Virus record (IMG/VR): IMGVR_UViG_3300027976_000037
Span: 1 to 62,139 of that record
Strand: one strand, 5' to 3'
DNA: 62,139 bases
Origin: a virus
Taxonomy: Duplodnaviria; Caudoviricetes
The notes beneath the pieces are model-generated. The model worked only from the letters and a program-made list of their open reading frames with translations. It had not been told where the DNA came from and made no database searches. Positions 1 through 62,139 of this stretch are shown here, one piece after another. Position 1 is the stretch's first letter. Each line of letters starts with the position of its first letter. A program made the translations under genes and the position numbers.

Positions 1-44
1 AGAACAACTGAATTGGCAACTACTGGAGTTGCAATCATAGACAT

Positions 45-121
45 GTGTCCATAGCACAACAGAATAGTGCGGCGCTTTCCTAAAGCGTCAGGTGGGGGTT
101 TGAATCCCTCTGGACACACCA
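45..121 (+). tRNA. tRNA-Arg(CCT)
   Basis: GTGTCCA/TGGACAC acceptor, anticodon loop TTCCTAA, TTTGAAT T-loop, encoded CCA. Confidence 0.9.
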
Positions 122-132
122 TTTTATTCACG

Positions 133-211
133 GCTTGGTAACTCTGTGGTTTCAGAACATTCGTTTGTTAAACGAAAGCTTATGCAGGTTCGAGTCCTGT
201 TGTCGGTACCA
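133..211 (+). tRNA. degenerate tRNA-Asn(GTT)
   Basis: TTCGT-TTGTTAA-ACGAA anticodon arm, GCAGGTTCGAGTCCTGT T-arm, CCA end; acceptor stem pairs poorly. Confidence 0.55.
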
Positions 212-265
212 GTTAATTTAGAAAAAGTCTATTTATAGTCACTGGTGTTTATATTTATAAGCATC

Positions 266-862
266 ATGAGCGTACGCACCGATAGAAACTTTAAATCATA
301 CGACGGAGTACAAGAAAACGTAAGCGACGTCACGCTGGACCCCGTGGCTCAAGGTTGGGGTGTATTTGTAGATGGAAAATTTGTCAAGCCGGATTGGTCC
401 GATACTTGTAAATTTTGGAAACGTAATAAATTGAAGTTCGAGAATTTCGTCATCATCCGTGGCGGCTTAGAAGATGTTGTTGATATCAACAACGACTGTG
501 TAGGAAACACTTTTTCGAAATTTGTTATCATGCAAGCTGGCGACACTTACGTATTAACCCTAAAAGGTGATACATCAAATAATACCTTGGAAGATTGGTT
601 GATTTACGGCAAGGGCGGCAAGACGGTTGACATCGAAATTGGCAACTGGTCATCATACAATTTTGGTCGCTGCACCGGCAACAAGTTTATTAACTGGCGG
701 CGCGAAGACGGTGAGCCAATTCGGTATGCTTACCGAATTGGTTGCAAACCAACATTCGTTCGCACCAACACCAAACACATTTGGTGGTTGAGTATTGGAC
801 TAACCTTCTACTGGTGGTTCAAGTTCGTAAAACATCGCGTCTTTAAGATTGCTGATAAGTGA
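266..862 (+). CDS. hypothetical protein (possible beta-helix-like region, hydrophobic C-terminus)
   Basis: Long ORF; ATG at 266 lies 6 nt after an ATATTTATA motif. Confidence 0.75.
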   Translation: MSVRTDRNFKSYDGVQENVSDVTLDPVAQGWGVFVDGKFVKPDWSDTCKFWKRNKLKFENFVIIRGGLEDVVDINNDCVGNTFSKFVIMQAGDTYVLTLKGDTSNNTLEDWLIYGKGGKTVDIEIGNWSSYNFGRCTGNKFINWRREDGEPIRYAYRIGCKPTFVRTNTKHIWWLSIGLTFYWWFKFVKHRVFKIADK

Positions 863-1020
863 ACTACCGACCCTCTAAAGAAGAGTCGGCTTCAACGTAA
901 CTTTTTATAGTATCGTTGGATTTTTTCCGCTTCATTGAATTCGGCTTGACAATCATCTTGCGAAGATCATCAGAGGTCAATTTCTCCACGGACTTAGATT
1001 CGGACGGTTCCCGTCCTATT
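839..1020 (-). ncRNA. TnpB omega/reRNA scaffold with guide (TTATCAGCAATCTTAAAGAC)
   Basis: Overlaps the tnpB 3' end and right-end hairpin; guide inferred as the flank just beyond TCAC; 5' boundary approximate. Confidence 0.65.
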
Positions 1021-2261
1021 TTATCTTTTGCCAATAAATTGACAAAAGCAAATTTCTTTATATTACCAGCGGCCAGAACATCTCGGTCATGGACTTTTCC
1101 ACAAGAACATTTCCACGTTCTATCGGATAGTTTTAGATTTTGATTGATCTTACCGCAAGAACACATTTTTGACGATGGTTCAAATCTTCCAATTGTCAGA
1201 AGATTGGTTCCATACCAATCGGATTTATAAGTTAGGAACGAAATGAATTGCCCCCAACCAACGTCTCCAATTGATTTGGATAACTTACGATTTTTCATCA
1301 TGTTTTTTATAGATAAGTCTTCGAGGCAGATCGTTTGGTTCTCACGAACTAACTTTGAACTTAATTTATGATGAAAATCTTTTCTACTATTAGAAATTTT
1401 TGCGTGGATATTAGAAACTCGTTTCTTCCACAATTCTCTCTTTTTTGACCCTAGTTTTTTCTTTGACAAAATTCGTTGCTTCTTGGACAACAGTTTTTCG
1501 TATTTTTTTAGAAGTTTTGGATTTGAATATTTGTTTCCGTTTGAATCCGTCACAAATGTTGAAATTCCAAGATCAATTCCAATTGAATTCTCCAATGTTG
1601 GAATTGATTTATCTTTTTTCTTTATTTTAGTTTCAACTCTCAATGATGCAAAATATTTCCCCCTTGAATTCTTGGATATAAAAATTGATCCAACTTCTCC
1701 AACAACTTTTCTGTGAAAAATACACTTGATTGGTTCTTTGATCTTTGGAATTGAAATATTTGATTTTGAATAATCCACATCAAATCCTTGTGGAATTTGA
1801 AACGATTTTTTAGATATATGTTTACTTTTGAAATTTGGATACTTAGCGATCTTCTTAAAAAATCTAGAAAATGCACTATCCAAATCCCACAGTGATTGTT
1901 GAACGGATTGTGAATTAACTTCCCTTAAAAACAAATATTTGGAGTGTTTAAGTTCCTTGACCATTTCCATTAATTTTGTAGCAGTTATAGATTTTCCGGT
2001 TTCTTGATAAGTCTTATTCTTTAATTCTAGTCCCAAATTGTAGACAAACCGACAACAACCAAAATGCTTCTCCAAAAGAATTTCTTGTTCTTTTGTTGGA
2101 TAAATTCTAAACTTATATCCTTTGATTATTGTGTCCACTATGATAAATAGCATAGACTTTACAAAACATTCAATTTTTTTGTAGAAAAGTGAATAATAAT
2201 TCAAATTTAGCACAATTCATCCCACCGACTAAAGATCGGTGGGCTTTCTTGTGTCATTTCG
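859..2261 (-). mobile_element. IS200/IS605-family (IS1341-like, tnpB-only) element
   Basis: Minus strand left end TTAC|N14-AAAG-CCCACCGATCTTTAGTCGGTGGG; right end GAAG-CCGACTCTTCTTTAGAGGGTCGG-TAGT-TCAC|; no tnpA in the window. Confidence 0.9.
864..2153 (-). CDS. tnpB: RNA-guided endonuclease TnpB
   Basis: N-terminal YKFRIYPT HTH, RuvC-I GIDLG, RuvC-II LEDL, Zn ribbon CSCG..CSCG, RuvC-III DRDVLAAGNI; start ATG 2153 or GTG 2138. Confidence 0.95.
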   Translation of the reverse strand: MLFIIVDTIIKGYKFRIYPTKEQEILLEKHFGCCRFVYNLGLELKNKTYQETGKSITATKLMEMVKELKHSKYLFLREVNSQSVQQSLWDLDSAFSRFFKKIAKYPNFKSKHISKKSFQIPQGFDVDYSKSNISIPKIKEPIKCIFHRKVVGEVGSIFISKNSRGKYFASLRVETKIKKKDKSIPTLENSIGIDLGISTFVTDSNGNKYSNPKLLKKYEKLLSKKQRILSKKKLGSKKRELWKKRVSNIHAKISNSRKDFHHKLSSKLVRENQTICLEDLSIKNMMKNRKLSKSIGDVGWGQFISFLTYKSDWYGTNLLTIGRFEPSSKMCSCGKINQNLKLSDRTWKCSCGKVHDRDVLAAGNIKKFAFVNLLAKDKIGREPSESKSVEKLTSDDLRKMIVKPNSMKRKKSNDTIKSYVEADSSLEGR

Positions 2262-2270
2262 GTAAAAAAC

Positions 2271-2346
2271 GGGTCGGTAGCTCAGTGGACATATCGGCAC
2301 TTTGTTAAAGTGATGTGCGTGGGTTCGAATCCCACCCGTCCCTCCA
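2271..2346 (+). tRNA. tRNA-Asn(GTT), atypical D-arm
   Basis: GGGTCGG/CCGTCCC acceptor, loop TTGTTAA, GTGGGTTCGAATCCCAC, CCA. Confidence 0.75.
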
Positions 2347-2365
2347 TTTTTAACCCAACACAACT

Positions 2366-2596
2366 ATGAGTAGAACAGAGCGAACAAAAGATTACTATTA
2401 TGATCCAGAACGTTCCCCATTGTGGAAACAAACAGCTGATAAAAAACACTGGTACAAACCCACTAAAGGTAAGTGGTTGGAAAGAATGCGTTCCGATAGC
2501 AGAGCCAATCATAGAAAAGCTATGGTCGGAATTGACGAAGACAATCAGATTGTTCTACCAGTAAGAAGAATGACCGATGAATGGAACTACAATTAA
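2366..2596 (+). CDS. hypothetical protein
   Basis: 76-aa ORF filling the gap between two tRNA genes. Confidence 0.65.
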   Translation: MSRTERTKDYYYDPERSPLWKQTADKKHWYKPTKGKWLERMRSDSRANHRKAMVGIDEDNQIVLPVRRMTDEWNYN

Positions 2597-2601
2597 TTTA
2601 C

Positions 2602-2743
2602 GGAAGCCTAGTTTAAGTAAAGAACACCAGCAAATACATGCTGGAGATACGTCGCGGGTAGTTTAATAAGTTGAGGAATACGTGCACTAAAACTCAATAC
2701 TGTTAACCCAGTCGCTAGGGTGAAATACCCGTGGCCTCCAGCA
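2602..2743 (+). ncRNA. tRNA-like RNA with 8-nt anticodon loop and ~60-nt insert before the T-arm
   Basis: GGAAGCC/GGCCTCC acceptor, GTTT/GAAC D-stem, CCAGC-AAATACAT-GCTGG arm, GGGT-GAAAT-ACCC T-like hairpin. Confidence 0.55.
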
Positions 2744-2755
2744 TTTAGAATACAA

Positions 2756-2831
2756 CAGAGTATAATGTAACCTGGTAGCATACTAGCCTCGGACGCTTTT
2801 AGTTTGGGTTCGAATCCCAATACTCTGACCA
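2756..2831 (+). tRNA. tRNA-Pro(CGG)
   Basis: CAGAGTA/TACTCTG acceptor, loop CTCGGAC, TTCGAAT, CCA. Confidence 0.85.
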
Positions 2832-2837
2832 ATTTAC

Positions 2838-2914
2838 GGTCCCATCTCCTAATGGTCATGGTACTTCGTCTACACCGAAGAATAATCTCAGTTCGACTCT
2901 GAGTGGGACTACCA
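2838..2914 (+). tRNA. tRNA-Val(TAC) with C33
   Basis: GGTCCCA/TGGGACT acceptor, CTTCG-TCTACAC-CGAAG arm, CCA. Confidence 0.75.
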
Positions 2915-2945
2915 TTTTTAAGTTGTATATACACTATTTATATAC

Positions 2946-3362
2946 ATGACATTGGAAGACATTGAAAAAGTACTGAACGATAATGGATTCAAGAAGGTGA
3001 AGAAAATCATTAGTGATTCCACTTATGCTCGTCCTACGTCGAATTACCTCAACGGAAAATATTATACATTTTACCGCGCTTGGCTGACCGAACACAATCT
3101 CAATCGATGGAAAGCCAAGTGGGATTGTGATAATTTCGCCGCAACGTATTATGTGTTTGCTCAGATGTGTCACTTCAAGTCTGAGCGGGAGGAACAAGGG
3201 ATTGCAGTCGGTATGCTCTTTTATCATCAGGCGAACGGTGGTGGTCATGTTATAAATCTGGTCATTACAGAAAAGGGATTGACGGCAATTGAGCCACAGA
3301 CCGGTGATGAAGTCAGACTCACTGATGGTGAGAAGTCCGGCGCTTCATTAATATACTTTTAA
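2946..3362 (+). CDS. papain/transglutaminase-like cysteine hydrolase
   Basis: WDCDNFA, GHVIN and IEPQ motifs (Cys-His-Glu type triad). Confidence 0.6.
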   Translation: MTLEDIEKVLNDNGFKKVKKIISDSTYARPTSNYLNGKYYTFYRAWLTEHNLNRWKAKWDCDNFAATYYVFAQMCHFKSEREEQGIAVGMLFYHQANGGGHVINLVITEKGLTAIEPQTGDEVRLTDGEKSGASLIYF

Positions 3363-3365
3363 AAT

Positions 3366-3491
3366 ATGAAATCGAAACTATTAATCCTACTCCTGTTTTT
3401 GCTCATGTTTGCCGGTGGTTGCGTTACGGCACCGCTCACGCCAGACACAGAATTTCCTACCCCTGATTATGTGGAGGATGTCGCACAATGA
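3366..3491 (+). CDS. small lipoprotein (41 aa)
   Basis: MKSKLLILLLFLLMFAGGC signal and lipobox, Pro-rich tail; stop overlaps the next ATG. Confidence 0.6.
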   Translation: MKSKLLILLLFLLMFAGGCVTAPLTPDTEFPTPDYVEDVAQ

Positions 3492-3772
3492 AAAAACAAA
3501 GACTTCGTGATAGTAAGAAGGTAATCGCCTTGGGCATTGCTTTACTCAATCTCAACATTATATTTTTGGTCAGTGTCTTTAAAAGCGCTGAGACTACTGT
3601 GGTCATTCAGATGATGACCGCGATTCTGTTTTTAGTTGGTATCTACACCGGTGTCCAAGGTGGCATTGATATGATACAATCAAATAAAATGGAAGTAGAA
3701 AAGTCGGATAAGACAGAAACAAAAATCACTAAAAACTATGAGCACAAGATGGACTACGTAGATGATAACTAA
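3488..3772 (+). CDS. two-TM membrane protein, holin-like
   Basis: Basic N-terminus, two hydrophobic helices, charged C-terminus. Confidence 0.55.
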   Translation: MKKQRLRDSKKVIALGIALLNLNIIFLVSVFKSAETTVVIQMMTAILFLVGIYTGVQGGIDMIQSNKMEVEKSDKTETKITKNYEHKMDYVDDN

Positions 3773-3956
3773 TTTCAGCATAGAAGAAGAGGTTCAATGT
3801 CTCTCATCAATCTCGTAGGGATTACACATGGTGTAGAAGTTCAAGGCCGCACACTGTGCTGAAAACAATTTTAGCGTCGGCGCTGGAAGCTGGGACTTCG
3901 AAAATCCCTAGTAGAAACGCACTTGTCCGAGGTCATATCAAGGTAGCTCTGTGTAA

Positions 3957-4334
3957 TGGTCCGGTTGGTATAAGGGACATTGGTGTGATAGTTCTTGGGA
4001 ACTCACGTGGGTGATGTATGCATTGGACGCTGGTACGAAATTCAAGCGAAACACAACGGGTTTTGATTATGAGTTTGGAGGAAAGCGATTGAAATATTAT
4101 CCAGATTTTGAATTGGATGATGTTGATTATTTAGAAATTAAGGGGTACAATTCTCCACAATAGGAGGCCAAAATGACGTGGTTTCCAAAAAAATTGTCGG
4201 TCGTGGGCCGAGAAGAAATCGCGCCGTTCATTGAATACGCAAAAAAGAAACACGGAAATAATTTTGTTAGTTTATACGAGGATAGCAAAGTCGCGAGGTG
4301 CGACCGCAACTTGGAAAGTTGTAGGAGCGGCTAA
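3957..4334 (+). pseudogene. 5'-truncated PD-(D/E)XK (TnsA-like) homing endonuclease
   Basis: Hand translation GWYKGHWCDSSWEL...YYPDF...YLEIKGY with in-frame TAG at 4161; no start codon. Confidence 0.8.
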
Positions 4335-4370
4335 ACACCGCTTGAGTTTCGAGTACTCTGTTTTCCGCCA
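4280..4370 (+). tRNA. tRNA-Ser(GGA), 8/4 fold
   Basis: GGATAGCA/TGTTTTCC acceptor, GTCGC/GCGAC D-stem, loop TTGGAAA, long variable arm, G73, CCA. Confidence 0.85.
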
Positions 4371-4374
4371 TTTC

Positions 4375-4521
4375 TGAGGTAGTAGTTTAGTGGGAAAAAC
4401 GCTGATGATAGCAATACGAAAATACGCGTGAAACTTTCTTCATAAGGGGTCAATCCGCCGAGCATAGTTATAAGCCTTGAATACGATATCAGATACGGGA
4501 TTCGATTTCCCCGCCTCGACA
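4375..4521 (+). ncRNA. tRNA-like RNA with ~80-nt insert in the anticodon loop
   Basis: TGAGGT/GCCTCG acceptor, GTTT-AGTGGGAA-AAAC D-arm, CTGAT...ATCAG stem, GGGA-TTCGATT-TCCC T-arm. Confidence 0.55.
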
Positions 4522-4549
4522 ATTTTTACTTGGGTGCCTAATTAGTACC

Positions 4550-4680
4550 CGGAACCCCGGACATCATATGAGAGATAAGAATCCTCCACAAAATGGTGCC
4601 ACGTTAATGTGTGTTGAGTATGCCAAGCAATCTTGTGGTTGCCGCAGAGGGGCCGCCCAACGTGGAAGATACGGGTTCCG
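4550..4680 (+). ncRNA. unclassified structured RNA
   Basis: Closing helix CGGAACCC/GGGTTCCG; internal CATCAT/ATGGTG, CCACGTT/AACGTGG and GCAATC/GGTTGC stems; strand assumed from neighbours. Confidence 0.5.
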
Positions 4681-4686
4681 AATTTT

Positions 4687-4779
4687 GGAAGATTAATCAG
4701 CAAGGCGCTGAACTTGTTTGCTAAACAATGGGCTCGGTGTAAAAAGCCGGGTGGGCTTCGATTGCTCAGTCTTCCGCCA
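4687..4779 (+). tRNA. tRNA-Ser(GCT), 8/4-compatible
   Basis: GGAAGATT/AGTCTTCC acceptor, TCAGC/GCTGA D-stem, loop TTGCTAA, long variable arm, GCCA. Confidence 0.9.
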
Positions 4780-4785
4780 CTTTTT

Positions 4786-4875
4786 GGAAGATAAATTTGC
4801 CGGGGCGCAAACCGTGTCTTGAAAACACGTGGGCGGTGATGAGCCGCTAGGGTTCGAGACCTTTGTCTTCCGCCA
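4786..4875 (+). tRNA. tRNA-Ser(TGA), 8/4 fold
   Basis: GGAAGATA/TGTCTTCC acceptor, CGTGT-CTTGAAA-ACACG arm, long variable arm, GCCA. Confidence 0.9.
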
Positions 4876-4925
4876 CTTTATAATGTTGACAACGACCAAA
4901 TTTATGTCATAGTGAATGAAAATCT

Positions 4926-5234
4926 ATGAAAAAACTATTCGCTCTGTTGCTACTTGTATCAGTCACCGCTCTTGTCGGTTGTGTTGGTTGGACTTTACCT
5001 CAACTCGCTACTTCCGACGACGTAAGCGAGATTCGTGTAATCTTGTCAGAGCAAGGATACGTCCTTGCCGGAAACGTGGTCGAATTTTATGCATCGTCGT
5101 TTGCCCGTACCGACATAGTGTATGCCAAGGCTTACTTTCACGGGTCGATTGGGTTTGTTGTCATAAACAAAAGCAACAACCCTCCCACTGTCTCATGGTC
5201 GGCCACCAGAGATTTTAGGGTAGTCGAGGAATAA
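4926..5234 (+). CDS. lipoprotein of unknown function
   Basis: MKKLFALLLLVSVTALVGC lipobox; TTGACA at 4886 upstream. Confidence 0.75.
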   Translation: MKKLFALLLLVSVTALVGCVGWTLPQLATSDDVSEIRVILSEQGYVLAGNVVEFYASSFARTDIVYAKAYFHGSIGFVVINKSNNPPTVSWSATRDFRVVEE

Positions 5235-5240
5235 TTTTTT

Positions 5241-5454
5241 GGGCTTGTAACTCAGTTGATAGGGTATTTCGAGTGAAGAAAAATCCAAAAATATGGAGAC
5301 CAAATTGAATACTTTTGTAGAATATTACACGGGCCATGGAATTGCATAGAGTGATTGTTTCGCTGGCAGCGAAAATACAGATGGGAGCATTACCCATATG
5401 GTCCACCAATTTAGCCACCGAAGAAGTTGGGTTCGAATCCCACCCGGTCCACCA
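5241..5454 (+). tRNA. interrupted tRNA-Ala-like gene (outer shell of a nested pair)
   Basis: 5' half GGGCTTGTAACTCAGTTGATAGGGTATTTCG; 3' half CGAAGAAGTTGGGTTCGAATCCCACCCGGTCCACCA; G3-U70 pair; anticodon replaced by ~145 nt. Confidence 0.6.
5331..5408 (+). tRNA. tRNA-Ala(GGC), atypical T-loop
   Basis: GGGCCAT/ATGGTCC acceptor with G3-U70, TTTCG-CTGGCAG-CGAAA arm, ATGGG-AGCATTA-CCCAT, ACCA. Confidence 0.75.
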
Positions 5455-5546
5455 TTTACGGGCCTGTTGGCGCAAAAATTCTACGGTAACTCAGTTCGAT
5501 TCTGGGCGGGGGATCCATTTTCTTTATTATATTTAATATTTATAGA

Positions 5547-6221
5547 GTGATGATGAATGAAACATTTAACCCACAGTCGGTAACTTTTGAAGAAGTTCCG
5601 AGAGCCAAAGTTCGTGAGTTTATTCAGACTCACTACTTGGGTTCGTTTCCAGCCGTTTCATTGGCTTATGTTGGAATACTATACAACCAAAATTTAATCG
5701 GCGTTGTAATCTACGGAAGGACGTCAGCGCCTTCAGTTCAAAAATCAATTTTTAAACCAGATGTAAATGTGGATAATAAAGATATCTTGGAATTACAACG
5801 ACTTTTCATCATAGACGATGAAACACTTCTACCAAAAGAGGATAGAAAGAATCTTGCCGGTTTTTCAATATCACACGCAAACGATTTTGTAGTGAAGAAG
5901 TTTCCAAACGTTAAAGTTATCTTATCTTATTCAGACCCAGACCACCATCTAGGAACGGTTTATAAAGCAACTAATGCAATTTACCAAGGTCGAGGTGATA
6001 AGGTTCGCATGTTTAAAAGAGCTGATGGGAAGCTTATTAGAACAAATCGAGTTCAACCTGAAGAAAAGGGAGAGTTGGTATCCATGACAGGAAAAGACCG
6101 ATGGGTTTATCCCGTTGGCTCCACTTCACAGAAGAAGTGGGTTAAACGTAATTTAATCGACAGTGAACTGCAAGAGCTGATAACAATATCAGAAGCTCTT
6201 TGGAAACAATTTTGTGGTTAA
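5547..6221 (+). CDS. mom: Mom-like (GNAT-fold) DNA adenine-modification protein
   Basis: FIQTHY, ELQRLF and LSYSDPDHHLGTVYKATNAIYQG motifs. Confidence 0.75.
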   Translation: MMMNETFNPQSVTFEEVPRAKVREFIQTHYLGSFPAVSLAYVGILYNQNLIGVVIYGRTSAPSVQKSIFKPDVNVDNKDILELQRLFIIDDETLLPKEDRKNLAGFSISHANDFVVKKFPNVKVILSYSDPDHHLGTVYKATNAIYQGRGDKVRMFKRADGKLIRTNRVQPEEKGELVSMTGKDRWVYPVGSTSQKKWVKRNLIDSELQELITISEALWKQFCG

Positions 6222-6288
6222 GCTAAAGTAGACGAAGCCCACCATTGTATGATGGAGAAAGTTGGTGAAAGTCCAGCAACCGCGACCA
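6213..6288 (+). tRNA. tRNA-like gene with 8-nt anticodon loop (identity unclear)
   Basis: TGTGGTT/AACCGCG acceptor, CCA-TTGTATGA-TGG arm, GTTGG-TGAAAGT-CCAGC T-arm, ACCA. Confidence 0.55.
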
Positions 6289-6396
6289 ATTTATTCTTAT
6301 TAACTTGCCTACAATGTGGATATACGAGCGTCACGCTCAAACCGGGCAGAATCAATGGAAACGTTGAGAGTCCTCATTATAAAAATAAGAAAAACT

Positions 6397-6472
6397 GGGA
6401 CAGTAGTGAAATTGGATATCACCTTGCTCTACGAAAGCAATATTTTGGGTTCGAATCCCGACCGTCCCACCA
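6397..6472 (+). tRNA. tRNA-Arg(ACG)
   Basis: TTGCT-CTACGAA-AGCAA arm, canonical D and T arms, CCA. Confidence 0.9.
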
Positions 6473-6534
6473 CTTGAGCACGCGTAGTCGTGAAAATCGG
6501 GTGTAAACCGACGTGCTATAAAAATATCGGATTC

Positions 6535-6610
6535 GGCTCTTTAGCTCAACGATCAGAGCAGAGGACTCATAATCCTTTGGTTGTGGGTTTGAATCCCACA
6601 GGAGCCACCA
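6535..6610 (+). tRNA. tRNA-CAT (Ile2 or Met)
   Basis: GAGGA-CTCATAA-TCCTT arm, canonical cloverleaf, CCA. Confidence 0.9.
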
Positions 6611-6670
6611 ATTTGCCGTCGAAGTTCATATGGGTGAACGTCATATTAAAAATTACTTTTCATAAAACAT

Positions 6671-6755
6671 GCCTAGTTGGCTCAGTGGCAACAGCACCGC
6701 TTTCGTAAAGCGGCGAAGAAATTCTCCGTGGGTTCGAGTCCCACACTAGGCTCCA
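6671..6755 (+). tRNA. tRNA-Thr(CGT) with extended variable region
   Basis: GCCTAGT/ACTAGGC acceptor, CCGCT-TTCGTAA-AGCGG arm, 14-nt variable region, TCCA. Confidence 0.85.
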
Positions 6756-7150
6756 TTTTTTACTGAATATTTCCTATATCGTTTCCCCTTTGTTTTGTTA
6801 AATCCACGATGTGTGGACGTCAGGGAATGACAATTTGGACAAAGCGCAGTCAGGTTACTTTCTTGTGAATTGGACGCGTCACCATCAACGTGGTCGATTT
6901 CTAAACACGGTCTATTTGAAACGGGATGTCGCTCACCCCAACCACATTTAGAACATCTGTTATCAAATTTTTCTAATACGTAGTCCCGAACGACGGGATT
7001 TAGTACTAGCGCGACACCTCGATGGCCGGGGTTTAGCCCCTGTTTCCACTGCTCTATACTAATCTGTTTTCGGTGTGTTCACTGACAAACTGCGGAACAG
7101 TATTTGCGCCGATTTTGGATTTCTTTACCACATATGAGACAATTTTTCAT
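6746..7150 (-). pseudogene. HNH endonuclease with one in-frame TGA
   Basis: Hand translation MKNCLICG...CSAVCQ*THRK...CSKCGW...LEIDHVDGDASNSQESNLTALCPNCH; TGA at codon 24 (7079-7081). Confidence 0.85.
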
Positions 7151-7200
7151 ACATATAACTATATCTCATGTTAGCCTAACATGTGTTAGCACATAATAAT

Positions 7201-7315
7201 TTACACAGGCCAAACAGAGTTGCATCTGGTGGTCGTAAACCTAGAGGCCCGGTTAAGAGCCAAGCGTACATGCAATCGCTGGTAAACTCGGGGACGAAGA
7301 CTGCGGTCTGTGTGA
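7201..7315 (+). ncRNA. unclassified structured RNA
   Basis: 11-bp closing helix TTACACAGGCC/GGTCTGTGTGA with internal GTTGCAT/ATGCAAT stem. Confidence 0.5.
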
Positions 7316-7318
7316 TAT

Positions 7319-7394
7319 TGCCTTGTAGCGTAATGGTTATCGCAACTCTCTCTGAAAGAGTGGACTGAAGGTTCGAGTCCTTCCGAGGCAGCCA
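7319..7394 (+). tRNA. tRNA-Gln(CTG)
   Basis: TGCCTTG/CGAGGCA acceptor, ACTCT-CTCTGAA-AGAGT arm, GCCA. Confidence 0.9.
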
Positions 7395-7462
7395 ATTTAG
7401 TTGTTGACATTTTATAAACGACAGTTCATTATGAACTCTTGTTATTTGACATATAAATTTAC

Positions 7463-7554
7463 GGACATGTGGTGTAATGTAGCACCGCTAGTTTTATAAA
7501 CTAGGCGCACCCGATAGGTGCCGAGTGTGGGTTCAAGTCCCTCCATGTCTACCA
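7463..7554 (+). tRNA. tRNA with UAU anticodon (nominal Ile) and long variable arm
   Basis: GGACATG/CATGTCT acceptor, CTAGT-TTTATAA-ACTAG arm, GCACC-CGATA-GGTGC variable stem, ACCA. Confidence 0.85.
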
Positions 7555-7556
7555 AT

Positions 7557-7890
7557 TTTCAGAGTATGTGACCTTACGCGGGGCGAAAGTAAAACCTCGA
7601 GGAAGTTCGCTGCTGCTTAACTCGATGCTGGAAGAGCAATGCTGAATCGATGACAGTCATAGTGTCTGAGTCCAAATCAGAAGGGTCTATGGATCTCAAT
7701 CCTCAAGCGGTTCGTTATTACCACAAATCCGCAGTAACCTAAAAATCCTAGAGTATGTGAGTTATACGTTAATATAGGAAGGTCGGGGCCTCTTCTTGAA
7801 AAAGGAAGAACGGAATTTATTCCGTAGAGAAATGTAAGGTCAGGAGCTGAAAGGCTCTGGACAGAACAGCGGCTATAGCATATTTTGAAA
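7557..7890 (+). ncRNA. rnpB: RNase P RNA (divergent)
   Basis: P1 TTTCAGAGTATGT/GCATATTTTGAAA; CR-I-like GAGGAAGTTCGCTGC; CR-V-like ACAGAACAGCGGCTATA; complementary P4 strands. Confidence 0.8.
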
Positions 7891-7950
7891 ACATTTTAAA
7901 TATTAAGGTTTCGTTTGAAAGAAATCGTTAGTTCGAATATACTCATATAC

Positions 7951-8262
7951 ATGAAGTGTGAAAAATGTAATAATCAACACGATGGAAAATATGGTAGTGG
8001 AAGATTTTGCTCTTGTGAATGTGCTCGTTCTTTTTCAACCACAATTAAACGAGAAGAAATAAAAGTCGTGATTCTGTGGAATGGGAATTGGCATCGAAAA
8101 AAATTAATGAGAAAACATAGTGTAAAGCAGGTAAAGAACAGAGACAAAATTAAAATTTCGGAAATATTGAAAGCGGGTTATGCTGCGTACGTAATTGATG
8201 ATTATAGAAAATTCAATCGAAAGTTTGTAGAATCCGAATTTAACAAATTTATGGTGGGTTAG
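7951..8262 (+). pseudogene. internally deleted homing endonuclease remnant
   Basis: CEKC...GSGRFCSCECARSF Zn-finger joined directly to a WNGNWH...RDKIK..I...GY nuclease-type tail; catalytic core appears missing. Confidence 0.55.
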
Positions 8263-8327
8263 TTTATGTGGTAAAACTCTGGTTTCATAAGCCAAGATAG
8301 CGGATTCAAACGCCGCACTCACTTCCA
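8253..8327 (+). tRNA. tRNA-Met(CAT)
   Basis: GGTGGGT/ACTCACT acceptor, TGGT-TTCATAA-GCCA arm, CCA. Confidence 0.75.
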
Positions 8328-8342
8328 ATTTATAATAGATAT

Positions 8343-8418
8343 GCCTTGTAAGTTCTGATGGCGGAACAGGTTCTTGGTAAGAACACGGTGGCCAGTTCGA
8401 TTCTGACACAAGGCTCCA
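8343..8418 (+). tRNA. tRNA-Thr(GGT)
   Basis: GCCTTGT/ACAAGGC acceptor, GTTC-TTGGTAA-GAAC arm, TCCA. Confidence 0.85.
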
Positions 8419-8621
8419 CTATACGCTCGCCTGATAACTGGCATTGAGGTACTGATAAAACATGAATAACAATGAAAACTGCTCACACCAATCGCAGAAA
8501 GCAACAAGTGGCCAAGTTAAATAAAGGTTGGTGTGACAGTTGCGACCGGATTATTCGATGATAATCATTGATGCTTGTGTGGCACATCATCCAGTCTCGC
8601 TGAAAATCTAACAAACAATCT

Positions 8622-8707
8622 CCTCACATGGCGTAATGGTAGCCGCAGAGGTCTTAAAAACCTTTGGTAAATATACCGTGCCGGTTCGACTCCGGCTGTG
8701 AGGACCA
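8622..8707 (+). tRNA. tRNA-Leu(TAA)
   Basis: CCTCACA/TGTGAGG acceptor, GAGGT-CTTAAAA-ACCTT arm, long variable arm, ACCA. Confidence 0.9.
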
Positions 8708-8712
8708 CTTCT

Positions 8713-8797
8713 GGGCATGTGGATAAGGCAAGTTGGTACAACCGTCCGACTCAAAATCTTCTATCCTATATGGGTTTGAGTCCCTTCATGCCTACCA
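8713..8797 (+). tRNA. degenerate tRNA-Leu(CAA)
   Basis: GGGCATG/CATGCCT acceptor, GA-CTCAAAA-TC weak anticodon stem, ACCA. Confidence 0.5.
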
Positions 8798-8868
8798 CGC
8801 ATCCCTTGGAAGGGTGTCGAAAGACCTCATCCAAGCCCCTCAACCCGTTTGGGCTGAGGTCATTTTAT

Positions 8869-8944
8869 GGGAGACTGGCGCAACGGTTAGCGCAGCTCGT
8901 TTACACCGAGAAGGTTCACGGTTCGAATCCGTGGTTTCCCACCA
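8869..8944 (+). tRNA. tRNA-Val(TAC)
   Basis: Canonical cloverleaf, CTCG-TTTACAC-CGAG arm, CCA. Confidence 0.92.
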
Positions 8945-9213
8945 TTTAACCCACAAACTAGGAGTAAGAAAATATGACACAACTAAACGCAAGACAATAA
9001 AAATAACCGATAAGCATAGACAAGACTATAAATTGTATGAAAAATTTTCAACCATGACTATTATGTGGCCATGTAATGAAACAACTGACCCAGATGGGTA
9101 TTCGCCAATTGAGTGTTTTGTTTATAACAAAAAACTCAATTTTTCACGTCTTTAATGTTTTTCGGTGATATATATAGACTTAGAGACAACTCAAATTTAA
9201 CCCACCAAACATT

Positions 9214-9528
9214 ATGGAAATCGTACAAACAGTCATCGGCCTATTAGTAGTAGGAGCAGTTGCATTCTTCATCTGGAAGAACATGAAAAAGGCAGAAGCA
9301 ACAACACCAACACCGGGTCCATTCGTTCCTCCGGGTCCAGCACCAACACCGACGGGCGGCACATCAGTTTATGACGTGTTCTCACCGGGCGGAGTCCAAG
9401 GTGATGTCACCTATTATAACGCAGCTGGTCAGCAAGTCACTGATATCATCACACCTCCTTCAATCCGCATCATCGCACAAGACGGTATGCCAATCGACGG
9501 TAATTATGGTATCATCAACAAACTGTAA
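9214..9528 (+). CDS. membrane-anchored protein with Pro/Thr-rich linker
   Basis: N-terminal TM helix, TPTPGPFVPPGPAPTPT linker. Confidence 0.75.
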   Translation: MEIVQTVIGLLVVGAVAFFIWKNMKKAEATTPTPGPFVPPGPAPTPTGGTSVYDVFSPGGVQGDVTYYNAAGQQVTDIITPPSIRIIAQDGMPIDGNYGIINKL

Positions 9529-9551
9529 TTGACTATTCAAGTTTAATTCTC

Positions 9552-9582
9552 AAATCCCATACCAAAAGGTGTGGGATTTTTT
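9552..9582 (+). terminator. intrinsic terminator
   Basis: AAATCCCATACC-AAAA-GGTGTGGGATTT followed by T tract. Confidence 0.7.
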
Positions 9583-9584
9583 GT

Positions 9585-9659
9585 GGACCTGTGGTGAAAC
9601 GGATATCACCTTGCGCTTCGAACGCAAAGTTCTGGGTTCGATTCCCAGCGGGTCTACCA
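9585..9659 (+). tRNA. tRNA-Arg(TCG)
   Basis: TTGCG-CTTCGAA-CGCAA arm, canonical fold, CCA. Confidence 0.92.
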
Positions 9660-9721
9660 CTATGAATGACGAAGAAAAATTATTAAAACAAATATTTGGA
9701 GAAAAATCAAATGCTCTTTAC

Positions 9722-9770
9722 GACTCCGTTAGCAGAAAGCCCACCGATCTTTAGTCGGTGGGATGAATGC
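9722..9770 (+). mobile_element. orphan IS200/IS605 left end
   Basis: TTAC|N14-AAAG-CCCACCGATCTTTAGTCGGTGGGATGAAT; hairpin identical to the left end of the 859-2261 element. Confidence 0.85.
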
Positions 9771-9963
9771 GTTAGCCCTGATTCTATGTGAAATTGATTG
9801 GAACACGGTATATAAAAAAGGAATTTTTTGTGAAAATGACTTGGACATGTTCTCAGAGTTAAAAAAAATAGTACAAGCGAATGAGGTTGATGATGAAAGA
9901 TATTATCGGTGAGGCTCATTCTAAGGAGGGAAGGCCATCCTCCGACGGATGATTCTCCGCATT

Positions 9964-10054
9964 GGAAGATTAACCAAGCAGGGTCTTGGAACTGTTTCGA
10001 AAACAGATTGCTCGGTGAAAGCCGAGTGGGCTTCGATTGCTCAGTCTTCCGCCA
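9964..10054 (+). tRNA. tRNA-Ser(CGA), 8/4-compatible
   Basis: GGAAGATT/AGTCTTCC acceptor, CTGT-TTCGAAA-ACAG arm, long variable arm; 3' end identical to tRNA-Ser(GCT). Confidence 0.9.
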
Positions 10055-10164
10055 TTTGGGATAACCGCTACAATGATCGGTATTTAGGTCTTATACCAAG
10101 GAATCATGACCTAGTAAATGTAAATCCTGTCCCAATTAATTTCCCCAATTCTAAAAAGAAATGT

Positions 10165-10210
10165 TTGACAACCAACTGATAGTGTGTATAGTTGGTGATG
10201 TTCTTTAACA
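10165..10210 (+). promoter_or_regulatory. sigma70-like promoter followed by boxA-like element
   Basis: TTGACA-N16-TATAGT, then TGTTCTTTAACA at 10199-10210. Confidence 0.65.
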
Positions 10211-10211
10211 C

Positions 10212-10382
10212 TTTGAAGTTAGTTCAGTTCAAGATTATGTCGTGAAAACCCGGTAGGCTTACAGAATCGATCATTCTGGCCAAAAGGAAAGTAATTTAGC
10301 GAGAACGCAGGATTTGGAAAAGACTGTCCAAACCATCAGACATTGCGACACCCCCAAGTTAAAAGGGTGGATTAACTTCAAA
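10212..10382 (+). ncRNA. unclassified ~170-nt structured RNA
   Basis: Closing helix TTTGAAGTTAGTTCA/TGGATTAACTTCAAA; TGTCGTGA/TTGCGACA, CAGAAT/ATTCTG and TTTGGA/TCCAAA stems; no convincing ORF. Confidence 0.6.
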
Positions 10383-10385
10383 TAT

Positions 10386-10457
10386 GCGGTTTTAGTGTAT
10401 TGTAGCACGGTGGGCCTCCAGTCCATAGGATCCGGTCATTCCGAGAAAACCGCTCCA
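10386..10457 (+). tRNA. divergent tRNA-Gly(TCC)
   Basis: GCGGTTT/AAACCGC acceptor, U73, GTGGG-CCTCCAG-TCCAT arm; degenerate T-arm. Confidence 0.6.
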
Positions 10458-10459
10458 TC

Positions 10460-10532
10460 TGCAGGATGGTGTAATGGTAGCACGCCACGCTCATAATGTG
10501 GAGATGAAGTTCGACTCTTTCTCCTGCACCCA
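10460..10532 (+). tRNA. tRNA-Met(CAT)
   Basis: TGCAGGA/TCCTGCA acceptor, CCACG-CTCATAA-TGTGG arm, CCA. Confidence 0.85.
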
Positions 10533-10579
10533 ACATGTTTCCAACTGGTCAACTAAAATTACTAGAAGAAAAATATCAC

Positions 10580-10705
10580 GTGAATTACCGTCCCTCTAAA
10601 GAAGGGACGGCTTCTCTGTCTGTGACAGAGGATTTTCCGCGTTTCATAGACTTCGTATCCCTCGCAGATTGCTCTGCTACTCTTCCGAACGCCTCACCGC
10701 TTGAT
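10580..10705 (-). mobile_element. orphan IS200/IS605 right end with omega-RNA-like scaffold
   Basis: Minus strand TCTATGAAACGCGGAAAATCC...GAAG-CCGTCCCTTCTTTAGAGGGACGG-TAAT-TCAC|; no adjacent tnpB; 5' boundary approximate. Confidence 0.75.
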
Positions 10706-10780
10706 AGTTGTATTAAAGAGGATATGGTTAAGAACCAAGCTAGGTTAGCTAAAAACCATACATCGTAAAATTAGGAAAGT

Positions 10781-10813
10781 GGGAGCGAAGATTGAATTCT
10801 TCGCTCTTTTTTT
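10781..10813 (+). terminator. intrinsic terminator
   Basis: GAGCGAAGA/TCTTCGCTC stem followed by T7. Confidence 0.75.
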
Positions 10814-10884
10814 ATGCCTTTCGCCAAACACGTATATAAACAAAAAAACGTATTTTACGAATGAGATTATATTTATAAGAACCT

Positions 10885-11217
10885 ATGAGTCGCATCTACA
10901 TTCCATGGAAATCAATAACGTCTATTTGGAAATCCGCGTCTCAGTTGTGGAGTGAGGCTTGGTATGAAGATGCACCTACAGACGGAAATGGCGCACTTGA
11001 CCCGTCTCAGAATCAGACTCTTTGGAATGCCTGGGCAATCAACCAAAAGAAGAAGAAAAAGAAAATCGAACTCACTTGTATAATCGGTTGGGTACATTTT
11101 GTTCAAACAAAGGGTGCTGACCAAGTTGACGACATACACTTTACATTAGATAGAATGACAATTTCACAAGATACAATGCTCGCTCCAATTGAAGTGACAA
11201 TCCAACCAACCGAATAA
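10885..11217 (+). CDS. hypothetical protein
   Basis: 110-aa ORF after ATATTTATA motif. Confidence 0.7.
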   Translation: MSRIYIPWKSITSIWKSASQLWSEAWYEDAPTDGNGALDPSQNQTLWNAWAINQKKKKKKIELTCIIGWVHFVQTKGADQVDDIHFTLDRMTISQDTMLAPIEVTIQPTE

Positions 11218-11218
11218 T

Positions 11219-11875
11219 ATGTACAAACTCTTCACAGATAAAAACGAACATTTCACCGCTGACGTTTCAGTTAAAAATGCGTCATTAAAAAATTCAACCG
11301 CAAGACTCATAGTGGAATCGGGAGATTTGAACTTGGTGTTTAAAGGGGCAATCGAAAATCAAAAATGTTCAATCCCCATTAAAAAATTGAAGGGTATCTT
11401 GGACGAAAATACCACTGGTAAGATGTATTTGGAAATTATTGTAGAAGATATCTATTTCAAACCTTGGGAGTCAGATTTTATCGTGGAAGAACACACTTCC
11501 ATGAAAGTGGTAGTCCAAGAGCAGACAATTTCTGATAAGCCAATACTTGAAGTAGTCGTGGCTCAGCCTATACAAAAAGAGATTAAAAAAGAAGTTGTGA
11601 CAGAACATAAGACGGTGAAGAAAATTGAAAAAAAGAATGACCGTAAAGCGATACTGGAAAAAAAGAAATTGCTAGAGGCTATTAGATTGGACCCCGCCGA
11701 CGAACTTGTTGGAATTTGTAAAAAAATCGGCCTGTCTGAGGGAAACGCTTCAAAGTCTGATATGTTAGAACTATTGACTGAATATTTTAAAACAAACCCA
11801 TCGTTCGTTGATCGTAAAGAAGTAATCACCCGCGACTTTCTAAAGAAGGTTGGTTTTTCAACTCACAAAGAGTAA
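11219..11875 (+). CDS. hypothetical phage protein
   Basis: 218-aa ORF coupled to the upstream gene. Confidence 0.8.
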   Translation: MYKLFTDKNEHFTADVSVKNASLKNSTARLIVESGDLNLVFKGAIENQKCSIPIKKLKGILDENTTGKMYLEIIVEDIYFKPWESDFIVEEHTSMKVVVQEQTISDKPILEVVVAQPIQKEIKKEVVTEHKTVKKIEKKNDRKAILEKKKLLEAIRLDPADELVGICKKIGLSEGNASKSDMLELLTEYFKTNPSFVDRKEVITRDFLKKVGFSTHKE

Positions 11876-12064
11876 TTTTGACAAGATTTTTGTCAAAAAT
11901 GAACAGCCGGTAAATTGATGCAGGATATTGAAAAGAAAACTGACGACAATCGGGCACTTATTTTAAGTAAATAATAGTTGACTGATACCCAAAGTAGTGT
12001 ATATTTATAGTTGTTCTTAATAGTTCTTCAACCCACGGGTCTAGGACTCTAAAGTAAGGATAAC

Positions 12065-12196
12065 ATGATCACTGATATATTGACCATGCTAGTTTCTTGG
12101 TTTGTTGTGGCCGCTATTGGACTCATGACATACCAAGGATATGACTTCAGTTGTGATTGCAAGTGTGATTACAATTGCAAGTGTAGCAAAAAATAA
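12065..12196 (+). CDS. 43-aa single-TM protein with Cys-rich tail
   Basis: MITDILTMLVSWFVVAAIGLMTYQGYDFSCDCKCDYNCKCSKK; AAGGA just upstream; own promoter and terminator. Confidence 0.55.
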   Translation: MITDILTMLVSWFVVAAIGLMTYQGYDFSCDCKCDYNCKCSKK

Positions 12197-12211
12197 AATA
12201 GAAAACAAAAC

Positions 12212-12242
12212 GGGGAGGGTTGAAATAACCCTCCTCTTTTTT
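12212..12242 (+). terminator. intrinsic terminator
   Basis: GGAGGGTT-GAAAT-AACCCTCC stem followed by T tract. Confidence 0.75.
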
Positions 12243-12309
12243 GATCAAATTTGTTGACATATTAGAATAATGGTATATATTTATAGATAGTTCTTTGATA
12301 AACAATTTT

Positions 12310-12483
12310 AGAAATGTGTGGATATTAAAAGACCGTATTTCATGGAAAAATGGTCAGTCCCTCGATACAAAGTAGGCATCAAGATTTTATTCTTGTTTAA
12401 AATAGCCGAACACGTAGGGATAGGATATGCTATCCGATAAATAGCATCGAAGCTGGCAATCGCTACCAGCCCACACACTTTCT
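12310..12483 (+). ncRNA. unclassified ~175-nt structured RNA upstream of tmRNA
   Basis: AGAAATGTGTGG/CCACACACTTTCT closing helix; GACCGT/ATGGTC, TCCCT/AGGGA, ATGCTAT/ATAGCAT and GCTGG/CCAGC stems. Confidence 0.55.
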
Positions 12484-12489
12484 TTTTAT

Positions 12490-12888
12490 GGGCCTGTTCT
12501 TGGATTCGACTTTATGAGTTGAACTTAGAACGCAAGCGCAGGTGGTAAACATCCTGCATAATCCTGATTACAAAAACATAAATGCAAAGAGAAATCTAGC
12601 AAAGCTCACAGTTCTGTCCCTCGTTCGTAAGAACGTGAACAGCGCTTACGCTGTCGCTGCCTAAGGGTAGCCCGTTTATCTATTCAACGCAGATAGAGTA
12701 GAATAAACGTCAAACATCTGCTGATATGTTCCCTATGAGATATGAGAGTCGGTAATGGGGGAGAAAGTTACAAGATTCTTAACCTTCGTAAAGCGTACAG
12801 CTAATTACGATTGTATCTACGGTACTATGCTTGTAAATGTCTAATGGGCAAATCTTAAAACACGCGGGTTCGACTCCCGCCAGGTCCA
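12490..12888 (+). ncRNA. ssrA: tmRNA
   Basis: 5' GGGCCTG...GGATTCGAC; 3' GCGGGTTCGACTCCCGC-CAGGTCCA with G3-U70; tag ORF 12584-12664 AKRNLAKLTVLSLVRKNVNSAYAVAA*. Confidence 0.92.
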
Positions 12889-12982
12889 GAACGCAGAGAA
12901 TGCCACCTTCACGTTGGTTGCGTTTGAGTAACGCCAAGAGCATTCACATTTTACAGTTGTTGTTTTCATATCTACAAGTAGT

Positions 12983-13030
12983 GGAGTCGAAAAGAAATCG
13001 GTAATATATCAAATCCCGTCGGCTCCACCA
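12983..13030 (+). ncRNA. mini tmRNA-like remnant (5' and 3' termini fused)
   Basis: GGAGTCGAAAAGAAATCG...TCAAATCCCGTCGGCTCCACCA; GGAGTCGA/TCGGCTCC helix and CCA. Confidence 0.5.
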
Positions 13031-13037
13031 AATATTA

Positions 13038-13065
13038 AATCTCACTATAAAAGGTGAGATTTTTT
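13038..13065 (+). terminator. intrinsic terminator closing the RNA island
   Basis: AAATCTCACT/GGTGAGATTT stem followed by T tract. Confidence 0.7.
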
Positions 13066-13165
13066 ATGCTTTCTTATAGTCAAAACAGTGTTGACAAATC
13101 GACTCACGAAATACATACTGATGTTCTTAAATCCTCAAATGGGGAAGTTTAAACCAAACAAACAT

Positions 13166-13378
13166 ATGACAAAGACAAAGACAACACACAACGGTAAGAA
13201 GGTTTCTACCTTCATCAAGAATACGAACTACGAGATTTATTTTTCACGACCAGTAGCTGGCGTAAAGAGTCAATCGAGCCACCTGAACCTTTCCGGGGTC
13301 AATCCTCAGACCGGTGAACGTTCACGCGTTCAACTTGATGGTAAGGCTATCGTAGCTCTTCGCAAGGTTCTCGCCTAA
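13166..13378 (+). CDS. hypothetical protein
   Basis: ORF after TTGACA-N17-CATACT at 13091 and an A-rich leader. Confidence 0.7.
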   Translation: MTKTKTTHNGKKVSTFIKNTNYEIYFSRPVAGVKSQSSHLNLSGVNPQTGERSRVQLDGKAIVALRKVLA

Positions 13379-13445
13379 TATTTCCGGCTGAACTTTTAGT
13401 TTCAATCGACCCTGATGGCCTAAAAATCACAGGGTCTTTCATTTT

Positions 13446-13982
13446 ATGGATAAAATAAGTTACGACGATTACTTCTTGACCATGTGCTATCTAGTGGCCC
13501 AACGCTCACCTGACCCATCTACAAAATGTGGTGCGGTGTTGGTTTCGGCCGACAAGCGTATTTTAAGCACAGGATATAATGGCCCAATCAAAGGGGCCGA
13601 CGATACTCAAGTTCCACTTGAACGTCCTGCTAAATACGCACATATTCTGCATGCCGAGGAAAATTGTGTCATTGCATACAACGGCAGTTCTCAGGACTTG
13701 GTTGGTGCCACCATGTATGTTACGGGTCGTCCATGCCACAACTGCCTGCGTATCATTCTCCAAAAGGGAATTAAAATAATCACTGCCACCGATGGCAACC
13801 ACACAGTCATGCATGATGATACCGAGGAAAAACTCTGTCAACAGATGCTTGGTTATGTCCCCGGCATCACCATGACGGCGGTTCCCAACATTGATAAAGT
13901 GTTGGCCTTACTTGATACCACTAAAAAGTATATTTATGAAAAGAATCCACAACTCACGACTGCTTCCAATTGGAAGAGTTAA
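13446..13982 (+). CDS. dCMP deaminase
   Basis: RSPDPSTKCGA, GYNG, HAEENC and PCHNC motifs. Confidence 0.92.
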   Translation: MDKISYDDYFLTMCYLVAQRSPDPSTKCGAVLVSADKRILSTGYNGPIKGADDTQVPLERPAKYAHILHAEENCVIAYNGSSQDLVGATMYVTGRPCHNCLRIILQKGIKIITATDGNHTVMHDDTEEKLCQQMLGYVPGITMTAVPNIDKVLALLDTTKKYIYEKNPQLTTASNWKS

Positions 13983-14153
13983 AATGTGGGATGGATTATT
14001 GACGGAAACGCAAATTTGTGTATATTTATTGTTTAGAGTAGGTGTAGCTACTCTACAGACTGGCAATCAGCTAGTTAAAATTCAACACAAAAACAAAACT
14101 ATTTCTTGACACTTCTTAAAAAAAGTGTCAAAGTGATATAAATTACTACAACA

Positions 14154-14810
14154 ATGGATGTTCTAAATCAACCTGTATTGGTCCTAAACGCTAATTGGCA
14201 ACCCATCACGCCAAAAAACGTCAAGGAGGCTTTCGTCGCTATGAACGGCGGACTCAAAGGCAATAACCCACCAGCTCTGGCTTTTGACCAAGAGTTTGTT
14301 GTAGATGCTGATGGAAATGTGGATTGGTCCACCGAAGTTTATTCTTGCCCTGTGAGTTGGGATGCTTGGGTGAATCTTCCAATTCGTTCATACGATTTGG
14401 TTGTTCACACGGGTAGTAAGTCAATTCGTGCTCCACGGATCCTTCTACAACCAAGCTATTCTAAGATGCCAATGATCACGCCAAAGCCGACCAAAGAGGC
14501 AATCCGCCGCCGTGACGGTGGCATCTGCCAATACTCAGGAGATTTGCTGACTTGGAAAGAAGGTAACATCGACCACGTAGTTCCTGTGGCCCAAGGTGGA
14601 AAAAGCACCTTCGAAAACATGGTGTGGTCTCGTGTGAAAATCAATTCTGAGAAGGCTGACAGAACTCCGCAACAGGCTGGTCTAAGACTGCTCCGAAAGC
14701 CAACGGCTCCGAAAGGAACGCCTTTGAGTGCTACGCAAACAGTTGCTCACCATCCAAGCTGGGTTAATTATATGGTCCACGTGACCGAAGTTAGAGGTCA
14801 TAAGAATTAA
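14154..14810 (+). CDS. HNH endonuclease (McrA-like)
   Basis: VLVLNANWQPI, RDGGICQYSG, NIDHVVPVAQGG and N..K..RTPQQAG motifs. Confidence 0.88.
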   Translation: MDVLNQPVLVLNANWQPITPKNVKEAFVAMNGGLKGNNPPALAFDQEFVVDADGNVDWSTEVYSCPVSWDAWVNLPIRSYDLVVHTGSKSIRAPRILLQPSYSKMPMITPKPTKEAIRRRDGGICQYSGDLLTWKEGNIDHVVPVAQGGKSTFENMVWSRVKINSEKADRTPQQAGLRLLRKPTAPKGTPLSATQTVAHHPSWVNYMVHVTEVRGHKN

Positions 14811-14857
14811 CTTGACCACGCAGAGGATGTTTGGTATGTTCAGACATCCTCTTTTTT

Positions 14858-15268
14858 ATGCGATTTTCATTTCCATTTTTATTTATAAGTCTCCTACCGT
14901 TTCTACTATTGTTTGAAAACGCATGGGTAAACATCGGCGTTATTTTTGTAGTGATTATATACTTTCGTAATAGAGATGTCTCTTTGGCGGAAAAAATTTT
15001 AGAAGAAATCGATAAAAAGGTAAAGCCTGTGGCTGACCAAGTTTCTTATAATATCAAAGCGCTACACGCTCACGATAAAGATTTAAAATCAATGAATTCG
15101 GTAGTTAAAAAGGTGCGGGATAAACTGTCCGCTGGTTCTAAAAAGATACACCGTGTAGAACACTCTCAAACAGTCTCCAATAGTCGAAAGTACTCACCGG
15201 AAGCATGGGCAGAGCCGGAAGTAAAAATGAGACGTCCGCCGAAAGATAAGCCCGATACAAAATCATGA
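14858..15268 (+). CDS. membrane protein, hypothetical
   Basis: Two N-terminal hydrophobic segments followed by a coiled coil. Confidence 0.65.
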   Translation: MRFSFPFLFISLLPFLLLFENAWVNIGVIFVVIIYFRNRDVSLAEKILEEIDKKVKPVADQVSYNIKALHAHDKDLKSMNSVVKKVRDKLSAGSKKIHRVEHSQTVSNSRKYSPEAWAEPEVKMRRPPKDKPDTKS

Positions 15269-15504
15269 CATTAAATTCAATCAATTACGATGAACGAGTA
15301 TTTAAAAATACTGAGTTTTCATCCCTCGACAATGGAAAAAAGTTTTATACTGGCCGTCCACGCTCCGACTCTATTGGTTTAGAGTATACAAAAATTGCCA
15401 CGACTAAGAATATCAATGGTGCTTGGGTAAATGCGAAGAATAGTCTTGGCCTTACCATTTTTGTTCCTTATGATAAGAAGGTAGTAATTTTAGAATCCAA
15501 ATGA
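15265..15504 (+). CDS. hypothetical protein
   Basis: ORF with ATGA overlap. Confidence 0.65.
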   Translation: MTLNSINYDERVFKNTEFSSLDNGKKFYTGRPRSDSIGLEYTKIATTKNINGAWVNAKNSLGLTIFVPYDKKVVILESK

Positions 15505-15691
15505 AAAAATATAATAAAATCAAAAAAATAATTACTGAACATTTCGGCTTAACTTCTCTCGAAGATTATAAGACTTGGTTGGAAAAGTGGATATCAAAAG
15601 AGTATATTCCGACGAAGAAGGATATAGCATTACTACATCCGGATAATATCAGCTGCCGGCCATAACGGATATCATTTATTTAAATCGTAAC

Positions 15692-16165
15692 ATGGCTAAA
15701 AAGAGAGTAGTTAAAGAAAAGAATAACATTGGACCAAAAGCCAAGGGTCTATTCGACCATATCAACCATATCAGAGAGGTACAGAGCCCAACGTATTTTG
15801 ATAATTTATCGGAGTCTGATAAAAAAACATGGAGCACGTATATGATACTTCGAGCGCTCAGTATGGACACTCAAATTATAGAATCGGTCAATGAGATTCA
15901 AAAATATTGGGAACTCCCACCAAAATTATTTTATCATCTATGTACTGCGGTTACGCCTAAACGTAAAGCGTTTTTTCCATTCATCAAGGGAAAGAAAGAG
16001 GATAAGTATTCTAAAGAGCTGGTTGATTTGGTAGCAAATCATTTTCTGGAGAGTAGAAGGCACGTCACAGAGTATCTTGACATGATGACGGTAGAACAAA
16101 TAAAGTCCATTGTTTCTTTGTACGGATACACCGAAAAAGAAATGAAAAAACTTATTTCAAATTGA
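15692..16165 (+). CDS. clamp loader small subunit-like (T4 gp62-like)
   Basis: LFDHINHI...WSTYMILRALSM...VNE...PKRK pattern. Confidence 0.6.
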   Translation: MAKKRVVKEKNNIGPKAKGLFDHINHIREVQSPTYFDNLSESDKKTWSTYMILRALSMDTQIIESVNEIQKYWELPPKLFYHLCTAVTPKRKAFFPFIKGKKEDKYSKELVDLVANHFLESRRHVTEYLDMMTVEQIKSIVSLYGYTEKEMKKLISN

Positions 16166-16197
16166 CAGAAAAGTAAACAGTTACTATTCTGTTGTGC

Positions 16198-16815
16198 ATG
16201 GTAAAAAAAATAATTGGAATTTCTGGGGTAGCTAGGGCAGGAAAAGATACATTCGCTTCTATATTAATGAAGCAACTCACAAAAAAAAATAAATCTGTGG
16301 TTAAGTTTGCTTTAGCTGATGCACTCAAGGGCGACTGTGATGAGTTTTGTAAAAAATATTTTGGGTTCTCCGCCTATACTCAAATTACAGAAGAAAAGAA
16401 TTTGATTAGACCTTTTCTCGTATGGTATGGAGATGCTCAGCGGAAAAGAACAAATGGAACTTACTGGATTAACATCGTCCAAGAAAAATTAGAAAAGATT
16501 GACACAGATTTCGCTATCATCACCGATATTCGCTACGCCCACTATCCCAAAGACGAAATTCAATGGGTTCATGAGTTGGGTGGTTTGGTTGTTCACGTGG
16601 CTCGTTTTAAAAACTCCAGTATGGAATCGGGTATTGAAAACAGACAGTTTGTTCAACCAGCCAATGACCATGAAACTGTAAATGATCCAAAAGTTAGAGC
16701 GCTAGCATCTTACTCTGTAGAGTGGGAACATATTAACAGTGAAGATTTGCTAAGGTCCGAATATTTATCAGAACACGTCTCTAAATTTGTTGAGATCACT
16801 GGACTGATTCAATGA
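16198..16815 (+). CDS. deoxynucleoside monophosphate kinase
   Basis: GISGVARAGKDT P-loop, ALADALK, IITDIRY...E motifs. Confidence 0.85.
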   Translation: MVKKIIGISGVARAGKDTFASILMKQLTKKNKSVVKFALADALKGDCDEFCKKYFGFSAYTQITEEKNLIRPFLVWYGDAQRKRTNGTYWINIVQEKLEKIDTDFAIITDIRYAHYPKDEIQWVHELGGLVVHVARFKNSSMESGIENRQFVQPANDHETVNDPKVRALASYSVEWEHINSEDLLRSEYLSEHVSKFVEITGLIQ

Positions 16816-17255
16816 GCGTCTTCCACTTCATCTTCATCGTCATCTTCATCGTCATCTTCATCTTCATCCGGCTGCCTAAAGTCCAAATTGTTAAAATCGT
16901 GGCGTGTTAGACCCATCTCTGAAGTTAGTGACATTATGTAAATACACATTTCATCTTTTGTGAAATTACATGTTTTTAATTTTTTAGAATGATCAATTGT
17001 CATCTTAACAATTTTTTCGTTGTAAGCCGTATCGTTATAAATGATGCCCGGAATAGGGTTGGCCTTATCATGCATGTTGCCCATGATTTTCATCTCTTCT
17101 TCAAGCATTGCATCAAACTCAGCGTCAGTCTTAGTTTTTCCTCGAACCTTTTCTTTTATTTTTTCAACAACCGATGTAGGAACTACCTTAGCAATAGAAA
17201 AGTTTTTCAAGATACCTTTTTTCTGCAGCATGTGACTGAATTGATTTGGGTTCAT
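16809..17255 (-). CDS. hypothetical protein with acidic tail
   Basis: 148-aa ORF, D/E-rich C-terminus; last gene of a four-gene minus-strand operon. Confidence 0.75.
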   Translation of the reverse strand: MNPNQFSHMLQKKGILKNFSIAKVVPTSVVEKIKEKVRGKTKTDAEFDAMLEEEMKIMGNMHDKANPIPGIIYNDTAYNEKIVKMTIDHSKKLKTCNFTKDEMCIYIMSLTSEMGLTRHDFNNLDFRQPDEDEDDDEDDDEDEVEDAH

Positions 17256-17623
17256 CGTTTAGCGTATAGCAGTGTGTTTATATCAGATACAATCCCCTTA
17301 AAAGATGTTGGTTTAGAATAAGTTGCCAAAACAATATTTTTTTCAATGTACTGTTGTAGTTTGTCTTTATAAGTATTAAGGTGTCCTGATATTACAATCG
17401 CGGGTGTTTTATTTTTATTTTCATCCAAATATTTGAGTAACGTGATTCCACTTTCATCCAACAATGTCAAGTCCAATAAAATAAGATCAATCCGATTCTT
17501 TTTCAATATACATTTGGCTGATTTAACTGAATCACACAGTATCACCACATGATTAAGCTCTACGAAAAAAATTTTAGCTAGAGCTGAAATATATTCATCA
17601 TCTTCGACGTATAAAACGTTCAC
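17252..17623 (-). CDS. single-domain response regulator (CheY-like)
   Basis: VEDD, LILLDLTLLDESG, VISG and KP motifs. Confidence 0.9.
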   Translation of the reverse strand: MNVLYVEDDEYISALAKIFFVELNHVVILCDSVKSAKCILKKNRIDLILLDLTLLDESGITLLKYLDENKNKTPAIVISGHLNTYKDKLQQYIEKNIVLATYSKPTSFKGIVSDINTLLYAKR

Positions 17624-18069
17624 GATAAATTCCTTCTTTTATAGACTACGTAATAATGATTTCCGTCAACTAGTACTGTAAAAATTAAAAGATTGATTAA
17701 AATTTCTTTTCCACTCTTTGTATAGTTTGTGACAACACCTTGCCAATAATCATTTTTTTCAAGATTTTCTTTTAACTGGCGCACGACTTCTCCTTTAGAA
17801 TTTTTACCGAAAAAAATCTCCACAGACTGACCCTTTAGCTCTTTCTCGGAATACCCCATGAGTTTACGGAGTGGCTTATTTGTGGTAAGTATGAATGGGT
17901 TCTTAGTATCATACGACACAACCATCGCGGGCGAGGTGCTCGCCTTTATACTCTTAATTAATTCCTTTTCAGTAATAACTTCGAGCCGTCCATTTTCTAC
18001 ATCGCACTCAACCTTACCCAAACACAGACGCTTAAGTTTTTCTCCCGCATCCTGTAAAAAGTTTTTCAT
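17620..18069 (-). CDS. stand-alone PAS/PAC domain protein
   Basis: N..L..LMGYSEKELKGQ and WQGVVTNYTKSG motifs. Confidence 0.85.
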   Translation of the reverse strand: MKNFLQDAGEKLKRLCLGKVECDVENGRLEVITEKELIKSIKASTSPAMVVSYDTKNPFILTTNKPLRKLMGYSEKELKGQSVEIFFGKNSKGEVVRQLKENLEKNDYWQGVVTNYTKSGKEILINLLIFTVLVDGNHYYVVYKRRNLS

Positions 18070-18437
18070 TATTTTCTATCCAACAACGTAACCCGCTCGG
18101 CCAACTCAGCAACCTTAATATCCTTTTTCATTAAACTAATCTTAAGATCACTAATTTTTCTATCCTTTTCAACAACTTCAGCTCGTAAGTCGCTCATAGC
18201 AGCCTGCAAATCTATAATTTCTTTATCCTTGTCCTTCATTGCTAATCGTAGTTCTTCGATTGTGTGTCGAGCATCGGCCAACTCATTCCTAATTTCTGAA
18301 CGAAACTGTTCGTTGGCACGAACTATTGAAGCAAATTCCCCCGTTTGAGCTCTTCGTTTTCCAACCAAGTAGCTGACTATGGCGGAAAGTAGAGCGGATG
18401 CTCCTCCAACGATAAGTGTTAAAAGTTCAAATGTCAT
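18069..18437 (-). CDS. TM-anchored coiled-coil protein
   Basis: N-terminal TM helix and heptad-rich remainder; start chosen after a TATACTTATT motif. Confidence 0.75.
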   Translation of the reverse strand: MTFELLTLIVGGASALLSAIVSYLVGKRRAQTGEFASIVRANEQFRSEIRNELADARHTIEELRLAMKDKDKEIIDLQAAMSDLRAEVVEKDRKISDLKISLMKKDIKVAELAERVTLLDRK

Positions 18438-18519
18438 ATAATAATAAGTATAGTTAAATGTCGTCAAACCAGCTTCTTCTGTGTTGACATTTCGACTATT
18501 TTATGGTCTAATTGTCTAA

Positions 18520-19533
18520 ATGGAAGATACATCTATAAATACACCCACAATAGCGCCGACTGTCGAAAAGAAAAATAAGTCGGTAAGTTTCAGTCAATAC
18601 TCTATTTGGTTGAAATGTCCTCAACAGTGGAAGCTATCGTATATAGATAAACTTACAAAATTTGATGAAACCTTAAATACCGCTTTTGGTAAGGCTGTTC
18701 ACACTTCGCTCCAGAAGTTCCTAGAAGTACTCTATGGACAAGGTGCAATCGAAGCAGAAGCGTTAGATTCAGTCGCATTGTTCAATACAGAGTATGATAA
18801 GGAAATTGCTATTGTGCGAGAAAAGGAGACAAAGGAAAAGACATCGGCTCGTGAAGTAGCAAATTTCGAAAAAGTTAAATACGTCGAAACACCTACCAAG
18901 TTTGAACCCGATGGCGTTGAAGAATTTAGAATCGATGGTAAGAATATCATGGAATACTTCGTGTCCCATTCGATTCGGACAAAACATTTTCCGTCGAAAA
19001 AATTTGAAGTGATTGGTGTCGAACTTCCTTTGAACATTCCTATTCGAAACGGGTTGATTACTTATAAAGGGTTTCTGGACATCGTTCTCCGTGAGAAAGG
19101 AACTGGAAAGATTCGTATTTTAGATTTTAAAACATCTACATTTGGTTGGAACAAATATCAGAAGGCTGACCGCACTAAGATTGACCAACTTCTTTTATAT
19201 AAGAGATTTTACCATCAAGTCTATAAGACACCAATGACAGATATCGATGTTGAGTTTGTCGTTCTCAAACGAAAACTATATGAGGACGTGGCCTTTCCAC
19301 AACAACGGATTCAACGAATTGCTCCGCCGGATGGTAAAATGAGCATGAAACAAGTCGAAACGTCTTTTTTGGAGTTCATCAATGAGTGCTTTGATGCATA
19401 TGGTGAGTATAATAAAGACCATACATTTATGAAAAATCCTGGCAAAGCCAAGAAGAATTGTAAATATTGCGCTTTCGCAACCATGCTAACGCCAGATGGC
19501 AAGACAAAATACTGCGACGGTAAGGAAGGATAA
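18520..19533 (+). CDS. PD-(D/E)XK exonuclease (RecB/Cas4-like)
   Basis: SFSQYS...CP, FGKAVH, GFLD, ILDFKT, QLLLY and CKYC motifs. Confidence 0.88.
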   Translation: MEDTSINTPTIAPTVEKKNKSVSFSQYSIWLKCPQQWKLSYIDKLTKFDETLNTAFGKAVHTSLQKFLEVLYGQGAIEAEALDSVALFNTEYDKEIAIVREKETKEKTSAREVANFEKVKYVETPTKFEPDGVEEFRIDGKNIMEYFVSHSIRTKHFPSKKFEVIGVELPLNIPIRNGLITYKGFLDIVLREKGTGKIRILDFKTSTFGWNKYQKADRTKIDQLLLYKRFYHQVYKTPMTDIDVEFVVLKRKLYEDVAFPQQRIQRIAPPDGKMSMKQVETSFLEFINECFDAYGEYNKDHTFMKNPGKAKKNCKYCAFATMLTPDGKTKYCDGKEG

Positions 19534-19539
19534 CCGCTA

Positions 19540-19878
19540 TTAAGCGTGTGTTCCCTGAAAGCCTTGTGAATTATCGTAATCGGCTGGGATTTCTTTTACA
19601 AGTCTAGCTAGGCCTGTTTGATTGAGTATCTGTGCAATCTCTTCTCTACTTAGAGGTTCGCCCACATCTTCAAAACTTGTAAGCCAGACTGGTCCACGCT
19701 TGCCAATACCATATAGGGCGAGGAGGTTATTAGAAAAAGTTAGGCCACGAGAGTAATCAATCTCAAAACGATTGTACATGTCTTTTTGACCTTCGATGTC
19801 ATCAATGGTATTTTGGACAGAATTTTCAGTTAATTTAAATTGATTACCGTCGATATTTTCGAATAATTTTCTCTTCAT
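19540..19878 (-). CDS. hypothetical protein
   Basis: MKRKLFEN reads on the minus strand (CAT at 19876-19878); the supplied track mislabels it as +. Confidence 0.75.
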   Translation of the reverse strand: MKRKLFENIDGNQFKLTENSVQNTIDDIEGQKDMYNRFEIDYSRGLTFSNNLLALYGIGKRGPVWLTSFEDVGEPLSREEIAQILNQTGLARLVKEIPADYDNSQGFQGTHA

Positions 19879-20026
19879 AAAATTTAATTTAGATTGTCAC
19901 CATGACACGCTAACTATAAATATAGATTATTTCATATAAGAAACCTAAAATGGAAGAAATGTTGTAAAATTATGTGTATAATTGTATTAATGTAACGATT
20001 TATGTCGTAACGATATATTTATAAAC

Positions 20027-20173
20027 GTGGGAAGAAAAAAATTATATAGGACGGTGGAAGAACTTCGAGAACAAACTCGAAAACGTGTGGCGAAATATCG
20101 AAAATTACACAACAAAAGAATCAACGTTGAAAGGATGGATAGATATTATGCCAGCAAAAATAACAACTGTTGA
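20027..20173 (+). CDS. 48-aa basic leader protein
   Basis: GTG after ATATTTATA; MGRKKLYRTVEELREQTRKRVAKYRK; overlaps the endonuclease start. Confidence 0.55.
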   Translation: MGRKKLYRTVEELREQTRKRVAKYRKLHNKRINVERMDRYYASKNNNC

Positions 20174-21077
20174 GTTCATCAAAAGGGCTGATAAAATTCA
20201 TGAAGGAACTTATGATTATTCGGGTGTAAGGTGCACTGGTGGAAGGAAAAAAGTAAATATCAAATGTAAAAGACACGGTATTTTTTCCCAAACTGTCGAA
20301 CGTCACCTCAGTGGAGCTGGGTGCAGATTTTGTAATGCCCATCAAAAAAAGACAACCGTTGAATTTATCGACAACTGCGTCAGCGTCCACGGAAGTAAAT
20401 ATGACTACACCAAGGTTCAATATCTCAGAGATAATAGTAAAGTTGAGATATTGTGTAAAATTCACGGATCATTTTTTCAATGTCCGAAAGATCATTTTAG
20501 GCTAGGTTGTGGGTGCCCCGAATGTAAACGTGATAAGATGAGATACACGACCGATGAGTTTATTGCAAAAGCGAAAAATCGACACGGAAACCGTTATGAT
20601 TACTCTTTATCTGACTACACCGGCAACCAAGATAAAATTACCATAGTCTGTCAAATACATGGAAAGTTTAAACAAAAAGCCAAAGATCATTTGTTAGGTT
20701 GTGGGTGCCAAAAATGCAACAGAAAAATATCCAAAACAGAAATTCAATTTTTAGATATAATTGGCATTCCAGAAGAATGTCGTCAGTATCGAATCAGTGG
20801 AACCAAATATCAAGCCGACGGATATGACAAATCAACTAACACGGTGTGGGAGTTTTTAGGAGACCATTGGCACGGAAATCCAAAAATCAAAGATCCTAAT
20901 AAACCAATATGTTTAAATAGTAATACCACATTTGGAGATTTGTATAAAAAAACTCTACAAAAATTTTCAAGATTGATAGATTTGGGTTACAATATTAACT
21001 ACGTGTGGGAATTCGATTGGAAAATTTGGAAAAAGGATACTACAAAAATTTTAAAAATTTGTAAATATAAGAAGTAG
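20148..21077 (+). CDS. homing endonuclease with three Zn-ribbon repeats and PD-(D/E)XK (Vsr-like) domain
   Basis: Three F...HG..YDY...I.C..HG.F.Q...H..GCGC..C repeats; ADGYD...EFLGDHWHG. Confidence 0.85.
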   Translation: MPAKITTVEFIKRADKIHEGTYDYSGVRCTGGRKKVNIKCKRHGIFSQTVERHLSGAGCRFCNAHQKKTTVEFIDNCVSVHGSKYDYTKVQYLRDNSKVEILCKIHGSFFQCPKDHFRLGCGCPECKRDKMRYTTDEFIAKAKNRHGNRYDYSLSDYTGNQDKITIVCQIHGKFKQKAKDHLLGCGCQKCNRKISKTEIQFLDIIGIPEECRQYRISGTKYQADGYDKSTNTVWEFLGDHWHGNPKIKDPNKPICLNSNTTFGDLYKKTLQKFSRLIDLGYNINYVWEFDWKIWKKDTTKILKICKYKK

Positions 21078-21145
21078 AATAATCATAAATTCCACAATAC
21101 ATCTATATATATTGGGGTAAGTTAAACAATCAAAGTAGGAAAATT

Positions 21146-21355
21146 ATGAAACTAAAAGGAATTTACCAAACCAGCTTTACTTCGGTGCATTTGTTCAAAG
21201 ATAAGTATGACGCATTCAAACACCTATCAGTAGGTAACGGAATGTCACTTCAGAAATTAGTAAATCGGTGTGTGTATCTTTACACATCCGACGAAACATT
21301 TCGATATACGGTTGATAAGACGACTGATTTGCAGATCAGCGGATCATCATTCTAA
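21146..21355 (+). CDS. small putative DNA-binding protein
   Basis: TSVHLF..Y..FK...SLQKLVNR..LY ribbon-helix-helix-like pattern. Confidence 0.6.
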   Translation: MKLKGIYQTSFTSVHLFKDKYDAFKHLSVGNGMSLQKLVNRCVYLYTSDETFRYTVDKTTDLQISGSSF

Positions 21356-21395
21356 TTAACAATTGCACAAAACACCTTAACCTTATACTGGCCAC

Positions 21396-22904
21396 ATGGA
21401 ACCAACTGAATTAACAACAATACCAATTGAGGGTTATATCCCACAAAAAGATCGTAAGAAAATCATTTTACTATGTGATGATTTGAGAATGCATTCTGGC
21501 ATAGCTACGATGGCAAGAGAATTTGTCATGGGAACCTCTCACAAGTACAATTGGGTTCAAATCGCCGGTTCTGTTAATCATCCCGAAAAAGGAAAGATTA
21601 TGAATTTGGATGAGTCTGTAAAGAAGGACACCGGCAATCCAGATCCTTATGTACGATTATATCCAGCGGACGGATATGGAAATGCTGATGTTTTGGGTCA
21701 GGTTATGGCTATGGAAAAACCAGACGCTCTATTACACTTCACCGACCCAAGATTCTGGGGTTGGCTGTACGCTATGGAGAGAGAACTACGCCAGACTATC
21801 CCAATTGGATTCTATTCCATCTGGGACGACCTACCATATCCAATGTATAATCGTTCGTTTTATATGAGCTGTGATTGGATAGGCTGTATTAGTAGACAAA
21901 CAAAAAATATCGTTGAGAATGTACTTGGTCCCAAAGCGTTGAACAATCCAACAAGAGTCACATACGTTCCACATGGTATCAATCCTAAAACATTTTATCC
22001 ATTTTCTACCGCTGAAGAGGCTGAGAAAATTGCTCAAATGAAAAAAGTTTTATTCCGAAAGGATTACAACTACGTTATTCTCTACAATAACAGGAACATT
22101 CGAAGAAAGCAAACATCTTCAATATTTTTGGCTTATCGAACATTCTGTGACTCACTAACTCCTCAGGAGGCTGCTAAATGTGTATTACTTCTCCACACTA
22201 ATCCCGTGGAAGAGGCTGGCACAGATTTATTGTCTTGTAAAGAGGCTCTTTGCCCGCAGTATGATGTAATTTTTAGCTCTGGAAAAATGTCGCCAGCCGA
22301 TATGAATACCGTGTATAACTTGGCGGATGTCACCATCAATTTATCAGACAATGAAGGATTTGGGCTTGGAACAGCCGAGAGTTTGATGGCAGGAACACCA
22401 ATCATCGTTAGCGCTACGGGTGGACTACAGGATCAGTGTGGTTTCACAGATGGCGATGGTAATGTTGTAGAATTTTCTAATGAATGGGGGAGTAACCACG
22501 ACGGAAAGTTGAAAAAACACGGTAAGTGGGTCACACCTATATATCCAGGAGCTCGTATGTTACAGGGTTCTATCCCAACACCATATATTTTTGCTGACTA
22601 TTGTAAATGGGAAGATGCCGCCGAAGCAATGATGTACTGGTACACCATTGGCGCTGAAAAACGAGTTGAATATGGTGCACTCGGGCATGAATACGTTAAT
22701 GGTTCTGGTGGATTGAATTCTAAAAACATGTGTTCAACAATGATTGAAGGGTTGGACAGTATGATGGCAAATTGGCTTGGGCGCGAAAAATTTAATATTC
22801 ACCGACACGATGAATACGTCGGGCATACGATGCCAAATAACTCACTCGGTATTACTATACCAAAAATTGACAAGGAAAAGGTATTAGAGAAATTCAAATC
22901 ATAA
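21396..22904 (+). CDS. GT-B (family 4-like) glycosyltransferase
   Basis: YVPHGI, NNRNIRRK and NEGFGLGTAESLMAGTP motifs. Confidence 0.9.
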   Translation: MEPTELTTIPIEGYIPQKDRKKIILLCDDLRMHSGIATMAREFVMGTSHKYNWVQIAGSVNHPEKGKIMNLDESVKKDTGNPDPYVRLYPADGYGNADVLGQVMAMEKPDALLHFTDPRFWGWLYAMERELRQTIPIGFYSIWDDLPYPMYNRSFYMSCDWIGCISRQTKNIVENVLGPKALNNPTRVTYVPHGINPKTFYPFSTAEEAEKIAQMKKVLFRKDYNYVILYNNRNIRRKQTSSIFLAYRTFCDSLTPQEAAKCVLLLHTNPVEEAGTDLLSCKEALCPQYDVIFSSGKMSPADMNTVYNLADVTINLSDNEGFGLGTAESLMAGTPIIVSATGGLQDQCGFTDGDGNVVEFSNEWGSNHDGKLKKHGKWVTPIYPGARMLQGSIPTPYIFADYCKWEDAAEAMMYWYTIGAEKRVEYGALGHEYVNGSGGLNSKNMCSTMIEGLDSMMANWLGREKFNIHRHDEYVGHTMPNNSLGITIPKIDKEKVLEKFKS

Positions 22905-22908
22905 AATT

Positions 22909-23100
22909 ATGGCAAAAGCACTAACAAGAGACGAAGCGAAAACAAAAATCTACGAGCTGGCTAAACGGCTCCGTGAAATCGAAAAAGAAAAACGTAGTAC
23001 AATGGCCGACTTTAAGGATCGTATCAACGATGTTAAGTCTGAAATGGAAGCTATCATTGGTGAGCAAGAAGACCAAAATACCGCGGGAACTACACCTTGA
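22909..23100 (+). CDS. small coiled-coil protein
   Basis: 63-aa ORF within the operon. Confidence 0.65.
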   Translation: MAKALTRDEAKTKIYELAKRLREIEKEKRSTMADFKDRINDVKSEMEAIIGEQEDQNTAGTTP

Positions 23101-23157
23101 AGTGTAAAATAATACAATAAAATACACTTTTGAACATTCTATCATATACTTATTGAT

Positions 23158-23310
23158 ATGACCACACTAGCCAAAAAAACTCTTCCGATAGCTTCGGCAT
23201 CGTATGAGGTTATTAAGAAATATTGTAAGGACAATAATTTAAAAATATCTGGTTGGGCGGAGGTTGTATTACTAAAGGAGATAGAAAATGCGAAAAAAAG
23301 AACAAATTGA
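23158..23310 (+). CDS. 50-aa RHH-like leader protein
   Basis: YEVIKKYCKDNNLKISGWAE; after ATACTTATT motif; overlaps the endonuclease start. Confidence 0.55.
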   Translation: MTTLAKKTLPIASASYEVIKKYCKDNNLKISGWAEVVLLKEIENAKKRTN

Positions 23311-24082
23311 AAAATACTGTGCTGTCTGCGGCTCCGTCTTCTATGTTAGTAAGTATAGAGAAAAAACTGCTCGATACTGCTCCAGAAAATGTAGTAATGT
23401 AGATTCGGAAAGAAAAGCTGAGAGAATAAAAAATGCTAAAAATGGATTTTGTAAACACAATAAAGAAAATGGTCCTTGGAATAAAGGTTTTACAAAAGAA
23501 ACTCATCCTCAATTGGCTTGTCCAGGAAATGGAAAAAACTTTGGAATTCCTTGGGCGAAAGGAAAATCAAAAAAGACCGATAAAAGGCTCGCCAAACTAT
23601 CAATTAAGAATTCAAAAATCATCCAAGGTATGTATGACCGCGGAGAAATTGATTTGTCTAAACGCAAGACAGACTACAAGGCTCTTGGTCAGAAAGTTTC
23701 AAATACCATCTCAAAAATGCTCGCCAATGGAACTCTTAAAAATCAATTTCGTTTTAGAAAAGGGTGGTATACAAAATTGGATGGAACCAAAGAATTTTAC
23801 GAAAGTTCTTATGAAAAAAAATACATGGAAATCATGGACTCTAAAGGTGTTGAATGGACTAAGAAACATGGAATTCGAATTCAATATCTCGACCCAACAA
23901 CAAGAACCAATCGATATTATGTTCCCGACTTTCTCGTAAACGGAATTGAATTACATGAAGTAAAACCAAAAAAACAAACTACTCTTCCTAAAATTTTAGC
24001 AAAAACTAAAGCTGCGAAAAAATATTGTTTGACAAATAAAATGAAGTATAACATTATAACCGAAAAGAATTTAGACCTATGA
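23288..24082 (+). CDS. homing endonuclease (NUMOD-like repeats and TnsA-like PD-(D/E)XK domain)
   Basis: CAVCG, YCSRKC, PWNKG, YESSYE, YYVPDFLV and EVKP motifs. Confidence 0.85.
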   Translation: MRKKEQIEKYCAVCGSVFYVSKYREKTARYCSRKCSNVDSERKAERIKNAKNGFCKHNKENGPWNKGFTKETHPQLACPGNGKNFGIPWAKGKSKKTDKRLAKLSIKNSKIIQGMYDRGEIDLSKRKTDYKALGQKVSNTISKMLANGTLKNQFRFRKGWYTKLDGTKEFYESSYEKKYMEIMDSKGVEWTKKHGIRIQYLDPTTRTNRYYVPDFLVNGIELHEVKPKKQTTLPKILAKTKAAKKYCLTNKMKYNIITEKNLDL

Positions 24083-25377
24083 ATGTAGAAATAAAACCAA
24101 CGTGTGTGTTACAAGGACCGATTCAAAGTCGAGCAGGTTATGGGGATCATTGTCGTCAAATTGCAATCGCCTTAATTAAGTGGGGAAAATTTGATGTTAA
24201 AATCAATCCTATGAAATGGGGTGGCTGCCCGAATTCCGCCTTAGACAGCGATGAAGATCCAAATAATGCGATCATTCGTTCTGCTCTTCTAACAGAAAAC
24301 ATTCGTCAAAAGCCCGAATTGTTTGTTCAAGTTTCTATCCCCAATGAATTTAAACCGGCTGGCCACTATAACATTGGTATCACTGCCGGAATTGAAACAA
24401 CTGTCCCGCGGCTTGAGTGGTTGGAAGGTTTGAACCGCATGGATTTAAACATTGTACCATCGAAGTTTTCGAAAGATGTTTTCACCGCTGCTTCTTTTAC
24501 CCGTACCCATCCTGACGGAAAGAGTGAAAGAATTGCTGTTAGTAAGCCAATTGAGGTCGCCTTCGAAGGTGTAAACACTGAAATATTCAAGAAAACTCAA
24601 AAACCTAATAAAGTTCTCGATGCCGCTATTGAAAAAATATCCGAAACATTTTGTTTTTTATGTGTCGGCCATTGGCTACAAGGTGAATTGGGCGCTGACC
24701 GTAAGGATATTGGAATGTTAGTTAAAATATTTTCTGAAGTATTTAAGAATAAGAAAAATGCTCCGGCGCTTATTCTTAAATCGTCCGGTGCAAATTTTTC
24801 CCAGATTGACAAAGATGATTTGTTGAAGAAGATTAACAAGGCTCGTCACGGACTTGAAGGAACTCTCCCCAACGTATATTTGATACACGGCGATTTGAGT
24901 CTTGAAGAAATGAACCGACTTTATAATCACCCAAAAGTAAAAGCACATGTAAGTTTTACCCATGGTGAGGGGTTTGGCAGACCTCTGCTAGAAGCGTCTT
25001 TAAGTGGAAAGCCCGTCATTGCAGCGGGATGGTCTGGGCAGCTAGATTTTCTTCCAAGCAATTTAGCCGTATTACTTCCGGGTGCACTTGGACCCGTACC
25101 TTCATCAGCTATCAATGAATGGATAATAAAAGAAGCTCAATGGTTTAATGTTAACTACAGTATTGCTGCTGGCCGCTTGGACGATGTATTTCAAAATTAC
25201 ATAAACTATATTCCAAACGCAGAAAAACTTCGAGCTGAAAACTCTGAAAAATTTACTCTAGAGGGTGGTAATAAAGTGTTGGTGGATATCATTTCAAAAA
25301 ACCTACCAACCTTTGAACAGAAGGTTCAAATTGTACTACCAAAATTCAAAAAAATTGAAATTAAAAAACCAGAATGA
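24079..25377 (+). CDS. GT-B glycosyltransferase
   Basis: RAGYG and GEGFGRPLLEASLSGKPVIA motifs. Confidence 0.88.
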   Translation: MNVEIKPTCVLQGPIQSRAGYGDHCRQIAIALIKWGKFDVKINPMKWGGCPNSALDSDEDPNNAIIRSALLTENIRQKPELFVQVSIPNEFKPAGHYNIGITAGIETTVPRLEWLEGLNRMDLNIVPSKFSKDVFTAASFTRTHPDGKSERIAVSKPIEVAFEGVNTEIFKKTQKPNKVLDAAIEKISETFCFLCVGHWLQGELGADRKDIGMLVKIFSEVFKNKKNAPALILKSSGANFSQIDKDDLLKKINKARHGLEGTLPNVYLIHGDLSLEEMNRLYNHPKVKAHVSFTHGEGFGRPLLEASLSGKPVIAAGWSGQLDFLPSNLAVLLPGALGPVPSSAINEWIIKEAQWFNVNYSIAAGRLDDVFQNYINYIPNAEKLRAENSEKFTLEGGNKVLVDIISKNLPTFEQKVQIVLPKFKKIEIKKPE

Positions 25378-26051
25378 AACTAAGCTTTCTGATAACAGTC
25401 CACAATGAGACAACCGATCTTAAAAAATTACTAGCTCAGATTGAAAATCACATCATCGTAAATGAAACCGATGATGAGGTTGTTATTTTGGATGATTCCT
25501 CAGACAATCCAGAAACACAAGAGATATTAAAAGCTGCCGGCGAAAATCCTTTCACGAAAGTAGTCCAGCACCCTTTACATGGTCATTTTGGAGAGCACAA
25601 AACCTATGGGTCGCGACAATGTTCGGGTGATTATATTGTTCAACTCGATGCAGACGAATATTTAGCGGACATTTTATTACTAAATCTATCAGCCCTCGTC
25701 GAAGCCAACTCAGCGGTAGAACTCTTTCGAGTTCCCCGAGTTAATATTGTTAGGGGGCTTGAAGAGGCTGATGCAAAAAGGTGGGGTTGGAGAGTAATTG
25801 GATTTGATGCGTTTCCCGATTTACCAATTATCAACTGGCCAGACTTTCAATCTCGCATTTATAAAAATAATGAGAATATCCGTTGGACGAAGGCATTACA
25901 TGAAGTTATAATCGGAGCTAATATAGCAACCGATTTGCCGCTTGATGTTAACTTGGCTATCATCCACGATAAAACAATTGAACGGCAAAACGCACAAAAC
26001 GAATTCTATAATAAGAATTGGTCAAGAGCAGCAAACATGGGAAATGGATAA
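25374..26051 (+). CDS. GT2 glycosyltransferase
   Basis: LSFLITVHNE, ILDD, LDADE, PR.N and WPDFQSRI motifs. Confidence 0.88.
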   Translation: MKLSFLITVHNETTDLKKLLAQIENHIIVNETDDEVVILDDSSDNPETQEILKAAGENPFTKVVQHPLHGHFGEHKTYGSRQCSGDYIVQLDADEYLADILLLNLSALVEANSAVELFRVPRVNIVRGLEEADAKRWGWRVIGFDAFPDLPIINWPDFQSRIYKNNENIRWTKALHEVIIGANIATDLPLDVNLAIIHDKTIERQNAQNEFYNKNWSRAANMGNG

Positions 26052-26052
26052 T

Positions 26053-26742
26053 ATGATATTTACAAGTCATTCAAATATGGGAGATTTTTTATTCACTTGG
26101 GCGGTAGCGTCGTGGTACTATAAGAATCGAGGAGAGAAAATACACTGGGTGTTTCCAGAGGCAAACGGTGTTAACTGCCCTGTTGAAAGGGTTCTTCACT
26201 ATAAGAAATTGGAAAATTTGCTAAGATACCAAGATTTCACAAAAGATGTTTCGTTCGTGAATCCGCCGTGGAGACCATTCTGGAATCCAGCAGACTACGG
26301 CTTCCAAGGCGAATACTGTAATTTTGGTATATGGGAACGCCCAAGAGTCTATGTTTCCAAATTTTATGCTGATAGATATAATTTAGATTTCGATAAAGAA
26401 TTTTGTATCAAGTATCGGGATATTGATGTTCCACACCACGATAGTGTGTGGATTGAGACAGCCCCATGGCGGGATAATGTCGGATCATTGAGAAACGTTA
26501 TTCCAGCAGACTGTGTGGAATTGAGCCACACCGCAGACGTAGAATTGAACATCAATTTGGCGGCAAAAGCAAAAGAGGTTTGGACAAATGGCGGCGGTTT
26601 TACCATATTGATGGATTTATGTAATAAAGGAACAACAATATACAAAACAACTGCTGAGTATCAACTTGGGGATAAGCCGGCATTTAGAAATCTGTCATAT
26701 CCGAATGAAGGATACCCCGAACACAAGTACATTTTAACATGA
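26053..26742 (+). CDS. putative glycosyltransferase (GT9-like N-terminus)
   Basis: HSNMGDFL motif and cluster context. Confidence 0.45.
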   Translation: MIFTSHSNMGDFLFTWAVASWYYKNRGEKIHWVFPEANGVNCPVERVLHYKKLENLLRYQDFTKDVSFVNPPWRPFWNPADYGFQGEYCNFGIWERPRVYVSKFYADRYNLDFDKEFCIKYRDIDVPHHDSVWIETAPWRDNVGSLRNVIPADCVELSHTADVELNINLAAKAKEVWTNGGGFTILMDLCNKGTTIYKTTAEYQLGDKPAFRNLSYPNEGYPEHKYILT

Positions 26743-27785
26743 AAGCCGTAGTACTAACAAAATTAAATTCTCCACTGGAAATAGCAGAAGTCCACACGAC
26801 TGATCTAGGAATCGGCCAGGTGTTGGTTAAAATACTAGCTAGCGGATTATGCGGCTCCCAGCTAATGGAAATTTCTGGTCATAAAAACAATGCCAAGTTT
26901 CTGCCACATTTATTGGGTCATGAAGGGTGTGGTATTGTAAAGGAGATTGGTCCGGGTGTCACGAAAGTAAAGCCGGGAGATAAAGTAGTAATGCATTGGA
27001 TGAAGTCGGATGGAATCGAAAGCGACTTTCCCCGATACGTATATGGTGACAAAACAATTCAAAGTGGTAAAGTAACAACGTTGAGTGAGTATTCGATAGC
27101 GTCTGAAAATAGATTAACCGTGGTCCCAGTCGATACTAGTCCAGAAATCTGTGCTCTATTGGGTTGTAGTTTAACAACAGCTCTTGGGACTATTAATAAC
27201 GACGCGGAAGTAAAGTTGGGAGAAAGTGTCATGATTTTAGGCTGTGGTGGAGTTGGATTGAATCTCATCCAAGGTGCTAAACTCGTTGGCGCATATCCCA
27301 TCGTCGGAGTAGATATGACCGATGAGAAAGGTGTGGTTGCTCGAGAAATGGGATGCACACATTATATTAAAATCGGCGATGGCATAGTACCAACCGTTCG
27401 AAATCAAATAAGTAAGAGCGGTATAAACGTTATCATAGATACAACTGGCCACCCAAAAGTTATCGACACCGGTCTCGAACTACTGTCTGATTCAGGTCGA
27501 TTCATTATGGTCGGACACCCAAAGCCAGGAAATGACACTATTCAAATTTTAAATGGTAATCATATGTTTTCCGGAACAGGCAAGACAATCAAAGCCACCC
27601 AAGGCGGTCAGACAAATCCACAACGAGATATACCGCGGTATGTAAAACTGTTTTCAGCCGGACTGATACAAATAGATAAGCTTATAACTCATAGATTTGA
27701 TTTGAGCTCCATCAACGATGCTATCGAATGTCTGCGCTCGGGTAAGAGTGGAAGAATAATAATCAAATGCAATCAATATGAATAA
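26739..27785 (+). CDS. Zn-dependent alcohol dehydrogenase (MDR family)
   Basis: GLCGS, LGHEGCG and GCGGVG motifs. Confidence 0.93.
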   Translation: MKAVVLTKLNSPLEIAEVHTTDLGIGQVLVKILASGLCGSQLMEISGHKNNAKFLPHLLGHEGCGIVKEIGPGVTKVKPGDKVVMHWMKSDGIESDFPRYVYGDKTIQSGKVTTLSEYSIASENRLTVVPVDTSPEICALLGCSLTTALGTINNDAEVKLGESVMILGCGGVGLNLIQGAKLVGAYPIVGVDMTDEKGVVAREMGCTHYIKIGDGIVPTVRNQISKSGINVIIDTTGHPKVIDTGLELLSDSGRFIMVGHPKPGNDTIQILNGNHMFSGTGKTIKATQGGQTNPQRDIPRYVKLFSAGLIQIDKLITHRFDLSSINDAIECLRSGKSGRIIIKCNQYE

Positions 27786-28431
27786 AGACCAACTAATCAA
27801 CACCGCCGCGCATAAAATTGGTGCTAAATCCTATTTGGAAATTGGACACGAATTTGGGAACAATTTTAAAAAAATTAACATTGGATTTAAAGAGTCAATG
27901 GATCCGGCTAATGACGGTAGAGGTTCCCCCACATACAATATATCCTCCAATGAGTTTTTTGAAAAACATGTTGGGGATAAAAAATACGATATAGTGTTTG
28001 TCGATGGTCTACACGTTAAGGAGCAAGTTATTAAGGACGTGGAAAATGCCCTCAAACATCTAACTCCAAACGGGATCGTGTTTATGCACGACTGTCTACC
28101 TCTTAATGAGGCACAACAAGACGTGGTGGACTTTGACCCAAGTGACTTCAATTTACGGCCGAATGGTCCTACAAAAAAGCTATTCGGGGACAACCAAGCA
28201 TTTTGGACTGGAAACGCATGGTCAGCATTTGCTCACTTCCGACGAACCCGATCAGACCTTTTGATGTATACCGTTGACACGGATTGGGGAGTCGGCGTTA
28301 TTCTACCAAACCGAAGTCAATCACTCTGGCAAGGCGGCGACGACAACTATCAATACCTCGACGCAAACAGAGCTGCGCTAATGAATGTGATTAGTGTGAA
28401 TCAGTACGTGGAAATTATCAACTCTCTCTAA
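27778..28431 (+). CDS. class I SAM-dependent methyltransferase
   Basis: YLEIG, DIVFVDGLH and FMHDC motifs. Confidence 0.85.
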   Translation: MNKDQLINTAAHKIGAKSYLEIGHEFGNNFKKINIGFKESMDPANDGRGSPTYNISSNEFFEKHVGDKKYDIVFVDGLHVKEQVIKDVENALKHLTPNGIVFMHDCLPLNEAQQDVVDFDPSDFNLRPNGPTKKLFGDNQAFWTGNAWSAFAHFRRTRSDLLMYTVDTDWGVGVILPNRSQSLWQGGDDNYQYLDANRAALMNVISVNQYVEIINSL

Positions 28432-28436
28432 ACTTT

Positions 28437-29063
28437 ATGATGGAAATAAATTTTATAGTCACCTGTTACAACCGGGAGGAGTACTGGCCATATTTAGAAA
28501 AGATTCTAAAATCATACAAGCAAATCAAAGCCAACGTTGCGTTGGTATACACCGGCACCGACGAAACATTTGATGCAACAATTAAAATATTAAACAGAGG
28601 ACACGCGAAGGGTGATTATGACTGTATTGTGGCGGGGTATAACCAGTTAAAAACAAACGGGTGCAAACGTTGGATTAAAATTGGTGTGGATTCATGGTTA
28701 CTAAATGAAGACAAGATGATTGAAATCTTTAATAAGATGGAAAGTAACAAACACGGTTATGGTGGGATATGGTGGGACTCTCATAAAGATGATATTTCGA
28801 CAGATATATTCTTCGTCGATACTACCCACGGTAATGTTTTTGAAGGAATGGCTGCTGATGATTATCCGGAAAAATATGTTCAACGTATGGAATTATACAT
28901 GGCTCATCTTCTACAAAGTATGAAAATCACAACGGAAACCGACAGTTTTATGGCGAGATGGCCCACGTGGTCAACGGGTAGATTCAGTTGTCCGGCGTTA
29001 GGCTGGACCATGAGCCACGATTTGAACACCAATATAGAGTTTGTCAAAAATTATCAACCATGA
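28437..29063 (+). CDS. putative GT-A fold glycosyltransferase
   Basis: FIVTCYNRE N-terminus and cluster context. Confidence 0.5.
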   Translation: MMEINFIVTCYNREEYWPYLEKILKSYKQIKANVALVYTGTDETFDATIKILNRGHAKGDYDCIVAGYNQLKTNGCKRWIKIGVDSWLLNEDKMIEIFNKMESNKHGYGGIWWDSHKDDISTDIFFVDTTHGNVFEGMAADDYPEKYVQRMELYMAHLLQSMKITTETDSFMARWPTWSTGRFSCPALGWTMSHDLNTNIEFVKNYQP

Positions 29064-30247
29064 ATAAACAACAATTAATCGACTTCAGCAATCGTATAGC
29101 TGAACTTTATGTAGAAAGAAACCTCCGTGTAACATTCCACCTGTCTGGTGGAAATGAGGACCAACTACTAGATATTTTTAAGGACATTAACGAGGACGAT
29201 TATGTTTTTGGAACACACCGAAGCCACTATCACGCACTGCTCAAAGGGATGGACCCGCAGGTTGTAGAGGACCGTATCTGCGAAGGTCGAAGTATGTATC
29301 TATTTGACCGCAAGAAGAATTTTTTTAGTTCTTGTATTATCGGTGGGAACGTAGCTATTGCTGTTGGTGTCGCTTGGGCCTTGAAGCGTAAGGAATCTAA
29401 GCAACATGTATATTGTTTCATCGGCGACGGCACCGAGGACTCTGGTCACTTTTTTGAAGCGGCGAGGTATGTTGAAGGTTGGGACTTACCTTGTACATTT
29501 ATTGTGGAAGACAATGGAGTTGCTGTTGAAGCTTCACGAAAAGAGCGTTGGGGCACAGACACTCCACCGATTCTACCCAAATGTGTGAAGCGTTATCACT
29601 ACACCGCAACATGGCCACACATTCGATCCGAGGGGAAACTAGATTTTAGTAAATCGGTATTACCAACAAATGAGTCTTTATTCCCACCATTACCGATAGA
29701 AACTCTACCGTCAAATGATAGTATATCCACGATGAATATCAGTTTTTCGCAAGCTGCGACCAATGCTATGGATTTGATTTCAGAGAACAACGGAATCCAT
29801 ATTGGATATTGTGTTAAGTTTGGTAACGCGATGGGAGCGTTAAAAAATGTACCAGATTCTAAAAAAATAGAAACTCCCGTCGCTGAAAATCTTATGATGG
29901 GACTTGCTATTGGTATGTCATTTGAAGGATTTCGGCCAGTAGTTTATTTAGAAAGACACGACTTCATGCTGTGTGCTGCTGACGCCATTGTGAATCACGT
30001 GAATCACATTGAACGGGTTTCACATGGGGAATTCACCGCTCCCGTAATTATTAGGAGTATTGTAGCCGACGGTGGACCATTTTATGCCGGGCCAACCCAT
30101 TCGCAGGATTTTACTAATGCATTTAAGTCGATGGTTGACTTCCCGGTATATGTTCCCAATACGGGTGGGGAGCTACTACAAGCGTATACCTCCGCCATAC
30201 TTTCCAATAGGCCATCGCTGATAGTCGAACATAAAAGTAAATACTGA
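29060..30247 (+). CDS. fused TPP-dependent E1-alpha/E1-beta (transketolase-like) enzyme
   Basis: HLSGGNE, HRSH, GDG...EDN TPP motif, then ETPVAEN...AIG and GPTHSQD. Confidence 0.88.
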   Translation: MNKQQLIDFSNRIAELYVERNLRVTFHLSGGNEDQLLDIFKDINEDDYVFGTHRSHYHALLKGMDPQVVEDRICEGRSMYLFDRKKNFFSSCIIGGNVAIAVGVAWALKRKESKQHVYCFIGDGTEDSGHFFEAARYVEGWDLPCTFIVEDNGVAVEASRKERWGTDTPPILPKCVKRYHYTATWPHIRSEGKLDFSKSVLPTNESLFPPLPIETLPSNDSISTMNISFSQAATNAMDLISENNGIHIGYCVKFGNAMGALKNVPDSKKIETPVAENLMMGLAIGMSFEGFRPVVYLERHDFMLCAADAIVNHVNHIERVSHGEFTAPVIIRSIVADGGPFYAGPTHSQDFTNAFKSMVDFPVYVPNTGGELLQAYTSAILSNRPSLIVEHKSKY

Positions 30248-30972
30248 TGAAAATATTGGTTATAGGAGATAGTTGTAAAGACAGTTTTGTATACTGTGGA
30301 GTGGACCGATTCTGTCCAGAAGTTCCCGTGCCTATTCTAAAAATAAAAGATTCTGTGGAAAATGGCGGTATGTCAAAGAACGTCCAAAAGAATATACAGT
30401 CGTTTGGGGTTGAGTGTGATTTATTAACCAATGATAATTGGGAGAGTATCACAAAATCCCGCTACGTTCACCGAGAAAGCAATCATATGTTTTTGCGTAT
30501 TGATAGTGAAAATGTAGCGACACCAATACTTTTGACCGATATAGATTTCAACTATGATGCTATTATCATATCCGACTACAACAAAGGATTTTTAACTGAA
30601 CGAGACATCCAAACCATCTGTTCCACTCATTTAACGGTGTTCTTGGACACAAAGAAGATATTGGGTCGTTGGGCTGATAACGCCAAGTTTATTAAAATCA
30701 ACAACACGGAATATACCAACTCCCTCCCAACCTTGACCAATTATCTCAAATCTAAAATTATTCACACCATGGGTTCGCGAGGCGCAGAATTTGACGGCCG
30801 ATTTTTTCCGGTAGAACAAGTAGAAGTAAAAGATGCTTCTGGTGCTGGTGACACCTTTATGGCTGCTATGGTAGTTAAATATTTGGAAACGGGTAATATA
30901 GACAAGGCTATAGAGTTTGCAAACAACTGCGCAAGAAAGGTCGTGCAGCACCGGGGAGTGGTTACGTTATGA
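30247..30972 (+). CDS. PfkB/HldE(RfaE)-like sugar kinase
   Basis: VIGD, PEVPVP, SDYNKGFL and DASGAGDTF motifs. Confidence 0.88.
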   Translation: MKILVIGDSCKDSFVYCGVDRFCPEVPVPILKIKDSVENGGMSKNVQKNIQSFGVECDLLTNDNWESITKSRYVHRESNHMFLRIDSENVATPILLTDIDFNYDAIIISDYNKGFLTERDIQTICSTHLTVFLDTKKILGRWADNAKFIKINNTEYTNSLPTLTNYLKSKIIHTMGSRGAEFDGRFFPVEQVEVKDASGAGDTFMAAMVVKYLETGNIDKAIEFANNCARKVVQHRGVVTL

Positions 30973-31619
30973 AAACAAAGTTTGCTATTAGTTCACACAT
31001 CAATTTTCACGAAAAAACATACTCACGTTTAGTTGATAGTCTTTTAGTATGTGGAATACCACCGGAGGATATATATTTTTTCATAGGCGGATGTGAAACG
31101 TACGAAGAAATCCACGGCCAAGGTGTCCATGTGTGGAAAGTAGATCACAACTCAATAGATTTTACCGGACTAGTATCAGTCGTTGACTTAAAAATAGAAA
31201 GTGATAGATGGTTTTTATTACACGATACTACATACGTTGGCACAGATTTTTATTGCAAGGTTAAAGAAAAGAAATCGTCCTCTAAAGTGATTGACATGTC
31301 ACAGTTATTTAGTAAGAATATGGGTTCATATTCACAGGAATACTTAAATGAAATAACACCGACTCTTTTAGAAAGATATAAGAATAAAGATTTATCTATA
31401 GAATCAACAAGAGAATTTAAAGCGATGAATGTCAAAACTGAAAACATATTCTTGAAAGCTGAGGAGTTTTTTAATATGGAAAAACCAATCATCACAGAAC
31501 ACAAAATTGATTTCTACGGAACAAATACTCCACGAAGTATCCAATACTATCCCGGTGTAGATTTGTATAAAGTTCAATCGTATTATAATTCTCCTGGAAA
31601 CTACAACATTCAAATATAA
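30969..31619 (+). CDS. putative glycosyltransferase
   Basis: FLLHDT motif and cluster context. Confidence 0.45.
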   Translation: MKTKFAISSHINFHEKTYSRLVDSLLVCGIPPEDIYFFIGGCETYEEIHGQGVHVWKVDHNSIDFTGLVSVVDLKIESDRWFLLHDTTYVGTDFYCKVKEKKSSSKVIDMSQLFSKNMGSYSQEYLNEITPTLLERYKNKDLSIESTREFKAMNVKTENIFLKAEEFFNMEKPIITEHKIDFYGTNTPRSIQYYPGVDLYKVQSYYNSPGNYNIQI

Positions 31620-32329
31620 TGAATAGACTAAATTTCAAAGATATAAAGCCCGAGATTTTGAAAGGCACACGTGATGGCTCAAATTGGTATTCTGGCAAAG
31701 GACAAGACGCTTTTATAAAAAAAATATTTGATACTATCGGGACCACCAATAAGTTTTGTATTGAGTTTGGTGGAGGGGATGGATATAATGCTTCCAACAC
31801 GTTATACTTAACTTATCATGGCTGGAAGAGGTTGATGTTTGATAGGAACCACAATAATCCAAGTATAAATCTGTTTCAGGAAGTATTAACCGCTGAAAAT
31901 ATATGTGAAATATTTGAAAAATATAATACACCCGTCGATTTAGATTTCATTTCAATCGATATAGACGGCAACGATTATTGGCTATTACAGTCCATATTAA
32001 CCAAATTTTCTCCGCGAGCCATAATGGTTGAGATAAATTCACGATTTGATTTATATGATAAGAAGGTTATAAAATATGATCCAAGTTGGCGGTGGGATGG
32101 TCGTGGTTGGTATGGAGCCAGCCCATATCTATTCAAACTGCTTGGAGAAAGACGCGGATATACCGTAGTCGGAACATATAAAGACGAAGCGTTTTTGGTA
32201 CGAGATGATTGTTTACATCCGGATGACAAGCGTATACTGTGGGAAGATATTTATACACCGAATTGGGAAATATACGAAGGAACAAGCCCAACCATAGATG
32301 AAACACAGTGGATTGAAATAAATGAATAA
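31619..32329 (+). CDS. FkbM-like methyltransferase
   Basis: EFGGGDG...SNT and SIDIDGNDYW...VEIN motifs. Confidence 0.8.
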   Translation: MNRLNFKDIKPEILKGTRDGSNWYSGKGQDAFIKKIFDTIGTTNKFCIEFGGGDGYNASNTLYLTYHGWKRLMFDRNHNNPSINLFQEVLTAENICEIFEKYNTPVDLDFISIDIDGNDYWLLQSILTKFSPRAIMVEINSRFDLYDKKVIKYDPSWRWDGRGWYGASPYLFKLLGERRGYTVVGTYKDEAFLVRDDCLHPDDKRILWEDIYTPNWEIYEGTSPTIDETQWIEINE

Positions 32330-33107
32330 AAAAACCATACTCCTTTGCATTGCAAATTATGAACTCACCAATCGTAATAATCTAGCCAAATGCCTTACCG
32401 AATACAACTCATTCCAAGATTATAAAATTGATTGTCATTTATTTTTGACTCAACCGATTGATATTACCCCTTATCCTAATATAAGATTTATCATTCACAC
32501 GTTTAGCGCTTTGCTTGGACAAGGGTTGGTTCTTGAACACAAAAGAGTTATGATTGATAGTGTCGGTAGATATGATTATTATTTGTATTCCGAAGATGAC
32601 ATATTCATCACAGAGAATAACATCAAGGAATGGGAGAAATTCCAATCGAAAATACCAAATCCATTTTCTTGTGGATTTTTAAGATATGAAAATAAATCCG
32701 TCAGTGATTACAAATTTCTATTTGACACCCATCCAACACACTCCGTCCACCGTCAGGGAGCGGGGAAAATCGTCAAGGAAAAGTTTTTGTTTGGTGAAGA
32801 TGAATATGTTGACTTATACAATATTCATCAGGGTTGCTATCTTATTACCAATTCAATTCTTGAGACCGTTGTCTCAAGCGGAAAGTATGATGAGTGTGTG
32901 AATCTTTACGTGGGAACATTAGAGGCAGGCGCTTCTGATGTTTATTATAAGTGTGGGATTACGCGTGTACTTCCGACAAAGAATATAAAGGGGTTGTTGG
33001 TTCACCATATGTCTGACAAGTACGTAAAAAAACTTCCAGAGTTTTATACAGAAGAATCTACGATGAACGAAGTTGTCTGGGAGAAAACAATTGACACCGG
33101 CGTATAA
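32322..33107 (+). CDS. putative glycosyltransferase
   Basis: YLYSEDD and LLVHHMSDKY motifs. Confidence 0.55.
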   Translation: MNKKTILLCIANYELTNRNNLAKCLTEYNSFQDYKIDCHLFLTQPIDITPYPNIRFIIHTFSALLGQGLVLEHKRVMIDSVGRYDYYLYSEDDIFITENNIKEWEKFQSKIPNPFSCGFLRYENKSVSDYKFLFDTHPTHSVHRQGAGKIVKEKFLFGEDEYVDLYNIHQGCYLITNSILETVVSSGKYDECVNLYVGTLEAGASDVYYKCGITRVLPTKNIKGLLVHHMSDKYVKKLPEFYTEESTMNEVVWEKTIDTGV

Positions 33108-33126
33108 AGGTATTAGATATAACTTC

Positions 33127-33936
33127 ATGAATAATATAGTTCTATACACCAAGTCGTTCCGTGGAGATGTCCATAGAGCCAAAGTGCTTCTCGATTCGGT
33201 CTTTAAATACAACAACGATAGTATTCCATTCTACATCTCAGTTCCAAAAGCAGACATTGATATTTTCAAACATTCATTAGGAACGACGGGTTATATCCTA
33301 GTTGAAGATGAGTCAGTCTATAATCATAGCCAATCTGAAAGTTGGACCACTCAGCAGATTGTAAAAAGTAGTTTTTGGAAACTCGGAGTTTGTGAAAATT
33401 GGGTAAACATCGACTCTGATAGTTATTTTATTAAACCGTTCTATATTAGGGATTTTATAGTAGACGGAACGGAAAGCACACCTTATACAGTCATGCACGA
33501 ACAAAAGGATTTGTTTTCGTGGACATGTAATAAAAATTCCAAACTCGGTTTCGATCCATACGACAGCTTCAAAGAATGCCGTCAGAAAATTATGGATGTA
33601 TTTGACCGTAAGGGTAGATACTACGACTTTGGACCCAGCCCTATAATTTGGAATAAAAAAGTGTGGGAAACCTTAGAGACTGATTATCTAAAGCCAAATT
33701 CACTTGAATTCACCGACTTGATAAAATCTGTTCCAGCTGAGTTTGCTTGGTATGGTGAATGGCTGTTGACAACCGGAGTCATCCCAATCCATCCTATCGA
33801 ACCGATGTTTAAAGTATTTCACTATAAACCACAATATGAAGAATTTAAACATAATGGTTACAAGGAAGAAGACTTGGCCCAAATTTATTTGGGAATAGTT
33901 ATGCAGAGTAATTGGTCTGCGGGAGTTAAGTACTAA
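33127..33936 (+). CDS. GT-A-like protein (DUF6492-like)
   Basis: W..QQIVK, IDSDSYF and E..WYG motifs. Confidence 0.6.
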   Translation: MNNIVLYTKSFRGDVHRAKVLLDSVFKYNNDSIPFYISVPKADIDIFKHSLGTTGYILVEDESVYNHSQSESWTTQQIVKSSFWKLGVCENWVNIDSDSYFIKPFYIRDFIVDGTESTPYTVMHEQKDLFSWTCNKNSKLGFDPYDSFKECRQKIMDVFDRKGRYYDFGPSPIIWNKKVWETLETDYLKPNSLEFTDLIKSVPAEFAWYGEWLLTTGVIPIHPIEPMFKVFHYKPQYEEFKHNGYKEEDLAQIYLGIVMQSNWSAGVKY

Positions 33937-33999
33937 AATAAATAGTAACGCGTGAAAACGTGTTGACATTTGGGGTCGTTTAAACTATTCTGTTCGACA

Positions 34000-35349
34000 A
34001 TGGCATCCGTTAATCGTTCACTATTACCTATTTTCAAGCAACGTCCTGAGTGGAAGGGGTTGACAAAATTGCAGAAGGATTTTTTTGATAAGTTTTTTCA
34101 CAAGAAAAACATCTGCCTCACCGGCCCGGCCGGAACGGGAAAGTCCTTTTGTGTGAATCTACTTTTTAAGTTTCTAAATGAGATGCAGATATTCTACGGT
34201 AAAACAGCCACTACAGGTGTTGCTGCTCTGAATATAAGCGGTGTGACAATTCATTCGTGGTCTGGTATGGGTCTGGCTGATGAAAATGGTATGGCTCTGT
34301 TGGATAAAGTCTCTTCAAACTATAAAGCAAGTGGAAGAATCAAAAGCGCTAAAGTGTTAGTGGTCGATGAAATCTCCATGGCTAAATCGGATTTGTTAGA
34401 TAAACTCGACATTTCGTGTCAATATATTCGGAATAACGGAAAGCCGTTCGGCGGAATACAAGTCATCTTTGTGGGTGATTTCCTACAACTTCCCCCGGTC
34501 TTTACTCATTTCGAAAAAGAAGTGTTTGCATTTGAATCCCAAGCATGGAAAGATGCCGGAATTACAATGGTGCATCTCACTGAGATAGTTCGTCAACACG
34601 ATGAGCCCGAGTTCGCCAAATTCTTAAATGAGGTCCGCATGGGAACATGTAAGGATTACAGTATCATTGATGAGTGCATTGACAGAGTATTTCCAGACGA
34701 CGGTATCGTCCCGGTAAAACTGTTCTGTAAGAATGTTGACGTTGACAATTATAATGAAATGGAGTTAAAAAAGATAGTCGCTCCATTAAAACGATATTAT
34801 TCAACTGATGCCGGCGGGGACCAGTGGGCCAAGTTTTTTGAAAAGAACTGTAGGGCACCTGCTTCGCTCGAATTAAAAGTGGGCGCTCAAGTGATGCTAC
34901 TCAAAAATATCGATATGGAGCAGGGTTTAGTGAATGGTAGTGTGGGCGTGGTGACAGAAATGTTGCCGGATGTGGTAGAGGTCCGATTCTCAACCGGTGA
35001 TGTTCATATGATTGAGCCAAAAAAATGGGAAGTTCGTCAGATTGAAGATGATGGTCTGGGTGGAATGAAACCTGTAGTAGTGGCTAGTCGGACACAAATC
35101 CCATTGAAATTAGCTTGGGCCTTAACAACTCACAAGAGCCAGGGTCAAACATTAGATAGAGCTGAAATCAATGTCGGCGAGGCGTTTGCTAATGGACAAG
35201 TTTATGTAGCTCTGAGTCGGGTCCGCAACCTCAAATCTCTTAGATTGAATAAATTTCACCCAAACAAAATTACAGTGAATAAAAAATGTTTAGACTTTTA
35301 CATGCAGAAGCCCGTAAATGAGGTAGACTTTTTTGAAGATGAGGAGTAA
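34000..35349 (+). CDS. Pif1/RecD-like SF1B DNA helicase
   Basis: GPAGTGKS, DEISM, PFGGIQ.I.VGDFLQLPPV, KSQGQTL and YVALSR motifs. Confidence 0.93.
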   Translation: MASVNRSLLPIFKQRPEWKGLTKLQKDFFDKFFHKKNICLTGPAGTGKSFCVNLLFKFLNEMQIFYGKTATTGVAALNISGVTIHSWSGMGLADENGMALLDKVSSNYKASGRIKSAKVLVVDEISMAKSDLLDKLDISCQYIRNNGKPFGGIQVIFVGDFLQLPPVFTHFEKEVFAFESQAWKDAGITMVHLTEIVRQHDEPEFAKFLNEVRMGTCKDYSIIDECIDRVFPDDGIVPVKLFCKNVDVDNYNEMELKKIVAPLKRYYSTDAGGDQWAKFFEKNCRAPASLELKVGAQVMLLKNIDMEQGLVNGSVGVVTEMLPDVVEVRFSTGDVHMIEPKKWEVRQIEDDGLGGMKPVVVASRTQIPLKLAWALTTHKSQGQTLDRAEINVGEAFANGQVYVALSRVRNLKSLRLNKFHPNKITVNKKCLDFYMQKPVNEVDFFEDEE

Positions 35350-35350
35350 T

Positions 35351-36196
35351 ATGAAAACTGCTGCTGTAATTTTAAATCACAATTTGCCCCACTATACAGA
35401 TATGTTGTATGAGTCTTTAAAACCATACGAACGCGGTGATTATGACTTGATGGTTTTTGACAACGGTTCGACTGACTCTGGTAAGAGTAAATATACCACA
35501 TACGGATTAGACAGAAATGTTTACTTCGGCGGCGGATTTAACGCGGCGATGCAGATGATGTTGGAAGATGAGCAGTATGATTCATTATTGTTTTTGAATA
35601 ACGACCTGACAATTCATAATACGAAAAACTTTGTTAATATTTTAAGACAATCGATGTTCAAATCTTATATCGTAGAACATTTGGCTGATGGAGTTCTTAT
35701 TAAACAAACGAGTGTAGTTGAAAAAAATCCGGAGCCCGTTTTTGACATCGTTTCTCCAACGTTTTTTAACGATGGGGAAACTGATAGACAGGGCGGATGT
35801 CATTGGAAAACAATGAAAAATCATGGAATGCAATGGCCAAATGATGTCAGGGAAGTTCCATTTATTGATTTTCAATGCCCGCTGATTAGCAAACGATTAC
35901 TCAAGGAAGTTGGTGAAGTTGACTCGTCGTTGGTATATGGCTGGGGAATTGATGCTTACTTCGCAATCGTGTGTCAACAGAAAAACTGGAAAATGGGTGT
36001 GACAGATTGCTTATCGGTCTTACACCACAATTCACTTACGGTCAAACGAGGTGTCGCTGGAATTACCATGCAACAGTATTGTCAATTAGCCGAAAGAGGT
36101 CAGTTGGAGTTCTTCACAAAAAAGAACCTTATAAAAGAATTTGCCGAAGTACGAGACCGGGGGAGTAAATATGAATACCAATATCCATCGACGTAA
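35351..36196 (+). CDS. GT2 glycosyltransferase
   Basis: VILNHN, FDNGS, LNND and YGWGID motifs. Confidence 0.82.
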   Translation: MKTAAVILNHNLPHYTDMLYESLKPYERGDYDLMVFDNGSTDSGKSKYTTYGLDRNVYFGGGFNAAMQMMLEDEQYDSLLFLNNDLTIHNTKNFVNILRQSMFKSYIVEHLADGVLIKQTSVVEKNPEPVFDIVSPTFFNDGETDRQGGCHWKTMKNHGMQWPNDVREVPFIDFQCPLISKRLLKEVGEVDSSLVYGWGIDAYFAIVCQQKNWKMGVTDCLSVLHHNSLTVKRGVAGITMQQYCQLAERGQLEFFTKKNLIKEFAEVRDRGSKYEYQYPST

Positions 36197-36199
36197 ATC

Positions 36200-37057
36200 A
36201 TGATAACACATTGTATCAGTACTTATAATAATTTACCATACCTTAAATTGGTCTTGGAAAGCATTGTAAAAAATGCTCACTATAAAAATGTTATTGTTTA
36301 TGCAGAAAATTGTACAGATGGAACAGACGATTTCCTTGTACAACATTGTTTGACATACCCGGATGTTTCTTTCTTTATTGAAAAAAACGCCGTACCACAA
36401 GGTATCGGCGGCGGCATGAACAAATGCGCAGAACGGGTTGAAACTGAATACATCAATTTCCTTCATTCTGACATGTGGGTGTCTAAAGACTTTGACAAAC
36501 CGCTCTTGGACATTGTTTCCTGTGGAAATAAGACACTGGCCTCTAGTTGGCGAATCGAACCCGACATCTTTGGTGGCTCGGATAGATTGGGAACTACGAT
36601 AGCGCCAATTGATGCATTTGGTCATCTCCACGATAATTTCAAGTCAACCGAATTTGATGAATGGACTGCTGAATTTATAAGTCAAAACTCCATACGCTTC
36701 CGTAAGGTAGAAGGAGTCAGTTTCATGATTAAAAAAACTGACTGGGATTTTATTGGGGGAAATGATAAGCTATTTGCTCCAGCTTCCTTTGACGACCATG
36801 ACTTATTTTTACGAATGTCGGCAAATGGATATGATTTTATTGAAACGTCGGAAAGTCTTGTATTCCACTTTGGAGCCAGGGGGAGTATTTTTAGAGGCGA
36901 CGATTTAACAACTAGACATCCGAGACAGGTTCAAGCGGAGCGAGATAATATTCAAAAGTGGATTTCTAAATGGAGGACACATCCACAATTTGACCAGAAC
37001 GGATTTATAGTATTGACAGACACCCTAAAACAACGTTATAGTGAACTTTACAAATGA
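36200..37057 (+). CDS. GT2 glycosyltransferase
   Basis: ISTYNN, CTDGT, LHSD, DD.DLFLR and VFHF motifs. Confidence 0.85.
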   Translation: MITHCISTYNNLPYLKLVLESIVKNAHYKNVIVYAENCTDGTDDFLVQHCLTYPDVSFFIEKNAVPQGIGGGMNKCAERVETEYINFLHSDMWVSKDFDKPLLDIVSCGNKTLASSWRIEPDIFGGSDRLGTTIAPIDAFGHLHDNFKSTEFDEWTAEFISQNSIRFRKVEGVSFMIKKTDWDFIGGNDKLFAPASFDDHDLFLRMSANGYDFIETSESLVFHFGARGSIFRGDDLTTRHPRQVQAERDNIQKWISKWRTHPQFDQNGFIVLTDTLKQRYSELYK

Positions 37058-37096
37058 ATGAAATAAAACAAGCTTTGGGTTGTAAATTTTACCGAT

Positions 37097-38323
37097 ATGA
37101 TGAATAAACAAAAACACTCGCTGAGTATAAGTGACATTTCAATAGCAATACCATCTTATAACACATTAGATTATTTGCTGATGGCATATCGCTCTCTGCG
37201 CAAATACTATCCCGAAAACGAAATTATTATAATGGACGACGGTAGTACCGATGGTAGTTGGGATTGGACCTCCGCCCAACTAAAACTTGACAAGAATCTT
37301 AGAACTTATCACAACGAAAGTGGAAATATACTCGGACACACAGTGACTTATAACATTGCGGCGAAAATGTGTAAAAGCCCATTGTACACAATTTTTCACA
37401 GCGATATGATTGCGTATCGAGGATACTTGGAAAATTTGGTCAAGCACTGGAAACCAAAAACTGTTGTATCTGCTACAAGAATTGAGCCAGATGGCATTTA
37501 TCCGCCCGGAAAGGAGAAAATATTAAAACCGTTTGGATTATATTTTCATGAATTTAAGCAGGTAGAGTTTGACACGTTCTGTGAATTGGAAATGACCGAA
37601 CAAAAGGATAAGACCACGAAAGGAATATTTGCTCCTTGGTTGATTTCCAAGGAAGATTATTTATACACGGGTGGGATGGAAGAGACGCTATTTGCCCCTT
37701 ACCCACATGAAGATGCATCGTGGTTTCTGAGGTTGGCGTTGGCTGGTTATAATCTAATCCAAAGCCGAGACAGCCTTTGTTGGCATTGGGTTTCGCGGGG
37801 CCATCGCTCATGGGCAAAAAATGGAATTGGCAAAGACGATGACATGTTTCAATTCTATAACACTCGGGCAAGTAGAAACTATCTCCGGAAGTGGCACAAG
37901 TGGATGACGTTTGACGAATTTCATCACCCAATCTCCCACCCGGTGTATAATATCGGCTTCGTATTGACTGATGTAATCTCCGAAGATTTTCTCCACTTCG
38001 TGGAGCCGTGGGCAACCCATATTTATGTGGATAACTGGGTCTGTGCGGAGCGATACATTTCTAAAGAACAACCAACAACCAAGCTTGACTTGAGGACTCG
38101 TATCTTCAATCACGGTTTTATAGAATCCAATGCGAATGACATCGTTCTAAGTTTCAGCCAGAAAGGATTTATGGAAAACGCTAACGAGAATTCAGCAATC
38201 GTTACCAAGCTTACGGACATTCTATCAAGCGGGGTCGATAATGACGCCGAGATGGAACTCGGGCGTTTTAAGCTGAAAACTAACACCGTCAAGGATATTT
38301 CGGAAAAATTAATCAAGATATGA
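37097..38323 (+). CDS. GT2 glycosyltransferase with C-terminal extension
   Basis: IPSYN, DDGSTDGS, FHSDM and HED motifs; paralog of the preceding gene. Confidence 0.87.
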   Translation: MMNKQKHSLSISDISIAIPSYNTLDYLLMAYRSLRKYYPENEIIIMDDGSTDGSWDWTSAQLKLDKNLRTYHNESGNILGHTVTYNIAAKMCKSPLYTIFHSDMIAYRGYLENLVKHWKPKTVVSATRIEPDGIYPPGKEKILKPFGLYFHEFKQVEFDTFCELEMTEQKDKTTKGIFAPWLISKEDYLYTGGMEETLFAPYPHEDASWFLRLALAGYNLIQSRDSLCWHWVSRGHRSWAKNGIGKDDDMFQFYNTRASRNYLRKWHKWMTFDEFHHPISHPVYNIGFVLTDVISEDFLHFVEPWATHIYVDNWVCAERYISKEQPTTKLDLRTRIFNHGFIESNANDIVLSFSQKGFMENANENSAIVTKLTDILSSGVDNDAEMELGRFKLKTNTVKDISEKLIKI

Positions 38324-38829
38324 TAAAATACATAATTATACTTTTGTGCTTGACGGTCGTGGGCCTCTCCACAGAGAGCAAACTCTACATCAGACACACC
38401 GAGGGGCCAGTGAAGGCCTTCGTGGATAACCGTCCGGTAATTTTGGCAGCCCGTAACACAATCCCGGCCCAGCAGGCATACATTATTACCGGCGAAGCCG
38501 CCTCGGTCACACTAGTTTACAGTAATGGGGTTGGAATGTACATTGCTCCGAACAGTGTAGTTTATGTTCGGGTATTTAGTCAAGCGGAATTTGCTTCCTC
38601 TAGGAATGACTTGGCAATTGAGCCGTCAATCTCCCACGGACAAACCGCCGTTTTAAGCGGACTTGTTGCCATATGCACGAACGAGTTGGTTGCCGGAACA
38701 AAACTCGTATACTCCACGTTTAACTCCGACACGGTCATTCGCGGAGGTAAGGTGGTTATTGAAAGCAGAGATTCACAGACCACGGTCTATCTGTTGGAAG
38801 GCGATGCATCGGCGCGGATACAAAAATAA
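38320..38829 (+). CDS. secreted FecR-like domain protein
   Basis: Signal peptide; TG....L.YSNG.....PNS and T.V.LLEG pattern. Confidence 0.65.
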   Translation: MIKYIIILLCLTVVGLSTESKLYIRHTEGPVKAFVDNRPVILAARNTIPAQQAYIITGEAASVTLVYSNGVGMYIAPNSVVYVRVFSQAEFASSRNDLAIEPSISHGQTAVLSGLVAICTNELVAGTKLVYSTFNSDTVIRGGKVVIESRDSQTTVYLLEGDASARIQK

Positions 38830-38841
38830 GCTTATCAAATT

Positions 38842-39495
38842 ATGAATTCTCCAGACTTTAGTTATCCAGCCCATTACACTCAACCGGAAGGTGCCCAGTT
38901 CTACTTTTCCGGCCACATCAAAACATGGTTGAACCAGATGCCCGATATGCTGGGCCGACCAAACGTGACACTTGAAATCGGCGCGCTCTTCGGTGGTGCA
39001 TCTGTATTCATGTTAGAAACATATTGTAAGGCAGCCGGCTCTCATCATTACATTTGTGATATCAATACGAATGATGCTATAGAAAATAATATCAAGCCAT
39101 ATGCTGATAAGTGTACATACTGTCTAGGAAAATCAGAGGACATACTACGAACGTTAACCTACGAAGGTAAGACCAAAGAATTTGTGGACCTCGCATACAT
39201 CGACGGAAATCACATGGCTAAGTTTGTGCTGGAGGACGCAATGAACTGCTTTTATCTAGTCAAGAATGGTGGGTATATCGTATTCGACGACTACGGTTGG
39301 GGTCGGGATGGACCAGAACACACGCGGCCCGCCACTGGTATAGAAGCGTTCCAACATGCTTATCAGAAACATTTAGAAGTTATTGATGTAGGTTGGCAGG
39401 TGATAATGAAGAAGACTGGATACGAACTAAATCCCGATGAAAAGAATAGTAACTACTATACCGGTTGGAAACACACAACGAAAACAGCTGTATAA
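38842..39495 (+). CDS. class I SAM-dependent methyltransferase
   Basis: LEIGALFG, YIDGNH and VFDDY.W motifs. Confidence 0.87.
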   Translation: MNSPDFSYPAHYTQPEGAQFYFSGHIKTWLNQMPDMLGRPNVTLEIGALFGGASVFMLETYCKAAGSHHYICDINTNDAIENNIKPYADKCTYCLGKSEDILRTLTYEGKTKEFVDLAYIDGNHMAKFVLEDAMNCFYLVKNGGYIVFDDYGWGRDGPEHTRPATGIEAFQHAYQKHLEVIDVGWQVIMKKTGYELNPDEKNSNYYTGWKHTTKTAV

Positions 39496-39498
39496 TTT

Positions 39499-39936
39499 AT
39501 GGTACATATAAAAATAAAGAAACTTAGAAAAGACGCAAAATTTCCAAATTATGCCACACCTCAATCGGCTGGGGCAGATTTATATTCGACAGAATTTCAC
39601 ATTCTAAAACCGGGCGAACGAAAATTGTTCAAGACCGGCATCGCCATGTGTATTCCAGAAAGTGTGTATGGTCGTATAGCACCCCGTAGTGGCCTTGCAT
39701 ATAAATCGGGCTTGGATGTGATGGCTGGGGTGATAGACCCAGATTATCGGGGAGACGTTGGTGTAATTCTCATAAATCTAGGTCAGGAGGATAAGAACAT
39801 TCTTGTCGGTGATGCCATCGCACAAATAATTTTTGAAAAGTATGAACGGGCCGGATGGTTCATCGAAGAGTCTGAATTAGACGAGACTGTTCGTGGCGAA
39901 GGTGGATATGGTTCCACCGATAACAAGGTTGCTTAA
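39499..39936 (+). CDS. dut: dUTPase (trimeric)
   Basis: AGADL, PRSGLA, GVIDPDYRG, IAQ and RGEGGYGST motifs. Confidence 0.96.
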   Translation: MVHIKIKKLRKDAKFPNYATPQSAGADLYSTEFHILKPGERKLFKTGIAMCIPESVYGRIAPRSGLAYKSGLDVMAGVIDPDYRGDVGVILINLGQEDKNILVGDAIAQIIFEKYERAGWFIEESELDETVRGEGGYGSTDNKVA

Positions 39937-39986
39937 TTATATACTTCAAAATTCACTGTTCTCTATACTTATTATCGAAGGAACAT

Positions 39987-40148
39987 ATGAGCAAAAATAG
40001 TCATAGATACAAAAACGACATCAGAGTTGAAGTTGATGATATGGACGACCTGGACGAAATCGAAATTGAAAAGTTTGAGAAATTCAAACCAAAAAAACAA
40101 GTCGATAAACACAAGGGTAAAAAAATTAGACGAGTTGATGAAGATTGA
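39987..40148 (+). CDS. small charged hypothetical protein
   Basis: 53-aa ORF after a TATACTTATT motif. Confidence 0.5.
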   Translation: MSKNSHRYKNDIRVEVDDMDDLDEIEIEKFEKFKPKKQVDKHKGKKIRRVDED

Positions 40149-40177
40149 GTAAGTGTGACGACTTTATACTTATTAGT

Positions 40178-40822
40178 GTGAAGTTAATCACAATCCTTTA
40201 TTTTATTCTAGCAATAGCCTCAGTGGGGTTTGCGGTGGAACAACCTTTGATACTGGGCGCTTATCGTCCAACTGTAGAACAGTCATCTATTCCGTTTGAT
40301 CACGTCGTAAGACTTGAACCTGACTGGAGTCCTCCCACAACGTTTGAGTTTTCAAATGGATTAGTAATGTGGATGAAAACTATATCGGAAGTATATTTGG
40401 ACTCAAGAGCGTTAGAACACAGTGTAGACGGCGATTATTACTTCACCGTTGAGGTTGAAAAGGGTGAAGTCTTTTTTCAACTACCAGTAGCTCCACCAGA
40501 AGGTTCCGTATTCATGTTATTCACGCCTTCGGCTGAGATAGAGGTTCACAGCTCTGAATTTTCTGTGGACGTTTTTGGCGATTCAAAAACATATGTCAGA
40601 TGTTATAAGGGAACTTTAACTTTCACAAGCACAGTGGACTTTTCTGTGTTTGTCTTGAGTGAAGGTGAGGAAGCGGTTGTTGTCGGTAGAGATGGTGAAA
40701 AAAACATTGCTGTTGTTAAATATAAACTATCGTGGCGGGCCGGTAATGAGTGGGAAAAAATAAAGGGAACTCTAAGTTCCCCTTTATCCAAATGGACTGT
40801 TGTTAGCGGAAAGATGCGTTAG
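40178..40822 (+). CDS. secreted FecR-like domain protein
   Basis: Signal peptide; FSNG, TPSAEIEV and T.V.C..G pattern. Confidence 0.6.
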   Translation: MKLITILYFILAIASVGFAVEQPLILGAYRPTVEQSSIPFDHVVRLEPDWSPPTTFEFSNGLVMWMKTISEVYLDSRALEHSVDGDYYFTVEVEKGEVFFQLPVAPPEGSVFMLFTPSAEIEVHSSEFSVDVFGDSKTYVRCYKGTLTFTSTVDFSVFVLSEGEEAVVVGRDGEKNIAVVKYKLSWRAGNEWEKIKGTLSSPLSKWTVVSGKMR

Positions 40823-41913
40823 GTATCTCTAATTCCCCATCGAACGTCTCGCAAGTTACCCCCGGCGTATGAGATAGCGCTTTGCAAGTCTTCTTGTATT
40901 TCAATAAGCTTTTCCTTGTAGGTCATTCCATTACACGCCAACTCAACTGTTCGTCCCTCGACGTGGTGTTTGTTGTGTTTGTTAGCTTCCGACGCGGAGC
41001 CGTAGTAAATTTTGTGTGTGGGTTTTGGCAAGGGAGATTGTGTATCTTCTATTGCTGCGGCGAGTTTAGGAAATGTAGGTCGCTTTGCCCACTCGCACAC
41101 CCTTTCACGTTGCAGCTGACCTTCCACCATCAACCTAATCGTGTAATCGTCATATTTTGACTCAGCCGGTGCATCGATACAAGCAGCAAATACACTACCA
41201 GCCATGACCATCGTGGCACCAGCGTATATTGCTTTGGCAAAGTCTCCATTCGTGCGAATACCTCCATCCGCAATGATTGGCTTATGAGCAGAATCAAAAC
41301 ATTCGTTAATACATGAAAACATCGGAGTCCCGAACCCAGTCTTTCCGTAGGTAGTGCAGGCGTCACCCTGTGCGATACCCACCTTGATAGTATCGGCACC
41401 CCAGAATCCTAAAGAATATACAGCCTCAGGGGTTGCAACATTACCGGCGATTAAAAATACATTCCGATATGTATTTGAGCCGCTCCGAATAAACTCAATC
41501 ATCTCCTTCATGCGCAGTGAGTGACCGTGAGCAATATCAATAGTGAGGTAATCAATACGAAAGTTGTTTTCGTCACACCACACCAAGAACCCCTTGTCAT
41601 CCTCACTGACACCAACGCTGATACTGATTGTTTTCCAATTATCTTCGTTTGCCAAGCGGACAAACTCACAATTGAATTGATTTGGCTTATCCTCAACGCG
41701 CTCATTGAAACGGTGCATGATGTAAAAGTACTCATTCTCACTCATGTAGTGTGCTGTGGATGCGTCGATAACACACTTCATATTGGCTGGCACCACTGGC
41801 ATCTTGAACGTGCGGGGCCCAAATTTGATTGATGTATCAACCTCCGAGCGGCTGTGAAACGTCGAGAACGATGGTTTTAAAAAAACATTTTGGTAAGAGT
41901 AGCTTTTGCTCAT
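40819..41913 (-). CDS. guaC: GMP reductase
   Basis: PVVPANM, TIDIAHGHS, AGNV.TPE, KVGI.QG.ACTT..KTGFG and IIADGG motifs. Confidence 0.9.
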   Translation of the reverse strand: MSKSYSYQNVFLKPSFSTFHSRSEVDTSIKFGPRTFKMPVVPANMKCVIDASTAHYMSENEYFYIMHRFNERVEDKPNQFNCEFVRLANEDNWKTISISVGVSEDDKGFLVWCDENNFRIDYLTIDIAHGHSLRMKEMIEFIRSGSNTYRNVFLIAGNVATPEAVYSLGFWGADTIKVGIAQGDACTTYGKTGFGTPMFSCINECFDSAHKPIIADGGIRTNGDFAKAIYAGATMVMAGSVFAACIDAPAESKYDDYTIRLMVEGQLQRERVCEWAKRPTFPKLAAAIEDTQSPLPKPTHKIYYGSASEANKHNKHHVEGRTVELACNGMTYKEKLIEIQEDLQSAISYAGGNLRDVRWGIRDT

Positions 41914-41985
41914 TTGTATATACAGAGTAAACGACTAAAGAAAATATGTCAAATTGAAAAATCTCTTGATATTTATAGAGGTAAT

Positions 41986-42423
41986 ATGCCTCAAGAATTC
42001 CCGATTAAACTGTCTAAGACTAAAAAATTACAAGCTCCAGATGAGACATCTCTGAAGCTATATGTGAAGTTTATTACGTTCGCTGCCAAGAAGCTTGGGA
42101 TTGAGGGCAAACCATTGATAGTGAGGTTTTTACACGCCTGCCCAGATGAACCAGTAACCACAGCCGCGTATGAACCAGCAACCGATCGTATCAGTATAAT
42201 TATTGAGAATCGTCACGTCATCGATTGCTGTCGCTCCATCGCACACGAAATGGTCCATGAGAGACAAAAATATCAGAACCGTTTGGGACAACCTGTTCCT
42301 GAGATTGGTGGGGAAATTGAAGATGAAGCCAACGCTGTGGCTGGTCAGATAGTGAAGGAATTTATAAAGAAAGAATTGTCTCCAGAACAGAAAAAATTCT
42401 TAGGACTAGGAACATACCGATGA
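41986..42423 (+). CDS. HExxH zincin-like protein
   Basis: RSIAHEMVHERQ...EDEANAVAG. Confidence 0.7.
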   Translation: MPQEFPIKLSKTKKLQAPDETSLKLYVKFITFAAKKLGIEGKPLIVRFLHACPDEPVTTAAYEPATDRISIIIENRHVIDCCRSIAHEMVHERQKYQNRLGQPVPEIGGEIEDEANAVAGQIVKEFIKKELSPEQKKFLGLGTYR

Positions 42424-42770
42424 AGTCGCCAGACCCATTAGAACATTATATAAAAAAGGCTATGCTGCAAGAAGCAACGTTGTCAGACTATGGTGCAACA
42501 CAAGGTCTGACGAGTGATATGGTGGGCAGGTGGACAATTAACTCATATGATACCGGCAAGAAAAGAGAAAAGCCGGTTGTTATGAAGGAACTTATTTTTA
42601 AGAACAACGCCGGTGTTATGGAAGTCTTTAAATTTTTTGAGGTGGCGGATATTGAGGATAAGAATAAATTTGACACTCTAATCAATTCTGGACAAGAAAA
42701 GACGGCGTGGGAGTTAATTCAAAAAGTGTTAAATGTTAAGCTCATGGGTAAGGGCCCTTGGAGTGGATAA
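42420..42770 (+). CDS. hypothetical protein
   Basis: 116-aa ORF with ATGA overlap. Confidence 0.7.
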   Translation: MKSPDPLEHYIKKAMLQEATLSDYGATQGLTSDMVGRWTINSYDTGKKREKPVVMKELIFKNNAGVMEVFKFFEVADIEDKNKFDTLINSGQEKTAWELIQKVLNVKLMGKGPWSG

Positions 42771-42796
42771 AGCTAGTTGTCGTTATATTTATAGTT

Positions 42797-43021
42797 ATGT
42801 CATTTGACCCAATCAAAGCTCTCATGAAAAATACCGCTCCGGAAATCAAGCGGGATGACCACGAGCAATCAGTCCTCGAAAAATTCTGCAAGGACCACGG
42901 TATCGTTGGTATGAATTGTGGTAATATGAATCCAACCGCGGCTCTACGGATGCTACAAGGTCGGATGGGAATTAGGTCGCCTGAGCTAAACGAATCAAAG
43001 AAAGAAATTTTACATGGATAA
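42797..43021 (+). CDS. hypothetical protein
   Basis: ATG after ATATTTATA at 42785. Confidence 0.65.
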   Translation: MSFDPIKALMKNTAPEIKRDDHEQSVLEKFCKDHGIVGMNCGNMNPTAALRMLQGRMGIRSPELNESKKEILHG

Positions 43022-43973
43022 AGTACCGTCATACATTGAATATTACGAAGAACTCATTATGGAAGGTGATGATGTCCATACTGTCATGATTGAGATTCCA
43101 AAGTTTCCAGAGCTGATGGAATTTATCAATTCTATTCCGGAAGAAATTCTATATGAGCCAAACGACCCAAAATACGGCCGCACACACAATCCGCACATCA
43201 CTGTTCTATATGGTATTGATAAGATGGAAGGTGAGAAAGCAAGATCTATTTTACGAAAAATCCCATCCGCTATTACAGCTACATTAGGTTCCGTCACCAA
43301 ATTCGAAACCCCTGAGTTTGATGTGATAAAGATAGACGTATCAAGCCCGTATCTATATAGGGTTAATAAATTTCTGCGGGACAACGTTGAGTATCATAAT
43401 GACTATGACACGTTTCATCCACATGTCACCGTTGCTTATGTTAAAAAAGGCGAAGGAAGCCAATTTTTAAAAGACAACCGATTCGCTGGGAAAAGATTCG
43501 CATTCAGAGCTTTCTTGTATAGTAATGAAAACTGGGATAAAGAAGTAATTCCAATGAAGGTTAGTAAACCTAAAGCGGTTGATGAAGTTGCACTTGGTTT
43601 AGGTGGCGGCTACGGTGGTTCTCCAGGTGGTCAAATCGCAGCCAGTGGTTGGGCAGCAACATACTCATCTCCACAAAGCAGCACACGCTTAGGTAACTAC
43701 AAGACGCAGAGTGGTGGTTTTCCAAAACAGACTACGCGGGATAAAGGAACAGGCAATACAGTTACAGGCATCGACCCATATGATACAGTGACCGACGAAG
43801 ATTTGAAAGACCCGCGGTTCTCTGCTGACGAAATTCGTTCTGGTCTAAGATATGAAATGGCACAGATGGAATATCCAAACAAGGACATTGCTCGTCAAAT
43901 TGTGATTCAGCGATTAAAGAAGAATCCAAAACAATACTCCGACCTTCACCAATATTTTGACACGGAGAAATAA
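43014..43973 (+). CDS. 2H phosphoesterase (Acb1/T4 57B-like) with C-terminal extra domain
   Basis: PHITVLYG and HPHVTVAY HxT motifs; Gly/Ser linker; C-terminal helical domain. Confidence 0.8.
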   Translation: MDKVPSYIEYYEELIMEGDDVHTVMIEIPKFPELMEFINSIPEEILYEPNDPKYGRTHNPHITVLYGIDKMEGEKARSILRKIPSAITATLGSVTKFETPEFDVIKIDVSSPYLYRVNKFLRDNVEYHNDYDTFHPHVTVAYVKKGEGSQFLKDNRFAGKRFAFRAFLYSNENWDKEVIPMKVSKPKAVDEVALGLGGGYGGSPGGQIAASGWAATYSSPQSSTRLGNYKTQSGGFPKQTTRDKGTGNTVTGIDPYDTVTDEDLKDPRFSADEIRSGLRYEMAQMEYPNKDIARQIVIQRLKKNPKQYSDLHQYFDTEK

Positions 43974-43975
43974 AT

Positions 43976-44464
43976 ATGATTAACCTAAGACAAGAATTCG
44001 AACTGGGTATTGAAGTTGAAACAGAACACACTCAAGATAGACGCTTAGCAGCAAAGATCGCCAGTGACCATCTATCAGAAGACCCACACTACTACAGCCA
44101 ATTGATGTCTGCCGGTTTGGTTAATGAGCCAGAGGCTCAAGCTATGGGCCAAGAATTCCGTGCCGAGATCGGCGATGGTGGACATGTTGAAAAAGTAAAG
44201 AAGAATAACTCGATTGAATTTGGGAAAACGGCACCAAAGATTCCGGCTCCATCGACGAGGTCTACCACGGGTGGATTGGTTAATCAGACCACGGGTGCCA
44301 AAATGGGCAATCAAGTTTCAATTGACTCGGGAACAACCCCACTATCGGTTGATAACAGGTCTACCGAATTGACTCCTCCTGTAGTTATTTTACAAGTTAA
44401 AAGTAATTCTTTAGCTGACCCGACATCACATTTTATAGGTCAACTTTCGGCTGGGCCGATGTAA
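43976..44464 (+). CDS. DUF5661-like domain protein
   Basis: GIEVETEHT.D...A.KIA.DHL.EDP.YY..L. Confidence 0.75.
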   Translation: MINLRQEFELGIEVETEHTQDRRLAAKIASDHLSEDPHYYSQLMSAGLVNEPEAQAMGQEFRAEIGDGGHVEKVKKNNSIEFGKTAPKIPAPSTRSTTGGLVNQTTGAKMGNQVSIDSGTTPLSVDNRSTELTPPVVILQVKSNSLADPTSHFIGQLSAGPM

Positions 44465-44492
44465 TAAATCATCCTAGCCGATATTTATTCGC

Positions 44493-45584
44493 ATGAAACG
44501 TAAAGGTTATATTTTATTTTACATTGGTCTGATTGTATCAATGATCATGATGTCGGGATGTTGGGTAACAATCCCATATGAGAGAAAGTCCGAAGTTGAA
44601 AAGCAGTTAACGGAACTACGAATTGAACACCAAGCTGAATTAACGCAGACTATAAAAAATATATCGGCACAAAAACACGTCGTTATAACAAATAGAGAAA
44701 AACAGCTTCAATCGGTTGTCAATAGTCTATATGGGGCTGATATGGCTTTCTCATACTATCTGACCCCTGACAGAATTGATTTAATTATTAACAATCGGGT
44801 TAATGAGGCTATGGCAGCGGCGGGGTTCACTCCAACCTATGACGCAGTAGTTCTTGAGAAAAAACGATTGAAAGATGAGTTGGATGAAACCAAAACCTCA
44901 ATGGAACAGTTGCAGAAAAATCACGATAAAGTTGTAGAAGAAAATAAATTGATAGCACAAGAGTCGGAGGCAGAGAAAGCAAAGATTGCTGAGCTTGAGA
45001 GCATCGCAAGTAAAAAAGAGACAGAATGGCAGTCTAAGTTAGACGACAAACAAGATGAATTGAATAATGTGAACAACGACATTATTGTTGCAGAAAAAAA
45101 GAGGGGTGACAACCAAGCCTCAATCGAACGATTGAAAATGAAATTGATGTGGGCATGTGGTATTGCGGCAGTCTTATGTATTGCGGGTTCGATATATTCT
45201 CCGATTGAAAAATCTACACTAACTATGTTGGCCGCGATATTCGGCGGAGTCACCGTTGCAATACCTTTCATTGAGGGGTGGATGGTATTAGTGGCAGGAT
45301 TGGTCGGAGTGGCGATTGCTGTGGTTAAATTTTTATATACTCAAAATATTGCAACCAAGACAAGTAAAAATCTCATTGGAGCTATTCAAGAAGAAAAAGT
45401 AAAAAACCCAGAAAATTTTAAATCTTCTCTCAAGCCGATACTGCAGAGTTGGAACACCAATTATGTTAAAGACGCGAGTGGTATGATTGTAACTAAAACT
45501 GATAAGGAAGTTGAAAATTTCATATCGGGGGTCTTAATGGACACCGGCCAGCTTGACGCGAAAAGTATTGATAATAAGTCATAA
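44493..45584 (+). CDS. lipoprotein with long coiled coil and C-terminal TM helices
   Basis: IMMSGC lipobox, long coiled-coil region, two to three hydrophobic helices. Confidence 0.7.
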   Translation: MKRKGYILFYIGLIVSMIMMSGCWVTIPYERKSEVEKQLTELRIEHQAELTQTIKNISAQKHVVITNREKQLQSVVNSLYGADMAFSYYLTPDRIDLIINNRVNEAMAAAGFTPTYDAVVLEKKRLKDELDETKTSMEQLQKNHDKVVEENKLIAQESEAEKAKIAELESIASKKETEWQSKLDDKQDELNNVNNDIIVAEKKRGDNQASIERLKMKLMWACGIAAVLCIAGSIYSPIEKSTLTMLAAIFGGVTVAIPFIEGWMVLVAGLVGVAIAVVKFLYTQNIATKTSKNLIGAIQEEKVKNPENFKSSLKPILQSWNTNYVKDASGMIVTKTDKEVENFISGVLMDTGQLDAKSIDNKS

Positions 45585-45637
45585 CTGACGGTTTATTATA
45601 GATTGACAGAATGCGTGGTGTTTGAGATGATGGTGTC

Positions 45638-46174
45638 ATGGGCATTTTACATAAAACCAGGACATATCTTATCGGAGCAATGCAGTATTCCAACGGCCGT
45701 TCATGGAGAGAAGACATTGCACCAGAATTAAAGAGTATGGGTATCACGGTATTCAATCCGTATGATAAACCTTTCGTCGATGACACACCGGAAGACGAGG
45801 ATACAAGGAAAATGCTTCACGACAAACTTGAAGAGGGTGATTTTGACTTCGTAGCAGACAGAATGAAGCCAATTCGAAATTATGACCTTAGACTATGTGA
45901 TCTGTCCGACTTTTTAGTAGCCCACATCAAACCCTCAGTTGCTTCATGGGGGAGTGCTGAAGAATTAGTCACGTGCTGCCGAGCAAAAAAGCCCGTTTTT
46001 ATATCAATCGAAGGCGGAAAGAAGATGTGTCCATTGTGGTTACTTGCAATGTTTCCTCATAAATACATTTATAACAACGTTGATGAAATCCTCGATATGC
46101 TTAAAAGAATTGATTCCGGCGAAAAGCCAATTGATGGCGATAAGTGGAAGCTCTTAAAAGAAGAATATCGGTGA
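45638..46174 (+). CDS. nucleoside 2-deoxyribosyltransferase-like protein
   Basis: YLIG, WRE, VFNPY, D..L.D.SDF and SWGSAEE motifs. Confidence 0.75.
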   Translation: MGILHKTRTYLIGAMQYSNGRSWREDIAPELKSMGITVFNPYDKPFVDDTPEDEDTRKMLHDKLEEGDFDFVADRMKPIRNYDLRLCDLSDFLVAHIKPSVASWGSAEELVTCCRAKKPVFISIEGGKKMCPLWLLAMFPHKYIYNNVDEILDMLKRIDSGEKPIDGDKWKLLKEEYR

Positions 46175-46205
46175 GGAAAACCACTTCGTATATATACTTA
46201 TACAT

Positions 46206-46373
46206 ATGGCGTACACAGGACAAATTTATTACAACAATCTACCGATAACAATAGCTGAAGCTATTTCGCGCAATCTTGTTTATTTGGATGAGGACTTGGA
46301 TATGTGGCTGCTACAAGATTCTAAAAAAACAATAAAAATTAATGGTGATTTACACCTAACAGGAGAAGAATAA
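46206..46373 (+). CDS. small hypothetical protein
   Basis: 55-aa ORF after an ATACTTATA motif. Confidence 0.5.
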   Translation: MAYTGQIYYNNLPITIAEAISRNLVYLDEDLDMWLLQDSKKTIKINGDLHLTGEE

Positions 46374-46376
46374 ATT

Positions 46377-46694
46377 ATGTCAAATTACTACGTTGTAGAT
46401 GATACAAAACAAAAAGGTGGTCAGTCACCCGTTATCATGTTTAAAACTGTCGAGGGAATTGTCAAATACCTTGAAGACATGTGTCAAAGAAAATTTGGAA
46501 AGACCCGCCAACAGTACATGTATAACTGTTCCGAACTCGGTTTCGGCGATGATGACGCTAGAGGTCAAGCCTTCTGCGAGCAGCTTGAACAGTATTTTAA
46601 CATGGGTGTTATTCGTTCCGATTCGACGCCGATTCGGTGTAATGTGTTCCAAGCGGATAATTTTCGTAAGGGCAAAGCTGAACACGGTAATTAA
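46377..46694 (+). CDS. hypothetical protein
   Basis: 105-aa ORF. Confidence 0.7.
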   Translation: MSNYYVVDDTKQKGGQSPVIMFKTVEGIVKYLEDMCQRKFGKTRQQYMYNCSELGFGDDDARGQAFCEQLEQYFNMGVIRSDSTPIRCNVFQADNFRKGKAEHGN

Positions 46695-46696
46695 CA

Positions 46697-48361
46697 ATGA
46701 GTTTGGTGGGAATGGACATAGCAATTCGATGGTCCGAACCCAAAAGGGTAGAAACTAAATTCGGCGGCAGATGGGTGAGAAGTTGGATGATTCCAGCTGA
46801 ATTTTTAGAAGGGTTTTTCTTATTTTGGGCAAAGCAAAAATTGGTTCTTAGAGCCAAAGGTTACTCCATTAGTAAAAACAATCACGGCCGGTGGATTTTG
46901 AATGAGTGGCAGCTACGGAAGGGTGAGTTTAGAGAAACCTTCGGTAAGGATAACCCCAAAGAAATAATTTCAGTTAAAGACATACCAAGTGAGTCTGTTC
47001 TACCGGAGTATAAAATGAAGGATGTATCTGGACTACGTGAGTGGCAACCAAAGTTGGCCGCCCAACTCTGTTCAGCTATTAAGGTTAACGATGCAGCCAT
47101 TGATGGCTCAGATACAGGAGCGGGCAAGACCTATGTGGCCACAGCTGTTGCCCGGGAATTAAAAATGGGAATTGGCGTCGTGTGTCCAAAGAGTGTCATT
47201 AGTAGCTGGAAACGGGTCATCGCAAACCACTTTGGGATGAAGCCTGAGTTTGTTCTAAACTACGAATCGGTCAAGACGGGAAAATATAAAGACATTGGAA
47301 CATGGAAGCCCATTAGTCGAACCAGCACCCGAGAATTTTTTAAATGGAATGCACCAAAGAACACTCTAATAATCTTCGATGAAAGCCATCGACTAAAGGG
47401 ACATGGTACACAGAACGCTGAGATAGCTATTGCTGCAAAGAAACAAAAGTATAAAATACTTTGTTGCTCAGCTACGAATGCAATTAATCCGATAGAGTTA
47501 AAAGCCACAGGCCTTATATTGGGACTGTACAAAAAAGGTTGGCCTCAATTTTTACGTGAACATGATTGTAAAAAAGGACGATTTGGTTGGGAGTTCGGCG
47601 GAGACAAGAAAATCTTAAAGAAACTACACGCTGATTTATTTTTTACTCGGGGTGTTCGTGTCCGAAAAGAAGATATCAAGGGATTTCCTGATTGTGAAAT
47701 TATCGCTGAGTCCTATAACATCGATGATATCTCTGAAAAAGAAATGAAAGCAGTTTACGCCGAAATGAATCGGGAGCTATCGGTTCTCAAAATAAAAAGT
47801 AAGTCTACCGCTGAGTGGAAAATAAATGCGATGGTAGTTCAATTGAGAGCACGGCAGAAAGCCGAACTATTAAAAGTGCCTCTGTTCGTTGAGATGGTAG
47901 AAGACTCACTACAAGATGGAATGTCAGTTGCTGTGTTTCTTAATTTTAGTGAAACCATCCGAGCATTGTCCAAGCGACTCAATACCAAGTGTATTGTGTG
48001 GGGGGAAAATAAAGGAAACGAACGTGATAAAAATATTGATGGATTTCAAGCAGATACGGAAAGAGTTATTTTAATCAATGTGAAGGCTGGGGGCGCTGGT
48101 CTTTCGTTACACGACTTAAATGGAAAATATCCGCGTATGTCTTTAATATCACCCACACCCTCAGCAGTTGATTTACGACAAGCTTTAGGTCGTATTCATC
48201 GAGACGGTGCTAAGTCAAAGTCTGTTCAAAAAATTCTATTTGTGGCTAACACGGAAGAAGAAGATACTTGTGAAAGAGTAAAATTAAAACTTGAAAATTT
48301 AGACACCATCAACGATGGAGAACTGTTGGTCGGAAGCGTATTTGAGCAATTAAAGTCTTGA
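46697..48361 (+). CDS. SF2 (SNF2-like) helicase
   Basis: DTGAGKT, FDESH, SAT, GGAGLSL and QALGRIHR motifs. Confidence 0.9.
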   Translation: MSLVGMDIAIRWSEPKRVETKFGGRWVRSWMIPAEFLEGFFLFWAKQKLVLRAKGYSISKNNHGRWILNEWQLRKGEFRETFGKDNPKEIISVKDIPSESVLPEYKMKDVSGLREWQPKLAAQLCSAIKVNDAAIDGSDTGAGKTYVATAVARELKMGIGVVCPKSVISSWKRVIANHFGMKPEFVLNYESVKTGKYKDIGTWKPISRTSTREFFKWNAPKNTLIIFDESHRLKGHGTQNAEIAIAAKKQKYKILCCSATNAINPIELKATGLILGLYKKGWPQFLREHDCKKGRFGWEFGGDKKILKKLHADLFFTRGVRVRKEDIKGFPDCEIIAESYNIDDISEKEMKAVYAEMNRELSVLKIKSKSTAEWKINAMVVQLRARQKAELLKVPLFVEMVEDSLQDGMSVAVFLNFSETIRALSKRLNTKCIVWGENKGNERDKNIDGFQADTERVILINVKAGGAGLSLHDLNGKYPRMSLISPTPSAVDLRQALGRIHRDGAKSKSVQKILFVANTEEEDTCERVKLKLENLDTINDGELLVGSVFEQLKS

Positions 48362-48395
48362 CGAACAACAAATTCAGATGTACTATACTTATTAA

Positions 48396-48731
48396 ATGGA
48401 GATGACTCAAAAATCAATAGAATATCATGTGGAGGGACCAGACTGGATGCATTCGGTTAAAATTGATCCTGAAATATTCGAATTCGACAAGGACCAATAT
48501 ATTGAGGCTGCGTCACGAGCCATCGAATTACAAATGAAAGTAGAGACGATAAATTTAGGTCCGATTGTGATAGTGAGAAAAGGCAAATCAAAAAAAGAAG
48601 CCATGGTCAACTCATTTATTTGTCTGAATAATATAAGTCAATTTAAAGTCGCTCAAATGCTTAGAAAAAATTTCATGAAACAGTCAAATGGCCAGGACCT
48701 TGCTATGGACAACGATGGATTTACCTCATGA
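48396..48731 (+). CDS. hypothetical protein
   Basis: ORF after an ATACTTATT motif. Confidence 0.7.
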   Translation: MEMTQKSIEYHVEGPDWMHSVKIDPEIFEFDKDQYIEAASRAIELQMKVETINLGPIVIVRKGKSKKEAMVNSFICLNNISQFKVAQMLRKNFMKQSNGQDLAMDNDGFTS

Positions 48732-48988
48732 GTAAAGCAATGACATCGAGGCAGGCGAGAAATTTATCGGACGACATTCGGAAAGAATTGACAGACGATA
48801 GTTATTTTACCGACAATATTTATCTGAGTATAAAAAACGTTGGAACCAAGTCGTTCAAAAATTGTAAATGTGATAGGCTAGATGGATGGTTGTTCATATG
48901 GACAAAAGATGATACATTTCTAGTTAGGGAGTCCGAAGCCGGCGACTTTCTGATAATCGACACAAACCCTTCCCCCCCTTTAATATAA
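48728..48988 (+). CDS. hypothetical protein
   Basis: Translationally coupled ORF. Confidence 0.65.
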   Translation: MSKAMTSRQARNLSDDIRKELTDDSYFTDNIYLSIKNVGTKSFKNCKCDRLDGWLFIWTKDDTFLVRESEAGDFLIIDTNPSPPLI

Positions 48989-49494
48989 TGCACCGCAATG
49001 GCAGACCTAGTCGCCCACTTTTAGAAAGTGAAATATTGGCGGCACAGAGTATATCTAAATCAGAATCGGAAGCCGCTCGTAAACTAGGTGTGTCGGAGGT
49101 TACTTATATAAAGTATGCCAAGATGTATGGTGTCTATGGTCGAGTAATGAACCGTGCTGGCAAAGGCGTTAGCAAGCCCATCAGAAACGAAGATGGTGGC
49201 AAGTATCCGCTAAGCAGAATCTTCGCAAATGAGTTTCCTGACTATCCACCACATCGGCTTCGCGTTAGGTGTGTCCGTTCCGGAAAATTGGAAGAAAAGT
49301 GTAGTATGTGTGGATTCCACGAAAAGAGATTGACAGACAATAGAGTGCCTGTCATATTAAATTTTTCCGATGGTAATGGTAAGAACATGGCACTTGAAAA
49401 CCTCGAACTACTTTGTTACAATTGTTACTTTTTATACGTGAATAATCCATATGGACAAAGAAAAGTATTTAAAATTGATCCTGATAAACTATGA
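48988..49494 (+). CDS. HTH plus degenerate HNH protein
   Basis: EAARKLGVS HTH; CSMCG...DGNGKN...ENL.LLCYNC. Confidence 0.75.
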   Translation: MHRNGRPSRPLLESEILAAQSISKSESEAARKLGVSEVTYIKYAKMYGVYGRVMNRAGKGVSKPIRNEDGGKYPLSRIFANEFPDYPPHRLRVRCVRSGKLEEKCSMCGFHEKRLTDNRVPVILNFSDGNGKNMALENLELLCYNCYFLYVNNPYGQRKVFKIDPDKL

Positions 49495-49775
49495 AAGACC
49501 CGAACATGGTGGTTATAGAGCCGACACCAGAAGAAAAGAAAAAACTTCTGGAGGGATGGGTATTGATTGTCCAACAGGAATGCGACGATATTGAGTCAGA
49601 GCGAAGTAATAAATTTGAGATTTATAAGGCGCTGAAATCAAAGTATGATGGTTGGCTATCAAAAAAATTGAGATGGATAAATAAACTTGAAAAAAGACTC
49701 AACGCTCGAAAAAAGCAGCTTGAAGAAATTAAAGAGGAATTGAAAATTTTAAGTTCGTCAACAGACAATCCGTAA
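49491..49775 (+). CDS. hypothetical coiled-coil protein
   Basis: Translationally coupled ORF. Confidence 0.65.
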   Translation: MKDPNMVVIEPTPEEKKKLLEGWVLIVQQECDDIESERSNKFEIYKALKSKYDGWLSKKLRWINKLEKRLNARKKQLEEIKEELKILSSSTDNP

Positions 49776-49786
49776 TATATATACGT

Positions 49787-50104
49787 ATGAGAATAGACCC
49801 ACTGACACGATTTGTTGTATTAGACGATAGTAATCCAGAAAACATCATCGCCGCTGTGCAAGGGACGTATTTGTACAGAAATGGTGATATATTTTTTGCC
49901 ACCAATGGGGTTGAGAGTGAGTTGAAGAGATTTGAAGTGTCGAAGAGGGCACTAGCATACAGGTATTCAAATGAACCGTGGTGGACGAACATTGAAGAAT
50001 TTAGAATTACCTACGCTCACGAAAAAGAAATTTGGTACAAAGATTCAGGCGACGGAAGCACGGGGTGGAAATTTATTTCTTTTGACCAATCATATACTAC
50101 ATGA
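49787..50104 (+). CDS. hypothetical protein
   Basis: NPE....A..G.YL.R and WYKDSG..STGW pattern, reminiscent of tail-fibre modules. Confidence 0.65.
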   Translation: MRIDPLTRFVVLDDSNPENIIAAVQGTYLYRNGDIFFATNGVESELKRFEVSKRALAYRYSNEPWWTNIEEFRITYAHEKEIWYKDSGDGSTGWKFISFDQSYTT

Positions 50105-50361
50105 AAAATAATATACTATACATTGAATGCAGCTGTCATTCCCATCTACTAACAATTGAACGAGAGATTGAGGGCGTGGTGCCGATGTGGTATGTTTCAT
50201 ATTGGTCCCGCGGCCGAAGAGGCGAAGAGTCAGGTTGGGTGAACAAACTCAGACATATTTATAAAATTTTGAAAGACGGTTCTCCATACAATGACGACAT
50301 TATTCTCCAGAAGGAAGAGATGGAAAAACTTAGAGATTATTTAAATGAACAGTTAAAATGA
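50101..50361 (+). CDS. hypothetical protein
   Basis: Coupled ORF with C.C..H motif. Confidence 0.65.
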   Translation: MKNNILYIECSCHSHLLTIEREIEGVVPMWYVSYWSRGRRGEESGWVNKLRHIYKILKDGSPYNDDIILQKEEMEKLRDYLNEQLK

Positions 50362-50561
50362 TGAAAACGCTATACGATTACTTAAAAAAGTATTTAGACA
50401 AAACAGAGCCATACCCCGTGATAGACCACAAAATTCGTGCCAGCAAACGGTCAGATGGAACAATTGAATTTTATATTCACGCAGACGGTGTGGATAGTAA
50501 CACTTTAGACTTTATTGTTCAACCAGATGGGCGATTGGTGTTAAAGAAAAATTATTCTTGA
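50358..50561 (+). CDS. hypothetical protein
   Basis: Coupled ORF. Confidence 0.6.
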   Translation: MMKTLYDYLKKYLDKTEPYPVIDHKIRASKRSDGTIEFYIHADGVDSNTLDFIVQPDGRLVLKKNYS

Positions 50562-50592
50562 CAAATTATAGTGAACATGTGAGACTGTTGTT

Positions 50593-51462
50593 GTGAATAT
50601 AAATACACACATCCCATTTGGCGCAACCCTATTTAGTAGAGGACTTTACAGTTCTTGGTGTCATGTCCCTCACTACAACTTACTTTTTGATTGTGGAGAA
50701 GGATGCGCCACGGCTATCGGGAATGACATTTCTAACATCACCAAAATTTTTATTGGCCACGGCCATGGCGACCACACCCTCGGACTATTCAGTCTAATCG
50801 GTTGTCGTAACACAAGTCGGGGAACTTCCAAGAACCCAGAGACTCGCGACCACAACAAGCCGCTTGAAATTTTTTATCCATATGGTAGTGAGGGGATTGC
50901 TGATATCATTGACTTTGTAACTAAGCGTAATGCTGGTTGGCTGCGGTACGATCTTAAGTGGACTCCGCTAAGAATTGGCGACACTGTTAAAATTGGACAC
51001 AATACGTTTATTCGTGCATTTGAGATGCTGCATCAGCGGAATGGTCTGTCTCTTGGGTATGTTATCTATGAGAAGCGCAATAGACTCAAACCGGAGTTTC
51101 GTGGTAGAGATATCCCAGCGCTGCTAAAGTCTGGCTCAGTCAACCGAGACCACCTTAACGAATTCTATGACGTAAATCTATTTGCGTACTGCCTCGATGC
51201 GTATGAGATTCCGACTGGCCATGAAATCCACGGATGCCCACACGTTGTTATGGACTGCACCTTTATAAATCCAAAAGATAGAACAAACATGACTCACTTT
51301 ACACTTATTGAGGCTCTTCTGTTCTGCCACAACAACAGTATCACAAATATGTATGCTGCACACGTTTCTCCGCGTTATGATGGCCGGGTAATTGAGACTT
51401 CGTTTAATAGCGAAGTGACCAAGGTTCACTATCTGAGTAACACTAATACAAACCAAATTTAA
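50593..51462 (+). CDS. rnz: ribonuclease Z, Thermotoga (TM)-type
   Basis: FSRGLYSSW, FDCGEG, HGHGDH, E.R.RLKPEF.G short exosite, DCTF, TH and HVSPRY motifs. Confidence 0.85.
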   Translation: MNINTHIPFGATLFSRGLYSSWCHVPHYNLLFDCGEGCATAIGNDISNITKIFIGHGHGDHTLGLFSLIGCRNTSRGTSKNPETRDHNKPLEIFYPYGSEGIADIIDFVTKRNAGWLRYDLKWTPLRIGDTVKIGHNTFIRAFEMLHQRNGLSLGYVIYEKRNRLKPEFRGRDIPALLKSGSVNRDHLNEFYDVNLFAYCLDAYEIPTGHEIHGCPHVVMDCTFINPKDRTNMTHFTLIEALLFCHNNSITNMYAAHVSPRYDGRVIETSFNSEVTKVHYLSNTNTNQI

Positions 51463-51464
51463 TT

Positions 51465-52280
51465 ATGAATGACACAGAAAAGAAAATTGCAGAAACTATA
51501 TGTGAGGTAAAGATGTCTGCCGAAATGGAAAAAAAATTGGCAATCGTTGTGCAGTCCATAAAAACACCAAAGAATTCCTCAGACCGTCCATCACTGGCGA
51601 CCCGATTCTCTGAATGGTTGGAGTGGATTGATCCATTCGATAGATATTGTTTCATTAAGTCGTACGACGAATACGTAAATCTTTCATATTCTGAAAAAAC
51701 AGTTTGGTTTTTTCTGTATAAAGAACATTCCATTTCTGGTCGATTTTGGACTCTAACTGGGATTACAAACTCAGACGACGAGCTCATTGAAAATTATAAA
51801 AAATATAGGTGGCCTATCCAGTATTTTTTACGGAAGAATTTCGATATTAGATTTTGGAGACATACACTAAAAAACATTTGGTATACGAAAGTTAGTTGCG
51901 TCTTTAATCCTCGCCAAAAATGGTTAACTAAAAAAATACCTAACACGTGGGCTGATAAAGTCTCACTCATCCAAGAACTCAATTTCGAAATGGTGTTGAA
52001 CTTCGTCGATTACGAAAAATGTTTTGAGTGCATCAACTATGACTCCGACAAATACCACAAGAAATTTTCCAAGGAACTGAAAGAATGTTATAATTATATT
52101 TCTGTTGAACGGCCGATTTTAGTCGAGCAATATGAATCTTCTTTTCCCGATTTGGATCAATGTTCCGGTGATTACAAGAAAGACTATGGAGAAACAAATC
52201 GTTTAGAAAAACTTCTTAATGACACAGACACAAAGTATCTGACGTGGATTGTAAAAAACCGCGGCTTCTTTTGGGTGTAA
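51465..52280 (+). CDS. hypothetical phage protein
   Basis: 271-aa ORF. Confidence 0.75.
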   Translation: MNDTEKKIAETICEVKMSAEMEKKLAIVVQSIKTPKNSSDRPSLATRFSEWLEWIDPFDRYCFIKSYDEYVNLSYSEKTVWFFLYKEHSISGRFWTLTGITNSDDELIENYKKYRWPIQYFLRKNFDIRFWRHTLKNIWYTKVSCVFNPRQKWLTKKIPNTWADKVSLIQELNFEMVLNFVDYEKCFECINYDSDKYHKKFSKELKECYNYISVERPILVEQYESSFPDLDQCSGDYKKDYGETNRLEKLLNDTDTKYLTWIVKNRGFFWV

Positions 52281-52282
52281 CC

Positions 52283-52660
52283 ATGCACCACGACATTTGC
52301 ATAAAAACCATTAGGGCTTCCGACTACGCCAATCTGATTCTGCTAAACCGAACATACAGTATGCTCGAGCGGCGCCGGTGGTTCAAAGTGCGTAAGGAGT
52401 TTTTAGCGGAGCAGTTGATAAAAACTGGAAACTTGACGTGCTTCTATTGCAATAGGAATGATCTTACTATAGAGGGACCGAAGTCCGCCGCGACGGTCGA
52501 TCACATTATTCCAAAATCATCTGGTGGAAAAGAGTTTGACAAAGAAAATTTCGCAGTCTGTTGCTTTAGCTGTAACAGTAAGAAGGGTTCGGCGACCAAA
52601 GAAAGTTTTGAGGCGGGAAGGTATCTGACTATCAAAAAGAAACATATAAACAATCCTTGA
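52283..52660 (+). CDS. HNH endonuclease
   Basis: CFYC, TVDHIIPKSSGG and N...C..CN..KG motifs. Confidence 0.85.
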   Translation: MHHDICIKTIRASDYANLILLNRTYSMLERRRWFKVRKEFLAEQLIKTGNLTCFYCNRNDLTIEGPKSAATVDHIIPKSSGGKEFDKENFAVCCFSCNSKKGSATKESFEAGRYLTIKKKHINNP

Positions 52661-52690
52661 CTTTAAGTGTTGGTGTAGTATAATAAGACC

Positions 52691-53647
52691 ATGCGTATAT
52701 TAGTATTAAGCGATATTCATCATCGGTGGGTTCGAGCACAATCTCTGATTGACACAGTTCCTCACGATAAAGTTGTTCTGTTGGGCGATTATTTCGACCA
52801 ATTCAATGATAACATACATGATGCGCATAACACTGCCACGTGGTTAAAGGATATGGTTATACCCAATCCAAACATTGTTCAGTTGATTGGAAATCATGAC
52901 CAATATTATTTCTGGCATTGGTATCCACATTTTCGCGGCAGTGGATATTCTGATGCCAAACGTGATGCCATCAGATCGGTCCTACAACAAGACCACGTTA
53001 AACAGTTTAAATTTTTCCACATCGAAGAAAACATCGTGTTTAGTCACGCTGGAATCAGTGGTGCTCTTTGGAAAGAAATTGCTAAATACAACATCATTGA
53101 CAAAACGACGAACCTTGAGAACTTTTCAACGGTTATGACGGAAATGGTTGCCAAGAATTTAGAATGTGTTGATTTGCTTAGGCCTGCCCCCCTATTTATG
53201 GCCGGGTGGGATCGAGGTGGCACTCAACGGCACGGCGGACTTACGTGGAGTTGCTGGTCAAGCTTTGGTCCCGTCAAGGGAATTAATCAGGTGGTCGGGC
53301 ATACCCCACATTATATCCCAGAATTTCTTGTTCAGAGTGATTCTGGCTCAATTAAGAAATATTCTGCCGAAAAATTTAATTCTGAGCGGTTTTTTGGAAA
53401 TAAAAAAGTCACGAGCATAAACCTAGCTCTCGACACTCATTCAGAACACTATGCCATTGTTGAGGATGGTAGGATTGAAATCTACGATGCAAATACTAGG
53501 CTCACTATTAAAGAAATGATTGAGAAGGGTATTCCATTCTCAGAGAAACAACAGGCTGTGATTAATCCTCACCTTGCCGAAAAGTTTAGGCAGGATGCCA
53601 TCGAAGAAGCGAAAAAGAAATCGAATTACTACCGATTGAAGGGATAG
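52691..53647 (+). CDS. calcineurin-like metallophosphoesterase
   Basis: SDIH, GDYFD, GNHD, SHAG and VGHT motifs; TTGACT-N16-TATAAT ends 6 nt before ATG. Confidence 0.9.
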   Translation: MRILVLSDIHHRWVRAQSLIDTVPHDKVVLLGDYFDQFNDNIHDAHNTATWLKDMVIPNPNIVQLIGNHDQYYFWHWYPHFRGSGYSDAKRDAIRSVLQQDHVKQFKFFHIEENIVFSHAGISGALWKEIAKYNIIDKTTNLENFSTVMTEMVAKNLECVDLLRPAPLFMAGWDRGGTQRHGGLTWSCWSSFGPVKGINQVVGHTPHYIPEFLVQSDSGSIKKYSAEKFNSERFFGNKKVTSINLALDTHSEHYAIVEDGRIEIYDANTRLTIKEMIEKGIPFSEKQQAVINPHLAEKFRQDAIEEAKKKSNYYRLKG

Positions 53648-53693
53648 GCTGGCCCACGGGGCTTTCACGTCTGAGACTTGATATTTATAGGGT

Positions 53694-53870
53694 ATGTTTG
53701 AAAAGACATATCTTATAACTGTGTACGAAGCCGATACTCCAAACGTCGTGCTCACATTTACGATTGGTGGTATCAGTATGAGGCGAATCAACGGCTACAC
53801 CCTCTCAATTGATGGAAAGTTAATGACGTTCGACCCAGCTACCTATGTTGACTTTTCTCAACAAAACTAA
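53694..53870 (+). CDS. small hypothetical protein
   Basis: 58-aa ORF after ATATTTATA at 53681. Confidence 0.55.
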   Translation: MFEKTYLITVYEADTPNVVLTFTIGGISMRRINGYTLSIDGKLMTFDPATYVDFSQQN

Positions 53871-53888
53871 GGCATCCTCTTTACTACC

Positions 53889-54215
53889 GTCAATTACCGT
53901 CCCTCTAAAGAAGGGACGGCTTGACGTTGATTGACTGTCTCAACATCATATGGTCCATTGACACGGACCTGCCCATCGAGTGCTTTGCAACACGAGTTGG
54001 GGTGTTTGGAGTATTTTTGGAGAATGTTAATTGCCGCATTTATGTCTGCGTCAAGCACAACTCCATCACTCGCGATATACCTGCAACCTTGTCTTATTCC
54101 ACCAACTAAACCTCTATGGTCTAGTTGGTTTGTGTAAGCTGGGTTAACTGTTGCAACTTTTTTTCCATAAAGTTGTGCCTTGTATGTTAATATGGTTCTA
54201 ACCGCAAAAAACGGT
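53889..54215 (-). pseudogene. tnpB: 5'-truncated tnpB with intact right end
   Basis: Hand translation PFFAVRTILTYKAQLYGKKVATVNPAYT.Q...DADINAAINI...SLEGR*; end CAAG-hairpin-TAAT-TGAC|. Confidence 0.85.
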
Positions 54216-54296
54216 AAAGCCTCAATTAATGGAAAAATCGTTTACGACGGATAATAGTTCTTGACTTTTTACAAACAATACCACAGACTTACTGTA

Positions 54297-55454
54297 ATGA
54301 ATAAAACATTCCCAATCCTATACAAACGTACCGCAACTGGTGCAACTCAAATCTGGCGTGCCGAAGTCGAAGCTGACAAGTTTCGCGTGACTTCTGGACA
54401 GCTTGATGGCAAACAAGTTATGAGTTCGTGGACTGTCTGCGAAGGTAAGAATTTGGGCAAGGCCAATGAAACTTCCCCCCACGAACAAGCCGTTTCTGAG
54501 GCTCAATCAAAGTGGGACAAAAAGGCCAAAACTGGTTACACCCAAGACATTGAGAAAATTGATACTTGCACCAAGTATGTCAAGCCGATGCTTGCAAAGA
54601 AGTTGCTTGACCGATTGGATGAGATTGACTGGAAGAAGGGTGTTCTTGTCCAAAACAAGTTCAATGGCGTCCGATGTGTCGCTACGAGTGAAAGTGGAGT
54701 GGTTTTGCTGAAGAGTCGCCAAGGTGAGGTTTGGATTTCTGTTCCCCACATCAACAAGGACTTACAAAAGTTTTTCGCTAAATATCCGAACGCTGTTCTC
54801 GACGGAGAACTGTTCAACAACGAGTTGCGTGAACGCCTCAATGAATTGAACAGCATTGCCAGCAAGAAGAAACAAAAAGAACTCACACCCGAACTTTTGA
54901 AACAGAGTGAGGAAATGGTCCGGTTCTATGTCTACGATGGATATGATTTCGACGGTAAGACTGGTCCCAAGATTGGTTATGAGATTCGTAAGGATTGGAT
55001 TGACACTAGCCTGCCAAAGTTTTCCACCTATTTCCGCTCGGTCAAAACCGACTTGGTTCATTCGATGGCTGAGGTCGATGAGATTTTCTTTAAATACGTC
55101 GCTGACGGGCAAGAGGGCATTATCGTCCGCATCCCAAACAGCGCATACAAAAACAATCGTTCTTCGGATTTGCTAAAACACAAGCCCGTAGATTCAGATG
55201 AGGGTATAATCCTTTCTCTCAGTGAGGGAACGGGCAACTGGGCTGATACGGCTAAGACCGCCACTATAAAGTGGAAGGGTAAAGTTTTCGATGCTACGTT
55301 TAAGGGAAGTTACGCTCTCGGGGAAGAACGATTGAAGAATCCGACTCCTTGGATTAAGTTGAAGGTCACGTTCCTCTACAACGGATTGACCGGGCTTGGA
55401 ACACCGAACTTCGCTCGCATCGACCCCAACAATTGTTTCGTGTGTGATAGATAA
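54297..55454 (+). CDS. ATP-dependent DNA ligase
   Basis: PMLAK, KFNGVRC, LDGELF, EGIIVR and LLKHKP motifs; WGR-like N-terminus. Confidence 0.92.
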   Translation: MNKTFPILYKRTATGATQIWRAEVEADKFRVTSGQLDGKQVMSSWTVCEGKNLGKANETSPHEQAVSEAQSKWDKKAKTGYTQDIEKIDTCTKYVKPMLAKKLLDRLDEIDWKKGVLVQNKFNGVRCVATSESGVVLLKSRQGEVWISVPHINKDLQKFFAKYPNAVLDGELFNNELRERLNELNSIASKKKQKELTPELLKQSEEMVRFYVYDGYDFDGKTGPKIGYEIRKDWIDTSLPKFSTYFRSVKTDLVHSMAEVDEIFFKYVADGQEGIIVRIPNSAYKNNRSSDLLKHKPVDSDEGIILSLSEGTGNWADTAKTATIKWKGKVFDATFKGSYALGEERLKNPTPWIKLKVTFLYNGLTGLGTPNFARIDPNNCFVCDR

Positions 55455-55457
55455 ATT

Positions 55458-55661
55458 ATGAAAATTTCGAATACTAAAATGAAATACAATCGTGTAATCG
55501 ATTTTTGTTGGTGCTACGACGCCATAGCAGATTTTTGGACGGTGGAATACCGAATACACTATATTGCTTTCAAGTTGGCCGCGTGGTTCAGTCGAACATT
55601 TCGTGTGGCGTTAATTACCGTAAACTCGGCCCGCAACGCATATAACAAAAACATCATTTAA
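55458..55661 (+). CDS. hypothetical protein
   Basis: ORF in a run of small genes. Confidence 0.5.
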   Translation: MKISNTKMKYNRVIDFCWCYDAIADFWTVEYRIHYIAFKLAAWFSRTFRVALITVNSARNAYNKNII

Positions 55662-55668
55662 ACGAGCC

Positions 55669-56004
55669 ATGAAAAAACCCAAGTCACAAAAATTCGTATT
55701 TGAAATCTCCATCGATGCCATTCCACACACATCGGAAACGGTTGAATATGTCTTCGGCGGAAAATTTTATAACCCAGATTTTGGAATTCAAACTCATGCA
55801 AGTGAGAAAGTTTTCACGGTTCTGAATGACGCTCTGTGTGGGTTCCTTCACGCCGAACTCAAACACCTCGCCGAATGTAAATGTGAGGTTGAGGATATGA
55901 ATGAGAACCAAAAACGGTTTTATGATTATCTACATCGCAAAACTAAAAGTGCAGAAGTGGTCCGAGACTCCATGAAATTCGTTCGTTCCGAAGAAATCGA
56001 ATGA
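55669..56004 (+). CDS. hypothetical protein
   Basis: 111-aa ORF. Confidence 0.7.
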   Translation: MKKPKSQKFVFEISIDAIPHTSETVEYVFGGKFYNPDFGIQTHASEKVFTVLNDALCGFLHAELKHLAECKCEVEDMNENQKRFYDYLHRKTKSAEVVRDSMKFVRSEEIE

Positions 56005-56201
56005 TTCACGAATTTAAAAATCCCATACCCGTTGTTGTGGAAACCTCCAAAGAAGGCTACGCAATCTATGTTCGTGACGGCGGGACGTTTGAGAATGACA
56101 TTTGGTGCGTGACGTTGCGCGACGGCGGATACGTTAGACACTACCGAAGCGACCAAATAAAAATTCACGTTAATGCTACATTTGGTATTGACAAACACTA
56201 A
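56001..56201 (+). CDS. hypothetical phage protein
   Basis: Coupled ORF. Confidence 0.65.
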   Translation: MIHEFKNPIPVVVETSKEGYAIYVRDGGTFENDIWCVTLRDGGYVRHYRSDQIKIHVNATFGIDKH

Positions 56202-56221
56202 CACTAACTAATAATACCACC

Positions 56222-56551
56222 ATGAATGATAATACTCATATAGAAATGACCGACACCGCAATAACGGCCATGCTGAAAATGATTGAGGGAAACCCCGGTG
56301 CCGCCTCTGTTCTCAATCTAGCTTATCGCAATAATGTGCGTATTGACCCAGATAATGTGTTTGGAGAAATTGGCCCACTTTTTAGTTTGGATACGCTTGG
56401 TATCTACGGTTCGCGTATTTGGATGCTTTACAAAGACGTGTGTGGACAAGATATTACCAACTTTTTGGGAATTCTTCGAGCCAATCAACTTGGATTCTTG
56501 GCGGAATCTGACCTCTTGCTTGCCATAGACGGTGAGAAAGAGCTCTGGTGA
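56222..56551 (+). CDS. hypothetical phage protein
   Basis: EGNPGA...LD.LGIYGSRIW.LYKDVCG pattern. Confidence 0.75.
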   Translation: MNDNTHIEMTDTAITAMLKMIEGNPGAASVLNLAYRNNVRIDPDNVFGEIGPLFSLDTLGIYGSRIWMLYKDVCGQDITNFLGILRANQLGFLAESDLLLAIDGEKELW

Positions 56552-56609
56552 AGAAGGTAAAGGAAGAATTGTCAGACTTCGATAAAGCAACTCCGGTCAC
56601 ATAAACACA

Positions 56610-56912
56610 ATGAATATTATGAAAAAAATACTAATAGTTCCCGCATTTCGCGGCGAACTCCAGCCCCACGATAATTCGACGCTTTCACATATCAGACCAA
56701 GTCGCTCTATACTTGAGGCGCCCATTGTAATTGTGAAAGGAATTACACATTTTAAATGTATAAAAAATCGGTGGGGCAATTGTAGGGTAGATGAAACGGA
56801 AAAAATTCCGAATTTCCTTCTTACATCATATCTTATGAGATATGCTGAACATTTCACCAAGGAAGAATTGATGGAAATAATTGCGATAAAAAGCTTTGAT
56901 AATTTATGTTGA
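56610..56912 (+). CDS. hypothetical protein
   Basis: 100-aa ORF in strand-consistent run. Confidence 0.55.
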   Translation: MNIMKKILIVPAFRGELQPHDNSTLSHIRPSRSILEAPIVIVKGITHFKCIKNRWGNCRVDETEKIPNFLLTSYLMRYAEHFTKEELMEIIAIKSFDNLC

Positions 56913-56942
56913 CATATTATAAACAACTGTTAGATTAAGAGT

Positions 56943-57509
56943 ATGAAAATTGGATGGTCAAACTTTGCACTCAAACAAAACGAAAAGGGAAAGCACAGCA
57001 CCTTCACCGGTAAGCCAGATGCTCTCATTCGGCTTGTTAAGAAACACTGGAAGAAACGGGCCGCTGGTTCTGGTCGGACAGACTTGAGCAAGGTTGTTAT
57101 TGTTCCTATCGAGGAAACCAAGCTATATCGTTGGTTTTCATCCCCTTGGGCGAACATCGCCGATGTGTCTTATCTGAGAGCAAAGATAGTTCGTCGCCAA
57201 CCTCACGAAGACCCATACATTGAAGTGCATGGCCGTGGACCAAAGCTGCCTGTCAAATATGCCAAGGTGGTTCTGTATTCCGCCGAAGCGTTGCTTGAAA
57301 ACGACGGAGAACGTTCTGGAGATTTTGATTGGGAAATCGTTGCCATCCTCGCCGGACCTTGGGACAATGAACCTATGTCACCGCTGACAATGGCTCGTAA
57401 CTATCTACAAGAAGCTGGTGGAACCTACGCTCCATATACAGCAGAGCAATTCGCTGAGAGTATCTATTTCTGGAGTCAATTTACAAAAGTTACATCAAAT
57501 ACAAAATGA
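56943..57509 (+). CDS. DUF3228-like protein
   Basis: VVLYS..L...WEIVAI...EPM.PLTMARN...GG. Confidence 0.65.
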   Translation: MKIGWSNFALKQNEKGKHSTFTGKPDALIRLVKKHWKKRAAGSGRTDLSKVVIVPIEETKLYRWFSSPWANIADVSYLRAKIVRRQPHEDPYIEVHGRGPKLPVKYAKVVLYSAEALLENDGERSGDFDWEIVAILAGPWDNEPMSPLTMARNYLQEAGGTYAPYTAEQFAESIYFWSQFTKVTSNTK

Positions 57510-57748
57510 AAATCAAACTTATAATTTTGACCATGGCTGTCCTTCTGTCGTGTTCTTGCGCATACAAGAACGATATGAGTGATATACACATCGGCGACAG
57601 GGTTGTGGTTGAATTCACTCTTGGCAAGGTGGTAGAATTTACTGTGATGGACACAGTAGAAAATGGTACTTATATCAAAATCAAACCCGTGGACACAGAC
57701 GCATACTGGTTATCGTCCGATGTTGCGAAAATTACAAAAGTAAAATGA
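57506..57748 (+). CDS. small lipoprotein
   Basis: Signal peptide ending LLSCSC. Confidence 0.6.
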   Translation: MKIKLIILTMAVLLSCSCAYKNDMSDIHIGDRVVVEFTLGKVVEFTVMDTVENGTYIKIKPVDTDAYWLSSDVAKITKVK

Positions 57749-58221
57749 ATAAATTACTCACAGATTACTTTAAGGCCAGATGTGAACACGATACTCAATT
57801 GGACAATCTCAGCAAAGAAACCAATCGCGTAGTCGGATGCATTCTCAAGTCGTTTCGGCGAAGCCGACCGTCCACCGCATCCTGGTGGGCTTATGGTTGG
57901 TATGAGGGTGACCAGTACGGCCCGGTGCCGGAGAAACCGGATTTTCAGAATGATGTGTTTGGAATTTATATTTCAGAAGCTTGTGAGACTACCAGTCATA
58001 ATTATTCAGATGGTTTCCCTGTTATATTTTTTGATATGTCAGATAGTGAGATAATGTCTTATATCAAGAAGGAAAAAGAACAAGACGCTTTTGAGCAAGA
58101 GATTAAACGCTTGAAAGCGCGGAAAGCGAAAGAGGTAAAGAAAAATCAAATCAACTACTTAAAAAGTACGGCACTCGCCAAATTGACCGCTGAGGAACGA
58201 AGAGTTTTAAAACTTAACTAA
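57745..58221 (+). CDS. hypothetical protein
   Basis: C-terminal ALAKLT.EERRVL motif. Confidence 0.7.
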   Translation: MNKLLTDYFKARCEHDTQLDNLSKETNRVVGCILKSFRRSRPSTASWWAYGWYEGDQYGPVPEKPDFQNDVFGIYISEACETTSHNYSDGFPVIFFDMSDSEIMSYIKKEKEQDAFEQEIKRLKARKAKEVKKNQINYLKSTALAKLTAEERRVLKLN

Positions 58222-58229
58222 CTAAATAT

Positions 58230-58739
58230 ATGCAAACACTAGACACACGGGAACTGAGCAGCCGGCTCGACGAACTCAACGACTTGAAAACTAATCTTGA
58301 GAATGTTCGAGAGGAACTGGCTGAAATCAAGCAGGAGATTCAAGAAATTGAGGCTGAAATCGAATCCACCGATGAAATCGAATCCACCGATGAAATCGAA
58401 TCCTTGGAAAATGATCTTGAAGCCAAACAAACAGAGTTGGAAGAGAAAGAGACCGAGATTGAAGATGCGGAAGCAGAATTTGGTCCCGACGAAGAGACGG
58501 AGCTTGAAGAATTGGAATATATTGCTTCTGAAATTTCTGGGTTCTCTCAAGGCGAAATAATGATAACCGAGAGTGATTTTACGGAATATTGTCAAGAATT
58601 GTGTGAAGACATTGGCGATATTCCAAGAGATATTCCGGGCTATATTGTGATTGACTGGGATGCAACAGCGAACAACCTTCGTTCTGATTACAGCACTGTT
58701 AATTATCAAGGTGAAGAGTACCTCGTAAGGAATTGTTAA
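58230..58739 (+). CDS. highly acidic protein with ArdA-like C-terminus
   Basis: Very D/E-rich; F.EY..EL..D...IP....IDW.A.A..L..DY. Confidence 0.6.
   Translation: MQTLDTRELSSRLDELNDLKTNLENVREELAEIKQEIQEIEAEIESTDEIESTDEIESLENDLEAKQTELEEKETEIEDAEAEFGPDEETELEELEYIASEISGFSQGEIMITESDFTEYCQELCEDIGDIPRDIPGYIVIDWDATANNLRSDYSTVNYQGEEYLVRNC
58356..58403 (+). repeat. 18-bp in-frame tandem repeat (about 2.7 copies)
   Basis: GAAATCGAATCCACCGAT twice plus GAAATCGAATCC. Confidence 0.9.
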
Positions 58740-58946
58740 ACGTGAATTTTCAAAAAGACAAAACAGCTTTTATATGTTCGAGAAACCTCGCCACAACCCT
58801 CACAACTTTCCCACATCCGGTGGCTACACCAGCGATGAAGCGCGAGATAGTGCAATGACCGACGCCAAGTTGTTGTGACATTGCGTGGGTTCGCCAAGGT
58901 AAAGAAAACTCGGGCACGGCGTTAAACTTGAAGCGAAGAAAAGAAC

Positions 58947-59144
58947 ATGAAAAATAAAAAAGTAAAAAAACGTCCAACCGTTGTAAGTGTAATCGCTATG
59001 GACAGTTGGAATGGTCCTGAGGTATTGTTTGAAAAACGATTTGTCTACCGAGCAAACGCTCTAAAATATTGCAAAAAATTTAATTCTAAGAACACTCTGT
59101 CATACGTGCCGGAATGCTATGAGGTTGCTAAAATAAAAGAATGA
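58947..59144 (+). CDS. hypothetical protein
   Basis: 65-aa ORF. Confidence 0.55.
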   Translation: MKNKKVKKRPTVVSVIAMDSWNGPEVLFEKRFVYRANALKYCKKFNSKNTLSYVPECYEVAKIKE

Positions 59145-59273
59145 AGTCTCCTACAATAGCACAAATCATTGATGCGGCTGAAAGTGAATTGGAAAATGAA
59201 AACCGCGACCGCCGTTAATACCACGAAATATACTTGACCAAATCATCGTTTCAGTGTATATTGGTCGTATATT

Positions 59274-59957
59274 ATGATTAGAATTGTTGCATTTTCCGAT
59301 ACGCATGGAAGTCACATGGAAGTAAAGCTCCCAGAGGGAGACATACTCGTTTGTGCTGGCGACATATGTCCACACGGACAACTCAAGGACGTTGAAGCGT
59401 TTATCAATTGGTTTGGTGTTCATCCACACAAACACAAAGTGTTTATCGCTGGGAATCATGATCGGCCATTTGAAAGCGACCCCGGCGTTGTTGATACTAT
59501 ACTAAAAAACATGCCGGAAGGCATGCACTACTTGCAGGACAGCGGTGTTGAGTTGATGGGCCTTAAATTTTGGGGTAGTCCGGTCTCACCAAGATTTTTT
59601 AATTGGTCGTTTAACCGCGACCGGGGAGAAGATATCAAGCGTCATTGGGACATGATTCCGAATGACACCGACGTGCTCATTACACACGGGCCACCCTACG
59701 GCGTCTGTGACGAAGCCTACAGATTCGGTTCCAATGCCACCGAGAAGGTTGGTTGTAAGGATTTGCTCGATGTTTCTTTGCGAGTCGCTCCGAAACTACA
59801 CGTGTTTGGCCACATTCACTATTCCGGTGGCACATCGTGGGTTGCACCAAAAACCACGTATGCAAACGTCTCCGTGCTCAATGAGAATTACACCGTGGAA
59901 TACAAACCACAGGTTTTTGAGTTTGACTTTGAGAACAATGTTAGTATTGTAGATTAA
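59274..59957 (+). CDS. metallophosphoesterase (MPPED-like)
   Basis: SDTH, AGD, AGNHD, THGPP and FGHIH motifs. Confidence 0.9.
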   Translation: MIRIVAFSDTHGSHMEVKLPEGDILVCAGDICPHGQLKDVEAFINWFGVHPHKHKVFIAGNHDRPFESDPGVVDTILKNMPEGMHYLQDSGVELMGLKFWGSPVSPRFFNWSFNRDRGEDIKRHWDMIPNDTDVLITHGPPYGVCDEAYRFGSNATEKVGCKDLLDVSLRVAPKLHVFGHIHYSGGTSWVAPKTTYANVSVLNENYTVEYKPQVFEFDFENNVSIVD

Positions 59958-59959
59958 TT

Positions 59960-60706
59960 ATGAACGACGAACTAGACAAGAAACTCTGCGAGAAATACCC
60001 GAAGATATTTATAAATCGTAATGCTTCGATGGTGGAATCATGCATGCACTGGGGACTTGAGTGTGGAGACGGATGGTACGACACCATCGACTTAACGTGT
60101 GCGTCCGTGTCCGCAACGTATGAGACGTCGGTATCATTGACTAAACAACAGGCAAAAGAATTGGGTGTCACGCCAATAAAAGGGAAAAACGCGAAACCCC
60201 TTTGGTGGTGGCCAAGTGATAGACGCCCCCGACAAATCATTGGTGGGAAGTTTCAAAAGCTGTCCCCACATAAACCAAATCTACGGGAGATGCTTACCTA
60301 CCCGCCTAAGTTTGCGTGGCGCAAGGTAAAACATTTTTTGTTCCCAACGTGGACGATATATTCGCTACAAATTGACCCGCCGCAGGTCGTCGCCGACCAA
60401 GTTAAGGAAAAGTATGGCACGCTCCGATTTTATTATCACCTAGAATATGAAAACCGGTTTAGAGAGCTTGCATATGGTACAGATGCGATTCCAGAGGCAA
60501 CTAAAATTGCCGAAGCATACAATTCATACATCGGCGGTATAATCCACATGGCAGAAGTGCTTTCGGATAGGACGTGTGAAGTCACCGGCAAGACCGGAGA
60601 AATGCATGTCAGCGGCGGATGGTACCGCGCTCTTAACCGGGAATATGCCCAGTCAATCAAAGACCGAAAATGGATAGCAGTTGCAGATTTACCAAAGGAG
60701 GATTAA
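59960..60706 (+). CDS. hypothetical phage protein
   Basis: ECGDGW, QVKEKYGTLRFY and TCEVTG motifs. Confidence 0.8.
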   Translation: MNDELDKKLCEKYPKIFINRNASMVESCMHWGLECGDGWYDTIDLTCASVSATYETSVSLTKQQAKELGVTPIKGKNAKPLWWWPSDRRPRQIIGGKFQKLSPHKPNLREMLTYPPKFAWRKVKHFLFPTWTIYSLQIDPPQVVADQVKEKYGTLRFYYHLEYENRFRELAYGTDAIPEATKIAEAYNSYIGGIIHMAEVLSDRTCEVTGKTGEMHVSGGWYRALNREYAQSIKDRKWIAVADLPKED

Positions 60707-60711
60707 ACACA

Positions 60712-60915
60712 ATGACAATACCAAAAAAATACAAGATTGAGATGGAAGCATCTCGCAAGGCCGTCCTTGCGCGAAATAAGGCTGATGAGAAGATGTTTTT
60801 AAAACTGTGTAAAGAGTTAGACATCGACCCAGACTCAGTTGGAGGAAATGTGGTCTATGATTACATCTTCAACGATTACAAAAGTGGCGTTAAGTTTAAA
60901 TATACCACCGCATGA
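60712..60915 (+). CDS. hypothetical protein
   Basis: ORF with GGAGG upstream. Confidence 0.6.
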   Translation: MTIPKKYKIEMEASRKAVLARNKADEKMFLKLCKELDIDPDSVGGNVVYDYIFNDYKSGVKFKYTTA

Positions 60916-60996
60916 AAATTAAATTATGTTACCACACATTTATAATAAAACCCCATCTTACGCCGATTTGAAAGAATATAGAAAATCTAACAGACA

Positions 60997-61965
60997 ATGA
61001 TAAATGCTAAAATACTACTAGACTCAGTTAATCCGGTTGGAACCCGAATAACTACTTGGATACTAAAATATCCCAGATTTGTTCACTCGGAGGTGATGAA
61101 ACACCGCGTTTACTCACGTAATGTATCGTCTTCTCGATCAATTCCGGTTAAGAAAATGTTGGCCGATGTGAAAGAGAATCCAGCCACGCCGGTCTTTTGG
61201 GGTAAGAACCAAAGTGGAATGCAGTCGGTGGAGGAATTAGATGACATCAATGCAACTATCAAGGAATACTATAATGAACCTCTCAATGGGAGTTCTACCG
61301 CCGACAGTGTTAGATACATCACACCACGAGCAGCAGCAAAGAAGGCATGGCTCGCTGCGCGAGATAATGCGGTAAAATCCGTTGAGGCCATGTGTGAACT
61401 CAATTTGCATAAGCAAGTCGCCGTCCGGTTGCTTGAGCCATGGACGCACATTACAGTCCTACTAACGGGCACCGACTTTGAAAACTTCTTTGCGCTTCGT
61501 GCCCACAAAGACGCCCAACCCGAATTCCAAAAATTAGCTTATCTCATGTTGGACTTGTATCAGCAGAATGTGCCCGAAAAATTGGAGGCCGGTCAGTGGC
61601 ACATCCCATTCGGCGATACCATAGCATACAAGCGCATTTTTGAAACAAACTCTTGGATAGAAGAAACCGACGGAGCCGCGCTTAATTTGGGTGGTGATAT
61701 GGACTCAACCTTGCTTGAATATAAACTTAAAATCGCTACTGCTAGGTGCGCTCGTGTATCATATCTTACATTTGAAGGCAAGGACGATTACAACGCTGAT
61801 ATAACATTAGCAGACCAACTCGCTTCATCCGGCCATTGGAGCCCATTTGAACACTGTGCACAGGCTATGGATTCGTCACGGCCTTCCGGCAACTTCGTCG
61901 GATGGACACCAACACACCCCCACCATAAGGTGAAGCATTTAGGATACAATATGCGTAAGTTATAA
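60997..61965 (+). CDS. thyX: FAD-dependent thymidylate synthase-like protein
   Basis: PRFVHSEVMKHR..SRN..SSRSIP, RLLEPW, NFFALR...AQPE, ARCARVSY and HWSPFEH motifs. Confidence 0.85.
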   Translation: MINAKILLDSVNPVGTRITTWILKYPRFVHSEVMKHRVYSRNVSSSRSIPVKKMLADVKENPATPVFWGKNQSGMQSVEELDDINATIKEYYNEPLNGSSTADSVRYITPRAAAKKAWLAARDNAVKSVEAMCELNLHKQVAVRLLEPWTHITVLLTGTDFENFFALRAHKDAQPEFQKLAYLMLDLYQQNVPEKLEAGQWHIPFGDTIAYKRIFETNSWIEETDGAALNLGGDMDSTLLEYKLKIATARCARVSYLTFEGKDDYNADITLADQLASSGHWSPFEHCAQAMDSSRPSGNFVGWTPTHPHHKVKHLGYNMRKL

Positions 61966-61981
61966 CAGGTCTGCAGGCCTA

Positions 61982-62043
61982 GGAGTGGTTAGGTTAAAGT
62001 CGTGCGTAGTACAGACACAAGGTTCGAATCCTTGCACTCCACA
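61982..62043 (+). ncRNA. truncated tRNA/tmRNA-like element
   Basis: GGAGTG/CACTCC helix and CAAGG-TTCGAAT-CCTTG T-arm; no D or anticodon arm. Confidence 0.4.
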
Positions 62044-62139
62044 AAATGAGTTGGGTTTCCTAGTAGTAACGGTGTTAACCATGGTAAGTAAGCTACAAAA
62101 TTCTAGTAATAAGCGGTAGATGGATTCACCGCGACTCAT

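What the first reader, a model, noticed from the sequence alone, without database searches (positions are those of the whole stretch)
839..54215. One intact TnpB with three dispersed right-end/omega-RNA modules carrying different guides
Seen: three minus-strand right ends share the hairpin CCGWCYCTTCTTTAGAGGGWCGG and end at 859, 10580 and 53889. Each is followed by a different flank: TTATCAGCAATCTTAAAGAC, GTGATATTTTTCTTCTAGTA and GGTAGTAAAGAGGATGCCTT. Only the first has a full tnpB, and there is no tnpA in the window. Known: the TnpB guide is the flank just beyond the right end. Inference: both decayed copies kept the RNA-coding end, so they may supply extra guides in trans, giving a distributed multi-guide nuclease aimed at sibling phages that lack these insertions. 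Neutral decay is the alternative.
Basis: partly seen in the sequence, partly recalled or inferred. Interest (0 to 1): 0.8.

Follow-up and report, generated by a model that had tools for sequence, protein, structure and literature searches.

The report
Phage TnpB transposon plus truncated copies
A fragment of a large freshwater phage carries one intact RNA-guided TnpB transposon and leftover ends of at least two other, different TnpB transposons, which look like recent truncated copies and not a proven multi-guide weapon.

Summary
The hairpin occurs 3 times, all on the minus strand, against 0 expected. The ends at 859, 10580 and 53889 and the three flanks read as stated. Only copy 1 has a whole tnpB, and the window has no Y1 tnpA.

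Copy 1 (859-2261) is an IS200/IS605-type tnpB-only element with IS608-like ends and TTAC at its left flank.

The other two are not decayed siblings of copy 1; they come from different lineages:
- Copy 2 is a 121-nt scaffold that lacks the 5' stem.
- Copy 3 is about 312 nt from a TnpB only 29% identical to the resident one.

Metagenome contigs hold the same modules at 100% identity beside other flanks, including whole parent elements. So these are recent truncations in a community where such elements turn over quickly.

Use of the orphans as guides in trans stays untested. The scaffolds are foreign to the resident TnpB, no promoter-like site was found, and no second target was found. The idea is already in print for gene-less PATE elements.

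Interest is moderate.

The parts
859..2261 (-). Element 1: complete IS200/IS605-family tnpB-only element (left end, tnpB, omega-RNA region, right end)
   Evidence: Left and right hairpins lie on the same strand. TnpB domains found. A contig of the independent run X4 bridges the right-end junction (578-1124, 0 differences).
2262..2265 (-). TTAC flank of the left end (candidate TAM / TnpA target site). It overlaps the stop codon of ORF 245-862.
   Evidence: Read. With the element the ORF ends AAG TGA. After precise excision it would end AAG TAA (my reading).
2221..2243 (-). Left-end hairpin CCCACCGATCTTTAGTCGGTGGG, preceded by AAAG and placed 18 nt after TTAC
864..2153 (-). tnpB-1 ORF (429 aa). 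The TnpB core runs to about residue 374 (about nt 1032). The remainder is a frame that reads on through the omega-RNA-coding region.
859..1045 (-). Type-1 omega-RNA scaffold region: promoter-like TTGTCA-16-TAAAAT at 1045-1018, stem-loop GGACGGGAACCGTCC at 1016-1002, right-end hairpin 867-889, tail TAGTTCAC
839..858 (-). Flank of copy 1 (the guide, if the RNA runs on as in known TnpB systems). It is antisense to the last codons of ORF 245-862.
9718..9768 (+). Orphan left end: TTAC, 18-nt linker ending AAAG, hairpin 9740-9762, then ATGAAT
   Evidence: 35/35 identical to 2249-2215 of element 1. No right end lies on the plus strand.
10580..10700 (-). Copy 2: orphan type-2 scaffold, 121 nt, hairpin 10588-10610, tail TAATTCAC. 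It lacks the 5' stem-loop.
   Evidence: 10576-10700 is 99.2% identical (125 nt) to L033 11433-11557. I place the single mismatch in the flank. Homology stops at 10700.
10560..10579 (-). Flank of copy 2, between the right end and tRNA-Met (10460-10532, plus strand)
53889..54200 (-). Copy 3: orphan type-3 module, i.e. the C-terminal TNB/RuvC-III fragment of a TnpB-3-type gene plus its scaffold. Hairpin 53897-53919, tail TAATTGAC.
   Evidence: TNB domain found. 53889-54104 is 216/216 identical to L031/L034. 54105-54200 is only about 55-70% identical, and nothing aligns beyond.
53869..53888 (-). Flank of copy 3

Best explanation
The window is a piece of a large freshwater phage with a tRNA array. 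IS200/IS605-family tnpB-only elements have invaded it repeatedly. All of them use the same IS608-like end hairpins, so they are presumably moved by one Y1 TnpA that is not in the window.

Element 1 (859-2261) is whole. By analogy with studied TnpB elements, its RNA would run from the 3' part of tnpB through the right end into the flank and guide TnpB-1 to TTAC-flanked sites that lack the element. The cut would then be repaired by copying the element back in, which is homing.

Copy 2, copy 3 and the orphan left end are young, immobile truncation products of other element lineages (types 2 and 3). They are most likely by-products of fast gain and loss and not guides adapted to TnpB-1.

Shown: the anatomy, the separate lineages, the identity to copies elsewhere, and the lack of partner ends. 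Inferred: transcription, homing, and the way the truncations arose.
For: 1. Element 1 is complete. It has the three TnpB domains. The RuvC motifs GIDLG, LEDL and HDRD are kept in alignment with close relatives and in the printed alignment to a solved TnpB-like nuclease (9yyg); the ISDra2 TnpB structures match over residues 11-374. Left and right hairpins lie on one strand.

2. The ends behave like TnpA sites. The right-end hairpin has 9 pairs, 100% of cells paired in 5 distinct sequences, and 5 pairs with changes on both sides; 0 of 500 shuffles reached this. The four bases 5' of the hairpin co-vary with the cleavage site: GAAG/TCAC (copy 1, copy 2, L030), CAAG/TGAC (copy 3), GAAT/TCAA (L004), and AAAG/TTAC at left ends (read). 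So the conserved 35-nt core is explained by transposase recognition alone.

3. The lineages differ. Copies share only the end core. TnpB-3 is 29% identical to TnpB-1. Type 2 shares the helix layout of type 1 but little sequence.

4. The copies are young and turn over. A metagenome scan with the right-end pattern gave 6 loci:
- Type 3 is 216/216 identical to a whole element in L031 (390-aa TnpB, same left hairpin) that has another flank.
- Type 2 is 121/121 identical to an orphan in L033 with another flank.
- A type-1-like orphan in L033 is 196/196 identical to the 3' end of the tnpB element in L030.
- L032 keeps only 29 nt.

5. The orphans cannot move. No left hairpin lies on the minus strand upstream of copy 2 or copy 3, and no right end lies on the plus strand for the orphan left end.

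6. An orphan left end exists that codes no guide.

7. No sigma-70-like site lies on the minus strand upstream of copies 2 and 3, while copy 1 has TTGTCA-16-TAAAAT just before its first stem.
Against: - Right-end remnants outnumber left-end remnants. The count is 2 to 1 in the window and 5 to 1 with the metagenome loci, but those loci were found with a right-end pattern, so that count is biased.
- All remnants are short. 4 of 5 right-end remnants keep the whole 3' scaffold (121, about 312, at least 121, and 196 nt of roughly 1400-nt elements). Single random deletions would not be expected to give this, though repeated deletions would.
- None of the orphans shows point-mutation decay. Each is 100% identical to another copy.
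- In L033 both orphans lie on the same strand as the tRNA array, 4 and about 44 nt or less behind a tRNA. They would be transcribed and freed by tRNA processing.
- Copy 3 has a sharp switch from 100% to about 60% identity at 54104/54105. That points to exchange of right-end modules between elements, not simple decay.
- The rest of the genome (about 80%) is unseen and could hold cognate TnpBs.
Confidence: 0.6

Rival explanations
1. Trans-guide or non-autonomous homing cassettes. The orphan right-end modules are transcribed and loaded onto a TnpB made elsewhere in the phage. They direct cuts at TTAC-flanked copies of their own flanks in co-infecting relatives that lack them. This drives their own spread and excludes rival markers.
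For: - The scaffolds are intact and carry no point mutations.
- Type 2 has the same helix order as type 1: closing helix, inner hairpin, A-rich GGAAAATCC linker, short stem, GAAG, end hairpin, tail.
- In L033 two orphans sit directly behind tRNAs on the same strand.
- L031, L033 and L034 overlap as parts of one phage with a whole TnpB-3 and a tRNA array. Their tRNA set is nearly complementary to the window's, and loose ends matching them are read in the runs that hold the window (L033's form in X1 and X4, L031's left end in X2). They may therefore be the same or a co-infecting genome that could supply TnpB-3 to copy 3.
- The principle is in print for PATEs (Meers et al. preprint, passage seen). 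TnpA-independent homing into plasmids or co-infecting phages is in print too (review PMC13565253, passages seen).
Against: - The orphans in each contig are of other types than the whole TnpB seen beside them. The window has TnpB-1 with types 2 and 3; the second phage has TnpB-3 with types 2 and 1-like.
- No whole TnpB cognate to type 2 was found anywhere.
- Window copy 2 lacks the 5' stem.
- The window orphans are antisense to all neighbouring genes and have no promoter-like site.
- Homing copies an element only to the same site, so it cannot explain identical type-2 modules at two unrelated sites.
- No TTAC-plus-guide target was found.
Confidence: 0.2
2. Assembly artefact. The orphan junctions are mis-joins of a short-read metagenome assembly inside repeats shared by several loci (121 nt for type 2, 216 nt for type 3). 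If so, copy 2 or copy 3 are really parts of fuller elements with other neighbours.
For: - The Logan unitigs break exactly at the repeat edges: 2220-2244, 9739-9763, 10584-10632 and 10603-10700.
- The type-2 unitig has about 3 times the depth of its neighbours (284 against 87-93 in X1, 117 against 30-33 in X2, 60 against 20-22 in X3).
- At 10700 a second continuation, the L033 form, is read in X1 and X4.
- The L034 locus, and with it that contig, ends exactly where the 216-nt identity to the window ends.
Against: - The diverged stretch 54105-54200 and the breakpoint at 10700 are real sequences that differ from L031 and L033. Truncated or mosaic copies therefore exist however the flanks are paired.
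- A metallophosphatase and the ligase, the genes on either side of copy 3, are also neighbours in 3 of the 17 related loci examined (L011, L022, L023).
- The L033 pairing was assembled twice, in two data sets.
Confidence: 0.1
3. Co-opted hairpins. The conserved end cores are kept because they serve the phage as transcription terminators or RNA-processing sites at the edge of the tRNA operon, or as recombination hotspots. On this view they are kept neither as guides nor as transposon ends.
For: - On the plus strand the copy 2 hairpin lies 56 nt after tRNA-Met and is flagged terminator-like, although its T-run is weak.
- The remnants cluster in or beside tRNA arrays.
Against: - A much better terminator lies 170 nt further on, at 10781-10808.
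- Copy 3 is nowhere near the tRNAs.
- The co-variation between cleavage site and guide tetranucleotide points to TnpA and not to termination.
Confidence: 0.05

Closest known systems
IS608 / ISHp608-type IS200/IS605 elements (Y1 TnpA, 'peel and paste'), and tnpB-only relatives of the IS1341 type
   Same: - Subterminal hairpins at both ends on one strand.
- Left flank TTAC, with AAAG directly 5' of the left hairpin.
- The right end is cut a few bases after the hairpin at TCAC, TGAC or TCAA, and this site co-varies with the four bases 5' of the hairpin.
   Different: - No tnpA in the window.
- The element sits in a phage and not in a bacterial chromosome.
- The left cleavage site lies 18 nt from the hairpin.
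ISDra2 TnpB with its omega-RNA (reRNA)
   Same: - TnpB-1 residues 11-374 align to the solved ISDra2 TnpB (8h1j, 8bf8; E about 4e-56).
- The 3' end of the ORF overlaps a structured region that ends at the right end.
- That the guide is the flank is recalled from Karvelis 2021 and Altae-Tran 2021, which were not read here.
   Different: - The candidate TAM is TTAC, not ISDra2's TTGAT (recalled).
- The scaffold sequence is unrelated.
- Neither the RNA nor cleavage has been shown here.
PATE-like gene-less IS605 derivatives whose omega-RNAs need a TnpB in trans (Meers et al., preprint 10.1101/2023.03.14.532601; passages seen)
   Same: Modules without a gene that keep the omega-RNA-coding right end, in a genome that also holds a whole tnpB element with the same ends.
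   Different: PATEs keep both ends and can still be moved by TnpA. The orphans here have only one end, so they are immobile remnants.
Free-standing homing endonucleases in phage tRNA regions (T4 SegB), and 'transposon non-restorative homing' (review PMC13565253; passages seen)
   Same: Selfish nuclease genes in the tRNA gene region of a large phage, expected to cut co-infecting relatives that lack them.
   Different: Recognition here would be by RNA guide, not by protein. No co-infection data exist for this phage.

Membership tests
IS200/IS605-family tnpB-only element (element 1) | TnpB with HTH, split RuvC (OrfB_IS605) and zinc-finger TNB domains | tested here: met
   Pfam E-values 8e-21, 1.1e-26 and 1.2e-18, all over the cut-offs. 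Aligns to ISDra2 TnpB structures.
IS200/IS605-family tnpB-only element (element 1) | RuvC catalytic D, E, D kept (nuclease-active type) | tested here: met
   GIDLG, LEDL and HDRD stand in conserved columns with close relatives and with a solved TnpB-like nuclease. Activity itself was not tested.
IS200/IS605-family tnpB-only element (element 1) | Subterminal hairpins at the left and right end on the same strand | tested here: met
   Left hairpin 2243-2221 and right hairpin 889-867, both on the minus strand. The right hairpin is supported by changes on both sides in 5 of 9 pairs.
IS200/IS605-family tnpB-only element (element 1) | Insertion 3' of a short target motif without target duplication, shown by an empty site | tested here: inconclusive
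   TTAC flanks both left ends and no duplication is seen. No empty site was found in the viral contigs or in the 4 runs laid.
IS200/IS605-family autonomous element | Y1 (HUH) TnpA gene | tested here: not met
   PF01797 gives 0 matches at E<=1 in the 62-kb record. The record is about 20% of the genome.
TnpB-omega-RNA guide module (copies 2 and 3 as working guides) | Scaffold cognate to a TnpB encoded in the same genome | tested here: not met
   Within the window only. Type 2 and type 3 differ from type 1 outside the 35-nt core. TnpB-3 is 29% identical to TnpB-1. The unseen part of the genome could change this.
TnpB-omega-RNA guide module (copies 2 and 3 as working guides) | Transcription and processing into an RNA that carries the flank | not testable with these tools
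   No RNA data could be laid on the window. The promoter scan found no site, but the host's promoter type is unknown.
PATE (palindrome-associated transposable element) | Both a left and a right end on one strand, with no gene between | tested here: not met
   No left hairpin lies upstream of copy 2 or copy 3 on the minus strand. The orphan left end is on the other strand.
TldR (nuclease-dead TnpB-like repressor with guide) | Loss of RuvC catalytic residues, with the guide aimed at a promoter | tested here: not met
   TnpB-1 keeps the motifs. The family is known to me from a search listing only (PMC10705468).
CRISPR-like guide array | Tandem repeat-spacer units | tested here: not met
   The three modules lie about 9.7 kb and 43 kb apart, with genes between them.

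The most novel reading that the evidence does not exclude
Right-end-only omega-RNA cassettes are kept in the tRNA regions of large phages as extra guides. In the second phage they are transcribed with the tRNA operon and released by tRNA processing. They are loaded in trans onto phage-borne TnpBs, including a TnpB-3 in the same or a co-infecting genome. This would give a natural, dispersed multi-guide TnpB system for phage-against-phage homing and marker exclusion. It would also be a living example of guides becoming separate from their transposon, a step on the road from TnpB to CRISPR-Cas12.
Probability: 0.12. Interest if true: 0.8.

Novelty: new member of a known kind. Interest (0 to 1): 0.42.

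Why it matters
TnpB elements are the ancestors of Cas12. It is still open how their guides came loose from the transposon end, and what they do in phages.

This locus offers a compact natural test set. It holds one intact phage-borne TnpB, three scaffold lineages with identical transposase-recognition cores, and one-ended remnants that are 100% identical to whole elements in the same water samples.

If the remnants are only debris, the locus documents fast gain and truncation of IS605-family elements in the tRNA regions of large phages. That is ordinary, but a useful calibration for similar claims.

If the remnants are loaded in trans, it would be the first natural dispersed multi-guide TnpB system. 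I cannot claim priority: my two literature searches were shallow, listing 25 of 2,209 and 15 of 124 hits.

Tried and rejected
- **Close relatives and empty sites.** Viral-contig scans with TnpB-1 gave 7 loci, the best at 56% identity. The ligase gave 17 loci, the best at 57%. ORF 245-859 gave none. The phages collection gave no match by megablast. So no near relative was available to show an empty or occupied homologous site.
- **Right-end pattern.** 0 hits in viral contigs, 0 in genome contigs and 6 loci in metagenome contigs.
- **TnpB-1 in genome contigs.** 222 pattern hits, none confirmed. No host was identified.
- **The three 20-nt guides in viral contigs.**
  - Guide 1 gave one hit (L036). 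It is preceded by CCAA, not TTAC, and has no other similarity to the window, so I read it as chance.
  - Guides 2 and 3 gave none.
  - Within all held sequence, no second site matched the first 16 nt of a window guide with 2 or fewer mismatches, apart from one 2-mismatch site for guide 1 in L021, preceded by CAGG and not TTAC.
- **Rfam.** Only tRNAs and a tmRNA reached gathering score. In 9400-11000 at E<=1 there was no intron and no other informative family. A group-I-intron (IStron) reading of 9770-10380 therefore has no support.
- **Sequencing runs.** No RNA holder was listed, which says nothing about expression.
- **Reads laid on window 1-12000.** No contig joins 858 to 2262, so no empty site appeared in any of the 4 runs. 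Contigs drop rare variants, so this is not evidence of absence. The one listed joint (1127 to 1869) rests on a record with 7 differences in 55 nt, most likely another organism's tnpB.
- **Are L031, L033 and L034 the same genome as the window?** Tetranucleotide correlations are 0.77-0.81, but the unrelated L004 also reaches 0.80, so this is undecided. The records behind the metagenome loci are not held for the genome search.
- **Covariance model of the 3' 85 positions.** It recovers only its own training sequences and their copies, L032, and weak hits on left-end hairpins. There are no further right ends in the window or in the 26 loci searched. A full-length scaffold model was not built because MAFFT misaligned the 5' parts.
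- **Copy 2 as a PATE.** I considered that copy 2 might be bounded by the TTTTAC near 10767, and that TTAC at 54293-54296 might mark the old left flank of copy 3. Both were rejected as evidence, because TTAC is too common and no left hairpin follows.
- **Inversion.** I considered that the orphan left end and copy 2 might be two ends of one inverted element. No arrangement restores a proper element.
- **Supplementary files** were not opened. The Extended Data and supplements of Meers et al. may hold details on omega-RNAs in PATEs that bear on the novelty claim.

Full report
**1. What the window is**

The window is a whole IMG/VR virus record of 62,139 bases with no end repeats. CheckV estimates it at about 20% complete, so it is a fragment of a large phage.
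- It carries 16 tRNA genes between 45 and 10532 and a tmRNA at 12490-12888, all on the plus strand.
- Of the 52 ORFs of 150 aa or more, 48 lie on the plus strand.
- The nearest relatives by DNA ligase lie on phage contigs of up to 369 kb and share at most 57% identity.

**2.

The hairpin pattern has three perfect matches, all on the minus strand, and none in 100 shuffles.

Only copy 1 has a whole tnpB:
- It is 429 aa with three Pfam domains.
- Residues 11-374 align to the ISDra2 TnpB structures.
- Residues 375-429 are a frame that stays open through the RNA-coding tail. This tail is conserved as 'protein' in relatives of 52-67% identity, which reflects a conserved RNA gene.

No Y1 transposase is present. 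The only other TnpB piece is the 115-aa fragment at copy 3.

**3. Anatomy of element 1**

On the minus strand the order is:
- TTAC (2265-2262);
- an 18-nt linker ending AAAG;
- the left hairpin (2243-2221);
- tnpB;
- a promoter-like TTGTCA-16-TAAAAT (1045-1018);
- a stem-loop (1016-1002) and further helices;
- GAAG, then the right hairpin (889-867);
- TAGTTCAC, ending at 859.

This is the IS608 layout as I recall it. The paper was not read here.

The element sits exactly at the stop codon of ORF 245-862. With the element the ORF ends AAG TGA; without it, AAG TAA. The insertion therefore costs the phage nothing (my reading).

A contig of an independent estuary run (X4, 2022) bridges the right-end junction without a difference, as do the three freshwater runs of 2017 that may be the source.

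**4. The ends are transposase sites**

In five distinct right ends (copy 1, L030, type 2, type 3, L004) all 9 hairpin pairs are kept. Five of them carry changes on both sides, and 0 of 500 shuffles reached this.

The four bases before the hairpin change together with the cleavage site:

| Ends | Bases 5' of hairpin | Cleavage site |
|---|---|---|
| Copy 1, copy 2, L030 (right) | GAAG | TCAC |
| Copy 3 (right) | CAAG | TGAC |
| L004 (right) | GAAT | TCAA |
| Left ends | AAAG | TTAC |

(read)

This is what TnpA recognition predicts. It explains why a 35-nt core is shared by otherwise unrelated modules, without any appeal to guide function.

**5. The orphans are other lineages, not decayed siblings**

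Outside the core the three copies barely align.

Copy 2:
- It is 121 nt long.
- It has the same helix order as type 1, but with other sequence.
- It lacks the first stem-loop, which a fuller copy of the same scaffold in L033 keeps.

Copy 3:
- It is the tail of a different TnpB lineage that lacks the zinc-finger cysteines in this stretch.
- Its whole form is in L031: 390 aa, TNB domain, 29% identity to TnpB-1, and the same left hairpin.

**6. A missed piece**

There is an orphan left end on the plus strand at 9718-9768. It has TTAC, an 18-nt linker and a hairpin, and is 35/35 identical to the left end of element 1. It has no partner right end. It carries no guide, so its presence fits plain decay.

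**7. The same modules elsewhere**

The right-end pattern found 6 metagenome loci.
- L031, L034/L035 and L033 overlap into one phage-like assembly. It holds 29 tRNAs, a whole type-3 element, a type-2 orphan and a type-1-like orphan.
  - The type-2 orphan (11433-11553, fuller upstream) lies just behind tRNA-Lys. Its flank is the start of ORF 11554.
  - The type-1-like orphan (12885-13080) lies 4 nt behind tRNA-His.
  - All three lie on the tRNA strand.
- Identities to the window or to whole elements are 121/121 (type 2), 216/216 (type 3) and 196/196 (type-1-like against L030). The flanks are unrelated.
- L032 keeps only 29 nt.
- In copy 3, identity drops from 100% to about 55-70% at 54104/54105 and ends near 54200. 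This is a mosaic boundary.
- The type-2 unitig has about 3 times the depth of its neighbours in three runs. The L033 continuation is read in X1 and in the independent X4.

**8. Reading**

One-ended, immobile remnants that are identical to copies at unrelated sites must each descend from a recent full insertion followed by loss of the 5' part, or from a copying process that stops early. This speaks for rapid turnover.

The whole TnpBs seen next to the orphans are of other types than the orphans (window: TnpB-1 with types 2 and 3; second phage: TnpB-3 with types 2 and 1-like). That is not what a co-adapted multi-guide system would look like.

Several points keep the trans-guide idea alive at about 0.2:
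- the remnants are short and rich in right ends;
- most keep a complete scaffold;
- in L033 they sit directly behind tRNAs;
- about 80% of the genome is unseen.

**9. Caveat**

The repeats (121 and 216 nt) are near or above short-read length, and the unitigs break at their edges. The pairing of flanks at copies 2 and 3 therefore needs long-read confirmation. The genes on either side of copy 3 are also neighbours in 3 of the 17 related loci, which argues against a gross chimera.

**10. Literature**
- Meers et al. (preprint; passages seen) state that PATEs often encode omega-RNAs that need TnpB in trans.
- A 2026 review (PMC13565253; passages seen) describes TnpA-independent 'non-restorative' homing into plasmids or co-infecting phages. 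It also cites T4 SegB homing in the tRNA region.
- The TldR and IStron papers were seen only in the search listing.
- Neither search (25 of 2,209 and 15 of 124 hits listed) showed a report of one-ended omega-RNA remnants in phage tRNA arrays. The searches were shallow.

**11. Verdict**

This is a new member of a known kind, of moderate interest, with a bolder reading that is cheap to test.

Noticed in passing
window 12490-12888 (+): A phage-borne tmRNA (Rfam 88.6 bits) with the unusual predicted tag AKRNLAKLTVLSLVRKNVNSAYAVAA. It lies just after the tRNA array.
   Followed up: no
window 10386-10454 (+): A sub-threshold tRNA-like match (25.5 bits against a cut-off of 29) directly before tRNA-Met. 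It may be a decayed tRNA.
   Followed up: no
window 9768-10380 (+): About 600 nt between the orphan left end and the tRNA-like stretch, GC-richer and with many short helices by eye. It has no Rfam or TnpB match. Its nature is unknown.
   Followed up: partly
window 9650-9706: Contigs in all four runs branch here, just after tRNA-Arg, with loose ends at 9650, 9671 and 9706. Bin depth is about twice that of the flanks. So this short stretch is repeated elsewhere in the community.
   Followed up: no
window 40819-41913 (-): One of the few minus-strand genes: an IMP dehydrogenase / GMP reductase family protein (Pfam E 2.2e-44).
   Followed up: no
window 54297-55454 (+) and 52691-53647 (+): An ATP-dependent DNA ligase and a calcineurin-like phosphoesterase flank copy 3. 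TTAC at 54293-54296 (minus strand) overlaps the ligase start codon.
   Followed up: partly
L030 1-9973: GC content jumps from about 29-44% to about 57-64% at about 6000, right at the 5' side of its tnpB, and no left hairpin of this family is there. It is either a chimeric metagenome contig or a junction with high-GC DNA.
   Followed up: partly
L033 9678-10340 (-): A 220-aa ORF on the opposite strand inside the tRNA array, with a weak restriction-endonuclease-like match (MTES_1575, E 2e-5, below the cut-off). It may be a free-standing homing nuclease.
   Followed up: no
L033 / L034 against the window tRNA array: The 29 tRNAs of L033 and the 16 of the window share only two anticodons (Asn-gtt, Arg-tcg). 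The sets are nearly complementary, as if they were two parts of one large tRNA region.
   Followed up: partly
window 10594-10602: In run X4 a minor variant of the right-end hairpin loop (one base put in, one left out) is carried by one contig at depth 12 of 123. This is a further variant of the repeat in the community.
   Followed up: no

What the first reader, a model, noticed from the sequence alone, without database searches (positions are those of the whole stretch)
5241..5454. Nested tRNAs: a complete tRNA-Ala(GGC) inside the anticodon loop of another Ala-type tRNA
The outer 5' half (5241-5271) and 3' half (5419-5454, with T-arm and CCA) pair into a G3-U70 acceptor and a TTTCG/CGAAG anticodon stem. 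They enclose about 60 nt of spacer plus a complete tRNA-Ala (5331-5408) that also has a TTTCG/CGAAA stem. Inference: processing of the inner tRNA by RNase P and RNase Z would leave a two-piece, anticodon-less but potentially alanylatable outer RNA. A recombination scar is the alternative.
Basis: partly seen in the sequence, partly recalled or inferred. Interest (0 to 1): 0.75.

Follow-up and report, generated by a model that had tools for sequence, protein, structure and literature searches.

The report
Broken tRNA-Ala copies around one survivor
In the tRNA gene cluster of an uncultured large freshwater phage, one complete but oddly shaped alanine tRNA gene sits between leftover pieces of other alanine tRNA copies, which looks like one tRNA nested in another but is most likely wreckage from gene duplication and recombination.

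Summary
A 5' tRNA piece lies at 5241-5271, 59 nt of spacer follow, then a full cloverleaf tRNA-Ala(GGC) at 5331-5408, 10 nt, and a 3' tRNA piece with CCA at 5419-5454. The two outer pieces can pair with each other. The arrangement is identical in the contigs of four sequencing runs, so it is not a misassembly.

The functional "nested, two-piece tRNA" reading is not supported.
- The 5' piece runs straight on into AGTGAAGA. That matches positions 37-44 of the canonical tRNA-Ala(GGC) of the only related phage, so this piece carries its own 3' stem strand and has lost positions 32-36, including the anticodon.
- The 3' piece is preceded by its own hairpin strand. It aligns with a stand-alone, anticodon-less tRNA-Ala-like remnant in the relative.
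- A fourth mosaic piece (5460-5517) repeats 11 nt of the 5' piece.
- The relative has one ordinary, uninterrupted tRNA-Ala(GGC), and its array also holds aberrant tRNA-like pieces.

Best reading (about 0.7): recombination and decay debris around one surviving, structurally deviant tRNA-Ala(GGC). Whether the outer pieces were once a single gene split by an insertion cannot be settled. Interest is low.

The parts
5241..5279 (+). Copy 1, the 'outer 5' half' plus its continuation. It holds the acceptor 5' strand, the D arm, TTTCG, and then AGTGAAGA, which corresponds to tRNA positions 37-44. Positions 32-36, including the anticodon, are deleted.
   Evidence: Sequence. Its 5' half is the best match (24 of 31) to the 5' half of the relative's tRNA-Ala(GGC) among 48 tRNAs. 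The 8-nt colinear match starts at the first base of the 'spacer': an equal or longer match anywhere arose in 61 of 5000 shuffles, and at that place in 0 of 5000.
5280..5330 (+). A/T-rich stretch between copy 1 and the inner tRNA. It may be the decayed 3' part of copy 1 (ATATGG..CCA at 5289-5302). It holds a weak sigma-70-like match at 5294-5323 that ends 8 nt before the inner tRNA.
   Evidence: R1 aligns 5244-5302 at only 5.3 bits, within background. The promoter-like sites number 3, against 1.7 +/- 1.3 in shuffles, so they are not significant.
5331..5408 (+). Inner tRNA-Ala(GGC). It is a complete cloverleaf with G3-U70, A73, CCA and loop CTGGCAG. The D loop (GCATAGAGT, no GG) and the T loop (AGCATTA, no TTC) are non-canonical.
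   Evidence: ARAGORN calls it at the 90% threshold only. R1 gives 13.5 bits. The minimum-free-energy fold is the cloverleaf, z -1.77, with 12 of 200 shuffles as stable. It shares the anticodon arm and ATGGTCCACCA with the relative's tRNA-Ala(GGC), which lies at the matching point of the array, 292 nt after tRNA-Ser(UGA) and before tRNA-Thr(CGU).
5409..5454 (+). Copy 3, the 'outer 3' half' with its leader. TTTAG (5410-5414), CCAC and CGAAG form a degenerate hairpin with a 4-nt loop. A 3-nt variable region, the T arm, CCGGTCC and ACCA follow. The acceptor 5' strand and the D arm are missing.
   Evidence: R1 gives 21.1 bits, all from the T arm, the 3' acceptor strand and CCA. It aligns without gaps to element iii of the relative (TTCCG-CTAG-CGGAA-AAC-T arm-CTAGTCC-ACCA), 34 of 45 columns by my count. 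Both are followed by TTTAC-GG(G)CCTG.
5460..5517 (+). A fourth, mosaic tRNA-like piece. It starts like the inner tRNA (ACGGGCC), repeats 11 nt of copy 1's D-arm region (GTAACTCAGTT, 5486-5496) fused to a T loop, and ends in CGGGGGA-T-CCA with no matching 5' strand.
   Evidence: R1 gives 10.2 bits. The exact repeats are families D4 and D9. No complementary 5' acceptor strand was found upstream.
4926..5234 (+). Upstream neighbour: a 102-aa ORF with a lipoprotein-type N-terminus (read by eye). It has no counterpart in the relative's array.
   Evidence: no Pfam family; no tblastn hit in the relative's array.
5547..6221 (+). Downstream neighbour: a Mom-family ORF of 224 aa. In the relative its homologue lies elsewhere in the array, so this part of the array has been rearranged.
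   Evidence: Pfam PF25680, E 1.8e-22. tblastn places the homologue at reverse-complement positions 12293-12858 of the relative's array.

Best explanation
The locus is debris from duplication, recombination and decay of tRNA-Ala(GGC) genes inside the tRNA array of a large phage.

One copy, 5331-5408, keeps a complete cloverleaf. It is the only candidate working alanine tRNA in the window. The pieces on either side of it are dead.
- Copy 1 (5241-5279 and beyond) has lost positions 32-36, including the anticodon, and has no recognisable T arm.
- Copy 3 (5409-5454) has lost its acceptor 5' strand and D arm, and has a 4-nt loop where the anticodon loop should be.
- A fourth piece (5460-5517) is a mosaic of the others.

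The outer pieces complement each other because they are paralogues of one tRNA type, not because they work together.

On history, I favour separate tandem copies over a single gene split by an insertion of about 140 nt between the GAAGAA repeats at 5275 and 5420, at roughly 60:40. On either history the outer RNA has no anticodon and several structural defects.

Inferred, not shown: the array is transcribed as a precursor, RNase P and 3' trimming release the inner tRNA, and the flanking pieces are degraded.
For: 1. The only related phage with an array (record G002; its helicase is 77% identical) has the same tRNA order. It carries one ordinary uninterrupted tRNA-Ala(GGC), which ARAGORN calls at default and R1 scores at 60.4 bits.
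2. Right after TTTCG, copy 1 continues with AGTGAAGA, which is positions 37-44 of that tRNA. This is the longest common substring and sits at the first base of the 'spacer'. An equal or longer match anywhere arose in 61 of 5000 shuffles, and at that place in 0 of 5000.
3. Copy 3 aligns with its leader to G002 element iii, a 62-nt stand-alone tRNA-Ala-like remnant. Its loop CTAG equals CT[GGC]AG without the anticodon. Both share a 3-nt variable region and the downstream TTTAC-GG(G)CCTG.
4. Exact repeats tie the fourth piece to copy 1 (11 nt) and to the inner tRNA (7 nt).
5. The G002 array holds at least six aberrant tRNA-like elements, so such debris is common in this lineage.
6. The neighbourhood is rearranged. 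The Mom-like gene lies elsewhere in G002 and ORF102 is absent there. A transposase ORF sits in the array.
7. The outer pieces carry defects: T6 x C67, T49 x C65, a 3-nt variable region, and A at position 19 (read). ARAGORN calls the joined pieces for 0 of 8 junction choices at default.
8. The 217-nt unit is no more stable than shuffles, z +0.70, with 155 of 200 shuffles as stable.
9. Pseudogenes in tRNA arrays are on record (passages in PMC4758250 and PMC8421152).
Against: - The outer pieces do pair 6 of 7 and 5 of 5, which is rare for random half combinations (2 of 2256). G7 and C66 co-occur only in these two pieces within the locus.
- The minimum-free-energy fold of 5241-5457 does contain the outer acceptor (5 pairs), the outer anticodon stem and the full inner cloverleaf.
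- The two outer pieces together resemble G002's tRNA-Ala(GGC) more than the inner tRNA does (24/31 and 28/38 against 20/34 and 26/41). That fits one old resident gene split by an insert.
- Evidence that copy 1 has its own 3' end is weak (5.3 bits).
- The match of copy 3's leader to element iii outside the T arm and the CCA end is only about 10 of 20 positions.
- Only one relative could be compared, and no expression data exist.
- The inner tRNA keeps 21 of 21 pairs, and three of its stem pairs differ on both sides from G002's tRNA-Ala(GGC). So at least that part is under selection and the locus is not all junk.
Confidence: 0.7

Rival explanations
1. True nesting by a single insertion, with a dead outer gene. 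On this reading one resident tRNA-Ala(GGC) gene first lost positions 32-36. It was then split after about position 45 by a segment of about 140 nt (5281-5419) that carries the deviant inner tRNA-Ala(GGC). The segment is bounded by the direct repeat GAAGAA (5275-5280 and 5420-5425). The outer gene is a pseudogene and the inner one replaces it.
For: - The outer pieces together are closer to the relative's tRNA-Ala(GGC) than the inner tRNA is.
- They pair 6 of 7 and 5 of 5.
- The GAAGAA repeats can be read.
- This history needs fewer events than three tandem copies with separate truncations.
- The inner tRNA's D and T arms look foreign next to the array consensus.
Against: - A 6-nt repeat in 360 nt is expected by chance (my estimate is about 10 such pairs). 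It also equals homologous positions 40-45 of paralogous copies.
- No mobile element, integrase or homing endonuclease gene adjoins the locus.
- This history leaves unexplained the hairpin-like TTTAG-CCAC leader of copy 3 and its alignment to G002 element iii.
- No form without the insert was seen in the 4 runs.
Confidence: 0.28
2. One reading: a functional nested unit. RNase P and 3' processing excise the inner tRNA and leave a two-piece RNA held together by the outer acceptor and anticodon stems. AlaRS charges it through G3-U70. It would serve as a non-decoding alanyl carrier or as a decoy.
For: - G1-C72, G2-C71, G3-U70, A73 and CCA are present, with an intact canonical T arm.
- The outer stems appear in the minimum-free-energy fold.
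- AlaRS recognises acceptor helices without an anticodon (recalled: Hou and Schimmel 1988; Francklyn and Schimmel 1989; not read here).
- Anticodon-less Ala-type elements occur in both phages.
Against: - Copy 1 has its own adjacent 3' stem strand, so a local hairpin competes with the long-range stem.
- The pieces carry mismatches at 6:67 and 49:65 and a 3-nt variable region.
- The arrangement is absent from the only relative.
- The G002 counterpart, element iii, has 2 mismatches in its own acceptor stem, and its 5' part is missing in the window, so no unit is conserved.
- The fold energy is no better than shuffles.
- The mosaic fourth piece points to ongoing scrambling.
Confidence: 0.05
3. The inner tRNA is also dead, so the whole locus is non-functional debris.
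For: - It has no G18-G19, and its T loop is AGCATTA in place of TTCGAAT, the only such T loop among the 14 aligned tRNAs.
- Rfam lists no RF00005 match at E<=10.
- It falls below ARAGORN's default threshold.
Against: - It keeps 21 of 21 stem pairs.
- Against G002's tRNA-Ala(GGC), pairs 10-25, 11-24 and 50-64 are changed on both sides with pairing kept, and positions 5 and 6 are changed from wobble to Watson-Crick pairs. The alignment in the D arm is uncertain.
- The anticodon loop is identical to the canonical one.
- It is the only Ala tRNA in the window.
Confidence: 0.3
4. Misassembly or a chimeric contig.
For: None found.
Against: Contigs of 4 runs from 4 studies carry the stretch with 0 differences and no joints. 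Three of them span 4600-6300 in one piece. These runs may include the source sample.
Confidence: 0.01

Closest known systems
tRNA pseudogenes and fragments in tRNA gene arrays of bacteria and phages
   Same: The locus is a dense one-strand tRNA array with sub-threshold, truncated and mosaic tRNA copies next to intact ones. Arrays holding pseudogenes are on record (passages in PMC4758250 and PMC8421152).
   Different: Here the fragments happen to lie so that a 5' piece and a 3' piece of the same tRNA type bracket a complete copy. That mimics a nested gene. I found no printed description of this layout in 4 full-text searches.
Partial 3' duplications of tRNA genes left by integrating elements (att-site scars)
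   Same: A complete tRNA-Ala(GGC) is followed closely by a second copy of the T arm, 3' acceptor strand and CCA. Seven metagenome loci show this for bacterial tRNA-Ala(GGC) at spacings of 67-204 nt.
   Different: In those scars the repeat is usually an exact copy of the tRNA's own 3' end. Here the two 3' ends match 15 of 19 and the halves 27 of 41. No integrase is adjacent, and there is also a 5' piece upstream. That integrases target the anticodon and T loops is recalled (Williams 2002), not read here.
Disrupted tRNA genes: group I introns in bacterial anticodon loops; archaeal and algal intron-bearing, split and permuted tRNAs
   Same: A tRNA body is interrupted near the anticodon arm by a long insert (reviews listed; abstracts only seen).
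   Different: Rfam shows no group I intron signal at E<=10. The 147-nt insert is shorter than known tRNA group I introns (recalled: about 200 nt or more). No junction restores a sensible anticodon loop. Protein-dependent tRNA splicing is not known in bacteria.
tmRNA tRNA-like domain
   Same: An alanine-type acceptor with G3-U70, a T arm and CCA, without an anticodon. The phage encodes a true tmRNA at 12490-12888.
   Different: Only the T arm matches the tmRNA models (10.9 and 13.8 bits against a gathering score of 47). There is no tag reading frame and there are no pseudoknots.

Membership tests
Canonical elongator tRNA (Rfam RF00005), tested on the inner element 5331-5408 | Four-stem cloverleaf with a 7-nt anticodon loop, U33 and a purine at 37 | tested here: met
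   All 21 pairs form. The loop is C-T-G-G-C-A-G.
Canonical elongator tRNA (Rfam RF00005), tested on the inner element 5331-5408 | Conserved elbow nucleotides: G18-G19 in the D loop and T54-T55-C56 with A58 in the T loop | tested here: not met
   The D loop is GCATAGAGT. The T loop is AGCATTA, which keeps only C56.
Canonical elongator tRNA (Rfam RF00005), tested on the inner element 5331-5408 | Score at or above the curated or default thresholds of tRNA finders | tested here: not met
   No RF00005 match at the gathering score or at E<=10. ARAGORN calls it only at 90% of its threshold. R1 gives 13.5 bits, above the 9.2-bit background.
Alanine identity (AlaRS substrates), tested on the inner element and on the joined outer pieces | G3-U70 in a paired acceptor stem with A73 and CCA | tested here: met
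   Read from the sequence for both. Charging itself cannot be tested here. The identity rule is recalled, not read.
Intron-bearing tRNA (outer pieces as exons) | Removing the insert restores a complete tRNA with a 7-nt anticodon loop and a defined anticodon | tested here: not met
   Across 8 junction choices the assigned anticodon varies (GCC, TCC, TGC, TGA), none has U33, and 0 of 8 are called at default. By colinearity with the relative's tRNA, positions 32-36 are deleted.
Intron-bearing tRNA (outer pieces as exons) | The insert is a recognisable self-splicing intron (group I core) | tested here: not met
   No intron family appears among the 10 Rfam matches at E<=10 in 5100-5650.
Intron-bearing or split tRNA | The arrangement is conserved in relatives | tested here: not met
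   The only relative with an array has an uninterrupted tRNA-Ala(GGC). Six searches found no other syntenic relative; one search returned only 2 non-syntenic transposase loci.
Integration (att) scar at a tRNA gene | The downstream fragment is a near-exact repeat of the intact tRNA's 3' end, with an integrase or element between or beside them | tested here: not met
   The 3' ends match 15 of 19. Only 10 nt lie between them, and neither neighbouring ORF is an integrase.
tRNA pseudogene or fragment | Clear homology to a tRNA together with disabling lesions | tested here: met
   Copy 1 matches the homologous 5' half 24 of 31 and lacks positions 32-36. Copy 3 has a T arm and CCA but lacks the 5' strand and D arm. 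The fourth piece is a mosaic.

The most novel reading that the evidence does not exclude
These large phages may keep alanine-type tRNA-like RNAs that cannot decode. Anticodon-deleted elements occur in both genomes: copy 1 lacks positions 32-36, and copy 3 and G002 element iii have 4-nt loops that equal the anticodon loop without GGC. The inner tRNA-Ala(GGC) has perfect stems but no canonical elbow. Such RNAs could be charged by AlaRS through G3-U70 and used outside normal translation. They might act as alanyl donors for a transferase, as decoys for tRNA-targeting host defences, or as processing signals within the array. A precedent, recalled and not read here, is the staphylococcal glycine tRNAs with altered D and T loops that serve cell-wall synthesis.
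Probability: 0.06. Interest if true: 0.75.

Novelty: new member of a known kind. Interest (0 to 1): 0.2.

Why it matters
If the nested reading were right, it would be the first tRNA gene carrying another tRNA, and a natural anticodon-less, chargeable RNA in a phage. The evidence points instead to ordinary gene-array turnover.

The case is still useful as a caution. In dense phage tRNA arrays, paralogous fragments can bracket an intact copy and mimic a split or intron-bearing gene. The locus also shows how fast such arrays are remodelled between two phages whose helicases are 77% identical. Finally, it flags one deviant tRNA-Ala(GGC) whose paired stems suggest it is still used.

Tried and rejected
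Searches for relatives.
- Close relatives of the locus were sought with the Mom-like protein in viral and metagenome contigs (none).
- The exact 5' piece was sought in viral contigs (none).
- The transposase ORF gave 2 loci, but it is mobile and they are not syntenic.
- An in-array protein alignment found only G002 again.
- A tRNA-Ala(GGC) lineage pattern in viral contigs found only G002.
I examined the 80 loci that were listed (80 matches, 47 distinct sequences). Most are ordinary 76-77-nt tRNA-Ala(GGC) genes and none has the inner element's T loop. I did not test those loci for upstream 5' pieces.
- blastn of 4700-6400 against cultured phages gave no match. Their helicases are at most 38.7% identical.
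- The second relative, G001 (39 kb), has no tRNA match.

Expression. No RNA holder was listed among the sequencing runs, so expression could not be examined.

Ideas considered and dropped.
- Group I intron, tmRNA-like RNA and other Rfam families: no support.
- A permuted tRNA, with the 3' piece followed by GGGCCTG at 5460: rejected because no D arm or anticodon arm follows.
- An att-type scar: rejected, see the membership test.
- The promoter-like site before the inner tRNA is not above shuffles.
- The repeats D3 and D5, which link the locus to the start of the Mom gene, are at chance level by my estimate.

Supplementary files of papers were not consulted.

Full report
Setting. The window is a 62-kb fragment of an uncultured virus record, estimated about 20% complete. 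Positions 45-10532 carry a one-strand array of tRNA genes. ARAGORN at default and 23 at 90% of its threshold. A tmRNA follows at 12490. All 12 well-scoring class I tRNAs that I aligned encode their CCA end. Four sequencing runs, from freshwater and an estuary, hold the stretch. No cultured phage is close: blastn of the region finds nothing, and the best helicase match is 38.7% identical.

The observation. The inner element 5331-5408 folds into a perfect cloverleaf as its minimum-free-energy structure (z -1.77). It has G3-U70, A73, CCA and the loop CTGGCAG. Its D loop has no GG and its T loop is AGCATTA, so it misses the default thresholds. ARAGORN finds it only at 90%, Rfam lists no tRNA match at E<=10, and a model built from 12 of the window's tRNAs (R1) gives it 13.5 bits. 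That still stands above the background of the 48 kb outside the array, where the best hits are 18.3 and then 9.2 bits. Of the 7 extra ARAGORN calls at 90%, 6 lie in the array. The outer 3' piece scores 21.1 bits, all of it from the T arm, the 3' acceptor strand and CCA. The outer 5' piece alone scores 5.3 bits. Joined by script, the two outer pieces are called a tRNA at 90% for 8 of 8 junctions and at default for 0 of 8, and the anticodon assigned changes with the junction. The assembly is sound. Three runs carry 4600-6300 in one contig with no difference, a fourth from another study carries 5091-5540, and no joints appear. These runs may include the source sample.

Is the pairing of the outer pieces meaningful? 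I took 48 tRNAs from this phage and its relative; one tRNA without CCA was dropped. Only 2 of 2256 non-cognate combinations of a 5' half with a 3' half reach acceptor >=6 and anticodon stem 5. So the fit is not random. However, the 5' half of the relative's tRNA-Ala(GGC) pairs with the outer 3' piece equally well (6 and 5). Outer-with-inner combinations give 5 and 5. The U/G-rich outer 5' piece also pairs 6 and 5 with 2 of the 48 unrelated 3' halves. A metagenome scan showed that GGGCC...TTCG-CTGGCAG-CGAAG...GGTCCACCA is the common bacterial tRNA-Ala(GGC) design. The complementarity therefore shows that both outer pieces are of tRNA-Ala(GGC) type, not that they belong to one gene.

The relative. 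A helicase search found two related viral records. One of them, G002 (80 kb), has an array with 41 R1 matches. Its gene order parallels the window: Arg(CCU), Asn, Asn, Pro(CGG), Val(UAC), two shared ORFs, Ser(GGA), Ser(GCU), Ser(UGA), then Thr(CGU), Gln(CUG), Ile(UAU), Met, Thr(GGU), Val(UAC), Arg(UCG) and Ser(CGA). After Ser(UGA), G002 has Arg(GCG), Arg(CCG) and then one canonical, uninterrupted tRNA-Ala(GGC) (60.4 bits). The window's inner tRNA shares with it the whole anticodon arm and the 3' end ATGGTCCACCA. The window's outer 5' piece is the best match among 48 tRNAs to its 5' half (24 of 31). The inner 5' half matches only 20 of 34.

What undoes the nested reading. First, the 'spacer' begins with AGTGAAGA. 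This equals positions 37-44 of G002's tRNA-Ala(GGC): the last two loop bases, the 3' stem strand TGAAG, and A44. It is the longest common substring of spacer and tRNA, and it sits at the colinear place. An equal or longer match anywhere arose in 61 of 5000 shuffles, and at that place in 0 of 5000. The 5' piece is therefore not a half. It is a tRNA-Ala(GGC) copy that lost positions 32-36, anticodon included, and it keeps its own 3' stem strand. Second, the 10-nt linker plus the 3' piece reads TTTAG-CCAC-CGAAG-AAG-T arm-CCGGTCC-ACCA. This aligns without gaps to a stand-alone 62-nt element in G002 (element iii, 27.3 bits), which reads TTCCG-CTAG-CGGAA-AAC-T arm-CTAGTCC-ACCA. Its loop CTAG is the anticodon loop without GGC. 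Both elements have an unusual 3-nt variable region, and both are followed by TTTAC-GG(G)CCTG. By my count 34 of 45 columns agree. Outside the T arm and the CCA end only about 10 of 20 agree, so this shows common descent or common design, not constraint. Third, a fourth piece (5460-5517, 10.2 bits) starts like the inner tRNA (ACGGGCC). It repeats exactly 11 nt of the outer 5' piece (GTAACTCAGTT) fused to a T loop, and it ends in CCA with no partner strand. By my estimate about 0.015 exact 11-mer repeats are expected by chance in 361 nt. Fourth, the G002 array is itself littered with aberrant tRNA-like elements. These include a 5' two-thirds fragment, elements of 106-143, 134 and 117 nt with duplicated or displaced arms, and two mini elements of 62 and 65 nt. 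Fifth, the neighbourhood has been reshuffled. The Mom-family gene next to the locus lies elsewhere in G002's array, the upstream ORF has no counterpart there, and a transposase gene sits in the window's array between two Asn copies. Sixth, the outer pieces have their own defects: mismatches at 6:67 and 49:65, a 3-nt variable region, and A at position 19. The 217-nt unit is no more stable than shuffled sequence (z +0.70).

Most likely explanation. The locus is a cluster of tRNA-Ala(GGC)-derived copies made and broken by recombination within the array. The middle copy alone is complete. I cannot decide between two histories. One is three or four tandem copies with separate truncations. The other is a single anticodon-deleted gene split after about position 45 by a segment of about 140 nt that carries the inner tRNA, bounded by GAAGAA repeats. 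The hairpin-like leader of copy 3 and its match to element iii favour the first. The greater likeness of the two outer pieces to G002's tRNA, and the smaller number of events needed, favour the second. On either history the outer RNA has no anticodon. Processing of the inner tRNA by RNase P and 3' trimming is inferred from general knowledge, not shown.

The inner tRNA. Against G002's tRNA-Ala(GGC), pairs 10-25, 11-24 and 50-64 are changed on both sides with pairing kept. Positions 5 and 6 changed from wobble to Watson-Crick pairs (the D-arm alignment is uncertain). That, together with 21 of 21 pairs and an unchanged anticodon loop, argues for selection on the cloverleaf. The loss of the elbow nucleotides is unexplained. 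It is the only Ala tRNA in the window, although the array runs off the contig start where G002 has tRNA-Ala(UGC).

Comparison with known systems. The closest known kinds are tRNA pseudogenes in arrays (passages read in PMC4758250 and PMC8421152) and att-type partial duplications at tRNA genes, of which 7 metagenome loci gave examples. It is not a group I intron tRNA, not a split or permuted tRNA, and not tmRNA-like (reviews seen as listings and abstracts only). Four full-text searches gave no paper describing a tRNA nested in a tRNA, in phages or elsewhere. The term 'nested tRNA' had no occurrence in the 15 of 29 papers that one search listed.

Verdict. The functional interpretation is not supported, and the scar alternative is supported. 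Confidence in the debris reading is about 0.7, and in a functional two-piece RNA about 0.05. Interest is 0.2. The boldest reading still open is that these phages keep non-decoding, alanine-type tRNA-like RNAs for some purpose. I put that at about 0.06.

Noticed in passing
window 7463-7554; locus L046 (G002 array, reverse-complement positions 9877-9968): The tRNA-Ile(UAU) is 92 nt long in both phages. It has a well-paired extra arm (GCACC...GGTGC) between the anticodon arm and the T arm. A long-variable-arm design is unusual for isoleucine, and here it is conserved (78% identity over 418 nt including the flank). Several other tRNAs of 84-87 nt (Lys, His, Trp, Met in G002; Thr(CGU) of 85 nt at window 6671-6755) also carry extra arms.
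   Followed up: partly
window 864-2213 (-): A 449-aa transposase ORF (phrog_506, E 1.3e-122) lies inside the tRNA array. It sits between a degenerate tRNA-Asn(GUU) copy (135-207, or 140-211 at R1 29.4 bits) and an intact one (2271-2346).
   Followed up: partly
locus L046 (G002:62000-80238), reverse-complement positions about 5850-6273 and 7506-7762: The related phage's array holds at least six aberrant tRNA-like elements. These are a 5' two-thirds fragment with an Arg(UCU)-type arm, a roughly 143-nt element whose acceptor strands lie far apart, a 62-nt anticodon-less Ala-type mini element (iii), a 65-nt mini element with a perfect 7-bp acceptor stem and T arm (iv), a 134-nt element with a perfect acceptor stem, and a 117-nt element with two T arms.
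   Followed up: partly
window 12490-12888: A phage-encoded tmRNA (Rfam 88.6 bits) with the predicted tag AKRNLAKLTVLSLVRKNVNSAYAVAA lies just past the tRNA array.
   Followed up: no
window 61982-62044: A tRNA-like match (R1 18.3 bits, + strand) lies far from the array, right after the ORF at 60997-61965. It is the only hit above 10 bits outside the array.
   Followed up: no
window 140-211, 4280-4370, 4687-4779, 6213-6288, 8713-8797, 9964-10054, 10386-10457: These are further sub-threshold tRNA or tRNA-like genes in the array (R1 6-29 bits, or ARAGORN at 90%). Several have counterparts in G002: Ser(GGA), Ser(GCU), Ser(CGA), and a Gly(UCC)-like one at 10386-10457.
   Followed up: partly
window 5547-6221: A Mom-family ORF (PF25680, E 1.8e-22) is embedded in the tRNA array. 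Its homologue in G002 is also in the array but at a different place, next to tRNA-Phe.
   Followed up: partly
loci L049, L087, L156 and L073, L081, L099 (metagenome contigs): Other dense tRNA arrays in metagenomes carry deviant tRNA-Ala(GGC) genes. One group has a T loop TGCGACT with G at position 55. The other has an unusual D arm.
   Followed up: no
loci L048, L057, L062, L070, L110/L135, L152 (metagenome contigs): Bacterial tRNA-Ala(GGC) genes are followed 67-204 nt downstream by a second copy of their T arm, 3' acceptor strand and CCA. In L070 this happens twice in tandem. This is the pattern expected from integration scars.
   Followed up: no
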